DNA of 64,000 nt from Octopus sinensis (Eukaryota): contig NC_043005.1 of assembly GCF_006345805.1 (NCBI RefSeq), positions 930,001 through 994,000 on the forward strand, read 5' to 3'. The notes below the pieces were generated by a model that saw only the letters and a program-made list of their open reading frames with translations, made no database searches and was not told the DNA's origin. This document shows, one piece after another, positions 1 through 64,000 of this stretch. The first letter of the stretch is position 1; each line of letters opens with the position of its first letter. The position numbers and the translations under genes are program-made.

Positions 1-751
1 TTCCTTAAGGTCTGCCAACCTGACAACCCTATCATTTCTACCTGTAACTGCCTGAAAAATGTCATTGCCACTCTGCTCCTCACCTTCCTCCTAGATTCAC
101 TAAACATACTCTCTTCCTCTACCGTCCTTCCTGCCCCATTTTTGCCACGAGTGTAAATTCTTTCTATACTCTCATCTCTCATCATAAGACCCTCTCTTCT
201 GCCCGGCCCCTGCTTCACTTCCACTCTACTATTTATCCTACAACCTCCACTCTTCTCTGTCTAACAGAATTTGATCTTGCTCTGGATTGTTTCTCCTTTA
301 TGGGCAAAATTTACTCACTATTTCCTGGAATGGTCATTGGCATGAGAAAGGTCCTTAACTGCACCAGTGCATTTCAGTTCCTAATCATTTTAAAGTTCAC
401 TGGTCTTAAACCCACAGTTCCACAGCTATTATCTTGATAACTGTATTGCTGCCACACCTCTCTCTTTCTCATGAATATTTAAACACTTTCATCTCATTTG
501 TTAGCTCCTTTCAATCCCCTCTCCATTTCAGATAATCTCCCTTAATTTTATTTACTCTTTCTGTTTACCATCCTACCCTCTCCACTTTTATTTTATACAA
601 ACCCCTGACTCCTCCTCCTTCTTTGATTTTCCTCCTCTTCCCCCCACTGTCTTGTCACTGCTGAGGCAGAAATTGTAACTATGATTTTGAAACCCAGGTT
701 CAACACACGACTATTCATTTCACATAGTTATCCCCCCCTACCTTTATTTAA

Positions 752-2164
752 CCCTTTCGTTACTATATTTCTGACCAAAATACACCCCTCATGAGTTTCA
801 ATTAAATTCTAAAATAATCATGAATTTAGGCTTGTTTCATTAAATAACTGTAACTTTTTTACTTATCAACATATTAATGTGATATTTGGAACATAATTAA
901 AGAAAGGGTTCTTAATCAATTCTATTGCATAACTTTTGTCTCAAAGTGACTTTAATTACAGGTAAATCCAGGTAAATTGAGCAAAAGGTAAAAATATTAA
1001 AATTTTGTTTAAACATCACCATAGAAAATGAATCATCAGCTAATATTCAAATGGGTATGCAACAAAATTTTGATAATGAAGAATTGTGCACATCACTAGA
1101 TCATCAGTTGAATTTAATGCACAACAGGTGTACCATAAAGGTGGAATAAAGTGAAATACTGGAATCCACCGTAAGTTTGACCGAACTAAAGAAATCGGTC
1201 AAAAAATAATATACGGCCCTGGTTATGGTATAGAAGTGATAAATTCCAGACCACAGCGTTCCCTAGGCCATGCTGACTAACATTATTTTCCCTGTATAAA
1301 AACTAAATCCATGAAGTACCCAGTATTTGCTTCACAAATTTTCCAAAATTTGATCCCCCATTTTATGTTTTGTTTACATTCTGCGTAAATTTGTTTCCGC
1401 ATTGATCGCTTCAAACAATAACTTCCAGACCACATCATACCCTAAGCCATGCTGACTAACATTAGTTTCCCTGTATAAAAACTAAATCCACAACAGTACC
1501 CAGTATTTGCTTCATAAATTTTCCAAACTTTTGTGTTTGTTTACAATCTGCGTAAATTTGTTTCCGAAGTGATCGCTTCAAACTAGCATACTGAAAAAAT
1601 AAAAAAGTCTAATGGTTTCGCTTCCTGAGAAAGACAATGGATAAACTATCTCCCCAGAAAAATTGCTAATAAAAACATTTTAAAAGTTTTTTTACTTCAT
1701 TCTGATGTAAAACCGTCTTTGCTGTCGCCATCGCAGCTTTGTTTCTTCGGAATCGCTGCTTTCATTTTCGGATAAAAAAATATCATATTGTACACCACGT
1801 GCTTTAAGACCTCATTCATTCTTTTTCTTGATATCTCCCTATTTTCCGTTGAAAAAGCTTTAAATTCGGAATCAATGCTTGATAACATGAAACTCCTATC
1901 CATTTTCAAAGTTGAAGAAAAATCGATGCCGAAAAAAATGTGGAAAAAAATCTCCCAAAATTCACTGAGTTGAGATATCACTTCAAGCAATGTCGGATAC
2001 TATAACTTAACTATTTACAATGTGAAATCACATGTTTTAACGAATGTACCAACGAGATTTGGGTTCAAATTTACATTTAAATAACAATAGGTTCTCTCGG
2101 CCGGGTACGGCCGGGTTGGTATTATGAACCAAAAACTTTTTCAGCCGGGTTAGTAACGAAAGGG
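752..2164. mobile_element. Non-autonomous piggyBac-type element (MITE), 1413 bp
   Basis: Perfect 14-bp TIR CCCTTTCGTTACTA (752-765) / TAGTAACGAAAGGG (2151-2164), flanked by TTAA on both sides (748-751, 2165-2168); no transposase ORF. Confidence 0.92.
1244..1583 (+). repeat. Imperfect tandem duplication (~160-175 bp unit) inside the piggyBac MITE
   Basis: ttccagaccac...gatcgcttcaaac at 1244-1416 and 1423-1583. Confidence 0.9.
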
Positions 2165-2949
2165 TTAAACTAGCCTTACACTCTGTTTGCAACCCACCCA
2201 GTGCACCTCTGTTCCTTTCACCTACCACCATGTCACTCTGCCCCCTGCATTGTACTGAACTTCACCTTGTTTCTGCCCTTTCCCACTATTCTTTGAGCTT
2301 GGATTCAATCTATGCAACCTCCTCGTCCACACTGCCTCCTTCCATGCACCAACCCCTTCTCTCAATTGGTGCACTTTCTACATTGAAGATTCTTTCTGAT
2401 GCATCTCCAACAACTTCATACATGTGCACCAATGTTCTTGCAGTCTAATGTACATTGGGCTGACTGTCCAAAAGATTTGTGGGGCACCTCAGAGTCATTA
2501 ATTTGGCAACGAGTCTTGTTTCTCAACATTTCTGTTCCACCTAACCAGAACTGGATTCAAACCCCGTGGGGGGAGGGGGGCATGGCACTACAAATTCAAT
2601 GGGCCCCCTCATGCACAAGAATTAAAATTTTGAAAAATTAGCAAATTTGTATCTCAAAACCCATCTATTGCATGTAATTGTATTTGACGAGGTAGCACAG
2701 AGAGTTTAAATAAATGACTGAAAATGTCACTTTATAGAAACACATTTTAAAATTCAAACTTTTTTTTCTCACACATTCACTTGTTGTGTTTGACTTTTCC
2801 TTCATTGTGGAAAGTACAATGAAGGAGGGAAAAGGGGGTAAGATTTTTTTCTTTAGGGTGAGTTACAAATGTTTCAGAACGAAGAATATAATAAAATGAC
2901 AGAAAATTATAAAAAAGAATCAATAATATTAATACGCTAACTTTTTTTT

Positions 2950-3272
2950 GTACATACCTGTGGTGTGTGTCACACTTCAAAGAAGTGGCAAAGTAAGAGA
3001 GAGGAGGACAGAGAGAGAGTGAGAAAGTGAAAGAGAGAGTTTTGTCTTTTTGTTGTTTTGTCTTTTTTAAATGTTTCAGAGATGACCTAAGAGAGAAAGA
3101 GAGAGAGTGAGAGAGAGAAAAAGTGAGTGAGAAAGAGAGAGTGAGTTGTAACGGCGTTTGTCGCAAGAGAAGTAGATACATAGATACATATACACATTGT
3201 TAAATCAAAGGCAGGAGAGAAGAGGGACACAAAGGAAGTGAAAGAGAAAGAGAGAATGAGAGAGAGAGAGAG
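2950..3272. repeat. GA/TC-rich low-complexity microsatellite tract
   Basis: Runs of (GA)n and gagagt/gagaaa. Confidence 0.8.
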
Positions 3273-3319
3273 TAGATACAGCAAATATTCAATGTCAATT
3301 TAAATTTTGAAGGTATCTA

Positions 3320-6300
3320 AAACAATTCAAGTCAATTTCTTTATTAACCATAAGGTTGAGAAAAAGAGGGGAAGATACGAGGATAGGCAAAACAAACATT
3401 GGGGTCAGGGTATCGAATGAGACAAAACGTATGAATAAACAAACAATTAAAATATATACAATTAAATGAGAATGAGTGATTTACAAAAAATGAAGCGGAG
3501 GACGCGGTTGACCCCACAAACCACATACTCACACTGAAGACTTTGCTTTCTCCTTTTAATATTCTTGTTTAAACAGGTTCTTTCACTCGCAGCATACTTG
3601 CTACAGACTTCCGTCTTTTATGAAACACACTTTGCAACAGGCATTTCTTCTCCAGCCTTATTTTCCGTTTCATGTGGAAAACAAAAAAGCTGATTAGCTC
3701 GAGACTGGAGATGAACATGCCTGTTGCGATTCCTTTTACTCTCGTCTTCCACACTACCTCTTTTGCAACAGCAACTACCGAGAGAAAACAGGCTCGCTCC
3801 TCCCTATTTGGGGAGGTCTGCAGAACGATCTTAATTATAGATTCACTTGACAGTTGTACTCTTCTCGAATGCGACAGCAGGTGTTCGACATAAGCCCAGA
3901 GCTCAGTCATTTTGGGGCATTGCACAATCACGTGCAGGACAGTTTCACTGTCCTGCTCGCATCTTGCACAAACCGGCGAAGGCGCATACCCATGTCTAAA
4001 GAGCTTACCTCGAACCAGTTAAGCTCCTCTGTAACATTGCCAGGCCAGGGACTTTTGGTAATTATCCATAGGCCCTGGCCCAAATGTTGTTTGGAACAGG
4101 TTGGCCAGTTGATCTTCGTCAAAGCCTAGGATTTCTCCCATTACGTCATTACACTTAAACTCTACTAACCCTCTATAGAAGAACGAGGTAGTGCCACTGC
4201 CATTGCCTGACTGGGAGAGAAGCATGAGTGCCTGATGGCACTCTGCATGCCACATGCCCAACCTCAGTCTACACTTGATCCATGGGTTCAGTTTGGTAAA
4301 CGATGTGAACTGTGGAAATAACAGCCTGACGAATGGAGACGACACCTGCTCAACATCCAGGTAAAGCCAGTGGTGCCTAAGCCTGAGCGCATGTCTGCAC
4401 ATTTTTAGCCACAGCCTCCCTAACCCACCCTTCAGCGGCTTTTGGCAGCAGATAGAGCACCTTACAAGAGGTCTGCTGCCCCTCCACAAAAAGTGAAAGA
4501 GCATGCATTCCAGCTTGTTCAGCCACAAATTGGGCCAAGGCATGACGGTCAGGCGGTAAGTGATTATAGAGGCAATAAACATGTCTGTAACCTCTGCCCT
4601 CCCTTTCAAGGACAGCCTCCACTCAGACCTGGTCTGAGTTAGGAGAGCTACCTTGCTCACCACCTCGCTCCAATTCTTCTGGAGATCTGGACCTAACCAG
4701 GCTCCAAGCATTTTCACCGGCCCTTCCGTCCAACGTCCCACGAAGCTGTCGGAAGGCATCGACTTGCCCTTCCAGGTGACGAGTAGCAGCCAGCCGATTT
4801 ATCCCAGTTGATTTTCGCTCCTGCCACCACTTCATAATCTCTTAAGACCTCACCTACCCACTGTAGGTGCTTGACCCGGGATACGATGACGGTGATGTCA
4901 TCTGCATATGCTGAAGTTGACTTTCCGCACACTAGATCTTGTGGAGCACCCCTCATAGCTTCCAAATTCCTCGGCAATGGCTTGAGGGCCAAAACGAAAA
5001 GCAGAGATACTGATGGTCTACCCTATCAAACGCTTTCAATTGGTCTAAATGGACCATAACCCCATCCTTGCCAGGAATCCTATTTACCCTTTTTTAAGGT
5101 ATAGCGTAGAAAGTGGAGATTTTGTGGATGGTCCTGCCAGGGATGGCACAAGTTTGTACTTCACCAACAAGTTCACTCAAGATCCGCACCAACCTTTTTG
5201 CTAAAACCCTGGCCAAAATCTACTCTGCATTAAGAAGAGTGATGCGCCGAAGATTATCAATTAAATCCCCCTTGTTTGTGTCCTTTCTTAACAGCGCTAC
5301 CACCCCTCGGCTCACAGACTTGGGAATTCTCCCGTTCTGCTGCCAGTTGGTGTACATGCATGCAAGTAGGTGCCCGAACAAGTCTGGCATGCTACTATTG
5401 AGTTCGTAAGGCAGACCATCGAGCCCTGGCAATTTGTCCCCGCCACAGTCTGCCAACACATCCTTGACTTCCTTTGCTGTGATTGGAGCTTCACAAGATT
5501 CCGCATCCTGCCCTGAGAGACGTGACGAACCGGCCAGGAAGTCTGCGAGCTTCTCCCCACACTCCAGTTCACCACTCCTCCCGAATAGCTGGGCAAAATA
5601 ATTGTGAAACACCTTGCACATCTCCTCAGGTTCATTTACTGATCGACCATGTGGGTCTGTCAAAGATTGAATGGTTGAGTTGTTGCCACGCTGGCTCTCT
5701 ACCACCCGGGCCCATCCAGCCGCGTTGATCCCTTCCTGTCTCATTGCATGGATCTTAGCCCTGACAATGCACCCTTCGTGTTTAGCTTTGAGATGTTGGT
5801 CGAGTGCCAACCTCACCGCTAACACTTTCAATGCACCGCCTGACCTCATTGCTTCATCTACTGCCTTAACTAGTTCCTTTTCTACTTTGTTTCTAGCACT
5901 AGCTATTTATTTGCTAAACATAATCGACTCAAATTTGATGGCTCTTTTCAGGGCTTATCACCATTTGTTGTTGATAATGGATCTGGTTAACGCCTTCATT
6001 ACCAATTGTCTAATCCGCTTCCTGTAGGCTTCACAGTCCAATAGTGACTTGTTTAGCTTCCAGTAACCAGTACCTCATCTACACATGCTATCTAGGTCGA
6101 GCGTACAGGTCACTAATTTGTGGTCACTGTAGCTGATGATATGGTTTTTGTGGACAGCTAAGTATTTTCTTATCTTTCCTTCTAGTAATGATTCTATCTA
6201 TGTAAGATCTGGACGACCCATCATTTCTTGCCCAGATTCACGCTGGAACATCTGGGTGGTCCAGTCTGAATCGATCTGCCAACTCGAAACGACTTAGCAG

Positions 6301-8500
6301 ATCGTTGAGGTAAGGATATCCCCGCCTATTCTTTCTCGAGCCAAAATAATCTACACGTGCATCGCAAATTGTGTTGAAGTCGCCTAGCAATACTAATGTG
6401 TTCGACGTGCCGAGAAAATTCTCTAGGCTTTTGAAATAATCGTTCTGTCCAGCTTTTCCTTCGCAGGGAGCATAGACAGCGACCAGCCTGAACACTTTAC
6501 CACTGCTGTGCGTCACATCCAAAACGACCAACCTGCCTTCTGGATCTATAAAGATAGTTTTAATCTCTAAATCCAGGTTTTTCCTGACTAGCACTGCCAC
6601 CCCCCCCCCCCCCTTCCCAGTCGGCAGGGAGAAACGTATTTCTCGTAGCCATTTAGAAGGGGTGAAAAAAGCTGCAGCCCACTCAGTCTGGATTTGGTAA
6701 TTACAACACATCCAAAGGATGCGACCCAAGGTCATCAAGGAAGCAGCCTTGCTTCCAATCTGACCCCAGGCCACGTATATTTAAACAACCGAGTTTAAAC
6801 AAGAATGTGAAAAATAAATCATGTGTTTAAAACTTGCTGTTTTAATGGGAGTGAGGGTGTAGTTTCACCCTCCTCTTTTCTGTCTGTAAGTGTTGTGGTT
6901 TGCGAGGTCATTTTTTTCGTGAATTGCTTGTACAGATAGCTCGAAAAGTTCATCTGTAATGGGCCGATGTCCTCAGCAAAAGATTTTTTTAGTTCGAAAT
7001 AATCTGTGTTGTCGATGGTATAAAACTTGACTTTTGCAAGAATTCTGCTATTTAAATGTTGCGATATATTTTTTCGCCGACTTCATTAAAAAGATTTGGT
7101 CTCTTAATAGTTTGTCATTTTTGTTTATCGCCGTGAAGTTGTTTACCTTTTTTTATTAGGCGATTGTGGAAGGGTGTGTGTGTGCTTGTAGATGCATGGG
7201 TGAATGTAGGCGTTTGTGTGTGCTTTTTCCAGTGTTGGTGTTTTTTTTGGCTACATGTGTGTTTGTGGCTGTATTTGTGGGTGTCAGTGTGCTTGTCTCT
7301 CTCGGAGCTTAGTCCTGTGTTTCACGGTAACCTACTCCTGATTGTTGTTGTTTTCTCCTGCTGTGGGCTGTACTTAGGGTAATTTGTGCACGTGACGTGG
7401 CTGCTATTTTTAGCGGTGTTGTCATTGTCTTCAGTGGCGTGCTTGCCTTTTCTGTTGCGTTTCCTTTGACTCTTTCTTTCTTCTTACAGTTTGACCTTAT
7501 GTGGCCTTTCTTGCCACATTTATAGCACCTTGGCTTTCGCCCCTCGACTTTCGCCTCTCGACTACCACCACCATCAGGCTGGTATCTTCCCCAGTTATAA
7601 TTGAACTGGGAATTTCTTCTAAATCTATGGGGTTTGCTTGAATGACAAGTTCTAACTCTTGTCCAACCCAGTTCATATGGTGGTATCTCTTCGTCTGTAG
7701 AATGGTAATTTTTTCCTCTCTGCTACCAGCCAGGCCACATCTATTTCGGGTGGTATATCACTGACCCTGACTTTTGAAGTTCTCCTTCCTAAGTAAGTCG
7801 GCAGAAGAACTACCTCTTCCGACTTCAGTGTCATTGTTGAATGTTCCCTGACTTTTTCTTCGCTAGGGAAACGCACCTCTACAGTGCCGAATGAGACTAC
7901 CCCTTGCTATATAATTTGTTTGTTGCCATATCAGCCTCAAGCATTTCTCTATGGCTTCTCTTGTCACAAAGTCAATTTTTCAATTTTTGCTGTGGTAAGT
8001 CTTATATATTAGTATTTTTCTCTCCGTCATGTTGAAGTTGCTCCCTCCCAGTGATTAATTCACTGGGAGGGAGCAACTTCACATTTTCATCTTCCTTTTT
8101 TAGTAAACATTGATATTTTTTAAAAAATCTTCCTTGCTTATTTCAATATTTTCACAGGAGCGAGTTGCTGCACTTGCAAAATTAACTCTAGATTTTCCCT
8201 CCTGTGTTGCGTTGCTAGACATTTTATCGTCTGCCTTTGTAGCAAGCGCGTGCGACGCTTCTATATCTTTACAGCTCTCCTCCCTCATACTCCTCTCTAT
8301 GCCTTGAAACAAAATTTCTAAGTTTTCCTCGGATGTGGAAGAAATTGGTGATAAATTCATGTTTTTAGCTGTAACAGCAGAAAAGAAGTGGTCTCGTCGA
8401 CCAAAACGGTAAACTTTCACAAACTTCAGCACAAAAACAATCTTTCACAGTGGAGCAAAGAATAACACGACCGAAAAACAATTCCAGTCATTGACAAAGC
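3320..8500 (-). mobile_element. Near full-length, decayed Tx1/L1-clade LINE (ORF1 with CCHC knuckle; ORF2 APE-RT)
   Basis: ORF1 CYKCGKKGHIRSNC at 7486-7527; APE (GVAVLV, VYAP, LGDFN) at 6238-6774; RT (PGLDGLPYE, LRRITLLNAE, AYADD) at 4714-5849; post-RT region 3569-4759; AATAAA on the - strand at 3340-3345; several frameshifts and stops. Boundaries approximate. Confidence 0.92.
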
Positions 8501-8729
8501 AACAGGTAAGGAGGGAGAGAGAGAGGTGAAAACTTCGTTGTGGACTGACACTTATTGTCTGCCTCCTCTCTATCTAAGTATGTGTTTGTGTATGTGTATG
8601 CATGTATGTGTATGTTTGTATATGATTGTGTGCTGGATCTCTCTCGGCATGCCAGTAAACCACAAAATCGCACCAGCCAGCATCACCATTACTTGCAAGC
8701 CTATCATATATGTATATGTGTGTGTGTTT

Positions 8730-8930
8730 GTGTCTGTGTTTGTCCCACCACCACCATTGCTTCACACGGATGTTGGTGCATTTGCGTCTCTGTAATTTAG
8801 CTGTTCAGCAGAAGAGACTGATAGAATAAGCACCAAGCTTATAGGGAATAAGTCCAGGGGTCAATTTCTTCGACTAAAGGGTGATGCTCTAGCATGGCCA
8901 CTGTCAAATGACTGAAACAAGTAAAAGAAT
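8730..8930 (+). mobile_element. 3' half of tRNA-derived SINE (same family as 30704-31109)
   Basis: Matches the body and tail ...gcatggcc.c.gtcaaatgactgaaacaagtaaaagaata. Confidence 0.85.
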
Positions 8931-9124
8931 ACCAAAAGAATGTTCCGTACCACTAAACCAAGAATTTTCTTTGAATATGTACGACATATTCTAAGGTTAA
9001 ATAGTAATTCCGTTTACGTTTGTCTAAATGAGATATTTTGGTTGGATTATATAGTTTTTGTTGTTATATTATTTTCTATATTCTGTAACTGTCAAAATAT
9101 ACTTTTCTAGGCCTGAATTTTTGT

Positions 9125-9247
9125 GGGGAGGGGGCCAGTTGATTAGATCAACTCCAGTACACAACTGGTACTTAATTTATCAAGCCCCAAAGGAGGAAAG
9201 GCAAAGTTGACCTCGGCAAAATTTGAACTCAGAACGTAAAGACAGAC
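9125..9247 (-). mobile_element. Fragment of a second SINE family (gagttcaaat...gaggtcaactttgccttt...gataaattaagtacc)
   Basis: Related copies at about 12780-12910 (+), 35061-35227 (+) and 63200-63250 (+). Confidence 0.65.
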
Positions 9248-9317
9248 GGTCATAATATGAAAACATTTCTCATGGAACCAGTACACTGTTTACAGATGCT
9301 TACATTTTTAATGTTTT

Positions 9318-9345
9318 CCGTGAATTTTTCACGGGTCCAGCTAGT
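9318..9345 (+). mobile_element. Helitron-like 3' terminus
   Basis: Hairpin CCGTGAA-TTT-TTCACGG, then 6 nt, then CTAG|T; no 5' end identified. Confidence 0.5.
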
Positions 9346-9546
9346 ATTAATATATTATTTTAGTGGTTGTTGTTGTTCTAAATGTATGATGAGTGTGTTT
9401 GTGTGAGTGGAGAGACAAACATTGAAAAGACATGAATTTTTTAAACTTTCATTTTAAACTTTCATTGTTTTGTAATGCATGAAAAAAGGGAAAATCCTGA
9501 CAAAATTTGCAAAATTCCAACATATACGGGACAGCTATTCTGAAAG

Positions 9547-10995
9547 AATTCCATTTCCCCATCAGATGACAACATATGAGTTCTGGTCTTTTCATAGTCT
9601 TTCACATTAGCAAGCACTAGTTCTTCTGGAATACATATGCTTGAAGGATTTTCAATATTCTGTAACGATGGGTGCTGTCAAACCCGTTGCTGAAGTCCAC
9701 AAAGGTTATAATGGCAGGTAGCAGTCTTGATTTAACTACTTTGATATGCCTCAGGGCTAAGATCTGAGATGTTGTGGCTCTCCCATTTTGATTTGGTCTT
9801 AGATGGCTATCAAGCACCTGTTGAATCCTGTTGAGGATTATTTGGTTGATGACTTTTAGTGAGATATTGGACAGTGCAGTTCCTCTGTAGTCAGTTACAG
9901 TGCTGAAGTTTCCTGACTTTGGGATTTGTATCAAGTTAATTTCGGGCCACTGATCTGGACTTTCTTGGTTCTGTAAGAACTTATTTGCAAAATCCAGTAT
10001 TATTTTGCCCAGATGATAACTTGAGGGGGAATTTCATCAGGGCCAGCAGCTTTTCCCTCTTTCAGTTAATTTTTGGCACTCTAAATTCTTTCGATTACTA
10101 GCTGGAGTGCTACAAGGAGATACACTTGCCCCATATCTGTTTGTAATTGTATTGGATTATGCAATTCATAATCTGATAGACAACAGTGATGAAGACCTTG
10201 GTTTCATCAAAGACCAGAAATGGTCATGGAGAGTGCCAGCAGCAACCATCACAGACATGGACTTTGCAGCTGGTACAGCACTTTTATCTAATAGATCACT
10301 CATAGCTAATCGGTCAAACTCTATGGCTGTTCAGTAGAGCAGCTGCTGCAAAGATAGGTCTGCATACAAATGTCAAGAAAGCAGAATTCATGTCTTTCAA
10401 CCAATCAAGTGATAACTGTTTGTTGTGAGTGGTTCCGAATTGAATGTTGCTGAAGACTTCAACTATTTAGGTGGTTGGGCAAGCAGTTTGGAAGCAGACA
10501 TCATGATCAAGAAGAAGACACAAGCATGGAGAGCCTGTCACAAACTGAAGAAAGTGTGGAACACCAAATTGCCCGGGCAAATCAAAATGAGGTTGTTCAT
10601 TGCAACTTTTGGATCGGTGCTGTTATGTGGCAATGGAATATGGACACTGACAAAGAAATTTATGAAATGGGCTAAATGGATGCTACTCAAGGATGCTACA
10701 AATGGTTCCAAATGTGAAATGGCAGTAACATATGACAAATGAATTGCTTATATGGAGACCTGCCAAAGGTTTGTGAGAAGATCATACAAAGATGGCTGTA
10801 ACTATCAGATCACTGTGTGCACCACCCTCAGCTGCTTACATCATGGTGATGTAAGCAGAGGAACTTCGACAACTTAATTGCAGACACTGGCCTGAAATAT
10901 ATCCAGGACCTCGAAGCAATGATGATAGACCAAGAAGTGTGGCATGTAGTCTTTGTTGCTGTATCAATAAATAATCTGGCCATAATAATAATAAA
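9547..10995 (+). mobile_element. 5'-inverted RTE-clade LINE insertion with 11-bp TSD
   Basis: RT N-terminal part on the - strand (9547-~10080: GPDEIP, IPKSGN..YRG, FVDFSNGFDS). Continuation on the + strand from ~10084 (LAGVLQGDTLAPYLF, DFNYLG) to a (TAA)n tail. TATTCTGAAAG at 9536-9546 and 10996-11006. Confidence 0.88.
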
Positions 10996-11029
10996 TATTC
11001 TGAAAGTCTGTTTTCCCTGTTTCAAGTTA

Positions 11030-12317
11030 GGGGTGGTGGGGCAGAATGAGTAACAGTTACTGCATTTTTTTACTTTGAGAAAGAAATATTTTTTAAAATG
11101 TTCACTATCTAGCAGAAAGTATATCAGCTAAGTAATTGGCCTTCTCTAAATGCATTAAAAATGCTATAACATATTCAGAACACTTTCAGAAAATTACCTC
11201 CATTCTCTTTGAGCATATAAAAGACAAATTTAGATGGGGCAAAATGAGTAAGATAAGACAAGGTAAATTTATCTCTTCAATTCTCCAGATTTGCATTTGA
11301 AAAAAAACTCATACACATCAATATCTTGGTCAAATGAAAAGGAATCATGGGAAAATGAAATTAATGAAACTTGACTAAATCGAAAAACTCAAAATATTCT
11401 CTATGGCTTCTTCACAATCTGCTGGAGTGGATCTCTGCAGAATTCTGGTTTAAGCACTCCATATAACCCTTCATAACTTTTTAATTTGGGGGAATTTTCA
11501 AAACACACAAGGATTCATAAAACTATGAAAATTGTTTTTCTTTAAGTTTTAGAATGTTTTTCTCTTTTAAATTACAGTTCTAAATTTTGACTTAAATCCC
11601 AGCAACAGATCATTAAACATGTTTATAGGAAGAAAGATATTGAAAAGCATCAATACGTCAGAGTGACAGAGAAACAAGGAGAATATCGGGTGATCATGAA
11701 ATGTGCTAAAAATACCAGCTAAATAGCCCTTAAATCAGACACATTTTTTTTTGATTTTTCATTGTCGTATGAATTCTCATGTAGAATACAAAAATTTTCT
11801 GAAAATTCAAAAAATTAGAAAGAGCTATGAGATGCTACATGGGGGCACTTAAAGCAGAATTCCACCTGGCTCTCTTCCTGATACATTTACGCTCTATGCA
11901 GTTAAAGAGAAGAGATTACTTATTACTCATTTTGCCCCAGTTTAGACAACAGCTTTTGAAAATGATCAAATTAGTCATTAGTGTAGGGTAAACAATTGAC
12001 ATAGAATCCAACAGAGAAAAGAATTTGGATTGTTGAACACCCAAAATTATCTAAATATTTTATTAGCAATCTCAATTACAACTGGGTCAAATTTGAGGTA
12101 AAATTTCTCGTAAATAAAGCACCTGTTACCTGACAGTTTCAAACTGCCTCAACTGCAACAACATAACAGTGGCCAACATTTGCTGCCAAAGATGATGCAA
12201 TAGTGCAAAATGGTGATGCAATACTTGCAATGTAATGGTTTCAAGCAAGTAGTGAGGAAATAATGAGAAATTGGTAATAACTCATTTTGCCCCAGTTATC
12301 AATTTTACCCACACCCT
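11030..12317. mobile_element. Probable old non-autonomous DNA transposon with nested inverted motifs
   Basis: GGGGCA(A/G)AATGAG motif at 11038 and 11235 (+) and inverted at 11923-11939 and 12281-12294; 11235-11251 and 11923-11939 are a perfect 17-bp inverted pair. Confidence 0.5.
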
Positions 12318-13726
12318 TGTAGTTATTTCAAGTATTTGACAAAATGACGAAAAATAGTGAAAAAAAGAAAGAAAAAGATTTGGTTTAATGAAAAGGTGTG
12401 AGCATAAAAGCAATAATTCTAAAGCAGGTGGGCCCTATAACTATTGGATGGCCAAGGCAATTGCCCTCTTCAACCCCCAATAAATCTGGCCCTGTACTTA
12501 ACCTCTCTTGGCTTCCAACACATGATCCCTCACAACTAACCTTGAGAGGGAACAAGAACTCATCTCTGCAAATTCACCATTTCACTTTTTTCTTCCTGCT
12601 TACTTCAGAATTACCCACCTATTCCCTTTTTTTCTCCCTTTCTCTACCACAGCTCCCCCTGCATTCTCCATTTTTTTTTTGTTTCATTCAGTTTTTGTGT
12701 AAGTCCCCATTTGATACTTCTGTGGCAAAAAAACCCCAAAAAAAACTATTATAATTATGGATTGATTTATCAATCATCCATTTGGCAGAATTGTTAAAGT
12801 GTTGGGTAAGACAGTTTGTGGTGTATCTTCAGGCTTTTTACATTATGAGTTCTAATCCCACTGAGGACAAGTTTGCATCTCATCCCATTAAGGTTGATAA
12901 AATAATGCACAGGGACTAATTTGACTCCCTCCAAACTACTGACCTTATTACCTATACCAGAAGCAATAATAACTGGAATTGCTGAGCATTACATTAAATG
13001 GTTGTAGTGTTTTAGTTTTGTAATCTGAAAGGTATGAGTGTGCACTTTTTGCTTATGTTATCAAGCTATACATACTGCATGGTACCTATTTATAAATAGG
13101 AGGAGTGAGCCAGTGAGAGTTGAATACATTGATCAGTAATATTGCAAATGGTAACCATTTTCTTTGTATTCGGATATATAAGTCCAGTTCAGTTTACTAA
13201 AGTCTTCTTGCTTTACAGAAAGCATTTTATGTTTTAGTCAAATGATATAATTTATTGCTATATTACTACACTGCACAAATGAAAATTGGGCACTCAGTTG
13301 TTTTGGTAATGTTTTATAAGATTTGCCTGGTTGAGCTGTTTTCTCATGTTTTCCATTTGTGAGTGTTCTAGGTTTTTTTTTTTTGTACGCAGCATTATCA
13401 TTTTCCTCATTTAACACATTCATATATAAGTCCTACACACATATAATCCTTGGAAATTATTTCAAGTTCCAGTTTCCTCATTCTGAATGCTTTATTTCTG
13501 TTCTCCATGCAGACACCATCCAGTATCTTAGACAAGTGGTCTTCTTCCATGGATTTGATAGACAGAAACTGTGAAAGTGCATTGAAGGGACTCTGTCTAT
13601 TTTTGACTGGTAGATTTAATCCATCACCCAATTTAACACTTTCCATTTGTGCCTTTAGTGGAGACCATTTACACTGCAAGCATTTAGACTCTGAGGATAA
13701 GTTCCTCTGATTAATTCATTAAGGAA

Positions 13727-15700
13727 TTATCATTATATGACTGTTGTCCATGGATGGTTTGGTCAGGGCTGGCAAGTTGGAAGGCTGCACCAAACTCTAG
13801 TCTGTTTTGGCATACTTTCTACTTTCTAATGCCCTTTCTAATGCCAACCACTCTGAGAGTGTAGTGAGTGCTTTTACATGCCATATTGCCAAATGGTCTT
13901 GGTCCTTACCTCTATAAGGTCCAACGCTCAGAAGGTGCTTTTACATGCCACTGGCACGAGTACCATTTGTGTGAGACCAGTATCTGCCATGACTGCAATT
14001 TTTCTTGGCTTGATGGGTCTTCTTCACAAGCACAACATGATTCCAAAAGTCTCAGTCATTGCCTCTGTGAGGCCCAACATTTGAAAGGAGCTTGACCACT
14101 TTGCTTCCGTGAGGATCAATGCTTGAAAGGTGCTTTTTAAGTGCCACCTGCACAAGTGCCGGTTACATCACACCAGCATCAGCCATGGCTGCGATTTCAC
14201 TTGGTTTGACGGGTCTTCTGAAGCACAGCATATCACCAAAGGTCTTGGTCACTAGTCCATTGCTTCTGTGAAGCCCAAAGTTTGGAGATCATGCTTCACC
14301 ATCTCATCCCATGTTTTCCTAGGTCTACCTCTACCACATGTTCCCTCCACAGTTAGAGATTGGCACTTCTTTACACAGCTGTCCTTGTTCATACGCATCA
14401 CGTGACCATACCAGCACATTCGTTTCTCTTGCACACCACATCTGATGCCTCTTATGCGTAACTTTTCTCTCAAGATGCTTACACTCTTGATCACCTAGGT
14501 AACGGAAGCTATCTACTACCTCTAGCTTACCCTTATGGCAGTTGATGGAGTCTATTTCCTGTACAATTTCAGTGTTTATTCTACCTGTGCATCTACAACA
14601 CACACAAAGACTATTTTCCCTGTTAACCTTCTTCTGATATTGCTGCACCTTTATGTGTCCAAAGCTTACAGAGTTACTCCCTACACCTTTCCTACAGATC
14701 GAGCAGGGCCATCTACCTAAAGGGACTTGTTATTTGTCTGCCTTCCTACTTACTAAGACTCTGGTTTTTGCTTTGGTTAACTCTAAGGTGCTTTGATTCT
14801 AAACCTTGCTTTCATACATGGAACTTTTCTAATTCTGGTAATAATTCAGCTATAAGAATAAGGTCATGAGTGTAGAGGATCTCACAGCAGTAGCCTATCT
14901 TAAATTCCTCTGTTATTGGGGGGACTATGATTAACAAGAGGGGACTTAGGACCGATCCTTGGTGAATTCCTACTTGTACCCTGAATTCTTTGCTGTACTT
15001 GTTGCCAATCCTCACCTTACTGATATTATCCCTCCACATGGCTTGTACAGCTTTCACAAACCACTCATCTGTCCCTAGTTTCCACATTGACCACCAGATA
15101 AGGGATGGGGGGACCCTCTCAAGGGCTTTCTCTAAGTCAGCAAAAGCCAAGTACAGAGGTTTATTTTTGGCTAGGTACTTCTTATACAGCTGCCTTACCA
15201 GAAATATAGCATCAGTGGTGCTTCTCTCTGGCATAAAAGCAAATTGCATCTCATTTAGACTAACTCTCTCCCTAATTAGTTGGGCTGTGACTCTCTCCAT
15301 AACTTTCATCACCCGATCCAACAATCTGATACCCGTGTAATTATTTCTATCCAAGGCATCACCTTTCCATTTGTAGCAGTTGACTCTGGTGCTGCTACAC
15401 CAGTCATTCGGTATGTCTCCTTTGTGAATCACCTGATTTACAATACAGGTAACTAGACAATAACCTACACCACCAGATATTTTAAGCATCTTAGTGGTGA
15501 TTCCTGAAGGGCTGGGAGATTTCCCTGTCTTCATGTCCTTAATTGTTTTGTGTACCAAGGTAATGTCAGTTCAAGTAGCTACCCCGTCACTGTTATTTCC
15601 CCAGAAGATTTTTATATTTATGTCTTGCCTGTGAGGACTTTGGCTGAAGCCCCTCTCCACCTTGCCTCTTGGATACAGCATACATCAACACACTTCCGTT
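13727..15700 (-). mobile_element. RTE-clade LINE fragment (RT to 3' UTR)
   Basis: ORF 14812-15558 (KSPSPSG, QFAFMP..STTDAIF, FADLEKA, GIHQGSVLSPLL); C-terminus GRGRPRKTW at 14252-14494; family 3' UTR. Confidence 0.9.
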
Positions 15701-15905
15701 CAAATATATTTACTCTAATTTTTGTTGCTTTGTTATATTGCATTACAATGTCACTAGTGTCTTTTGTATAACCACTTATCTCTTCATTGTCACTTAAAGT
15801 AAGTTGAAACCAAAAAAGATTATTTGGCTGTTTATAATCCCATAGAAAATGCTTTGTGACATTAATAATTATTATAATTGTTATTCATTTTCCAAAATTT
15901 TTCAG

Positions 15906-15953
15906 GAGAACATTTTGGAAACCATTTTTGCTCTTGATGTTGACAATACACAT
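15906..15953 (+). CDS. DNMT3: DNMT3 exon ([16 protein letters not shown]), ADD acidic H3K4 pocket
   Basis: tttcag|GAG...CAT|gtaagt; 48 nt, phase 0-0; aligns to DNMT3A NCFLECAYQYDDDGYQ. Confidence 0.85.
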
Positions 15954-18900
15954 GTAAGTTAATATTTTTACAATTTTCTGTTAAAAGTGAAGATCTGTTG
16001 TATAGCATAGTTCTAAATTACTCAAGTTCATCTCATAATTTCTCTTGTGTGTTGAGACACAATATGTCCAATATGTCTTTTATGAAGAGAACTGTGGTAG
16101 GAAGGAAATTTGGTCAATCAAGTTTAGTGGCTCCCTTAGAGGCTCCTTTCAATATTTGTTGGTTTTTCATGGGGGATGAGAGAAGGGTGGAGCAGGTTGG
16201 TTTCTAAAGGGATCATATTAATATCTGATGCTTCTGTGTCAATAATAAAACTACAATAATAAGCCAGACCTTTTATTTTTATTAAGTTGTAGATTTAAAA
16301 TAATAATAACTTAAGAAATGACACTTCTGAAGCTGTCAAGATAAAGAAAAAAATAAAAGCATCACGGCCACAAGAATCGGCAAAATTTAAGAGGAGCAAA
16401 TATTAACAATTACAAGAAGTGTTTCTGCATGTTTCTATTGATTCTGGTGTCTCTCAGATCCATGGAAATAAAATGGTATCAGGAAGCAATGTATATTTGA
16501 TGATTTGACAAGTTGAAATGATAATTGGTTGAGTCTGAGCTGATTTTTTCTCATTACCTAAATTTTATTGGTACCTCCATGTTAGCCACTACCCCCCCTT
16601 CCTCAAACTCAGATATTCTATCACTGAAATGATGGGTTTGTAGCTTGGCATTATCACTTTATGCTAAAGATGAGAGACTCTTGGCTGAAGGCAAAATTTT
16701 GCTTAAATTTATATTTCCAACAACTCTCTGGTGATGTCTAACAATTCATCTGAAAAAAAAAAAAAAGGTTGAGCATTTGGACCAAAACAATAATTTAATA
16801 CAAATAACATTTATAAATTTGTCAAATTAAAGATCCATTATTTTTCTTAGTACAGAAAAAATTTACTCTTGGTTCTAAAGTCACCTCTACCTTATACCAA
16901 CAACACAAAAAGTATATTTTATTAAGTGAGGTATTTTTCAGCTGCTTTTATATTTCTTCAAAACAAAAATATTTTAATTTTTTTAGTAGTGTTACATAAC
17001 ATTGGATGCCAAAACCTTAAATTTTTGTTTTGCCTTATTCTTACAATCTTGTAACATGAAGTGAGTTTTAAGGGTAGCGAAAGGTGAAGTTCTTGGTTGT
17101 TGACTTGACCTCTGTTCGTTCAGCTTGAGATTACTCGATAAAAGCTTAGAAGCAGCTCACAAAGTCCAGCAGGTCAATCTACACAAACTTCAGCTTTTTA
17201 ATATTAATAGGTTTCCATTGTTGAATATGTTTAAAACCTAAAACTTGTGGTTTCCACTTTTGCAAAGTGGAGAACATATGAAAAACTTTTGTAGAACTAA
17301 CATGTTTATGCAGTTAATATTTTGGGGATTTTTCTCTTAGATTCTGTGGTGTAAAGAATGTGAAAATAGTATTATATGTATTGTTAATTTTTTTTTTTTC
17401 AATTTGCTAAATATTTCTGAATTGTGAAACAATCATATTTTGTATACTTTCAGGCTTTCTGTAGTATCTGTAGCCAAAGTGGTCAGCTGTGTATATGCAG
17501 TGTACCAGAGTGCAATAGGTAACATACTTTTAGAAGTGCAAGAATGTGATTTTGTAAATAAGCCAAAACTCTAATTCTGCCGATTAGAAAATTACTATTT
17601 TTAAATCTCACAACGAGAGATATTCAGCAGCAGTACTTTAGAGAAAAGATTTTTTCCAACATAACATGGCAGTCCTGGTTTAGGACAAATGTTGCTGTAA
17701 TTTAGCCCCAGGAGGCATTATCTCCAGCTGGCTATATGACATGATATGTGTCCTTATATTTCTGAACAAGAGAATCTAGCACCCCAGCGCTACCTCTAGC
17801 CGAATAATTATTTTGTGCTGATGAAGGGAAATAACCTGGAAATCGCGATACACAGATATTGTTTTGAGCTGAGTGGGGGTGCTAGATTCCCATGTATAAA
17901 AATATAAGGACGCAGATCATGTTGTATAGCCAGCTAGAGATGATGTATCCTGGGGCTAAATTACAGCAACATTCGTCCTAAACCAGGACTGCCATGTTAT
18001 TTTGGCAAAAATCTTTACGCTAATCCTGCCATTCTATGTTTGTCATAATGATGTGAAGAAATGATGCTATTTCATGCCTTTGTATACCAATTGTACTAAT
18101 CCTAGCATACTAGTTATAACACAATAGTTATAACATACTTATCGTTTACAAGTTATAATTTTCTAATCATACAAAATTTTACATCAGTGTTTAATTGTGC
18201 TCTATGGTTATTAATCACCCAACTTTGTGTTCTGTTGTAGAGTCTACTGCATTAATTGTGTCCAGAGTTGGGTTGGATGTGATGCATGGGATCTGGTAAG
18301 TTAATTCTTTCATAATCCATACAAATAAATGTGAATTTGGGTGTCCCTTCTTTTTTCTAGACAAGAAGCTTCCACTGAAACAGGAGTTACCCTTTCAGCA
18401 CACAAAGGAAAAATTGTACATTCTTATATCTATATTCTATGAAATGTAAATCCTGTGCATGTGTCCACATGGATTACTATGCTTGCAAATGATGTATATT
18501 TGAAATTAGGATCATCTTGGGAGTGTTTCTGTTCTATTTTGGTGCACTAACCTGCAGCAGAAATTGGGTCCTTTTTATCCCATCTTCAGTTCTTAGCACC
18601 AGCAAAATGTGAGTAAAAAGAAACCAAAGTCATCGGAGAATTATTTAGCCTATTCAGAAATTGGATGGCACACAAAATAATTAACATTTTGGGAACTCTC
18701 TTAACTTTTACAATAAAACACCTTTTGTGTTGGTTTGGATAAAATGCCTCTGACTAGCAATTTTGTTATTGATTAAATCCTTTCCCACCCAACAAAATCC
18801 TTTGAACATGAAGTGATGTGCATTTTCCTGATACTAAATCCTTTCTCCAAGCAGTAAATGTTCTTCTATACCACTTGTGAATGATAAAAATTCTTCATTG

Positions 18901-21900
18901 AAAATATATTAGTCAAGTTGAATATAGCAGTGTTATCTTAAACTGCTACAAAGATAAAGGAGGTGCCTTAGAGAAACCAAGCTGCTAAAGTCACAGATCA
19001 GTTGTGCTATGACATGAGTAGACTTACATGAAATGCAGTTTGGTTTCATGCCTAGAAGAGGCACCACAGCAGCAGCAAGGCTACTGCTGGAAAAATATTT
19101 GGCTATGAATAAACTGCTGTTAATGTTTTTTATTGATTTTGAGGGGTTTCAAAGGGCACTGTATTCAGTAATTTGGTGGAAATTAGGTGTTACTGAATGG
19201 CTTGTTAGGGCTGTACTAAGATGAAATAAGCTGTGTAAGAGTTGACAATGATTTCAGTGACAAATTTAGTGTGAAGGTAGCAGTTCATCAGAGTTTAGTT
19301 GTGTTGCATTCATCATTTTCCTGGAGGCCATTACAGAGGAGTTTACAACTGGAAATGCATAGGAACTCTTACATGTTTATGATCTACTTCTCATTGCTGA
19401 ATGAGAAAGAAAACTCCAGGCTTGGAAGCTAAACTTACAATCAACAGGTCTTAATGTAAACTTGGCTAAGATGAAGGTTTTAGTAAGTAGGAGATAAAAC
19501 TGAACCCTGATATTTGCTCTATATGCAGAAAAGGAATACGTATAAACTCCATATGCTGTACCCAAGAGATGTAGTGATAGATGTTCTGGAGGAGTATATG
19601 TCTAGATGGCTTGCTAGTAGCAGTTGATATTATCTAAGAGATGTAAATAATAGGGTAAGTGGTGGTTCTGAAAGTATAGCAGCCAATTTGAGAACAGAAT
19701 GAAGGAAGTTCAGAGAGTTTTTACAATGTTGGGGAGTGAATGGCACTTGTGTTAGAATGGTAATGCTGCATGGCAGTGAGACATGGGCTTTGAAAGAAGT
19801 GAAGCAAGCATGTTTCATTGTATTTGCTTGAATAATAAAGTACAAATGTGCTGAGAGAATTTGGCTTAAGAGCAATCAGATGTAGTGTGCAAGAAGGCTG
19901 GGCTGGTGTGAATGAGGGCATTTCATCATCATCATCGTTTAACGTCTGCTTTCCATGCTAGCATGGGTTGGATGATTTGACTGAAGTCTGGTGAACCAGA
20001 TGGCTGCACCAGGCTCCAATCTGATCTGGCAGTGTTTCTACAGCTGGATGCCCTTCCTAACGCCAACCACTCCGAGAGTATAGTGGGTGCTTTTACGTGC
20101 CACTGGCGGTACTGGCAACAGCCATGCTCAAATGGTGCTTTTTATGTGCCACCTGCACAGGAGCCAGTCCGGCGGCACTGGCAACGACCTCATTCAAATG
20201 TATTTTTCACATGCCACTAAGGCGATGCAGGTAACAATCACGCTCGAATGGTGTCTTTTACGTGCCATCGGCACGGAGGCTAGCTTGTTGCTCTGGCAAT
20301 GATCAGAAAAATAAAAAAAGCATTGATCAGTTCATGTGGAGGAAGCTTATGAAAAGAGAGTCCTAGGAAGAAATGAGACAAAGTGTGAAGACTGATTTCG
20401 GGACCCTGAACCTTGTGGAGGGGATGACTAGTGATGGTCCTTGAGAAGACTTGTCTATATTGGTAGAAGTGAGTTATATTGCACAGTTTGGTTTTTTGCC
20501 AAAATCCAGCCATCATCACTTTCTTGCTACTACTTTTCTTAATACCTGCAACTATTTCATTTCATTATATCAGGTCGAAATGGGTCATTTTCACCCATGA
20601 AGGTACATTTTTCGCCATACTTTTTGTGCAGTTAGTTCAAATTCTCTATTCTTTCATCTAGCTGCTTCTCTTGGAGAGATAAATATGTAAATTTGTGAAG
20701 TTCTTTTTCTGACAGTTGTTCTTTAGTGAGCTGGGATTTATGTGTCTCTCATTTTGACCTGTTTAGACTCTGAATGTTAGATTATTTTATTTTTACTTTC
20801 TCAGTTTGAAAAAATGGCATCAAAACGTGTTCTAGAATTGCTGGAAAGTGATTCAGACCTTTCTGACTTTGAGAATGGGTTCAGTGATTCTGAACTGGAA
20901 GAAGAATTGATTGAGGAAGATGACCTTGACTCTGAGTCAGAGTAAGAGTTATCAAGTTCTGATAGGAATAGTGAAAGTGATGATGGAGGAGAAGGTGTCC
21001 TGCATGCAAAGTCAGGAGTTGAGTGGAAGGAAACCCCTTTTCGTGTCAATGTGCAGTTTGGAGCCAAGAACATAGTGACAGGAAAACCAGGTCTGATTGA
21101 TGTTGTAAGGAATCCAAAAACTCCTTTGGCAATCTTTAGCCAATTTATGCCTCAAGCTTTGATAAGCGAAATTACTGATCATAGAAACCAAAGAATTGAG
21201 AAGGTCAAGGAATGATCCAAGTCCAGATACGATGCTGATGAAGCAACCAGTTTGGAAATTTCGGCTGTTTTGAGCATTATAGTCATCTCTGGAGCTCAGC
21301 AAGCTTCTCGTCATGATATTGAAAGCCTCTGGAATTCGGAGGGAACTGGAATGGATTTGTGATCTGTGATGTCTTACAGACGCTTCAAATTTCTCTTTTG
21401 CCAAATGCGTTTTGATGACAGTGCCACAAGGCATGCAGCTGACTGCCTCGCTCCAATTTGGGACACTTTCGAAAGCGTGGCAGCAGCTTTTCATCAGATG
21501 TACAATCCTAGAGAACATTTGACTCTCGATGAAGCTGTAGAAGCATTTTGAGGCAGATGTGCATTTGTCCAATACATGCCTCTGTAACCAGCTAAATATG
21601 GAATAAAGCTGCAATGCTTATGTGACACCAAAACTAATTACGTATGCAATATGGAAGTGTATCCTGGAAAACAGTTTGATGATCTGTTCTAGCTTTCTAA
21701 TAAACCACATGACATTACATTTTGCCTGGTTGCACCAATCTTTGGCACAGGCAGCAACCTGATAACTGACACTTGGTATACTAGTGTACCATTTACTGAA
21801 GATTTCTTGAAAAGCAAAAGAACTCTTCTTGGAACGACAAAAAAGAACAAGCTGGACATTCCACAAGTTTGCATTCCAAAAAGATATGATGATGGTTTCA

Positions 21901-24900
21901 AATGTGCCTAAACCAAAGATGGCAGTTATTTTTCTTGTCTGTGAAGCACTCTGATGCAAGCCTTGATGAATCAACCAGACACAAGCAGAAACCTTCAGTA
22001 GTGGCTGTGGTTGAAGGCATGTGAATAAAATTGTTCTTACCTTGACTTGCAGTTGGGTACTGCTGGTAGATTGATCAATTCTTCACCCGTTTGCCTTGAC
22101 TTCTCTATATCCATGACTAGCATCTGTCACTGTGAGTGCCCCAAGGGAAAACAAAATGCAGAGGAAAACTTCCCTTCTCAATTGCCGATGTGACATCATC
22201 TCTTGTCGCTTCTGGTCCTTCCACCACAGTGACATTCTACAATGGCACTAAAGGTGGTGTGGACACCACTGCCAAAAAGATGGGCTGCTACATCTTGCTC
22301 CAGATGCACGAAACGATGGCTGATGTTGTTCTGTTCCCTCATGGATAAAGTTTGCTTGAATTCCTTTGTGATATACATTTGGAATAATGAGAAGGACAGT
22401 CTATGATCTCATAGAGAATTTTTGAGATCACTTGGAAAAGAACTTCTGAGGGAACAACTTGAAATATGCTTGCAAAATAAAACTGGAATACAGAAGGAAT
22501 TGCTAAAGACTATTGAGACCTGTGCTTCCAGATTGGCAATTGATGTTCCGTTAGTACCTGTACATCCTGTACAAAGTTCAAAGATCATGCTTCACAACCT
22601 CGTCCCCTGTCTTCCTGGGTCTACCTCTACCACAGGTTCCCTCCACAGTTAGAGATCAGCACTTCTTTACACAGCTGTCCTCATCCATACACATCACGTG
22701 ATCATACTGGTGCAGCCGTTTCTCTTGCACACCACATCTGATGCCTCTTATACCTAATTTTTTTCTTAGGATGCTTACACTCTGTCGAACATGCACATCT
22801 AGTGAAGCATCCTGGCTTCATTTCTCTCAAGTCTACACATGTCCTCAGCTGTCACAGCCCATGTTTCACTGCCATGCAGCATAGCTGTTTGCACACGAGC
22901 ATCAAACAATCTGCCTTTCATCCTGAGAAAGAGGGCCTTTGTTGGCAGCAGAGGTAGGAGCTCTCTGAACTTTGCCCAGCTTAATCTTACTCTCACAGCT
23001 ACACTCTTGGAGTATCCACCTCCACTACCACTTGGTCACCTAGATAACAAAAGCTATCTACTACCGCTAGATTACCCCCTGGTAGTTGATGGAGTCTCTT
23101 TTCTGCACATTTTCTTCCCATTCACTCCAACTATCCCTATTTTTCCCCATTTACCATTAAATCCACCCTCTCATCTCCCATACACTGTTGCAGCCCCTAC
23201 TTGCCTAGGCTCCTATTTCCTCTCTCCTACCTTCTACATTGGGAATCCAGCCAAACACCTCAGTTTATTTCTTTCCAGCTCCACTCCATGTTCTTTTCTA
23301 AAATGTGAGCAGTCATATTGCTTCTCTACAGGAAGATGGTCTTCTCCAGCCTCTTCTTTTATATTTTAACCTCCTTAGTTTCTACCTCAAGCCACTTCCT
23401 TGGGCTTTGTAGTTTCGCACACTACACAGTGACCTCACTAGAACTGGTGGCATGAAAAAAAGCACCCAGAACTTGTAAAGAGGCTGATAATATGAAGTGT
23501 ATCCATCTGTAAAAATCCAGATTTAAAAGGGGTAGAAATAATTCAGTAAAGTTTTACAATGAACTCTTGACTAAGGCTCCAGAAGTTTTGACTTGGTGTC
23601 TTCTTTTTTTGTAGGTTCTTCAGTTTTACAATGTTACTTTAAGCTGATGGCTTAACAGCCCTTCACAAGAGCCAGTATGGCTAGTATGTTAATAAAACTA
23701 GTTATTCTGTCCCTTGTCCTAATCTTTAAATATACATGACCTTCTTAAATATTTACCTTTATATAAAGGTGAGGAATTAACAATATCAAGCAAAATATTT
23801 TGTGATGCTTATTCTCACTCTGAATTTTGTGTTAAAATCTCATTAAGTTTTACTACCTTTCATCCTTCCAGGATAAATAACATAAAATGCCAGTTAAATT
23901 CTAAAGACGATATAATCAAATTTGTACCTTATGGTTTCTACTTGAATATGTAGCATAGCATTAACCTGAATTCAAACTATGAACTTTATTTCTAGATGAA
24001 AGGTATAATGTACATCTCATCCAATAATATTCATTAGGTATAAAACACCTGCTGAAAATGTAGTATTTGTTTTTTTACATGAACCTTTTTTATATTACCT
24101 TGGATTGGATAAAGCATGAGATTGGTGCTCTTCCTAACACTGACCCTTGTTTTCAAGTAAACTACTTTGTTCCAGTAGCTTTTGCACATTGAAACACCAA
24201 GTGGAATGTTTTCTTTATAGAGAGGAAACATAAACAACTGCTACTAGTGTCTTGGTGACTGACTCGTATGCGTTAGTAATATATTCAACAGCCTTCTGTA
24301 GAGGTTCTTTCTGCTGAAGTTAACTTGGTTAATCTAAGGCTGTACTAGAAGACAATGAAGGTGCCCTGCAGTTGGGTGAAACTTTTTAACCACACTGGCA
24401 TGGCCAAAGTCTTTCATGTTCTAAGATGAGGTTAGTAGTTCAAAATATAATCTAATGCCATTTAATCTGAATAAGTTGTTGTTGGCAGTGATAGGGAGGT
24501 TGGAAGCTAGTGATGGTGAACGATGGCAAAGGGAGGAATATAAATTTTGCAGTTGTGTTAATATAGCATTTTTTTTCAGAAATTAAACCACAAATTCACA
24601 TTTTATTTGTATCTTTATAAATGACTGAGAGATACTCTCCAAATTGCTTTAGTATCTCAGAAACACATAATGTCATATAATTTTTAATGTTACCTTTGTT
24701 TAGTAACGTACTCAAAGTAAAAGATAATGTCATTCAACTTGATATATTAACAAAATATATTGAAAATTGACAAGATTTTCATTTCGTATTAAAAACTATG
24801 AGAATGTTTTTTTCTCTTCTATTATTAGATTCTCTCACAGAACCCCTGGTCATGTTTTCTTTGCCGAACTCCAAACAAAAGACGTGCCTGTGGATATCTT

Positions 24901-27375
24901 CAAGCCAAACCGAACTGGTCTCTTAACATTATGCATATGTTCAATAGTCATCAAAAGCTGGCGGTTTGTTGTTCAGTTTTGCTGTCTTTCATTTGTTATA
25001 GTGAAATTAATCTTGTCTTACACTAATGTCTGATCTGTTGCTTATGCATTTCTGGTCCTTAGTGACCATCTTTGTCTATCATGTGTCTTCCTTCAGAGGT
25101 GACAAAATAGGGGCACCATTAGTTTATTTGGGGAAAATATACCAATAATTCATCACAAATATGTGCACTCTTAAATCAAGAGTATAGCAGTGCCTTTTCT
25201 CAGCCTATAGTTAACAATATACTTCATAAGCCAACCAAATTCTTTAACCTCCAGAAGTCGGCTGCAGAGACACATCTTAAAATTAATGACATTATAGAAG
25301 ATGATTTACTTAAAGCTATTAATGACCTAGATTCAAACCCAGCATCCAGACCAGGAGGTCTCCCAGCCATATTGTTAAAAATGTGCAAAACCAGCCTCAC
25401 AAAACCATTAAAGATACTATTCCAAAAGTCATTTGATACAGCATATTTCTAAAACTACTGAAAGACACAATAGTAACACCTGTACATAAAGGAGGTAACA
25501 GGGCTGAAGCCAAAAACTACAGACCGGCTTCTCTCGTCTCATACATCTAAAGTTATCAGATGCATTGTCCGGAAAAGTATAATTACATACCTTGAAGGAA
25601 ACATCCTCTTTGATGACACACAGCTTGGTTTTCAAACTTGACAAAGCTGTCTGTCACAACTATTACAGCACCATAACACTATTCTCAATAATATTTTGAG
25701 AGGAAAGAACACTGGCTGCGTATACCTAGATTTTGCTCTGGTCTTTGACAAAATTGATCATGGAATCATCTGTCATAAGTTAAAGGATTTTGGTATTGGA
25801 GGAAAACTTGGAGAATGGCTCTTTGACTTCCTACTTGGTAGGAGTCAATCTGTTGCTGTAAATAGTTTTCTCTCTGCTAAGTTACCTGTAATAAATGTCA
25901 TACCTCAGGAAACGGTTCTAGGACCATTATCATTTGTCATCACCATAGGATCACTAGTGCATTCAATCCAACCTAATGAGTTGTGCTGATGACACAAAAA
26001 TATTGATGGCTATCCAAACTCCAGATGCTGTCACACTCCAAAATGAGCTAAACATCATTTATCAATTGGCAAATGAAATCCATCAAAATTTCAAGTTCTT
26101 CATTATTGGGGGAGGGGGGACGCACACTGATCACACAATATTCGACACCAGGTAACACAATGATTCAATGCACCAGTGACATACAAGACTCAGGAGTAAT
26201 CATATCAAGTGATACATCTGTGAACTGACCTCAAAATGCAGACATAGGGATGGATCCTATGAACCTTTGTGACAAGAAAACTGGTAGTTATGCTAATTAT
26301 ATGGAAAACCTTAGTTCTGAGCAGATTAAATTACTGCTCACAGCTTAGGTCTCCAAACTTATCTGGTCTCATAGAAGAAATTGAAGTGTTACAAAGAATG
26401 TTCACCAGTAAAATATCTTTGGTTAAAAGCCTTAATTACTGGAAATGCCTAAAAGAGATCTTTAATGCATGAACCGGTAGATACTGTCAGCTTCCAAATA
26501 TATCATCTTTGAAATCATGAACAAAAACTATTGTACCATTCTTATATGTAGAGGTCCTCAACTGTTCAGCTGCTTACCTAAAGAAATCAGAAATATAAAA
26601 AGAATCTCTACTGAAACTGAAAACAAAAAACTAGAAACTTCCTAACAACAATTGTGGGCCAGCCAAGCATTCAAGGATACACTCAGGGAAGATCAACTAC
26701 TACAAGCTCAATCATTGACCAACTTCCTGCCATAAAGTGAAAAGAAAAACGATAGAAAATAAGTTAAGGCAGTGCTCCTGCATGGCTGTAGTCCTCTGAC
26801 TGAAACCATTAAAAGAATAGGGTCACATTACAAGTTTTATAGAAAATTATTATTATAACCAATTCTTTTGTTTATTTAAAAGTTTTCTTGGATCTGATTA
26901 AAGTTTTCTTTTTTTTTTTTTTCTGACATGAATTTACCTCTCCTCATCACATAAGATTTCTATCTGATGTCTTCATGCACAACATTTCTGATTGTTTTTT
27001 TCACTGACACACGATATTTTTTTGCAATTGACCTTCATTGATTTTCCCGGATTGTCTTCAATGTTTTGCTTAACTTCCTGAATAAATTCAGGTGTCCTGA
27101 TAGAATCAGAGCGTTTGGAATGTGTTTTACGTTTCTCTAACTCACACTGACTCTTTCAGCCAAAAGATCTTGCAACTTTCAGAAAACAAGAAATTTTCTA
27201 AATCACCCTGCTTAGCCTTTAAATGAAAAGGCTTAGCATTGCTTTTCATTTCAATAGGAAGCAAAGGGCCTGACATTGTTATTTTCTGAAATAGAAGTTC
27301 AATAAAAAAAGTTGTCAAATAAAATAACGACTAAAAATACATGTGTCCTCAAATACCGTCTGCACCCTGTGTGTG

Positions 27376-27457
<82 letters not shown>

Positions 27458-27675
27458 TGTGTATATACACGCACACACACATATATGTGTATATATATAT
27501 ATATGTATTTATGTATATGTATATGTGTATATGTATTTATGTATATGTATATGTGTATATGTATTTATGTATATATATATATATGTATATCTATATGTAT
27601 ATATATATATATGTATATGTGTATATGTATATGTATATGTGTATATGTATTTATGTATATATATATATGTATATC

Positions 27676-27707
<32 letters not shown>

Positions 27708-27713
27708 TGTATA

Positions 27714-27767
<54 letters not shown>

Positions 27768-30700
27768 ATAATAACAATAATAATAAAACTAATTTTAATT
27801 TTAAGTTGGATTCTAGGCATAATATTGACAATATTAAAGGTAGAAAGCATATGGGATGGAAGAGAAATAGGGTTTCTGCCAAAAATAACAATTTGATAGG
27901 TAACCCACATAGTGATAATGATGCACTATGGCTAATAATCCCATATGCAATGCAGATTATAACAGATATAGTTAGAACAATACATAACTTACTATATAGG
28001 CACTTTGTTAAGGGTAAGAATAAATTTGGCCCAATAATTAACAATAAAACTATTAGAATAGGATATAGCATTACGCATAATTTAGCCACCATCATTTCCT
28101 CCTTTAATAACAGGAAATTAGATTGCTTCTATAATGATAGAAAGATAAATTTGGGTAGTAGTAATTTGCCTCTCTATAACCGTAGAGGCAATAAATCTAT
28201 TAGTGCGAACGTGAGCAACCCTCACGCTGGTTATAATAGTACTACACCTGTAACGACAAATATTAATCTAATGGATGATACTGCTATCTGCAATAGCAAT
28301 CCTATTGATAAGAATATCGCCAATAATATTAAACATAAACTCTCGTTAAATTTAAGATTAGGTAGTGGAAATAGGTGTAATATTATTAATAGGAATAGGG
28401 ATACAGGGAATTTTGCCAAGGTTAAATTTCCTCAATCTGTTAATAGCTGCAATTGCAGAAACAGGAATCAATGTGTGTTTAGTAATGAATGCCTGAGGAA
28501 AGAGGCAGTTTATCAATGCACTGTAAATACACAATATAACAGTAGGGTGTACATTGGTGCGACTAAAAATAGTATGAAACAACGGCTAAACTATCATAGA
28601 TATACTTTTAAAAATAAAAATAGGATGAATTCTACGGGGTTAAGTACGTATATTTGGAAACTCAAGAGTAAGAACATAGATTTTAAGTTAAATTGGGAAA
28701 TACTAACTTCTGCACCTGTATACAATAGTAAAAATAAAAAATGCTCTTTATGTATCAATGAAATTTTCTTCATCATCAAAGCTGGCCTACCCATTATTAA
28801 TAATATTAACGAGCGGAATTTTTTTGCCTTCACAAACTAGCGTATACTTTCTCTAGATTTAAATAGCACCTATTTTTTCTACCAGTAATCCTTTAACATT
28901 CCTCTATATAGGATTGTACTATTGGTTTTTATAATTTATAATTTTGTATCTCCATATATATGTTCTATATTGATTGTTTTTGTCTCGGCCTGAAAAATAT
29001 ACTGAAATATATATGTATTTTGATATATACATGATATTCTGATCTTCACGGAGTTTTCCATGGGTGTAGGGTGTATATGTGCATCATATTTTAGGGCGCT
29101 GGTTTGGGATTTTGTTATACCAATATGTAACAAATGTGGGTCTATATTTAGTATATGTTGTTTATTTTGGATGAGCATATAAGTTTTTGCATGTATTTGT
29201 TTGGCAGCCATACATATTAAGTTTATCTTTGTACTCATCTTAATTTGTATTTTATTTTATTTATCCATATATAGATATATATAATAAACCTTTACATAAA
29301 TAAATAACGTGAAATACACGAAGGGACGAACAAAAAGACAAACGGGTCATTCAAAGCCTTTGTTCTTCAGTCAGAAACTGATTCCTTATTTTTTATTTAT
29401 TTATTAAAAAAAATTTTTTTTATTTGTTTATTTATTTATTTTATTTTATTTTTTAAGTAATAGCACTTATTAACTTATAATTAATTTACTTATATCTTAA
29501 TTAATAGTAATTTCTGTTAACTTATTGTGTATGTATTTATACGTCCTTTGATGGGCAGACATATATTTTGTAATTTAGTAAATATATGTGGATATGTCGA
29601 AATGTGTTAATATGTATATGTATGTGTATATATGTTTTTGTATGTATATGTATATTCATGGGTGGATATATGTGTATATGTTTTTCTTATACATATGAGT
29701 ACACAAATGCATATTTAAATATGTATATACGTATATGCGAATGTTTGCAGATACAGTGCATGCGAGTGTATAAATGTTTATGGATATGTGCGGATGTGTG
29801 TGTGTGTATATATATGTTGGTATAGTTTTCCCATGCCTGTGCTGGTTTATTAGTGAAAGTTTGAATAGAAACACAGTAGAAATTGTAACGATATAGAAGT
29901 TTCAGTGGCAAGATAATTTGTTTACGAAATATACGGTGTTTTTAATTATGTATCTTATGCTAATAACGTACATCGACTGGGTATAGATGTCTGTGTGCTT
30001 GCATGTATGCATTTTTATGGATATATGTGAGTAGATTTGTATGTAAGCATGTGTGTGTATGTGTGTGGGCTGGTATCTCTTATGTTGTGATTTGTCTGTG
30101 TTTATGTGCGTGTGGGCGCACGTTTGCAAGTGTGCGTGTGTGGATGTTTCTTAACAAACCAACCGTAAAGAAGACAATTGTAATTTAAATTTAAATGTAC
30201 AAGCCAATCATATTTTAGCGTTCGATTCTTACTATTTCTGAACGTAATACTGTATTTGTGTCGCAGTTGAAATTATAAATTTGCACTCGTATGTACATCT
30301 GTACACCTGTGGAACTTAATATCATGTAAACCGAATGCTTTTATTTCTCATTTTGTATGTATATGCAGATATTTAATGCTTTGCATGGTACTGTAGTACT
30401 ATTGTGGTCCGTAGTTTTGCTATTATATTGCTAATAATGTGATCTAAATATTGTTTTGCTAGTATTAGTGTTATTAATAATAAGAATAATGATATTGGTA
30501 GCATTAGTGATAATGATAACAGTAATGATGTTAACATTAATGACATTTTGTAAATTAATATAGATTAATATAATATACTCTTGACTCTGTATATCTGCAT
30601 TTGGGTATTAATATGTATATGTTTTCTACATTGTAATATCATAATATTAAGTTGAAAAACTGTAACATTGAATATGGAACATATGTATGTTTATTGATTT

Positions 30701-31739
30701 ATATTTTTATTCTTTTATTCTTTTACTTGTTTCAGTCATTTGACTGCGGCCATGCTGGAGCACTGCCTTTAGTCGAGCAAATCGACCCCAGGACTTATTC
30801 TTTGTAAGCCCAGTACTTATTCTATCGGTCTCTTTTGCCGAACCGCTAAGTGACGGGGACATAAACACACCAGCATCGGTTGTCAAGCAATGCTAGGGGG
30901 ACAAACACAGACATACACACACACACATATATATATACATATATACGACAGGCTTCTTTCAGTTTCCGTCTACCAAATCCACTCACAAGGCATTGGTCGG
31001 CCTGGGGCTATAGCAGAAGATACTTGCCCAAGATGCCACGCAGTGGGACTGAACCCGGAACCATGCGGTTGGTTAGCAAGCTACTTACCACACAGCCACT
31101 CCTGCGCCTTTATTATTTATATTATTATGTATATGTATAGGAGTATGAGTATATGCACTCATATGTATGTGTATATAATATATTATGGGTATGTACCCAC
31201 ACCTATATAAGTGTGTATGTAATCTGATTTGTATCACATAATCTCCGAAGAGGCCTTAGGATATTTTTGTAAATGTCTCATTTATAACTACATATTGACC
31301 TATCACACATGGCTAATATAAGTAAAATGAGACACCCTCATCTGCATGGCCAAAACAGCTGTAAGATGTAGTTTATATTTATTTATATTCTCTTATACAT
31401 ATTGTACTTATTGTATCATATTACTCCTTCATGTACACTGTTTTGTTCTATATTATTATGTTTGACCTTAAAGTTTCTTATGTAGTGGTTTAATAAAGTA
31501 TGTGATTGGGTATTATCTGGTAGTTGATATTTGATTTAGATGTATTTCTCCATTTTCTTATTTTGTATTAGTAATTTGTGGTAAAACATTTTACCTTTGC
31601 CCATATAATACAGTGAATGAATTGACTGCATCGCAATCCTTAACATTTATGTATTAACTTTGTTGGGTACTTCACTGGCAGTAGATTGGATATATGTTAT
31701 CCCATGGAGGGTTGCATTTACAGCCCCTATCTCAATTTG

Positions 31740-31787
<48 letters not shown>

Positions 31788-34700
31788 GTGTGTGTGCTGT
31801 TTGCTTTTTAGCTAGTTCACCTTCTGCAATCATACTTAAGCCAGGTTTTTCTTTTATTTGATATTTACTTATGAGTATTTTTTTTTAGACGGATTCCCTT
31901 TTCATTTGATGGGAGTACATTACTTCATTTTCCAATATTTTAAGGACACATTTATTACCCTACACTGTTAGTATAAAGGGAAGAATAGTTGATTCTCTGG
32001 TCTGAAAGCTTGCAACAGAGTGAAGTTTGTTGAAAATAGTCAAGTGGCCAACAATGAACTCAGACAAGCAATAATGAAGTTATGTCTGTATGTAATGTGC
32101 TTAGGGTTTTTATTTTTTAGAAATCAGAAAAATTCATGGCGTTTTTTCCATTTCTAATGTTTTTTTTTTTTCTGCCTTTCAGGAACCCAATTTGTCTTAC
32201 CTTACCAAGTGTCCTGAAAGGCCCCCAATTCGTGTATTGTCATTGTTTGATGGTATTGGAACAGGTAATATACATCCTAAATTTTCACCAGTTACTCTTA
32301 TCATACTGGCAAGGCATGGCTGCATGGTTGAGAAATTTACTTCTCAGTATTTAACAGTGTAACATGAAAACAAATATACTGCTGCACAGGATGTTCAGGC
32401 TAAATTTGATGATTTTCTATCTCCATTATTTTTTCAAAAACAGCTTGATGTATTAGTGAAGAGTGTCAACAGTGTTAAGAGTGCATAAAGATTAAAGTTA
32501 GCTGACATAGAGGACTGGAAGCCATCTGCATATTGGAAAAGAGTTAGCTGTATCGTGATTCATGCTGGGAATCAAAATGCCATGTGAACACTGTAAAGGT
32601 TGCACGGCATGACATTGGACATCATGAAAGCAAGTTTCCTCAAACTGTGTCGGTCCTTGAGAATGTCTCCAGTGATATCATGCCACCCAACACTTTTGAA
32701 CAGGACCTTACACACAATTCGGCTGGCTATGTGATGTGGCTGGAGAGATTTGCTGCTGGAAGGACATATGTATAGCAGCAACATTCAACTTCTTGACATA
32801 CCTCCATACAGAGTCGGAGAATTTACCAGCTCCAATTTTTGGCTTTATAATTCTCCCATTTGTAATCCCATGGATTACTACATGTGGGGTGCAGTTGAGA
32901 AAAAACACCAACCACTCTGCCTGTAACACCAAGACTGACTTGGTGGTCAAGATGGAGGAGGTGTTCAAAGATCTCCCCTGGGACATAGTGAGGAATGCAT
33001 ACATCGTGTACCAAAGCTGTCTTGAGGCCGTGGTAGAAGCTGAGGGCAGTTACTTTGAATAATCTTATCTCCCAGCCATAATCTAGTTGATATTTTAAGC
33101 ACATTTGTTTTCCTTTCCTTTTATACAAACTGTCACATTTAGCCCAAACATCCTGTATGTTTGGAAATGCTAAAGGTTGATTGGCTCCTGTGGCATGTAA
33201 AAAACACCATCTGAGTGTGATCGATGTCAGGCCCGCCTGACTGACCCCCTTGCTGGTGGCACATAAAAAGTCCTACTGCATTCTCGGAGTGGTTGGCATT
33301 AGGAAGGGCATCCAGCTGTAGAAACCTTGCCAGATCAGATTGGAGCCTGGTGCAACCACTGGCTCTCCAGATGTCAGTCAATCCGTCCAACCCATGCCAG
33401 CATGGAAAACGGGCATTAAACACTGATGATGATAAAAAACAGTTACATTCAGTAGAGATATGGTATTTCAAACATTTTCCTTTTCAGAAGAACTTGATTT
33501 TTTTTGTCCAGGGAATCAGAAAACTAATTTTGAAGTGGGAAAAACTGTTGTTGCTGATGATGGCAACTATATTTTGAACGGATGTTTTATGCTGATCTGA
33601 ACTCGTTACTTTCTGACATCCCTAATATACAGGTGTGTGTCCCTAATATACAGGTGTGTGTATGTACCTCCTTATCTCGACATTGCATGATGTAATTCGG
33701 GCCGTGACTGCTGAGGACATGCGTAAGCTCGCAAGGAATGAAGCCAGTATGCTCCGATGAATATGTAATGTTAGTGTGCATACTCAACAGAGTGTTAGTA
33801 CCTTGAGAGAAAAGTTGGACCTAAGAAGCATTAGATGTGGTGTGCAAGAGAGACGACTGTGCTGGTATGGCCATGTGGCGAGAATGGATGAGGATAGCTG
33901 TGTGAAAAAGTGTCACACCCTAGCAGTTGAGGGAACCTGTGGAAGAAGTAGACCCAGGAAGACCTGGGATGAAGTGGTGAAGCATGACCTTCGAACATTG
34001 GGCCTCACCGAGTCAATGGCTAGTGATCAGGACCTTTGGAAATATGCTGTGCTGGAGAAGACTCGGCAGGCTCAAATGAGACCATAACCTTGTGGTCTAT
34101 GCCAGGGGTGTAACCAGCCCACTTATGCATACTTTTCCTTCATTGGACACTAAACTCTGCTTGCGAAGACCTGTTGAGGCAGGTGAAATCGAAATAAAAT
34201 TCGATGACTGGCATCCGTGCTAGTGGAGCGGTAAGAGCCCCATCCGAGTGTGATCGTTGCCAGAGCAACAAACTGGCTTCTGTGCCAATGGCACATAAAA
34301 AGCACCATTCAGGCGTGATCATTACCTGTGTTGCCTACTAGCACTTGTGCTGGTGGCACATGAAAAAACATTCGAACGAGGTCGTTGCCAGAGCCGCTGG
34401 ACTGGCTCCTCTGCAGGTGGCACATAAAAAGAACCATTTGAGTGTGGCCACTGCCAGTACCGCCTGACTGGCCCTCGTGCTGGTGGCACGTAAAAGCACC
34501 CACTACACTCTCAGAGTGGTTGGCGTTAGGAAGGGCATCCAGCTGTAGAAACACTACCCGATCAAGATTGAAGCCTGGTGCAGCCATCTGGTTCGCCAGC
34601 CCTCAGTCAAAATCGTCCAACCAATGCTAGCATGGAAAGAGGATGTTAAACGATGATGATGATGATGATGATGTAATATTCTGCTAAAACATGTCAGAAA

Positions 34701-37700
34701 TGTTGTTTGTAATTAGAAGAAAATGTTTTCTAATTTCTATTGTTGAATGTGAAACAATTTTCATTATCTTATTTTCCAGGTAAGGTTGCCCTTGATCAAC
34801 TTGGACTTACCATCAAGGAGTATTTCTCTAGTGAAGTTGATGCTGATGCTCTGATTGTAAAACGGTTTACTTATGGCCAGAGCATCAAAGAAATTGGTGA
34901 CATTACTGAACTTACAGAAGTAAAGGTAACTTGCAGTTCACGCTTGTTGTTAGATAAGTGAATTTTTTTTTAAAGTATTTAGAAAAATACCATATCAAAT
35001 ATGGTAGAAGCTGGTGATTCAGTTCCAGATGTTTTGTTTAGTCAAATTAATGCTTGCTCAAGGTGGTGATCGGGCAGAGACGTTCACCAGGCAAAATGCT
35101 TAGCAACATTTCATCTATCTTTGCATTCTAAGTTCAAATTCTGCTGAGGTTAACCTCATCTTTCATCCTTTTGGGGGGTCAATGTAATTGACTTACCTCC
35201 TTCCCCAAAATTACTGGCCTTGTGCCATAAAATGAAATTTATACTTGTCCAATCAACAATAAAGTATTAAGAAAACTGGTTAGGAAATATTTACAAATAT
35301 TTGGTCTAGATGGCTGGTGATTGATTGATTGATTGATTGATTCTAGTTTCAGATTTGGCTTTCACAAAAAGTTGAGATGAGAAAGATATTTGATAAGATA
35401 TAAATTGTTAGATTTAAAATTAGAATTTATTATTTGTATTTTTTTTTTTTTTAAACTTTGAAAGTAAGTTTCTTCTGTTGTCAGGTAAGCGAGTATTGTC
35501 TGCCTCAGTTCACTTAGCTAAACACTGTGGTAAACTTGCATTCTATCTCATCCACTCACTACTACAGAAACCAAGAATTAAATACCTGCAAAGAAAACTC
35601 AAGATCTGTTGAAGAATTAATTTCAGAGAAATGCTGTGTCATATTCTTATGTGATGGAGATGTTTGTGAGTAGGACGACATGTCCAAGAATGTTTGTAGT
35701 GTCTTGTGTGGCAGAATTGAAAGACTGACATGTTAGCATTTGAATATCAAAAAAATTTCAGAACATTTGTTTAAGCCTTAATTCTATTTCTTTTTTCTTC
35801 TTTATGTCAGCTGTCAGAACTGTGTCCCTTGGATTTGGTCATAGGTGGATCTCCTTGTAATGATTTGTCTTTGGTTAATCCTGCTCGCAAAGGATTCTCT
35901 GAAGGTATAGTTTACATACTCTGTATATATTGCTATTGTTAAGTACCCAACCAGTATGTACGTGATTGCACACACGCACACACATATAATCATCATCATT
36001 TAATGTTTGCTTTCCATAGTGGCATGGGTTAAACGGTTTGACTGGAACTGGTATGGCAGAGGGCTGCACCAGGTTCCAGTCTGATTTGGCATGGTTTCTA
36101 TGGCTGGATGCCCTTCCTAATGCCAACCACTCCTAGAGTGTAACAGGTGCTTTCTATGTGCCACCAGCATGGGTGCCATTTACTTGACATTGACAATGAA
36201 GACTACAATTTCACTTAGTTTGACCAAGTTTTCCCAAGCACAACATCCCCAAAGGTCTTGGTTACTTGTCATCACCTCTGTTGTGCCTAACATTCAAACA
36301 TCATGCTTCACCACCTCATCTCATGTCTTCCTGGGTCTACCTTTTCCGCTGGTTCCCTCCACAGTTAGAGCTCAGCACTTCTTTAAACAGCTACCTTCTT
36401 CATCCATGTGCATCACACAACCATGCCAGTGCATTCATCTCTCTTGCACACCACATCTAATGCCTCTTATGTCCCATTTATGCTGTCATATGTGCTCACT
36501 GATATTGCACATCCAGCGAAACATACAGGCTTCATTTCTTTCAAGCTTTTGAATGTCCTCTGCAGCCACAGCCCATGTTTCACTACTGTGGGGCACAGCT
36601 GTTTACACACAGGCATTATACAATCTGCCTTTCATTCTGAAGGAGAGGCTGTTTGTTACCAACAGAAGTAGATGCTCTCTGGGCTTTGCTCAGCTCATTC
36701 TTATTTTAGCATCTACACTCTTGGAGCATCCATCTCCACTACTGACTTGGTTACCTTGATAATGGAAGCTATCAACTACTTCTAGGTATCCTTAAGGCAT
36801 TTGATGGAGTCTTATTTTCTGTACATTTCTGATGCTGCTACACCAGTCATTGGGTATGACTACCACGCATCACAGGACCATACCAGCACAATCGTCCCTC
36901 TTGCACACCATATCTGATGCCTGTTATGTCCAGCTTTTCTCTCACGATGCTTACACTGTCATACATGCACACTCACATTGCACATCCAGCAAAGCACACT
37001 AATTTCATTGCTTTCAAGTCTACGCATGTCCTGTGCAGCCACAGTCCCTGCTTCACTGCTGTTAACATACAAGCATCATACAGTTTGCCTTTCACACTGA
37101 GGGAGAGACCCTTTGTTGCCAACAGAAGTAGGAGCTCTCTGAACGTTGCCTAGCCTATTCTTATTCTAGCAGCTACACTCTCAGAACATCCACCACTACT
37201 ACTGACCTGGCCACCGAGATAACAGAAGCTATCAACTACTTTTAGGTAACCCACCCCCCTGGCATTTGATGGAGATATTGCTGCACCTCTTATGTATCCA
37301 TAGCTTACTCTGCATATATCTTATGGAATTTCTACCTATGCCTTTTCTACAGATTGAGCAGGGCCATCTACCTGAGGGGATTTGTGGTTTGTCTGCTTTC
37401 CTACTTATTAAGACTTTGGTTTTTACTAGGTTATCTCTAAGGCCTATAATTACTAGACTCCTGAAACTTCTCTAGTTCTGGTAGTGATTCAGCAATAAGA
37501 ACGAGATCATCAGCATAGAGGAGTTCCCAGGGGCAGCCCGTTTTAAATTCCTCTGTTACTGCTGGAGGACCATGATGAACACGAGGGGATGAGGACTGAT
37601 CTTTGGTGAACCCCTATTTGTACCCTGAATTCTTTGCTATACTCATTGCCAACCTTCACCTTACAGACAACATCCCTGTACATGGCTTGTACAGCTCTCG

Positions 37701-40700
37701 CCAACAGCATGCTAGTTTCTGCATTGACCACCAGATAAGTGATTGGGGGAGCCTGTCAAAGGCTTTCTCCAAGTCAACAAAAGCCTAGCACAGAGGCTTA
37801 TCTTTGGCTAGGTATTTCTCCTGCAGCTGCCTTACCAGAAATATAGCATCAGCGGTGCTTCTCTCTGGCATAAAAGCAAACTGCATCTCATCTAGACTAA
37901 CTCTCTCCCTAATTAGTTGGGCTGTGACTCTCTCCATAACTTTCATCACCCGATCCAACAATCTGATACCCGTGTAATTATTTCTATCCAAGGCATCACC
38001 TTTCCATTTGTAGCAGTTCACTATGGTGCTGCTATACCAGTCATTCGGTATAGCTCCTTCATGTACAACTTGATTAACTATACCGGTGACTAGAGCATAA
38101 CCCATACCACCAGATCTTTTAACCATTTCAGTGGTTATTCCAGATGGGCCAGGGGCTTTTCCCATCTTCATATCCTTCATGGCTTTGTCTACCATGCTAC
38201 TGTCTATTTGAATTACTGGTCCCTCTGTTGGATCCTTACTAGGCAGACTCTCCTCCCTCTCCCATGAGTTCTCCACATTTAATTGCGTTTGTTAGTGGCA
38301 CTTTCAAATCTCCTTCTTTGCAGGGTCACTAACTGCCAGTGACCCATCATCCATGTGGAGACATTTCTCTCCTATCACATCACGATTTTCTCTGACATAC
38401 TGTCCTACCACATCACAGTTTAAAATAATTTACAAACCATTCACTCCAGTTCAGGGAACCACACTCTTCTGAAGTCACCCATTCATACTTTAAACAATGT
38501 TTTTGTGTGATATTTGTACTTGTCATTTCTTCCCCCCCACTTCTATTCTATCATAAAGCAAAATGCAACAAGCATAACTATTTGCTGCAGAGTTGGATAG
38601 TTTGTGTCTGATAATGAAAGTGATGTTTCTATTAAAAACTTGTGAAGGATGTAAAAAGTAGTTTTATTAAAATCACAGTCTTTTTGCTGAGTCAAAAACA
38701 CGTGATCGTTTCCTCTTATTTCTAGCCTCAATTATTCCAGACAATACAAATAGATAAGTGCTCCCCGTCCTATTTATCGTCTTACTATTATGACATGTAA
38801 TATATCCCAATATGTCTCAGGTGAGAACAGTATCAGCACATATCATGTTCCTTCCTATATTATTTCAACCAATCACCTCCTTTTTATGTCTTTATCCGCT
38901 GTTCTCTCTCTCCACTCTGCCACATGTTAAATACTTTTCTTATCTGCTATCATTCTCAATATCCTCTCATAAGCCCCATATTTATCCTTTCGGACATCCA
39001 GCAATAGAAACTATAGCTAAGATGACATTGCAGCTTGCCAGTTCTGTTTCAAACTGGCCTGGAAATGGGGACTATTTCCAGTATTATGAAGGCTTTTGAA
39101 ATTAGTGAATAAATTCTGTTTTACATGCATTTTAGTTGGATAATGTATACAATTCCTCAGTATTAAAATTTCCTCATCATATTTGGTGATATTTAAATAA
39201 GTTGTCCTCCAAAATAACCACATTCATGTCAGTATATAAAAAGTTGTTTTATGGAACCAATTTAAATCTCTTTGAAATATGTAGGGATGTATTTTAAGCT
39301 CCAACATATATTAATAAAGTTAAAATGTATTTTTCAGCATCTCTCTAATTTTATAAACAAACAGATTCAGTCAAAATATTCTCTTTCCAGAGGGTACCGG
39401 TATTTTATTCTTTGAGTTTTGTCGGATTCTGTCAATTGTTCAAAGGTTGTGCAAAGATCGACATGTCTTTTGGCTTTATGAAAATGTTGCTGCAATGAAA
39501 ACCAGTTACAAAAATATAATCTCCAGATTCCTAGGTGTAAGTACTAATTTCTAAATTAAGATGTTGATTAAATATCTGTTTTCATATGTTTAGCACTGTG
39601 GTAGTTAGATTAGATAACTTATAGAATCCAACCAGTTATAAATTTTAAGGTTTAAGTAAAATATAGCATGTACTTCTGTTTTACAGAATGGTATGAATTA
39701 AATTTTGTTGACTTCGAATTGTTTTGCAAATGATAAATGTCTTTGAATGGTTTCAGAAAAAATACTTATTGAACATGAAAATAACGATTTCTTTATTGTT
39801 CCTTCAAGGGCATTGAGTGACAGAATAATGTTACAAACTATGCTTATTTGATAAAAATGAAGGTATTCATATGTGCTAGTTCCAAGTGGGGTTTTAAGAG
39901 AATAGATAACATCTTTCTATCTAGATGTCTTTTCAGACATAATTACTTTCGAAAGAATTATGCATGAAAGCCTAAACAGGATAAACTTACAATTAGAATG
40001 TTAGACAGGGCAGTGAACTGACAGAATATCTTGTGGGTATTTTCCTCAAAATTGCTGGCCTTGTCAGACATGCATTTGCTGTTCAAGAAGAAAGACTATT
40101 TTAAAATGTTATTCTCTGAATTTTTATAAGATATTCAGTTGTGTTGGTGCATTCACAAGATTTAAATATACAGTCAAAGGTTTTCAAGATATTTGAGTCC
40201 ACTTAATTTCATGATTTACTTGTAGTGTAAACCTGCTCTCTGGGATGCAAAGTTTTTCTCAGCACAACACAGGCCCAGGTATTTCTGGGGTAACTTACCA
40301 ACAATATACAGGTAAGGTTGACATTCAATTTTGAAATAACTGCATAATCTTTTAAGCTATAATTTATATTTTAACAAATGAAATTAAACTAGATTGAGTA
40401 AATAGGAGGTATTACTAGTCAGAAATAATTTGATGACTATATTTGATACAATGTCTTAGCTATGACAATTCTATCATTTATAGTGAATGTCATTTTTTCA
40501 TTATTCCCAGCAGAAGAGTAAAATAATTTGGCAATTTAGTCACCAATGATTGTTTTCTGACATTTTATATAGATATTCCTTTGCAATAAAAAATATTCTG
40601 ATGTATAAATGAGGAGTAATTTCATCATATTGACTTGCTTAGGATAGTTTATATAGAGACGAAAACTGCAGTAATGCTAAAGTAATACTGGCCAGCTCAA

Positions 40701-42446
40701 TTCAAACTAAACCAAAAGTATATATAAAATTCACAATGTCTTATCTGTATGTTTAGTGTCAGTTTATCATTTAAAGACTTCTTCAATAATTATTTATTTA
40801 ATGTAAACATTTTCTTCCAGTTCACAGCCAACAACTGAAGATGATTCTCTTTACTTAGATAAAATTCTTTCACCAAACTGCAACAGAAAGGCTAGAGTAA
40901 GTTGGTTCGATTTTCTATACCTAGACAATAGCTGTCTTGAGAAGTATGATTCACAACCTATCATATCTGTATGTTTGAAACAACAGTATTGTCTCAAAAA
41001 TGCCAGTTAATAAATATCGATTCATTAACTAAATACCAGAAAGGAAATATATACTGTTGATATGTTTGTGGTGCATGGCTACAATCCATTAACTTATAAC
41101 AGTAAAGGAAGACTAATACATCATTTAGGCATTGTAAAATATCAATGTATTTTGTCATCAGGTGAAACAGCTACGGACAGTGACAACAAGAAGTAACTCA
41201 CTCAGACAGGGAAAAAATGAAAATATTTTGCCAGTTGAAATGGATGGAGAAGAAGACGCTATTTGGATTACAGAATTGGAAAAGTAAGTCTTTTCTGCTT
41301 ATTACGGTGAAATAAATTTCTACAAATATTTTGGTTCTTAGTTGCTGAACCTGCAGGAAAGAACTACACTCTTTAAACCTATGGGGAAAAATATGGCATA
41401 GGGGACACAAGGGTGAAAATAGAGTAATTGACTTCTCACCTTTTCAGATAAAGGTATAATTATTGTGTTTGATAAAAAGGTAGTTGTCTAGCCCCATGAC
41501 CAAAGCTATTTCAGCGGTGATCATCTGATCCACTTGGATTACATATCCCCTCCCCCACGACGACGACCAACTAAAGCCAACAGTTTAGCAGTTTTGCAAT
41601 TTGGCAACTAACCTTTTGGCCCCTATTAATCCTGACTGCTTGTTATACTTTAATAACTGGTAGCAATATTGAAATGACATTTTTGTGATAATCTCTGGTC
41701 ATTCATCATCATCGTTTAATGTCCGTTTTCCATGCTGGCACGGGTTGGGCAGTTCAACTGGGGTCTGGAGAGCCAGAAGGCTGCGCCAGGCCCAGTCTGA
41801 TCTGGCAGTGTTTCTACGGCTGGATGCTCTTCCTAAACGCCAACCACTCCGTGAGTGTAGTGGGTGCTTTTTACGTGCCACTTGCACAGGTGCCAGACGA
41901 GGCTGGCAAACGGCCACGAACGGATGGTGCATTTTACGTGCCACCGGCACGGAGGCCGCACGCTAAGCCCAAATCTACTTTTGCTGTAAAGAGAACAAGG
42001 AACGCTTATTCAAAATGTTGCTCTTTGATGAACTGAGGAAGTCGTCTGCTTTCATTTCTGATGCTGTTGTTTCTAACGAAAGTTTATAAAATGATTTCCA
42101 AAAGCATAACAATATTTTCTTTGGAATATTTTTCAAGTCAATAATTGATATTTCAAACTGCTATGGTAAATTCTAACTTGTGGCACAGCTTATGTCTGCA
42201 AATGTTTTCTTTTTTTTAGAGGAAAGCCTGTATTCTACACTTTCCTACCAACAGATAAATATTCCACATTTCCTCTCTTTAAAGTTTGTATCTTATTTCA
42301 GAATCTTTGGTTTTCCTACACATTATACTGATGTACGAAATCTTAATCACAGCCGTCGACAGCGGCTCCTTGGAAGAGCTTGGAGTGTTCCAGTAATTAA
42401 GTTCCTGTTATCCCCATTGACCAAATTATTCCACACTGCTACTTAA
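15906..42446 (+). CDS. DNMT3: DNA (cytosine-5)-methyltransferase 3 family gene, 3' part: 12 coding exons, 1200 nt, 399 aa + stop (ADD domain + catalytic domain); 5' exons not found in window
   Basis: Manually spliced AG/GT-bounded exons with consistent phases. They give PHD-type Cys spacing (CSIC..C....C....C..C..WSCFLC), motif I LFDGIGTG, motif [11 protein letters not shown], motif VI ENV, motif [22 protein letters not shown] and C-terminal FGFP.HYTDV...[14 protein letters not shown], colinear with DNMT3A as I know it. Confidence 0.97.
17454..17518 (+). CDS. DNMT3: DNMT3 exon ([22 protein letters not shown]), ADD PHD finger
   Basis: tttcag|GCT...AG|gtaaca; 65 nt, phase 0-2. Confidence 0.93.
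17638..18023. mobile_element. Fold-back element (~150-bp imperfect inverted arms) with a hammerhead-like motif in the spacer
   Basis: aacatggcagtcctggtttaggac...gccccagga at 17663-17712 mirrors 17948-17998; arms about 17638-17786 and 17875-18023. Confidence 0.85.
17812..17856 (+). ncRNA. Minimal type I hammerhead ribozyme-like motif (imperfect helix II)
   Basis: tgtg-CTGATGA-agg gaaataa cct-g-GAAA-tcgcga-TA-caca; helix I tgtg/caca; palindromic helix III ATCGCGAT; one extra G before GAAA. Confidence 0.6.
18241..18295 (+). CDS. DNMT3: DNMT3 exon ([18 protein letters not shown])
   Basis: ttgtag|A...CTG|gtaagt; 55 nt, phase 2-0. Confidence 0.93.
18940..19915 (+). mobile_element. Highly decayed RTE LINE fragment
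   Basis: [12 protein letters not shown]...[12 protein letters not shown]; later LHGSETWA remnant. Confidence 0.75.
19922..20305 (-). mobile_element. RTE 3' UTR-derived short repeat ending in (GAT)n
   Basis: catcatcatcgtttaacgtc...ggatgcccttcctaacgccaaccac. Further copies at about 33160-33435 (+), 41700-41960 (-), 50330-50720 (+) and 52004-52135 (-). Confidence 0.85.
20814..22560 (+). pseudogene. piggyBac transposase pseudogene (PGBD-like DDD domain), stops and frameshifts, 3' end cut by an RTE
   Basis: Acidic N-terminus [15 protein letters not shown]; [14 protein letters not shown]; [10 protein letters not shown]; QYMP..PAKYGIK; [11 protein letters not shown]; [10 protein letters not shown]. 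Confidence 0.92.
22575..23460 (-). mobile_element. RTE LINE fragment
   Basis: [16 protein letters not shown]...[15 protein letters not shown]. Confidence 0.88.
24829..24963 (+). CDS. DNMT3: DNMT3 exon ([12 protein letters not shown]...HQKLA), end of ADD domain
   Basis: tattag|ATT...GCG|gtttgt; 135 nt; PWxCxxC motif. The donor is the least certain boundary. Confidence 0.88.
25200..26819 (+). mobile_element. CR1/L2(Jockey)-group LINE remnant, RT to 3' tail
   Basis: [16 protein letters not shown]; [19 protein letters not shown]; PQETVLGPL; ADDTKI; LNYCSQL; RGPQLF; tail gcagtgctcc.gcatggc...tgactgaaac..taaaagaata. Confidence 0.9.
27370..27766. repeat. Compound (TA)n/(CA)n/(TATG)n microsatellite
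   Basis: Directly visible. Confidence 0.97.
27767..28840 (+). mobile_element. Penelope-like element C-terminal ORF (~355 aa uninterrupted): Zn-finger linker + GIY-YIG endonuclease, no RT
   Basis: WLIIPY...RHF...[18 protein letters not shown]; CNCR...C...CL..AVYQ...VYIGAT...KQR..H...STGLS.YIW.LK...W.I...APVY...C.LC.NE. Confidence 0.9.
30704..31109 (-). mobile_element. Full-length tRNA-derived SINE with internal (TA/TG)n and (GAATAAAA)n tail
   Basis: Pol III A-box-like TGGCTGTGTGG (31088-31098) and B-box-like GGTTCAGTCC (31046-31055); tail gcatggccgcagtcaaatgactgaaacaagtaaaagaataaaagaata. Confidence 0.92.
31241..31367 (+). ncRNA. Decayed type I hammerhead motif, probably the pseudo-LTR of the Penelope-like element
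   Basis: atct-CCGAAGA-GGCC...GGCC-AAAA-cagctg-TA-agat. Two core changes (CTGA>CCGA, GAAA>AAAA). Internal 10-bp stem tgtctcattt/aaatgagaca. Confidence 0.6.
31745..31796. repeat. (TA)n(TG)n microsatellite
   Basis: Directly visible. Confidence 0.95.
32183..32264 (+). CDS. DNMT3: DNMT3 exon ([28 protein letters not shown]), motif I
   Basis: tttcag|GAA...ACAG|gtaata; 82 nt, phase 0-1. Confidence 0.97.
32387..33155 (+). mobile_element. Internally deleted Tc1/mariner-superfamily transposon (769 bp)
   Basis: TIRs caggatgttcaggctaaattt / acatttagcccaaacatcctg followed by TA; transposase C-terminus [18 protein letters not shown]...[13 protein letters not shown]. Confidence 0.88.
33660..34672 (+). 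mobile_element. 5'-truncated RTE LINE with complete 3' UTR and (GAT)n tail
   Basis: [24 protein letters not shown]...[10 protein letters not shown]; tail ttaaacgatgatgatgatg; 21-bp duplication at the 5' junction (33619-33660). Confidence 0.92.
34780..34925 (+). CDS. DNMT3: DNMT3 exon ([22 protein letters not shown]...[11 protein letters not shown]), motifs II-III
   Basis: ttccag|GT...AAG|gtaact; 146 nt, phase 1-0. Confidence 0.96.
35811..35904 (+). CDS. DNMT3: DNMT3 exon ([31 protein letters not shown]), catalytic Cys at 35856-35858
   Basis: tgtcag|CTG...GAAG|gtatag; 94 nt, phase 0-1. Confidence 0.97.
35990..38530 (-). mobile_element. Cluster of at least two RTE LINE fragments (overlapping element coordinates)
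   Basis: ORF 37785-38276 ([21 protein letters not shown]); C-terminal region represented twice (about 36330-36830 and 36860-37300). Confidence 0.88.
39391..39536 (+). CDS. DNMT3: DNMT3 exon ([14 protein letters not shown]...WLYENVAAM...ISRFLG), motif VI
   Basis: ttccag|AG...GGT|gtaagt; 146 nt, phase 1-0. Confidence 0.97.
40226..40311 (+). CDS. DNMT3: DNMT3 exon ([29 protein letters not shown]), motif VIII
   Basis: ttgtag|TGT...AG|gtaagg; 86 nt, phase 0-2. Confidence 0.97.
40821..40896 (+). CDS. DNMT3: DNMT3 exon ([25 protein letters not shown])
   Basis: ttccag|T...AGA|gtaagt; 76 nt, phase 2-0. Confidence 0.92.
41162..41283 (+). CDS. DNMT3: DNMT3 exon ([18 protein letters not shown]...WITELE-K), target recognition domain
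   Basis: catcag|GTG...AA|gtaagt; 122 nt, phase 0-2. Confidence 0.97.
42302..42446 (+). CDS. DNMT3: DNMT3 last coding exon ([47 protein letters not shown])
   Basis: tttcag|A ATC...TAA; motifs IX-X; ends at the stop of the ORF-track entry 42180-42446. Confidence 0.97.
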
Positions 42447-45400
42447 TGTAAGTAAAACAAACATCATTATGCAAGAACAAACAAACAATTAGTGTCACTG
42501 AGTGCACGTTTTAAAATGTCGTTTGCATCACTCCAGGTCACTAGACTTATTATTTCGTTCGAAAAGAGTACAATGTTTTGGCTTACTCTCTTAAGTCTAT
42601 GGAAAGTATTTCAAGGTCCATATTTTCTTATTTGAATTAAATATACCTTCATCCTCCTGATGTTTCTGTCATTCTGTATATAATTATTTGATAGAGTTGT
42701 AGTGTAGACCCAGGTAAGTTGATTGGTAGAAGCATGTTTATCTATCAACTCCCAGTGTTTGTGAGGAATTGTACAAACATCAATGTGTGTGTGTAAGTTT
42801 ACTGTCTCTGTCAAGTAGTGGGCTTCACTGGCAAAGATGTTTAGTAAGATTATCTTATTTGGAAGAGTGCAGAAGTCCTTATAACACAGATGCTAGTGAA
42901 ATGCATTTCCTTGAATAGAGTAAACCAACTCTGAAGAAGTGGGTTTTGTGTGTTTGTTGCATTGCTAAGTAAGATGTTGATATCAGCAGATTCTTTGTTG
43001 AAACCTTTGCCTGACTGACTGGAAATGGCACATCTGTTGTCATAAGGCTGTTTCAAAGAAAGCCAGCCTCTCTTTGATTTTATCGTTCATTAAAAAAGAA
43101 AAAGTCAAAAGATGTCAACTATATTAGTTGGTCTCCAGAAAAATATCTTTTAACATTAGCTAGAAGTTCCAATTACCTGCCACTCTGCTCCATCAGATTA
43201 CCAGCAACAAGACATGAGATTGTTAATTTGTTGGATATTTTTATAAATCTAGCCTGTATCTCTGTACTTTATGTGTTGTGTCAGAATCTGAAAAAGTCAA
43301 ATCTGCAGATGAATAACATTGAAAATAGCTTTATGTTCAGATGAAGCTGACGATGGTGAAGGCTGTAGTGAAAATAAGTGACAAAAGAAAATTTGGGAAG
43401 TAATTTGTTAAATATATTTACTATCTTGTGTACAAAAAAAAAAAAAAAAAAGAGAGACATTTATATGTCTAAAGTAAATTTTATATTTTCCATGAATCCC
43501 ATTAAATAAATTCTACACAGATTGTGGAGATTGGCTCCTAGCTGATGACACTTAACGGCCATGCAGACATATCATGGTTGGGGGGAGGGGCACGAGAAAA
43601 AAAAATATATGCAATGAAAATAGAATGTTACACTATTTACATTGATTAAAAACTGTCTTACACAAAGGGGTGGGGAGTTGAATGAGGAGACATTAGTTTG
43701 TTGGGTCCGATCAGCTTCTTAATTTATTTGCTTGGAATCAGCTGCAGTTTGCCAATAATAATAATAATAATAATGGTGGCAGGGGAGAATTAGTGTAGCG
43801 ATTGTCTGAGGAATGAAAGAAATGGTTGGGAGAAACAATAACTAAGTGACAGCAAATTTGTGAGGCATTGGGTATCAAGTAATTTCAACAATGGGTTTAT
43901 TTAAAATAAAATGAAACTCAATGGAAACTGTAAAATTACAGAACCCTTCCTTTACTATAACAAAGAATCTCAAACCCCTATGAACCACTGAGATTTATTT
44001 TTCAATAAAGTAATATTTCTGGTTGATTTCTTCATGGTAGCAGGTATTGGATATGAAGAAGAAATGTTTAAACAAATATATTTTTCTGCTGACAAACTGA
44101 AACAAGTTGAATATTTTAACTCGGAGAGAGAAATACTGCAATGACATGGTTGGAACCCATTTTCACAGCATTTGCACCATAAAAAAAATTCAAAAGCAGT
44201 GACATGCATTGAAAAATATTGGCATGATAATATAAAAAAACCTTAGTGTAAACTTACTATCTTATGTGTGTCTATAGCTGCACAACCAAATAGACATTTC
44301 ACTGCATTTTATATCAATTACTAACATAATTAAACAAAGTGGGTCTCCTAAATACTAGAGCAAGCAACTATGAACATTGCACTAGCTATGAGAGAGGCAG
44401 GAAAAGGGTGGATCTGGCTTAGCTGAGCACTCCACAGACTCTTGTACCCTTAACATAATTCTTGAGTAGAATCAGCATGACAAGGCTGTACAATTCATTT
44501 GATATTTGGCTTGAAGATACAGATTTACACACACACACAAAGGACAATTACTTTCAAATTTATGGAGAGGTAAAATAAGCTGTTTTTACGGTGATGTAAT
44601 TATTGATTTGGGCTTTGGAATTTTCAAAGGGTGAAAGAAAAGAAAAAGTTTGTTAGAGGAAAATAAGATTAAATGAGAGGGGCAGAAAGAGGAGATAAAG
44701 GGTTGATTACAGTATAAAAGATATATAAATGTAAAATACTCTTGAATTCACAAGGGAGAGATTGAAATGTGTTAAACTGACATTTCATAACACACATGGG
44801 CATTGTGTTGAAAAACTATTATAAAACAGTTTGAAAGAGAATAACTCATCTCAACACTTTCAAGCAAATACACACACACACAGTCCTAACACATATATCT
44901 ATATATTTTTCAGACACATTCTTGTGGTTTGAGAGGTATCCAAATAAAGGGCAACTTCTTGTTATCCCCAGACATGCCAGCATCAGAAACCAAAAGCTAG
45001 AAGGGAAGCTTAACTAAGTCCAGTAAACTAAATCGCCTTCACTGCATGTTTTCCATTACTAATTGTTCTCAATTGGCTGGAATTTGCAGCTTGTTTTCAA
45101 AACAAATTAAAATAAACCAAATTGTCTAGATCAGTCCTTAAAACTGTTATGAACTTGCTTGTAGCTAACAATGGTAGACAGAGCCCCTGCCCCCAGTTAG
45201 TGTGCAACAGGTTGTTAGTGGCTAAATAAATGAACAACTGCAAATCACAGTGGTTAGAGGATGAGTATATAAGGGATTGGTTGCTGGTCACAGTGAATGG
45301 TAATTAAGGTTAATCAGAGATCAGTTAACATGTTCCGCAAAGCCATTCATTGACAGGTCGGGGTATTGGTATCGTTGTATTTCATTGGGAGAGGAAGAAG

Positions 45401-46149
45401 AGGAGGGGAAGGTTGTGGTGGCATTGGCTGCAGCATAAAGGGTGTGAGTGGAGCAGGAGTTGGTGGTTAACTGGGTAGGTGGGTATCATCATGGTAAGGG
45501 TGGCCAGTGCCAGCAAAGATAATTCCAGTAGCACAACTTTATGAAATGTATCAATGGCTACTTTGAAGAAACACTAAACTCTTGGCAAAAGTTTTCAGGA
45601 ATCAATCAGCTATGTGACCAAGATTGCTGTCACAACAGCTACATTAATGTTGGAAAAAGTTGCTGTCTTCGATATAGCTGGTTGATTATATATATATATA
45701 TGTATATATAATAATTTTGCATTTTCTTTCCTCTATTTAAAAAAAAAGCTTGTTTTCTTCATGTTAGTCAGTCTAACAAATGGAAGCACCAAAAGCTTCA
45801 TTTCTTCATTATCTGTGGCCAGCCCTGTCCTAGGTCCATGAGAGCAGTCAGCAGAGATATCATCAGGTCATCGTTGATAATCATCAAGGGGTTGGACGAC
45901 TGTCTCTGAAATAGACAAATTGCACACATATTAATTGTACAAAATATACACACATATCATGTACAAATAGGAGAAAAAGTGTTGAAAATATGTAGACTTT
46001 ATTAGTTAGAAGCTGATGATTCATCGTGTGGCTACTCCCATTACGGGACTCGAGTGGTATCACCTGGAAGATTGCACAGGGTGGAAAGTAACAAAAGTTT
46101 TATTTTTAAAGTTCTTATAAGAATATTTTACTAAACAAGAAGTGTTCTG

Positions 46150-46692
<543 letters not shown>

Positions 46693-46817
46693 ATATAACA
46701 ATTTAGGAATGGCCTAGACAGGCCATTCGTCCACTAGAAAGAGCAGCCATAACTCCAACCGCCAAGTAGTGTAATTCGGAAATAAGGTGAAAATTTAAAA
46801 ACATTTACCCTAATTCA

Positions 46818-46918
46818 TCTTTTATACGATGCATCGTTTCAGTGTCTTTAATGATAGACCAGCTTAATTAAATTAAATTAAGCTAGTCTACCATAGGTCA
46901 CACTTCATCAGTAAAAGA
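46818..46918 (-). ncRNA. Type I hammerhead ribozyme (reverse-strand copy)
   Basis: Exact reverse complement of 47301-47401. Confidence 0.88.
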
Positions 46919-47300
46919 AACCTGGGAGAGACGGATATATACGAGGCGACTGTATCAATGCCTCGGGAATATCTGTCTTAAAATTTTCAAGACCAACGCA
47001 TTCGCGCCAAACTTATCGGCAGCAAATATAAACTGCCGATTCAATCTCAGAATTAGTCAGAAAATTATCAATTAATCAATTTAGGGTAGCAAAAAATTCA
47101 GTAAAAATTTATCGCTACCAGCGGCCTAATGGAAAAGAGAAAATAGTCAAAGACTAAATATGTATAAATATAACAATTTAGGAATGGCCTAGACAGGCCA
47201 TTCGTCCACTAGAAAGAGCAGCCATAACTCCAACCGCCAAGTAGTGTAATTCGGAAATAAGGTGAAAATTTAAAAACATTTACCCTAATTCTCCCAGGTT

Positions 47301-47401
47301 TCTTTTACTGATGAAGTGTGACCTATGGTAGACTAGCTTAATTTAATTTAATTAAGCTGGTCTATCATTAAAGACACTGAAACGATGCATCGTATAAAAG
47401 A
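47301..47401 (+). ncRNA. Type I hammerhead ribozyme with extended helix II; predicted cleavage after GUA at 47394
   Basis: Helix I tctttta/taaaaga (7 bp); CTGATGA 47308-47314; helix II agtgt/acact plus an 18-bp inner stem with two G-U pairs; GAAA 47379-47382; palindromic helix III ACGATGCATCGT. Confidence 0.9.
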
Positions 47402-47624
47402 TGAATTAGGGTAAATGTTTTTAAATTTTCACCTTATTTCCGAATTACACTACTTGGCGGTTGGAGTTATGGCTGCTCTTTCTAGTGGACGAATGGCCTG
47501 TCTAGGCCATTCCTAAATTGTTATATTTATACATATTTAGTCTTTGACTATTTTCTCTTTTCCATTAGGCCGCTGGTAGCGATAAATTTTTACTGAATTT
47601 TTTGCTACCCTAAATTGATTAATT

Positions 47625-47717
47625 TATATGTATATATATATGTTATATGTATATACATATATATATATATGTATATACATATATATACATATATATATAT
47701 ATGTATATACATATATG

Positions 47718-47770
<53 letters not shown>

Positions 47771-48627
47771 ATATATATATATATGTATATGTATATATGT
47801 ATATATGTATATATGTATGTGTGTATATATGTATATATGTATATGTATATATGTATATATGTATGTGTGTATATATGTATATATGTATGTGTGTATATAT
47901 GTATATATGTATGTGTGTATATATGTATATATGTATGTGTGTATATATGTATATATGTATGTGTGTATATATGTATATATGTATGTGTGTATATATGTAT
48001 ATATGTATGTGTGTATATATGTATATATGTATGTGTGTATATATGTATATATGTATGTGTGTATATATGTATATATGTATGTGTGTATATATGTATGTGT
48101 GTATGTGTGTATATATGTATGTGTGTATGTGTGTATATATGTATGTGTGTATATATGTATGTGTGTATGTGTGTATATATGTATGTGTGTATATATGTAT
48201 ATATGTATGTGTGTATATATGTATGTGTGTATATATGTATATATGTATGTGTGTATATATGTATATATGTATGTGTGTATATATGTATATATGTATGTGT
48301 GTATATATGTATATATGTATGTGTGTATATATGTATATATGTATGTGTGTATATATGTATGTGTGTATGTATGTATATATGTATGTGTGTATGTATGTAT
48401 ATATGTATGTGTGTATGTATGTATATATGTATGTGTGTATGTATGTATATATATATGTGTGTATGTATGTATATATATATGTATATATATATATATGTAT
48501 ATGTATATATATATATATGTATATGTATATATATATGTATATGTATATGTATATGTATATATATATATGTATATGTATATGTATATATATATGTATATAT
48601 ATATGTATATATATATGTATATATATG

Positions 48628-48660
<33 letters not shown>

Positions 48661-48673
48661 GTATATATATATG

Positions 48674-48703
<30 letters not shown>
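47625..48703. repeat. 1.1-kb TA/TG compound microsatellite with a 24-bp higher-order unit (ATATGTATGTGTGTATATATGTAT)
   Basis: Regular 24-nt periodicity from about 47810 to 48350. Confidence 0.93.
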
Positions 48704-48705
<2 letters not shown>

Positions 48706-49284
48706 AAAAGCAATAAAGATTCAAGTTAATTTAAATGAATTTACTTGAATATGGTACCTAACTTAGATGCACCAAAAAAACTATACTGTTTTAACAATAC
48801 AGTAATGTGGGGTGATTATAAGCGAGAAAGAAGCAACAAGAATGGATAGGTTTTTAGTACAATCGTTTCATACAAGGACAGGCTTTATTAAAAGTTGTAA
48901 AAATTACAGCATATAAACGTGTCCCGTACTCATCAGCTAAAATACATGTGAGTTCTCTAGACATCCTAGTGGTTGAGGCTATACTCATGAAGTAATGTAG
49001 ATAATTAAGTAACACAAACAGATTTCCAAAGTTCATTAAAGTTCTTTAAAGATGATGTACAGTCTTATCACAGAATTTTAAAAAAGTTCTAATAGCATCA
49101 CAGAGAAGGTGACCTAATCCATAGAGCACATATGAAATTCCAGAGATATGATGAGGGATTACATACTCACAGAAGACAAATTTATCAAATTTATCCATTG
49201 TTAATCACAACGAGGTGGGTCTCAATTCCTGCTTATTAGCATTACAGAGAGGGTGAATTAATCCTTTGTATAGATGCACAAATT

Positions 49285-49928
49285 GTGCCTCACCGAGGCA
49301 ATGACTAGTGACCGGGACCTCTGGAAATATGCTGTGCTTGAGAAGACTCAGCAAGCGCAAGTGAGACCATAACATTGTGGCCTACGCCAGGGGTGTAACC
49401 AGTCCACTTATGCGTGCCTTTCCTTCATTAGACACTAAACTCTGCTTGCGAAGACTTGTTGAGGCAAGTGAAATCAAATTCGATGACTGGCATCTGTGCT
49501 AGTGGAGTGCTAAGAGAACCATACGAGTGAGATTGGGGCCAGAGCAACAAGCTGGCCTCTGATCCGATGGCACACTAAAAACACCATTCAAGTGTGATCG
49601 TTATCTGCATCGCCTTCTAGCACTTGTGCTCGTTGCACGTAAAAAAAAACAGTCGAGTGAGGTCGTTGCCAGTGCCGCTGGACTGGCTCCTGTGCAGGTG
49701 GCACATAAAAAGCACCATTTGGGCGTGGTCGTTGCCAGTACCACCAGACTGGCTCTCGTGCTGGTGGCACGTAAAAGCACCCACTACACTCTTGGAGTTG
49801 TTGGCATTAGGAAAGGCATCCAGCTGTAGAAACTCTGCCAGATCCAATTGGAGTCTGGTTCGCCAGCCCTCAGTCAAATCGTCCAACCCATGCTAGCATG
49901 GAAAGTGGACGTTAAACAACGATGATGA
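49285..49928 (+). mobile_element. RTE 3' end (last codons + 3' UTR + (GAT)n)
   Basis: gcctcaccgaggcaatgactagtgaccgggacctctggaaatatgctgtg...gttaaacaacgatgatgac. Confidence 0.88.
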
Positions 49929-49939
49929 CGACTATTACA

Positions 49940-50191
49940 TCTGGGGACAGTCATTCTCTTTTAGTGTCTTATTAATTTAACACACTGATTTCCACTCATT
50001 TATTTTTACTAAAATTTTTGTTGCAACTAATAACTTTTTCAGTAGTCTTTGACTGTCTATAATCAGAATTCCCAGAGATTTTTGTATACATGCATGTGCA
50101 TCAGTGTGCGTGCATACACGTTTGTGTATGTATGAGTGGAAATCGGTGTGTTAAATTAATAAGGCACAAAAAGAGAATGACTTTCCCCAGA
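49940..50191. mobile_element. MITE-like element with ~60-bp terminal inverted repeats
   Basis: tctggggacagtcattctctt...gatttccactcat mirrored by atgagtggaaatc...aagagaatgactttccccaga. Confidence 0.8.
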
Positions 50192-50254
50192 CACAATAAA
50201 ACATGCTCCAACACACAAATTCACATAAAGACTCTTTCAAATCACATACAAAAA

Positions 50255-50313
<59 letters not shown>

Positions 50314-52952
50314 TGAGCCTGAGCTCCTTTCAAGTGTTGGACCTCACAGAGGCAAAGTGGCCGAGCCCATTTCGAGTATTGAGCCTCACAGAGGCAATGA
50401 ACAAGACCTGTGGCAGATACTGGTGTCACACAAATGGCACCCATTACACTTTCTGAGTGGTTAGCATTTGGAAGGGCATCCAGCTGTAGAAAGCCATGCC
50501 AGATCAGACTGGATCATAGCGCAGCCTTCCAACATGCCAGCCCAGTCGAACCATCCAAACAACGGACAATGGATGTTTAATGATGATGATGACATCCAGT
50601 CATAGAAACCATGTCAAATCAGACTGGAGCCTGGTGCAGCCCCTCAACTTACTAGCCCTTGTCAAACCGTCAAACCCATGCCAGCTTGTACAACATACAC
50701 TAAATGATGATGATGATTTTAAAATGTTGGGTAATAGGACAGAGAAACCAATTTGATGGTAGAAATAATGGAGCACTTTTTTTTTAATGGTTTAGAGGAA
50801 GCAATGGTGCCCTGGTTTTGCAAGACTTCCGAGATTATCATTGAAGTCCTCTTCAACAGCTGCAAATTGACAACCAATGAAAAGAAGAGCAGGGTGAAAA
50901 TTTCTGAAGACCAATAGTCTGGAGATGATGATGATGATGGTGGAAAGAAGCGACATGACAAACAAGTTAAGACGGCACAAGATGAGCCATATCTGAGGAG
51001 CCGAGGCTATTGTGACAGGCAGTGTGGAGAGGGCACATCGATGGATGAAGGAATGGAGATTGTTGCTAAAAGCTTCCTACCTGTCAGACAGGTAGGTCTT
51101 TTGGGGTTGTAATAAGAGCCCTGTATCATAAGTGAGAGCAGTACTGAAATATTAAAGGACAAATAAGCATATAAATGTGTGTGTTCATATCTACTTTGAA
51201 TCACCACTTTTCAGGCCCATCATCTCTGTTCATCCCTTCACCATATGAAACTTCTCTCTAAAAAAGCTCTATCATTCCCTCGCCAGAACTAGCCCCCATA
51301 AATACTCCTCCTGTTCATAAGGCAAAGATCTTAGATTATACAACACTTCCTTAAAAAAAAAAAAGACAAACATTGAATTGATTGTGTCACACTTGCAGAA
51401 AAGTATTTGGACCATGTGCGCATGTGAATAAATCCATACTTTGGTTTCTGAAGAAACAAGAGTATAGATTTAATAATTAAACACGCACTATTCGTGTAAT
51501 CAAAGCCTCTCTTACACTAACACATGTTGAAATATTTAATGAGGATTATTATTAAACTAAATATTTATTTAAGCAATTATTTTTTCATGTAACCTTAAGC
51601 TGGTTTATTTCCACTGCATGGATGGTGTCTTCTAATAAGGGCCAACCAGTGCATTGTGAGTGAAATCTGATAAACAGAAACTGAAAGAAGCCCATTGTAT
51701 GTATAAGTATACATGTCTTACTAGCTTCTTGCTACGATAGAAGGCACTTGCCTAATGTGTTGTACCTTAGTGGTACCCATTCCATGTGGCTGTGAATCAA
51801 GCAGCTGAGCATTAGAAAGTTTTGCAAAGAATCTGAAATTGCTGTATATTAAATGTTGTTGTTCATTATCACATGTTTGAAATAGGAATTGTAAAGCAAG
51901 GAAAAAGAACCCCTGCAGTTAATTAATGAAACTACTTGGAATTGGCTTAGGTCCATTAATCCATTAGATGTTCAAGTGACAGCATCTCATTTTCTCAGAC
52001 ATCATCATTTAACGCCTGTTTTCCAGGCATGGGTTAGAGAGTTTGACAGAAGCTGGCCAACCAGAGAGCTGCACCAGGCTCCTCCATGGTTTCTATGGTT
52101 GGATGCCCTTCCTAATGCCAACCACTTTACAGAGTAGTTTTCAAGATAAAAGCCCCTGAGCTGAGAGAGGAAGTGGCTGAGAGGTTAGTGTATAACAGAG
52201 AGATGAGAGTTGTCTTACAATGGAGAGGATACTTGGCTGGCCCAGGAGGAACAGAAAGGAGAGCAAAGGGTAAGTTAGAAGAGGCAGTCAGATTGAGAGG
52301 GACAGAAATAAATGGTGTTGGAGATGTATTAGGGCCTAGCCACAGGGGACAGCGATGGGTAAACATAAAGTAGTAGAGAGGATAGAGGGTGCTGTTCGAT
52401 AATAATGCAAGGCGAGAAATATGACTGATGTAAATATCTCAATGACTGTGTGTGAAGATAAAAATAAGACATAATAATTATACTAAGAGCAGAAGCAGGG
52501 GTTCTAGAAAGGGGGAAATGAGGTTTTGAAGCTGTTGATGATTCAATGAAAATTGAAGATTGGGCTAACATCTAAATACTGAAAATAATTGGAATTTCAT
52601 CAAGAAAACCACTCACATCACAGATTTCTAAGAGATATGTTTTATTTTTTAATCCAGGTAATTAAAGAAGCAAATAGAATTTTTAGAAGCAAAAAAACAG
52701 GGGTTAGGGCTTCTATTTCAGCAGACTTAGTGTTTAAATTTAAAGGAATTTCTAACCATTTCATTACAAGTCCATACAAAACATAAAAGGTAGGCTAAAT
52801 TATTATCAAAACTATTAATATTCACAATAGTTAGGAGGTTTGAACATTGAAAATATATAATTTTGTTGCAAATCTATAAAAATCCTAAGTTAGAGCAAGA
52901 ACCTTAAACAGGATTGTGCATAATATTACAGCATAGATAAATATTTGTGCTT

Positions 52953-52959
<7 letters not shown>

Positions 52960-53002
<43 letters not shown>
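52960..53002. repeat. (TA)n microsatellite
   Basis: Directly visible; similar runs at 50258-50305 and 55133-55157, (CA)n at 56934-56981. Confidence 0.95.
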
Positions 53003-53008
<6 letters not shown>

Positions 53009-53959
53009 CACAGGTCATAATAACAGAGGAGTTAAAAGACAATTTAGTTTTAGAAACAAATGTATAAGATGAAAGGAAATAGTTTACATATGCACAATGG
53101 TATATGAAATAAGCTTTATATCAAACGGATATTAATATCAACCAATAATATGAGTATGCTACCCTTTGGTCACAGCATTACCACCAAAGTGCCTTGATGA
53201 AAGTAGTGTCTAAGAAACAATTCCTTAGTCTTCAAGGGGTCCTTGAGAGCCATTATTTAATTCCTCTTTCATGTTTTGAAGTTAATTTAAGTATATACTT
53301 TGATACACAAATTTTCTAACAACTAAAAATAGAGTCAATAAGTGTTCTGCTTAGAAAAAAAATGTTATCAATAGATTTGCATTGCTGACATTTGAGCAAG
53401 TATTACAATGCTTTACTCTTCAACTATTCTGCTTAAAACTGATTGGAGGTAAGAAGAACTGAAACAGCAGACAAGAAAAGAGAACCCAATCTGCCTTTTC
53501 TTATCAAAATGAAATAATTTAAGAGTTTGAAGAGTAATATTACAGCTAAAATTCTTTTACACGTTTCAGCACAAAGGCTGTGGCCATGCAGATAAAATTT
53601 TGGAGAACAACTAACACTGCATAAAAGCTGAGAAAAGACAACATATAGCTGAACAAAATACATAAATTGTATATACAGCAGTGAAGATCTCACAACATTT
53701 AGGTGCTAAAAAAAAATGGAAAAGCAACATGCTGCAGTATGTTGAAGAAAACATTCCAAAGCCGGTATAAAGTATCAATCATCTATAATAGGAGATGAAA
53801 GGGGATTTAGAAATTAACCTCAGTACTTATTTTTTTAAGGCCTGGTACTTATTCTATTGGTCTCTTTTGCCAAACCACTAACTTATGGGGACGTAAACAC
53901 CAAAACCAGTTGTCAAGTGGTTGTAGGAGACAAATATAGATACAAAGACACACACACAC

Positions 53960-55126
53960 CATCATCATCATTTAAACATGTTTTCCATGCTGGCATCAGT
54001 TGGATAGTTTGACAGGAGCTGACCTGCTGAAAGGTTGTTCAGGCTCCGTCTGTTTTGGCCTGGTTTCTATGGTTGGATGTCCTTCCTAACACCAACCACT
54101 TTACAGAGTGTGGACTGGGTGCTTTTTACATGGCACCAGCACTTATGAGATGCTCAGCTGGAGAGGATTGCAAGGGCATCCATGCTTTTACTTAGCTTGG
54201 TGTGTCTTTTCAAGCACAGCAAACCACCAGGAGTCTTAGTCTCCTAGCATCCTGTCTGTGAGTCCCAATGTTTGTAGATTTTTTCTCACCACTTCACCCC
54301 ATTTCTTCTTGGGTATACCCCTTCCACATGTTCCCTCTACAATCGGCACTTCTTCATGCCACTCTCTTCATTCATATGCATTACATGACCAAACCAGTGC
54401 AGTCTTCTCTTTTGCACTCTACGTCTGATGCTATGTCTTCCCAGTTTTCCTCTCAAATCACTTATGCTCTGCCTTATATGCACACTGACATTACCCATCC
54501 AGTGGAGCATACTGGCTTCATTTTTTTCAAGCCATTATATATCCTAGGAATTCATGGCCCATGCCTTACTGCCATGTCGCATGTTGTCTGTACACAGGCA
54601 TCATACAATCTGCTTTTCACTCAGAGGGAGAGGCCCTTCATTACCAACAGAGGTAGGAGCTCTCTGAACTTCACCCAACCTATTCTTATTCTAGCAGCAA
54701 TGCTTTTGGAACAACCACCCCCCATTACTAACTTGGTTACCTAAGTAATAGAAACTGTCTACTACTTCTAGGCATATAAGGGAGTCTTTTTTTCTTTTGT
54801 ACAATCCTGGTGTTTACCTGTACACCTGCCACATGTAAAGACTACTTTCTCTGTCAATCACCCAGTGACACTGCTGCACCTCTTATATGGTCATAGCTTG
54901 CACTGAATACACCTTATAGAGTTTATCCCTTTTCTACATACTGAGCAGCACCATCTTCTGCAATTTGCCTGTTTTCAATACTTTGGTCTTTGCTAAATTA
55001 ACTCTTTAGTCCCTTTGATTCTAGACCTTGCTTCCATACTTGAAACTTCTTCTCTAGTTTTAGTAGTGATTTCTTTAGTTCTCAGAGCCTTGTGAAAGGA
55101 TTTGGTAGGTGGAAATCGAAAGAAGC

Positions 55127-55157
<31 letters not shown>

Positions 55158-56140
55158 CATTATCATTTAACATCCACTAACTATGCTGGCATGGTTTGGA
55201 CAGTTTGACCGAGAACTGGCAAGCCAGGAGGCTACACCAGGCTCCCATGATCTGGCAAGGTTTCTACAGTTGGATACCCTTCCCAATGCCAATAACTCTG
55301 AGAGTGTAGTGGGTGCTTTTTATGTGCCACTGGCATGGGTGCCAATCAGGCAGCACTAGCATTGACCACAACTACGATTTCACTTGACTCAACAGGACTT
55401 CTCAAGCGCAGCATATTGCCCGACAATTGAAGGGTACTTTTAAATGGGCCAGTTATGTTACACTGGCATCAGCCATGGCTACGATCTTACTAGGCTTGCC
55501 AGGTCTTCTCAAGTACAGCATATCTCCAACGTTCTAAGGTCATGCTTCACCACCTCATCCCATGTCTTCCACAGGTTCCCTCCACTCTTAGAGTGTGACA
55601 CTTTTTCACACAGCTGTTCTCATCCATACTCAACACATGACCACACCAGTGCAGCTATACACCGGCACAGTCTCTCTTGCATACCACATCTGATGCTTCA
55701 TATGTGGGTGCTTGCACTCTGTCATGTATGCACACTGACATTACACATCCTTCGGAGCATACTGGCTTTGTTCCTTGCAAGCTTACGCATGTCCACATCA
55801 GTCACAGTCATGTTTCACTGCCGTGTAGCATGGCTGTTCGTACACAGGCATCATACAGTCTACCTTTCACTCTGGGTGAGAGGCCCTTTGTCACCAGCAG
55901 AGGTAGGCACTTCCCAAACTTTGCCCAGCCTATTCTTATTCTAGCAGCTATGCTCTTAGAGCATCCACTCCCACTTGTAGTATTTTCCACAGGTATGTGA
56001 TGGAAGTTGTTTTCTGCACATTTTCAGTGTTTATTGCTCCTGTGAATGTCACACAAAAACTATCTTCCCAGTTAACCTTCCTTTGATATTGCTGCACTTC
56101 TTATGTGTCCATAGCTTACACCGGGTGCATCTTCACAAGG
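53960..56140 (-). mobile_element. Two decayed RTE LINE 3' fragments (about 53960-55060 and 55157-56140) separated by a SINE fragment and (TA)n
   Basis: RIRIGWAKF...[21 protein letters not shown] at 55808-55990; family 3' UTRs. Confidence 0.85.
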
Positions 56141-56584
56141 CTTTGGTCAACCTGAAACTACAGTAGAAGACACTTGCCCAAGGTGCCATAGAATGGGACT
56201 GAACCTGGTTGGGAAGCAAACTTCTTACCACAGGGTTACACCTGCACTTACACACACGCACATATACTTATTTATATAAAACTACTTCAGCTCATTGCTA
56301 GAGTCTCTGCATAAGGGTCAGCCTGGACTGGTGGCCAAGTCTTATGCATTTCCTATTACATATTTACACACACCTGAAACGTACGGATTAAATGATTTTT
56401 GAACAGTTCAGTATTTGCTTTGACTTGATTATTACAATTTATACAACTCAGTGTGTGTACAAACGAGTCAGTCCAGACTGCACTTATGTGGATACTAACA
56501 ACAATTTGGTGTAGTTCATTACATTTGACTAGAGTCAAAAATTCTGCTGCTATAACATGAAATATATATATGTGTGTGTGTGTA

Positions 56585-56728
56585 CAGTCGTGGCCAAAAG
56601 TTTGAAACATTTTTTCTTTTTAATTAAAATTGTGATGCCCAATATATGCTCTGACCAAATATAACTTTGGGCATTTACTATAATAATTCTAATTTTCAGA
56701 CTGATTTACAAACTTTTGGCCATGACTG
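56585..56728. mobile_element. Tc1-type MITE (144 bp)
   Basis: TA-CAGTCGTGGCCAAAAGTTTG ... CAAACTTTTGGCCATGACTG-TA; 20-bp TIR with one mismatch and TA TSD. Confidence 0.9.
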
Positions 56729-56931
56729 TATGTATGCCTGTGTGTGTTTACATCTACAATTGTTTGCATGAAAGTACAGCAGGCGGTACTGGTATCAGTT
56801 TCTCCTGTCACTTCTTGCAATACTGTAAGTCCCCTCTTGCTTAAAAAACAGGTCAGTGTTGGTATCCAGCTGTAGAATACTGCCTCAAAGATCATACGTC
56901 CAACCCAATCAAGCTTTGAAAACATGGATTT

Positions 56932-56984
<53 letters not shown>

Positions 56985-57356
56985 TAATCTTGACATGAGT
57001 ATTTGGTTGTTTAATCAACCGAGCTTCCTACTTATTGAATTAGCATATATAAGTGGTTGAATATTTCTGAGACACACACACTCGTACATGTGTAGAAATA
57101 GTAATGTGGCCTTAATTATGGAAGGTACTGTATAGAGAGTGAATTAATTAAACTTGTATATGAAAACATATTAATGCATTTTGCTGATAAGTAAGTTAAG
57201 TGTTAGGCTCTTGAGAAAGAAATCTTGAGTATTTAGCAGCTGTCATAGGCTTATTGTTGCTTCTTTTTAGCTGGGGGTAGACACTTACCTATCAACTTGA
57301 TGAAATATATTTTCATAGATATATACTATTTTATTGAAACCAAAAAAACTTCACAA

Positions 57357-57398
57357 AACTGTTACCTAGAGTTTCACATGACCATTCATCAGACAGTT
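57357..57398 (-). ncRNA. Minimal type I hammerhead-like motif
   Basis: aactgt-CTGATGA-atggtcatgt-GAAA-ctctagg-TA-acagtt; perfect 6-bp helix I, weak helix II. Confidence 0.7.
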
Positions 57399-57625
57399 GT
57401 GATAATATGGAATAATAAGTTTATGTGAGTATATTTAATATAGTATTTAGTGGACTATGAATAAGCATTTCAATTTGATTGAGTACTCTACTTTGGTCAG
57501 CCCCCACTGACAGCTATGAATTTTAAATTAGTTACCCATTGAGATGGAAACATTTATTTGTTGAACTGTATCTACTAAAGACTATTATATATACTCACAA
57601 AATTTTATTATTCCATTATTATTCC

Positions 57626-57667
57626 AAGTGTCTGATGAATAATCATGTGAAACTCTGAGTAACAATT
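57626..57667 (+). ncRNA. Minimal type I hammerhead-like motif
   Basis: aagtgt-CTGATGA-ataatcatgt-GAAA-ctctgag-TA-acaatt. Confidence 0.65.
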
Positions 57668-58602
57668 TTGCAAAGTTTTTTTGGCTTTAATAAAATAGTA
57701 AATCTTCCTTTGGTGTTCAAAGTTATTTTATCCCACTTGTGTGTGTGTGTGTGTGTCATTTGCTGTATGGTTCCTTAAGCAATTATTATTGCTTAGTTAT
57801 TACTTTCGCATAGATTGAAGGCATTAACATACAACCACATCGATACACAAACAGTGAGAAGATAACATACAAAGCTGGCAAGTGACAACAGATTTTAAAA
57901 AAACAAAACAACAGTGATATTTTTCTGCGTCCAGGAAAAATCCGTGGGTACTGGATACAGTGATGCTAAGGTGGTGGAAAGGGGTGGCAGGGCAGAAAAA
58001 AGTAACATACCTTCCCAATTGTTGAACCATTCTCAGCAGTTATAGGTTTGTTTATTTTTGTATTTTTTATATCTATATATATAAACCAGGTGGATGATCC
58101 AAAAGGGCAAATCCCTTAGATTTATCTCCCTTATGTGAGAGAAGAGAACAAAAGAGAAAAAGGCTGGCTTTAGAAGAAGAAGAAATTTGAAGCCAAACTT
58201 TAGCAGTAAACTAGTTGTTGAATGCTTTAAGTTCAATTTCTTTTCAAAGATTTCCATTTATTTTTTTTTTTAATTGCATAATACTTATTCATAAACACAC
58301 ACACAAACATCATCATTTAACATCCACTCTTTTATGCAGGTATGGGTCAGATGAAATTTGTTGAGGCAAATATTCTATGGCTGGATGCCCTTTCTGTCAC
58401 CAACCCTCACCTGGTTCCCAAGCAAGGTAATAATATTTCCCCATGACCAGACATATTTTTCAAGGATGATAGGAAATGGAACAACACTGCATGTATGACA
58501 GTGATGCTTATTTACAACCTGATGTTAAGATAACAATATATGTATATAATAATAAATATGACAGGCTTCTTTCAGTTTCCCAATCCATTCATAAGGGTTT
58601 GA

Positions 58603-59441
58603 TGATCTGCTGGGGCTAGAGTAGAAGACACTTGTCGAAGGTACCATGCAATGGGACTGAACCCAAGATTTCATGATTGGGAAGCAAGCTTCTTAACTAC
58701 ACAGCCACACCTGTGGTTAAAAAACATGTGCGTGTGTGCACATAAGAAGACCTATTTACAATAATTCCCCATCGACAACCTGGAATTATTTCTTTTGATA
58801 GCATATGCTGTCTGCAATATAACCAGATCATGACAGGAATCTTGTAGAGTTCAACATAAAAGATGAAATCTTTAAAATACTTTACTGTATTTCTGAATGA
58901 AACTTATTTGTTTTTCTTGAAATTGCAGAAAATCTAACCTCAATTTAATTTCTTCAAAAGTTGTAACAAGAATGAGTAAAATACAAATGAAGAAATCTCA
59001 TGAAGAGGAATTGCTGATTCTGCTGGGGCTAGAGTAGAAGACACTGTAGAAGGTACATGCAATGGGACTGAACCAAAAGATTTCATGATTGGAAGCAAGC
59101 TTCTTAAACTACACAGCCACAACCTGTGGTTAAAAAACATGTGGTGTCTGAGCGGGTGTGTGAACATATAAAGAAGACCTATTTACAATTAATTCCCATC
59201 GAACACCTGGAATTATTTCTTTTGATAGCATATGCTGTCTGCAATATAACCAGATCATGACAGGAATCTTGTAGAGTTCACATAAAATGAATTAATATTT
59301 AAAATACTTTACTGTATTTCTGAATGAAACTATTTGTTTTTCTTGAAATTGCAGAAAATCTAACCTCAATTTAATTTCTTCAAAAGTTGTAACAAGAATG
59401 AGTAAAAATACAAATGAAGAAATCTCATGAAGAGGAATTGC
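58603..59441 (+). repeat. Tandem duplication (412 and 427 bp) including a SINE head
   Basis: 58603-59014 vs 59015-59441; differences are mostly 1-bp indels. Confidence 0.92.
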
Positions 59442-60149
59442 CACTGAAGTCTGCTTCAATATGTGGCTGTTTTACTTGATGACATATTCTTCTGCTAGCC
59501 GGATGAGTAAAGTGAATTTGTTAATTAATGAACATCAACAGAATAAGAGCTGTCACCATGGTGATTTCATAAGATATTTTCTCTTGTACAGAAGAGTTTT
59601 AGTCATAGCCACCATTGCATTCTTCTGTGGCCACAGCAGAGAATTGAAAACCTACCTAGTAGCAGGGTCGGTGAAAACAGGTCGAAACTGACTCACTATA
59701 GGAGGGCAGTTATTCTAAATATGAATTGATACATTAAAAAGGAACTTTATTTAGTCCTATCACAGTAGTAGTGGAAGTAAAAATGCAGTCTGTCTACAGA
59801 GTGAAGTGGTTGGTGATAAGAGGAGTACTCAGCCATAAAAACTTTGTCTGAAATGGAACAAATGAATGAAGGAGAGATGGACTCTGGAAGTTGTATTGCA
59901 AACAAAGTCTCAGGAACAGCAGCAACTTGGAATAAAAACTGATAAAAAGTTGAAAGGACTATTCTTAGCATGATAAAATGCACCCACTTCACGCATGATC
60001 GAAAAGACACCCAATCCAGCCCCACAAAAACCATCAAAACAAAATGTTGATGTTCTCTGTAGCTGGGTGGTAGTAGTTTATAACAGGTGGCTACACCACA
60101 GAGTAAGATACTTTGAGGCCCATTCATGTAAAGGAAAACACTTGTGATA

Positions 60150-60680
60150 ATGATCATGATATAGGGTGACCCATAATCATTTGGACTATTGTTCTCACCT
60201 ATTGATCCCATAATGTTAATATCATAGCTGAACTGAAATCAATAGAACAGTTCTACTAAAAAGATGGCCCCTATGCAACAGCCGAACAATTGCGATGGAT
60301 ATGCAGCAGTTTATAACAGAGGGACTGGCACCCAACTTTGACATAGAAAGCTATGCAAATCTACAAATGGAAATCCACAGCATAGTGACCAAAGTGCCAC
60401 TTATTCCTTCCAGTGTTGGGACTAGGTTCCATAATAACTTGTGGCTTAAAGAGCTGCAGTTCTTCAATATCCTTTGCTAATACATGAAGGATCAGTATGG
60501 AGTAAATGTCAACATAGTCTTCTAAGATCTTAAATGGATTCACATTACAGCAAGAGACATAGGAAGGAATCAATACCAAGCTTACTTGCTTCTCCTTACA
60601 ATACAAAACAGAACAAAAGCTGTGATAGCATTTATAGCAGTGCCCCAGCATGGCCACAACCAACTGACTGTAAAGAATAA
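60150..60680 (+). mobile_element. CR1/L2-group LINE 3' remnant
   Basis: LDYCSHL...EGLAPNFDI...LQFFNIL remnants; tail gcagtgccccagcatggccac...tgactgtaaagaata. Confidence 0.7.
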
Positions 60681-61358
60681 AGAGTTTGATGATAAACATT
60701 GCTAAGCTGCTTACACATGGATGGCTTATTGCTTTCTAAAACTAATTTTACATCTATTTTCCCATGTTAGCATGGGCAGAATTATTTTAGCAGTTAAGGC
60801 ATTTCTAATCATTCAACCGTGAAACTGGAATAGTCCTTATTTTCAATTTGCTTAAGAAGTGCAAAACAATAGGAAGATTTTAACTCCTAGCTGTGTGGTC
60901 AGTAGCCCAGAAACTTATTCTTTCTGACAATATGCTTCTCTAGTAAGAAAATGACAATTCTATATGAGAGAAGACTTTAGCAAAATTGACCATACACATG
61001 GGATTTCATTTGTTTTAAGTAAATGATGAAACATTTGGAGGCTGCTCAGAATTCTTGTGCATCTGTTACAATAATGTAGAGTTAGAACAGAATGTAGTTC
61101 TTTGTACAGAAAAAAACCCCAAAAAACAATTATGTATAAAATCAGAGTTTTGGTATTTTACAATGAAAGAAATTTAAGAACAAGTGCAGACATTGCTGTT
61201 TAGCTGAAAAGTTCACAGTTGCAGGCTTGTTCCTAGTCTATAGCAAATATCGTCTGTGACAGCTTTGAGTTGACCAGTATTCAATGAGAGGAATCTGCTA
61301 AACAGGGACTGTGTGGAGGCCTGTTATGTGTGTGTGTGTATGAATGTATGTGTATATT

Positions 61359-61663
61359 TATTTTACTTGTTTCAGTCATTTGACTGCAACCATGCTGGAG
61401 CACCACCTTAAAGGCTTTTTTAGTTGAAGAAATTGACTCCAGGACTTATTCTTTGTAAGCCTGGTACTTTATTGATCTCTTTTGCCAACCCACTAAGTTA
61501 TGGGGATGTTAACATATCAACATCGCTTGTCAAGAGATGTGGGGTGGGGGGGCAACATAGAGTTTCTGTCTACCAAATCCATTCACAAGGTGCCACACAG
61601 TAGGACTGAACCCAGAACCATGTGGTTGGGAAGCAAGCTTCTCACCACACAGCCATACCTGCA
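61359..61663 (-). mobile_element. tRNA-derived SINE, internally deleted (family of 30704-31109)
   Basis: Head ggtatggctgtgtggtgagaagcttgc, B-box ggttcagtcc, tail ...gtcaaatgactgaaacaagtaaaa. Confidence 0.88.
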
Positions 61664-63121
61664 TCTATATATATATATATATTGATTAAGTCTTTCCTTG
61701 TTTGTTTTGCAAAATAGTGGTTTGTCTCAAATAATATTTTATATATATATATATATATTTATTTATTTTTATGCCTGTTAATCCATGCTAATATTGGTGT
61801 TAAACAATACATATTGAGGCATTGTTTTATAGTAAGACACCCTTCCTGTTGCTAACATTTACTAGTTCACACACACACACACACACACACATCTTGGCCA
61901 TAGTAAAAAGGTTAGTTTCCAAGTGATTCAACAGCTGTTAATTATATACTTTCAATTAATTTCCTTAAAACCAAAAAAAAGTAATACTGAACAGCAGCAA
62001 ACAACTATTGTGTGAAAAGTGAGAGGTTCAGTGGCTGAGTGCAAAAAGTATTTGTTAATTAACTGATAATAAGTTGCAATTTCAAACCTAATTGATTACA
62101 CTGAGCTGAATCTCAGCAATCAAAGAGAATCTCTTGATTAAAGTCCCTAATTTTAAAAAATGAGTCAGAAGTTATGTGCAAGGAAGGTTAAATAGACTAG
62201 GATTAGCTTCTCTCTATCTGAACATTGTACTGTTTCCTCTCAGACTGGAGACACATCGTTAGTGACTCTAACCTTATTTAGAAAGTGCATACTACTAAGA
62301 AACTGCTACATTTTCTTGAGAACCTTTAAACCCAATACAAATTTAGGTAAGAACAAAAGAGAATTCTTCACTTCAATAATCAAAAAGAAAATTTTTAACA
62401 TAACCACAGTTTTCTTTTAAGACAAAATTTGATGGTTTTTCTATTTGGTTTTGGGGGTTGAATTATCAATATATAACCTGGAGAAGGTATTAGTGTCTTT
62501 CAAATTTGAAACCACTCAACCATGAAGCCATTAATGTTTGTATTTATCTGCCAGTTGTTTCCTACACAAGCTGCAAAATGTTTCGATTATAAGCAACTCA
62601 CTATACATTATCGTTATTACTTTATTGACTCTCAATAAAGCATTTTAACTTCAAAGTAGATGCTTTAAAGAAGACCAGATCTCTGTTTTTTAATGACTAG
62701 AGCAAATAAATTTCTATGCTTTGACTTGGAACTACAAAGTGCCTTAATCATTCAGTTCCTACTTGATGAACCAAATGCTGAGACATGACTTAACAGCAGC
62801 AACAAAAGAAGAGCCTGGAATCGGACAAAGTCCATTCTGAAGAGTTTTCTTTCCACTTTGTTAATAAGTTTCTACAATCAACAATAAAATAAATTCTCAA
62901 TATCAATTCTAGAGTAACTGTCATATATGTATAAGAGGAGGCATAACTAGTATTATAATGCTGCCAGGGTTGAATTTGCCTTTCATATGTCAGGGATACA
63001 ATAAAATATGAAGTACTGGGAGGGATTGGAAGATTGAATTGAGCTGTTTTTCAAAAATGCCTTTTGCAAAAGTTAGAAATTACAATTAAAGCAATGGAGT
63101 AGAAGACCCAGATCAGTGGAC

Positions 63122-63201
63122 AAAGTGGTTTGTAGTGTTTAGGGATATCCATAAAGGACCTAAAGTGGTTTGTAGTGTTTAGGGATATCCATCAAGGACC
63201 T
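63122..63201 (+). repeat. 40-bp direct tandem duplication (1 mismatch)
   Basis: aaagtggtttgtagtgtttagggatatccat(a/c)aaggacct x2. Confidence 0.95.
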
Positions 63202-64000
63202 AAGTTCAAATTTTAATTTTTCTCTCACCAGAGTTAATAAAATGTGTTTCTGTCATGTACAACCTTTGAATCAGTGATTGTTGATTCTTATTTTATATTG
63301 GAATTGGTAAACAATAGTGTTGTTGGTTATAAGTTTGAACAGGTTAATCAGAATTTTTGACAGCAGCACTGACAACCAGATGTCTGTAAGTTGATGTCAA
63401 ATACCTCATTAGTAAATCACTAGTTTTCCCCCATTTTGCGGGAGGACGTTTATCTTCACTGAAAAATATACATCTCTCAATGAAATCTCACTTGCAAGGT
63501 ATAGGCCAACCTGAGATTAGGGTAGAAGTCACTTGTCTGAGATATGCAATGACATTTTACTTGGAAGCATGAAGTTGTGAAAAGAACTTCTCCACAGAAC
63601 AGCCAAGCCTGCAGTGTCCGTACAAGTTGGTTAGATTATTGAATTCCATCTTTTTAAATTCAGACTTCAAATCCTGTTCAAGTTAACTATATTGTTCATC
63701 CCCAAGGGACAGTCAATAAAATGTGTACCAGTAATATAATTGCAATGACTGAATCACTTGACCCTTTCCATCAATTTGTAGCTGTTGTCAATGTATCATA
63801 TCACCAGTATTGATTCTGGTGTGTTAATATCATGGTCATTATTTGTTATCTTTATGAAGAAATTATTAAGGAGGTACAGCTCTTCAGGATTGTGGCATAA
63901 AATACATTACAATATTTAGTTTTGTCTCTCTTGGCACCAAGTATATACATAGCTCATCGAGGTTCACTTAGGCTTCATCTGTATCTCATGTTGGCATGGG

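What the first reader, a model, noticed from the sequence alone, without database searches (positions are those of the whole stretch)
15906..42446. Complete, apparently catalytic DNMT3 hidden in small exons among TEs
Seen: 12 exons splice to an open 399-aa ADD + methyltransferase sequence with intact FDG, PC, ENV and RxR motifs. Most exons are too short for the ORF track. Known: DNMT3 is patchily retained in invertebrates. The TRD reads TTRSNS (DNMT3A-like R836 rather than DNMT3B-like K). Inference: a functional de novo methyltransferase in a probable cephalopod, which fragmented annotation could easily miss.
Basis: partly seen in the sequence, partly recalled or inferred. Interest (0 to 1): 0.78.

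Follow-up and report, generated by a model that had tools for sequence, protein, structure and literature searches.

The report
Octopod DNMT3 gene, last twelve exons
The window holds the last 12 exons (half of the histone-reading ADD domain plus an intact methyltransferase domain) of an octopod's DNMT3 de novo DNA methyltransferase gene; the gene is real and conserved, but it is not complete in the window and has already been annotated, measured and assayed in octopuses, so it is ordinary.

Summary
Twelve + strand exons (15906-42446), all with AG/GT splice sites, join into 1200 nt, which is 399 aa plus TAA. The product aligns end to end with human DNMT3A and DNMT3B (E about 1e-105). Every catalytic and SAM-binding residue checked is intact, and the TRD reads TTRSNS.

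- **Not complete.** Exon 1 starts at a splice acceptor in the middle of the ADD domain and has no start codon. The closest relative is Argonauta hians 'DNMT3B' (GAB1603055.1, 1166 aa, 88% identical). It matches the model only over its residues 766-1163. Its N-terminal region, PWWP domain and GATA-like zinc finger have no counterpart in the 15.9 kb upstream.
- **Probably functional.** Exon lengths and phases are identical to the Argonauta gene. dN is 0.06 against near-saturated dS (omega about 0.03). Downstream synteny is kept.
- **Not novel.** Argonauta DNMT3 is annotated in full. Octopus bimaculoides DNMT3 (LOC106869540, A0A0L8HNR6) is annotated, its expression is tabulated, and it has been assayed in human reporter cells.
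- **R836 is not diagnostic of DNMT3A.** That column reads R/N/K = 64/54/53 among 221 homologues.

Verdict: a real, ordinary, already known gene.

The parts
15906..15953 (+). Exon 1 of the model (codons 1-16, [16 protein letters not shown]). It is the tail of the ADD GATA-like finger region and carries the acidic D-V-D loop that aligns with human D529/D531. It starts at a splice acceptor and has no ATG.
   Evidence: It aligns to Argonauta residues 766-781 and to the homologous Argonauta exon of identical length, 48 nt.
17454..17518 (+). Exon 2 (65 nt, codons 17-38, [21 protein letters not shown]). It is the first part of the ADD PHD-type zinc finger.
   Evidence: Pfam PF21255 covers residues 19-68. 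The Argonauta exon is also 65 nt. This exon is absent from the transcript contig L001.
18241..18295 (+). Exon 3 (55 nt, codons 38-56, [19 protein letters not shown]), part of the PHD-type finger.
24829..24963 (+). Exon 4 (135 nt, codons 57-101). It holds the end of the PHD-type finger (PWSCFLC) and the ADD-to-MTase linker. Its donor, GTTTGT, is the weakest in the gene.
   Evidence: The Argonauta exon is also 135 nt, with donor GTTGGT.
32183..32264 (+). Exon 5 (82 nt, codons 102-129), with MTase motif I ([13 protein letters not shown]; FDG at 32246-32254).
34780..34925 (+). Exon 6 (146 nt, codons 129-177), with motifs II and III (E147 at 34833-34835, D169 at 34899-34901).
35811..35904 (+). Exon 7 (94 nt, codons 178-209), with motif [11 protein letters not shown]. 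The catalytic Cys193 codon is at 35856-35858.
39391..39536 (+). Exon 8 (146 nt, codons 209-257), with motif VI ENV (39480-39488) and the FF-interface residues F216 and F255.
40226..40311 (+). Exon 9 (86 nt, codons 258-286), with motif [14 protein letters not shown] (RxR at 40271-40279).
40821..40896 (+). Exon 10 (76 nt, codons 286-311), the variable start of the target-recognition domain.
   Evidence: It is 93% identical to Argonauta residues 1051-1080.
41162..41283 (+). Exon 11 (122 nt, codons 312-352), the TRD loop [14 protein letters not shown] (TTRSNS at 41183-41200).
42302..42446 (+). Exon 12 (145 nt, codons 352-399 plus TAA). It holds motifs IX and X and the dimer interface, with RNLNHSRR at 42336-42359 (Arg/His/Arg at human positions 878/882/884).
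43373..43778 (+). Two non-coding blocks conserved with the Argonauta locus, about 0.9-1.3 kb past the stop codon. They are a probable 3' UTR or regulatory sequence of the gene; that role is inferred.
   Evidence: window 43373-43530 matches L002 27300-27461 at 83% identity, and 43598-43778 matches L002 27591-27784 at 70%.

Best explanation
This is the 3' part of the DNMT3 orthologue of an octopod cephalopod. It is an unduplicated invertebrate DNMT3, neither 3A nor 3B. The twelve exons encode the PHD-type half of the ADD domain (residues 17-68), a linker, and a complete C5-cytosine methyltransferase domain (residues about 117-395). The rest of the protein is encoded upstream of the window. In Argonauta that is about 765 residues: a Thr-rich N-terminus, the PWWP domain and the GATA-like finger of ADD. 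The intron before exon 1 is longer than 15.9 kb here. The mechanism below is inferred from the family. PWWP would dock on H3K36-methylated nucleosomes. ADD would bind unmethylated H3K4 and release autoinhibition of the catalytic domain. The catalytic domain would dimerise through its RD interface and oligomerise through its FF interface. It would flip out the target cytosine. Cys193 would attack C6, Glu239 (ENV) and Arg273/Arg275 would activate the ring, and the methyl group would come from SAM held by motifs I-III and X. The output would be de novo CpG methylation, feeding the sparse (<10% of CpGs) methylation reported in O. bimaculoides. Shown here: exon structure, open frame, residue conservation, fold, orthology and purifying selection. 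Inferred: transcription in this species, enzyme activity and chromatin targeting.
For: Gene model: 12 exons with AG/GT sites, 399 aa. Family: PDB phmmer gives DNMT3B 2e-106 and DNMT3A 3e-105, against DNMT3L 4e-21, plant DRM2 about 1e-19 and M.HhaI 3e-6. Pfam finds PF00145 and PF21255. The AlphaFold2 model has mean pLDDT 80.7, and its MTase domain matches DNMT3A/3B catalytic-domain crystal structures at target-normalised TM 0.89-0.94 and rmsd 2.2-3.0 A. Residues: F123, D124, G125, E147, D169, P192, C193, N194, E239, N240, V241, R273, R275, R316, T319, T320, R321, N323, H359, D362, R371, R373, G376, R377 and W379 are all canonical or conservative, and 8 of 8 PHD-finger Cys ligands are present. 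Orthology: 88% identity to Argonauta hians DNMT3B over residues 766-1163. All 12 exons have the same length and phase, except the last (145 versus 151 nt). Only exons are conserved within the gene span. The downstream conserved blocks and the tail-to-tail FERM-PDZ-phosphatase neighbour are shared. Selection: against Argonauta, pN is 0.059 and pS 0.721, giving omega about 0.025, with differences by codon position of 41/16/185. Against the more distant transcript L001, pN is 0.198 and pS 0.79. Transcription in relatives: L001 is a spliced mRNA contig colinear with exons 1 and 3-12. O. bimaculoides DNMT3 models show low but non-zero expression in tissues. Activity in a relative: O. bimaculoides DNMT3 was more active than DNMT3A R882H in a human reporter-silencing assay.
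Against: There is no transcript evidence from the species of the window itself. The 5' two thirds of the gene are not in the window, so lesions there, or a physical break between the two parts, cannot be excluded. The intron before exon 1 is 277 nt in Argonauta but more than 15.9 kb here. The donor of exon 4 (GTTTGT) is weak. Synonymous sites are close to saturation, so omega is an average over a long history and would not reveal a recent loss of function. The species is not identified beyond 'octopod'.
Confidence: 0.9

Rival explanations
1. It is a decaying or orphaned 3' gene fragment. Transposon insertions or a rearrangement have cut these exons off from the promoter and 5' exons, and the frame is still open only because the break is recent.
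For: No upstream exon and no homology to the Argonauta 5' region appear in 15.9 kb, where Argonauta has a 277-nt intron. The upstream sequence is made of LINE endonuclease and reverse-transcriptase fragments. There is no transcript from this species.
Against: All 12 exons are open, with 23 of 23 canonical splice signals. Omega is about 0.03. Every other intron in the gene is also expanded (26.5 kb against 8.3 kb for the same exons), so a long intron is the local norm. There are no N gaps in the window. The 3' flank and the neighbouring gene are syntenic.
Confidence: 0.05
2. It is a second, lineage-specific DNMT3 paralogue rather than the single orthologue that is already annotated in octopuses.
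For: The species is unknown. I could not fetch the O. bimaculoides protein for a direct comparison.
Against: Exon structure and downstream synteny are identical to the one Argonauta gene. The window protein has the R878/H882/R884 combination that the preprint reports for O. bimaculoides DNMT3. In a set of 221 homologues that combination occurs only in the window protein and in Argonauta. Only one close relative (>56% identity) turned up in 1.84 billion representatives, though the library is clustered at 50% identity, so close paralogues would collapse into one representative.
Confidence: 0.04
3. It is a catalytically dead regulatory DNMT3, in the manner of DNMT3L or DNMT3B3.
For: His stands at the position of human R882, where R882H weakens DNMT3A.
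Against: All motifs that DNMT3L lacks are present: PC, ENV, RxR, the TRD and motif X. The match to DNMT3L is 85 orders of magnitude weaker than the match to DNMT3A/B. The preprint reports that adding the flanking arginines (S878R, A884R) to human DNMT3A R882H partly restores its activity, and the window protein carries Arg at both positions. It also reports that the octopus enzyme with this configuration is active in cells.
Confidence: 0.01

Closest known systems
Argonauta hians 'DNA (cytosine-5)-methyltransferase 3B', GAB1603055.1 (1166 aa; GCA_054771915.1, contig BAAFZT010000028.1)
   Same: It is 88% identical over all 398 alignable residues, with no gaps. The 12 terminal exons have the same lengths and phases. 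The R/H/R configuration at human positions 878/882/884 is shared, as are the downstream neighbour and the conserved 3' blocks.
   Different: The Argonauta gene is compact: 8.3 kb for these exons against 26.5 kb here, and 277 nt against more than 15.9 kb for the preceding intron. Its C-terminus is two residues longer. Its 765 N-terminal residues have no counterpart in the window.
Octopus bimaculoides DNMT3 (UniProt A0A0L8HNR6 / A0A0L8HNI8; LOC106869540; JGI models Ocbimv22010486m and 10487m)
   Same: It is described as having PWWP, ADD and MTase domains, with His at the R882 position and Arg at 878 and 884. This is exactly what the window encodes. It is expressed at low levels in tissues and is active in a human reporter assay.
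   Different: The sequence could not be retrieved here, so identity to the window is untested.
Human DNMT3A and DNMT3B (for example PDB 4u7t, 5yx2, 6kda, 8eih)
   Same: Sequence identity is about 44% over the whole ADD-PHD plus MTase region, without large indels. All catalytic, SAM-binding and DNA-contact residues are shared, as are the acidic ADD loop residues D529 and D531. The fold matches at TM 0.89-0.94.
   Different: The window protein predates the vertebrate 3A/3B duplication and scores equally against both. It has His instead of R882, with compensating Arg at 878 and 884. It has one extra residue (SEEGTG against YEGTG) before motif V.
Transcript contig L001 (Logan assembly of SRR8281685; species unnamed)
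   Same: It is a spliced mRNA colinear with exons 1 and 3-12 and is 70% identical at the protein level. It shows the upstream GATA-like finger (PF17980) that the window lacks.
   Different: It lacks the 65-nt exon 2, which shifts the frame. It has Cys at both the R836 and R882 positions.

Membership tests
DNMT3 (animal de novo DNA cytosine-5 methyltransferases) | A C5-cytosine methyltransferase domain with motifs I, II, III, IV (PC), VI (ENV), VIII (RxR), IX and X in the canonical order | tested here: met
   Pfam PF00145 scores 64.7 bits against a cut-off of 22. All motif residues are present. The fold matches DNMT3A/3B catalytic domains at TM 0.89-0.94.
DNMT3 (animal de novo DNA cytosine-5 methyltransferases) | Closer to DNMT3 than to DNMT1, DNMT2, plant DRM or bacterial enzymes, with a short DNMT3-type TRD | tested here: met
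   phmmer against PDB gives DNMT3A/B at about 1e-105, DNMT3L at 4e-21, DRM2 at about 1e-19 and M.HhaI at 3e-6. The TRD loop [14 protein letters not shown] aligns without gaps.
DNMT3 (animal de novo DNA cytosine-5 methyltransferases) | ADD domain, PHD-type zinc finger | tested here: met
   PF21255 scores 37.7 bits against a cut-off of 27, over residues 19-68. 8 of 8 Cys ligands are conserved.
DNMT3 (animal de novo DNA cytosine-5 methyltransferases) | ADD domain, GATA1-like zinc finger (PF17980) | tested here: inconclusive
   It is not encoded in the window. The model starts just after its four Cys ligands, and no exon was found in 1-15905. It is present in the orthologues (Argonauta; L001), so it is expected upstream of the window.
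DNMT3 (animal de novo DNA cytosine-5 methyltransferases) | PWWP domain N-terminal to ADD | tested here: inconclusive
   It was not found in the window. It is present in the Argonauta orthologue (PF00855). It cannot be judged without more upstream sequence.
DNMT3 (animal de novo DNA cytosine-5 methyltransferases) | Orthology to an annotated DNMT3 by gene structure and synteny | tested here: met
   Exon lengths and phases are identical to the Argonauta gene. The 3' blocks and the neighbouring gene are shared.
DNMT3 (animal de novo DNA cytosine-5 methyltransferases) | De novo CpG methyltransferase activity | not testable with these tools
   The only evidence is by proxy: O. bimaculoides DNMT3 was active in a human reporter-silencing assay.
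DNMT3 (animal de novo DNA cytosine-5 methyltransferases) | Transcribed and spliced as modelled in this species | not testable with these tools
   There are no reads or transcripts from the source species. A relative's mRNA (L001) supports the junctions by homology, apart from the two that flank the skipped exon 2.
   The scores are 359.5 bits for DNMT3B and 355.7 bits for DNMT3A. The R836 column reads R 64 / N 54 / K 53 among 221 homologues, and the relative L001 has Cys there.
DNMT3L-like inactive cofactors | Loss of catalytic motifs (PC, ENV, TRD, motif X) | tested here: not met
   All of these motifs are retained.

The most novel reading that the evidence does not exclude
In this octopod the intron that splits the ADD domain has grown from 277 nt to more than 15.9 kb of transposon sequence. 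These twelve exons might therefore also be transcribed on their own, from an intronic or transposon-derived promoter. Alternatively, as in the L001 transcript, exon-2 skipping might yield a PWWP-less and ADD-crippled methyltransferase. Such an isoform would escape H3K4 and H3K36 guidance and autoinhibition.
Probability: 0.05. Interest if true: 0.4.

Novelty: already known. Interest (0 to 1): 0.1.

Why it matters
It matters little beyond bookkeeping. Cephalopods are already known to carry DNMT1, UHRF1 and DNMT3, with sparse methylation of under 10% of CpGs in O. bimaculoides. The octopus enzyme has already been used experimentally because of its natural His at the R882 position. For this genome the practical value is an exact exon map of the 3' part of the gene. 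The exons are short (48-146 nt) and spread over 26.5 kb of transposon-rich introns. The map can be used to check or repair a fragmented gene model.

Tried and rejected
- **Word-index searches are not evidence of missing annotation.** The catalytic-domain search gave nothing above 75% identity, which at first suggested that no cephalopod DNMT3 was annotated. Every protein it listed is 522 aa or shorter, and it missed the 1166-aa Argonauta protein later found by the exhaustive search. The ADD/upstream search returned nothing at all, because the ADD domain shares few exact 5-mers even with close relatives.
- **Hunt for upstream exons in 1-15905.** I tried regular expressions for CxxC...CxxC and HP..G..CxxC; tblastn with Solemya, tick and spider DNMT3, with the L001 upstream peptide and with Argonauta residues 480-766 at permissive settings; and blastn and tblastx against the Argonauta 5' region. 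Nothing was found. The weak hit at 122-193 contains a stop, lies in CT-rich sequence and lacks a donor, so it is chance.
- **Identifying the species.** A transposon reverse-transcriptase query gave at best 71% identity to an Octopus vulgaris protein. An exact look-up of a transposon ORF was not on record. The run id SRR8281685 appears in no paper. No tRNA-like sequence was found.
- **The Männer 2021 mollusc DNMT survey** is not held in the library.
- **dN/dS against L001** could not be estimated, because pS of 0.79 is saturated. Argonauta was used instead.
- **Pseudogene, DNMT3L-like and DNMT3A-subtype readings** were considered and rejected; see the rival explanations and the membership test.
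Full report
**What is in the sequence.** I read the flanks in three frames. Retrieved mollusc and tick homologues then gave four more 5' pieces and one short internal exon.

Joined at their AG/GT boundaries, the twelve exons give exactly 1200 nt, which is 399 codons plus TAA. They span 15906-15953 to 42302-42446 and are listed in the parts section. Exons are 48-146 nt and introns are 265-7219 nt. It cannot be chance, because the product aligns over residues 3-395 with solved human DNMT3B (E = 2e-106) and DNMT3A (E = 3e-105) without large gaps.

**What the product is.**
- **Domains.** Pfam finds the C5-methylase domain (PF00145) and the PHD-type finger of the DNMT3 ADD domain (PF21255), both above the curated cut-offs.
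- **Catalytic residues.** I aligned the product with human DNMT3A and seven invertebrate homologues and numbered it from the catalytic Cys710. The following are all present:
  - FDG (motif I);
  - E147 and D169 (motifs II and III);
  - P192-C193-N194 (motif IV);
  - E239-N240-V241 (motif VI);
  - R273 and R275 (motif VIII);
  - R316, T319, T320, R321 and N323 (TRD);
  - H359, D362 and R371 (dimer interface);
  - R373, G376, R377 and W379 (motif X);
  - F216 and F255 (the two Phe of the FF interface).
- **Zinc ligands.** All eight Cys ligands of the PHD-type finger are present. So is the acidic D-x-D loop that in human DNMT3A contacts histone H3 and the catalytic domain; that role is family knowledge and was not tested here.
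- **Fold.** An AlphaFold2 model built on a 30-sequence alignment has mean pLDDT 80.7, with most of the catalytic domain above 90. Foldseek places that domain on DNMT3A and DNMT3B crystal structures at target-normalised TM 0.89-0.94 and rmsd 2.2-3.0 A.

**Why it is not complete.** Exon 1 begins directly after a polypyrimidine tract and AG. The frame upstream of it runs into stops without an ATG. Its first residues (ENILETIF...) align to the stretch just after the four zinc ligands of the ADD GATA-like finger, and that finger is missing from the model.

An exhaustive HMMER search of 1.84 billion representatives found one close relative, P0241. It is 1166 aa and 88% identical, and it matches the model only over its residues 766-1163. 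An exact look-up names it GAB1603055.1, 'DNA (cytosine-5)-methyltransferase 3B [Argonauta hians]'. Its first 765 residues comprise a Thr-rich N-terminus, PWWP and the GATA-like finger. They have no counterpart anywhere in the window, whether by tblastn at permissive settings, by pattern search, or by blastn and tblastx against the Argonauta 5' region. Whether the 5' part is intact cannot be judged from this window.

**Orthology and selection.** The Argonauta locus was fetched as L002. Its last twelve exons have exactly the same lengths and phases as those in the window (48, 65, 55, 135, 82, 146, 94, 146, 86, 76, 122). Only the final exon differs, at 151 against 145 nt.

Within the gene span only the exons, and a roughly 40-bp core of a repeat, are conserved. 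Downstream, two non-coding blocks (43373-43530 and 43598-43778) are shared. So is the terminal coding exon of a FERM-PDZ-tyrosine-phosphatase gene on the minus strand (45780-45913).

Over 397 codons, Nei-Gojobori counts give pN = 0.059, pS = 0.721, dN = 0.061 and dS about 2.4. That is omega of about 0.025, with differences of 41/16/185 at codon positions 1/2/3. A more distant spliced transcript, L001 from a Logan assembly of SRR8281685, is colinear with exons 1 and 3-12. It gives pN = 0.198 against a saturated pS of 0.79. The gene has been under strong constraint, although saturation means a very recent loss could not be seen.

**Organism.** The best named relatives are Argonauta (88%), then bivalves and a limpet (54-56%). 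A transposon reverse transcriptase in the window is most like an Octopus vulgaris protein, at 71%. The source is an octopod, and the species is not determined.

**Surroundings.** The introns and the upstream 15.9 kb are transposon-rich.
- There are reverse-transcriptase fragments at 14812-15558 (-) and 25696-25989 (+).
- There is a LINE endonuclease fragment at 6238-6774 (-).
- There is a piggyBac-type transposase fragment at 21366-21551 (+).
- A roughly 250-bp SINE-like repeat has at least twelve copies in the window, five of them in DNMT3 introns.
- The same twelve exons occupy 8.3 kb in Argonauta and 26.5 kb here. The intron before exon 1 is 277 nt there and more than 15.9 kb here.

'Hidden in small exons among TEs' is a fair description.

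**Comparison with what is known, and novelty.**
- The supplement of Macchi et al. 2022 (PMC9476566) lists O. bimaculoides '5mC writer' models Ocbimv22010486m (DNMT3B) and Ocbimv22010487m (DNMT3B.1). They correspond to NCBI LOC106869540 (XP_014770810-14) and UniProt A0A0L8HNI8 and A0A0L8HNR6, and tissue expression values are given.
- A 2025 paper reports DNMT3 with PWWP, ADD and methylase domains in Nautilus pompilius (PMC12532940).
- A 2025 preprint (10.1101/2025.09.24.678339) chose O. bimaculoides DNMT3 (A0A0L8HNR6) because it has PWWP, ADD and MTase domains and a natural His at the position of human R882, with Arg at positions 878 and 884. The authors expressed it in human reporter cells and found it more active than DNMT3A R882H.
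- The window encodes exactly this R/H/R configuration (R364, H368, R370). Among 221 aligned homologues, His at this position occurs six times, and the triple occurs only in the window protein and in Argonauta.

Octopod DNMT3 is thus annotated, its expression is measured, and it has been functionally probed.

**The TRD remark.** Residue 321 is Arg, as in DNMT3A R836, but this column is not diagnostic. It reads R 64, N 54 and K 53 among 221 homologues, and the relative L001 has Cys. The protein scores equally against DNMT3B and DNMT3A. This fits an invertebrate DNMT3 that predates the vertebrate duplication, which is family knowledge.

**Mechanism.** I take the protein to work as DNMT3 enzymes do.
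- ADD reads unmethylated H3K4 and relieves autoinhibition.
- PWWP, which is encoded upstream of the window, targets the enzyme to H3K36-methylated chromatin.
- The catalytic domain dimerises and methylates CpG, using Cys193 as nucleophile and SAM as donor.

The conserved residues, the fold, the orthology and the constraint are shown here. Transcription in this species, activity and targeting are inferred, with proxy support from the O. bimaculoides assay.

**Rival readings.**
- An orphaned 3' fragment is kept at 0.05, because the 5' exons are out of view.
- A second paralogue is at 0.04.
- A dead DNMT3L-like cofactor is at 0.01.

**Verdict.** The finding is ordinary and of low interest.

Noticed in passing
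L001 451 (junction between the homologues of window exons 1 and 3); window exon 2, 17454-17518: The only transcript contig of a relative (Logan SRR8281685) joins exon 1 directly to exon 3 and omits the 65-nt exon 2. This shifts the frame and stops after three codons. The gene caller therefore split the contig into a 153-aa N-terminal ORF and a 291-aa MTase-only ORF that starts at an internal ATG. It could be a non-productive or regulatory isoform, or an assembly artefact.
   Followed up: partly
window 42336-42359 (residues 364-371, RNLNHSRR): His stands at the position of human DNMT3A R882, the leukaemia hotspot, flanked by Arg at 878 and 884. In a set of 221 homologues this triple is shared only with Argonauta. 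The preprint 10.1101/2025.09.24.678339 describes the same configuration for O. bimaculoides DNMT3.
   Followed up: yes
window 45780-45913 (- strand); L002 32612-32749: This block is 84% identical to the 3' terminal coding exon of the Argonauta FERM-PDZ-tyrosine-phosphatase gene. The two genes lie tail to tail with DNMT3, and the stop codon falls near 45868-45870. The neighbour gene is therefore syntenic. Its other exons in 46-64 kb were not mapped.
   Followed up: partly
window 43373-43530 and 43598-43778: Two non-coding blocks, 83% and 70% identical to Argonauta, lie about 1 kb past the DNMT3 stop codon. They are a probable 3' UTR or regulatory sequence.
   Followed up: no
window 13783-13875, 19921-20103, 33139-33433, 34417-34663, 35989-36173, 41703-41947, 49632-49928, 50420-50717, 52000-52126, 53961-54141, 55183-55370: A SINE-like repeat of about 250 bp occurs in both orientations at 72-85% identity. 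Its translation gives the recurring '...[13 protein letters not shown]...' ORF fragments. A roughly 40-bp core also occurs many times in the Argonauta DNMT3 introns. ARAGORN finds no tRNA-like part.
   Followed up: partly
window 15906-42446 against L002 18005-26265: The same twelve exons span 26.5 kb here and 8.3 kb in Argonauta. The preceding intron is more than 15.9 kb here against 277 nt there. The expansion is due to transposon and microsatellite sequence.
   Followed up: yes
window 27300-27900, 46060-46720, 47615-48750: Long TA/CA-type microsatellite arrays produce the spurious 'YIYIYI' and 'CVCVYI' ORFs of up to 377 aa on both strands.
   Followed up: no
window 27341-28840 (+): This is the longest ORF in the window, at 499 aa. 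It begins inside a microsatellite and has no Pfam match. By eye its C-terminal part (…[18 protein letters not shown]…) resembles a GIY-YIG nuclease motif, as in Penelope-like elements. This was not verified.
   Followed up: partly
window 4019-6774 (-), 14812-15558 (-), 37785-38276 (-), 21366-21551 (+): There are LINE remnants: an APE-type endonuclease (PF03372) and reverse transcriptase (PF00078). Two related reverse-transcriptase copies lie at 14.8 and 37.8 kb. A piggyBac-type DDE transposase fragment (PF13843) sits in intron 3.
   Followed up: partly
tool behaviour: The word-index protein search listed no protein longer than 522 aa. It missed the 88%-identical 1166-aa Argonauta protein that the exhaustive search found. 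A negative result from it should not be read as 'not annotated'.
   Followed up: yes
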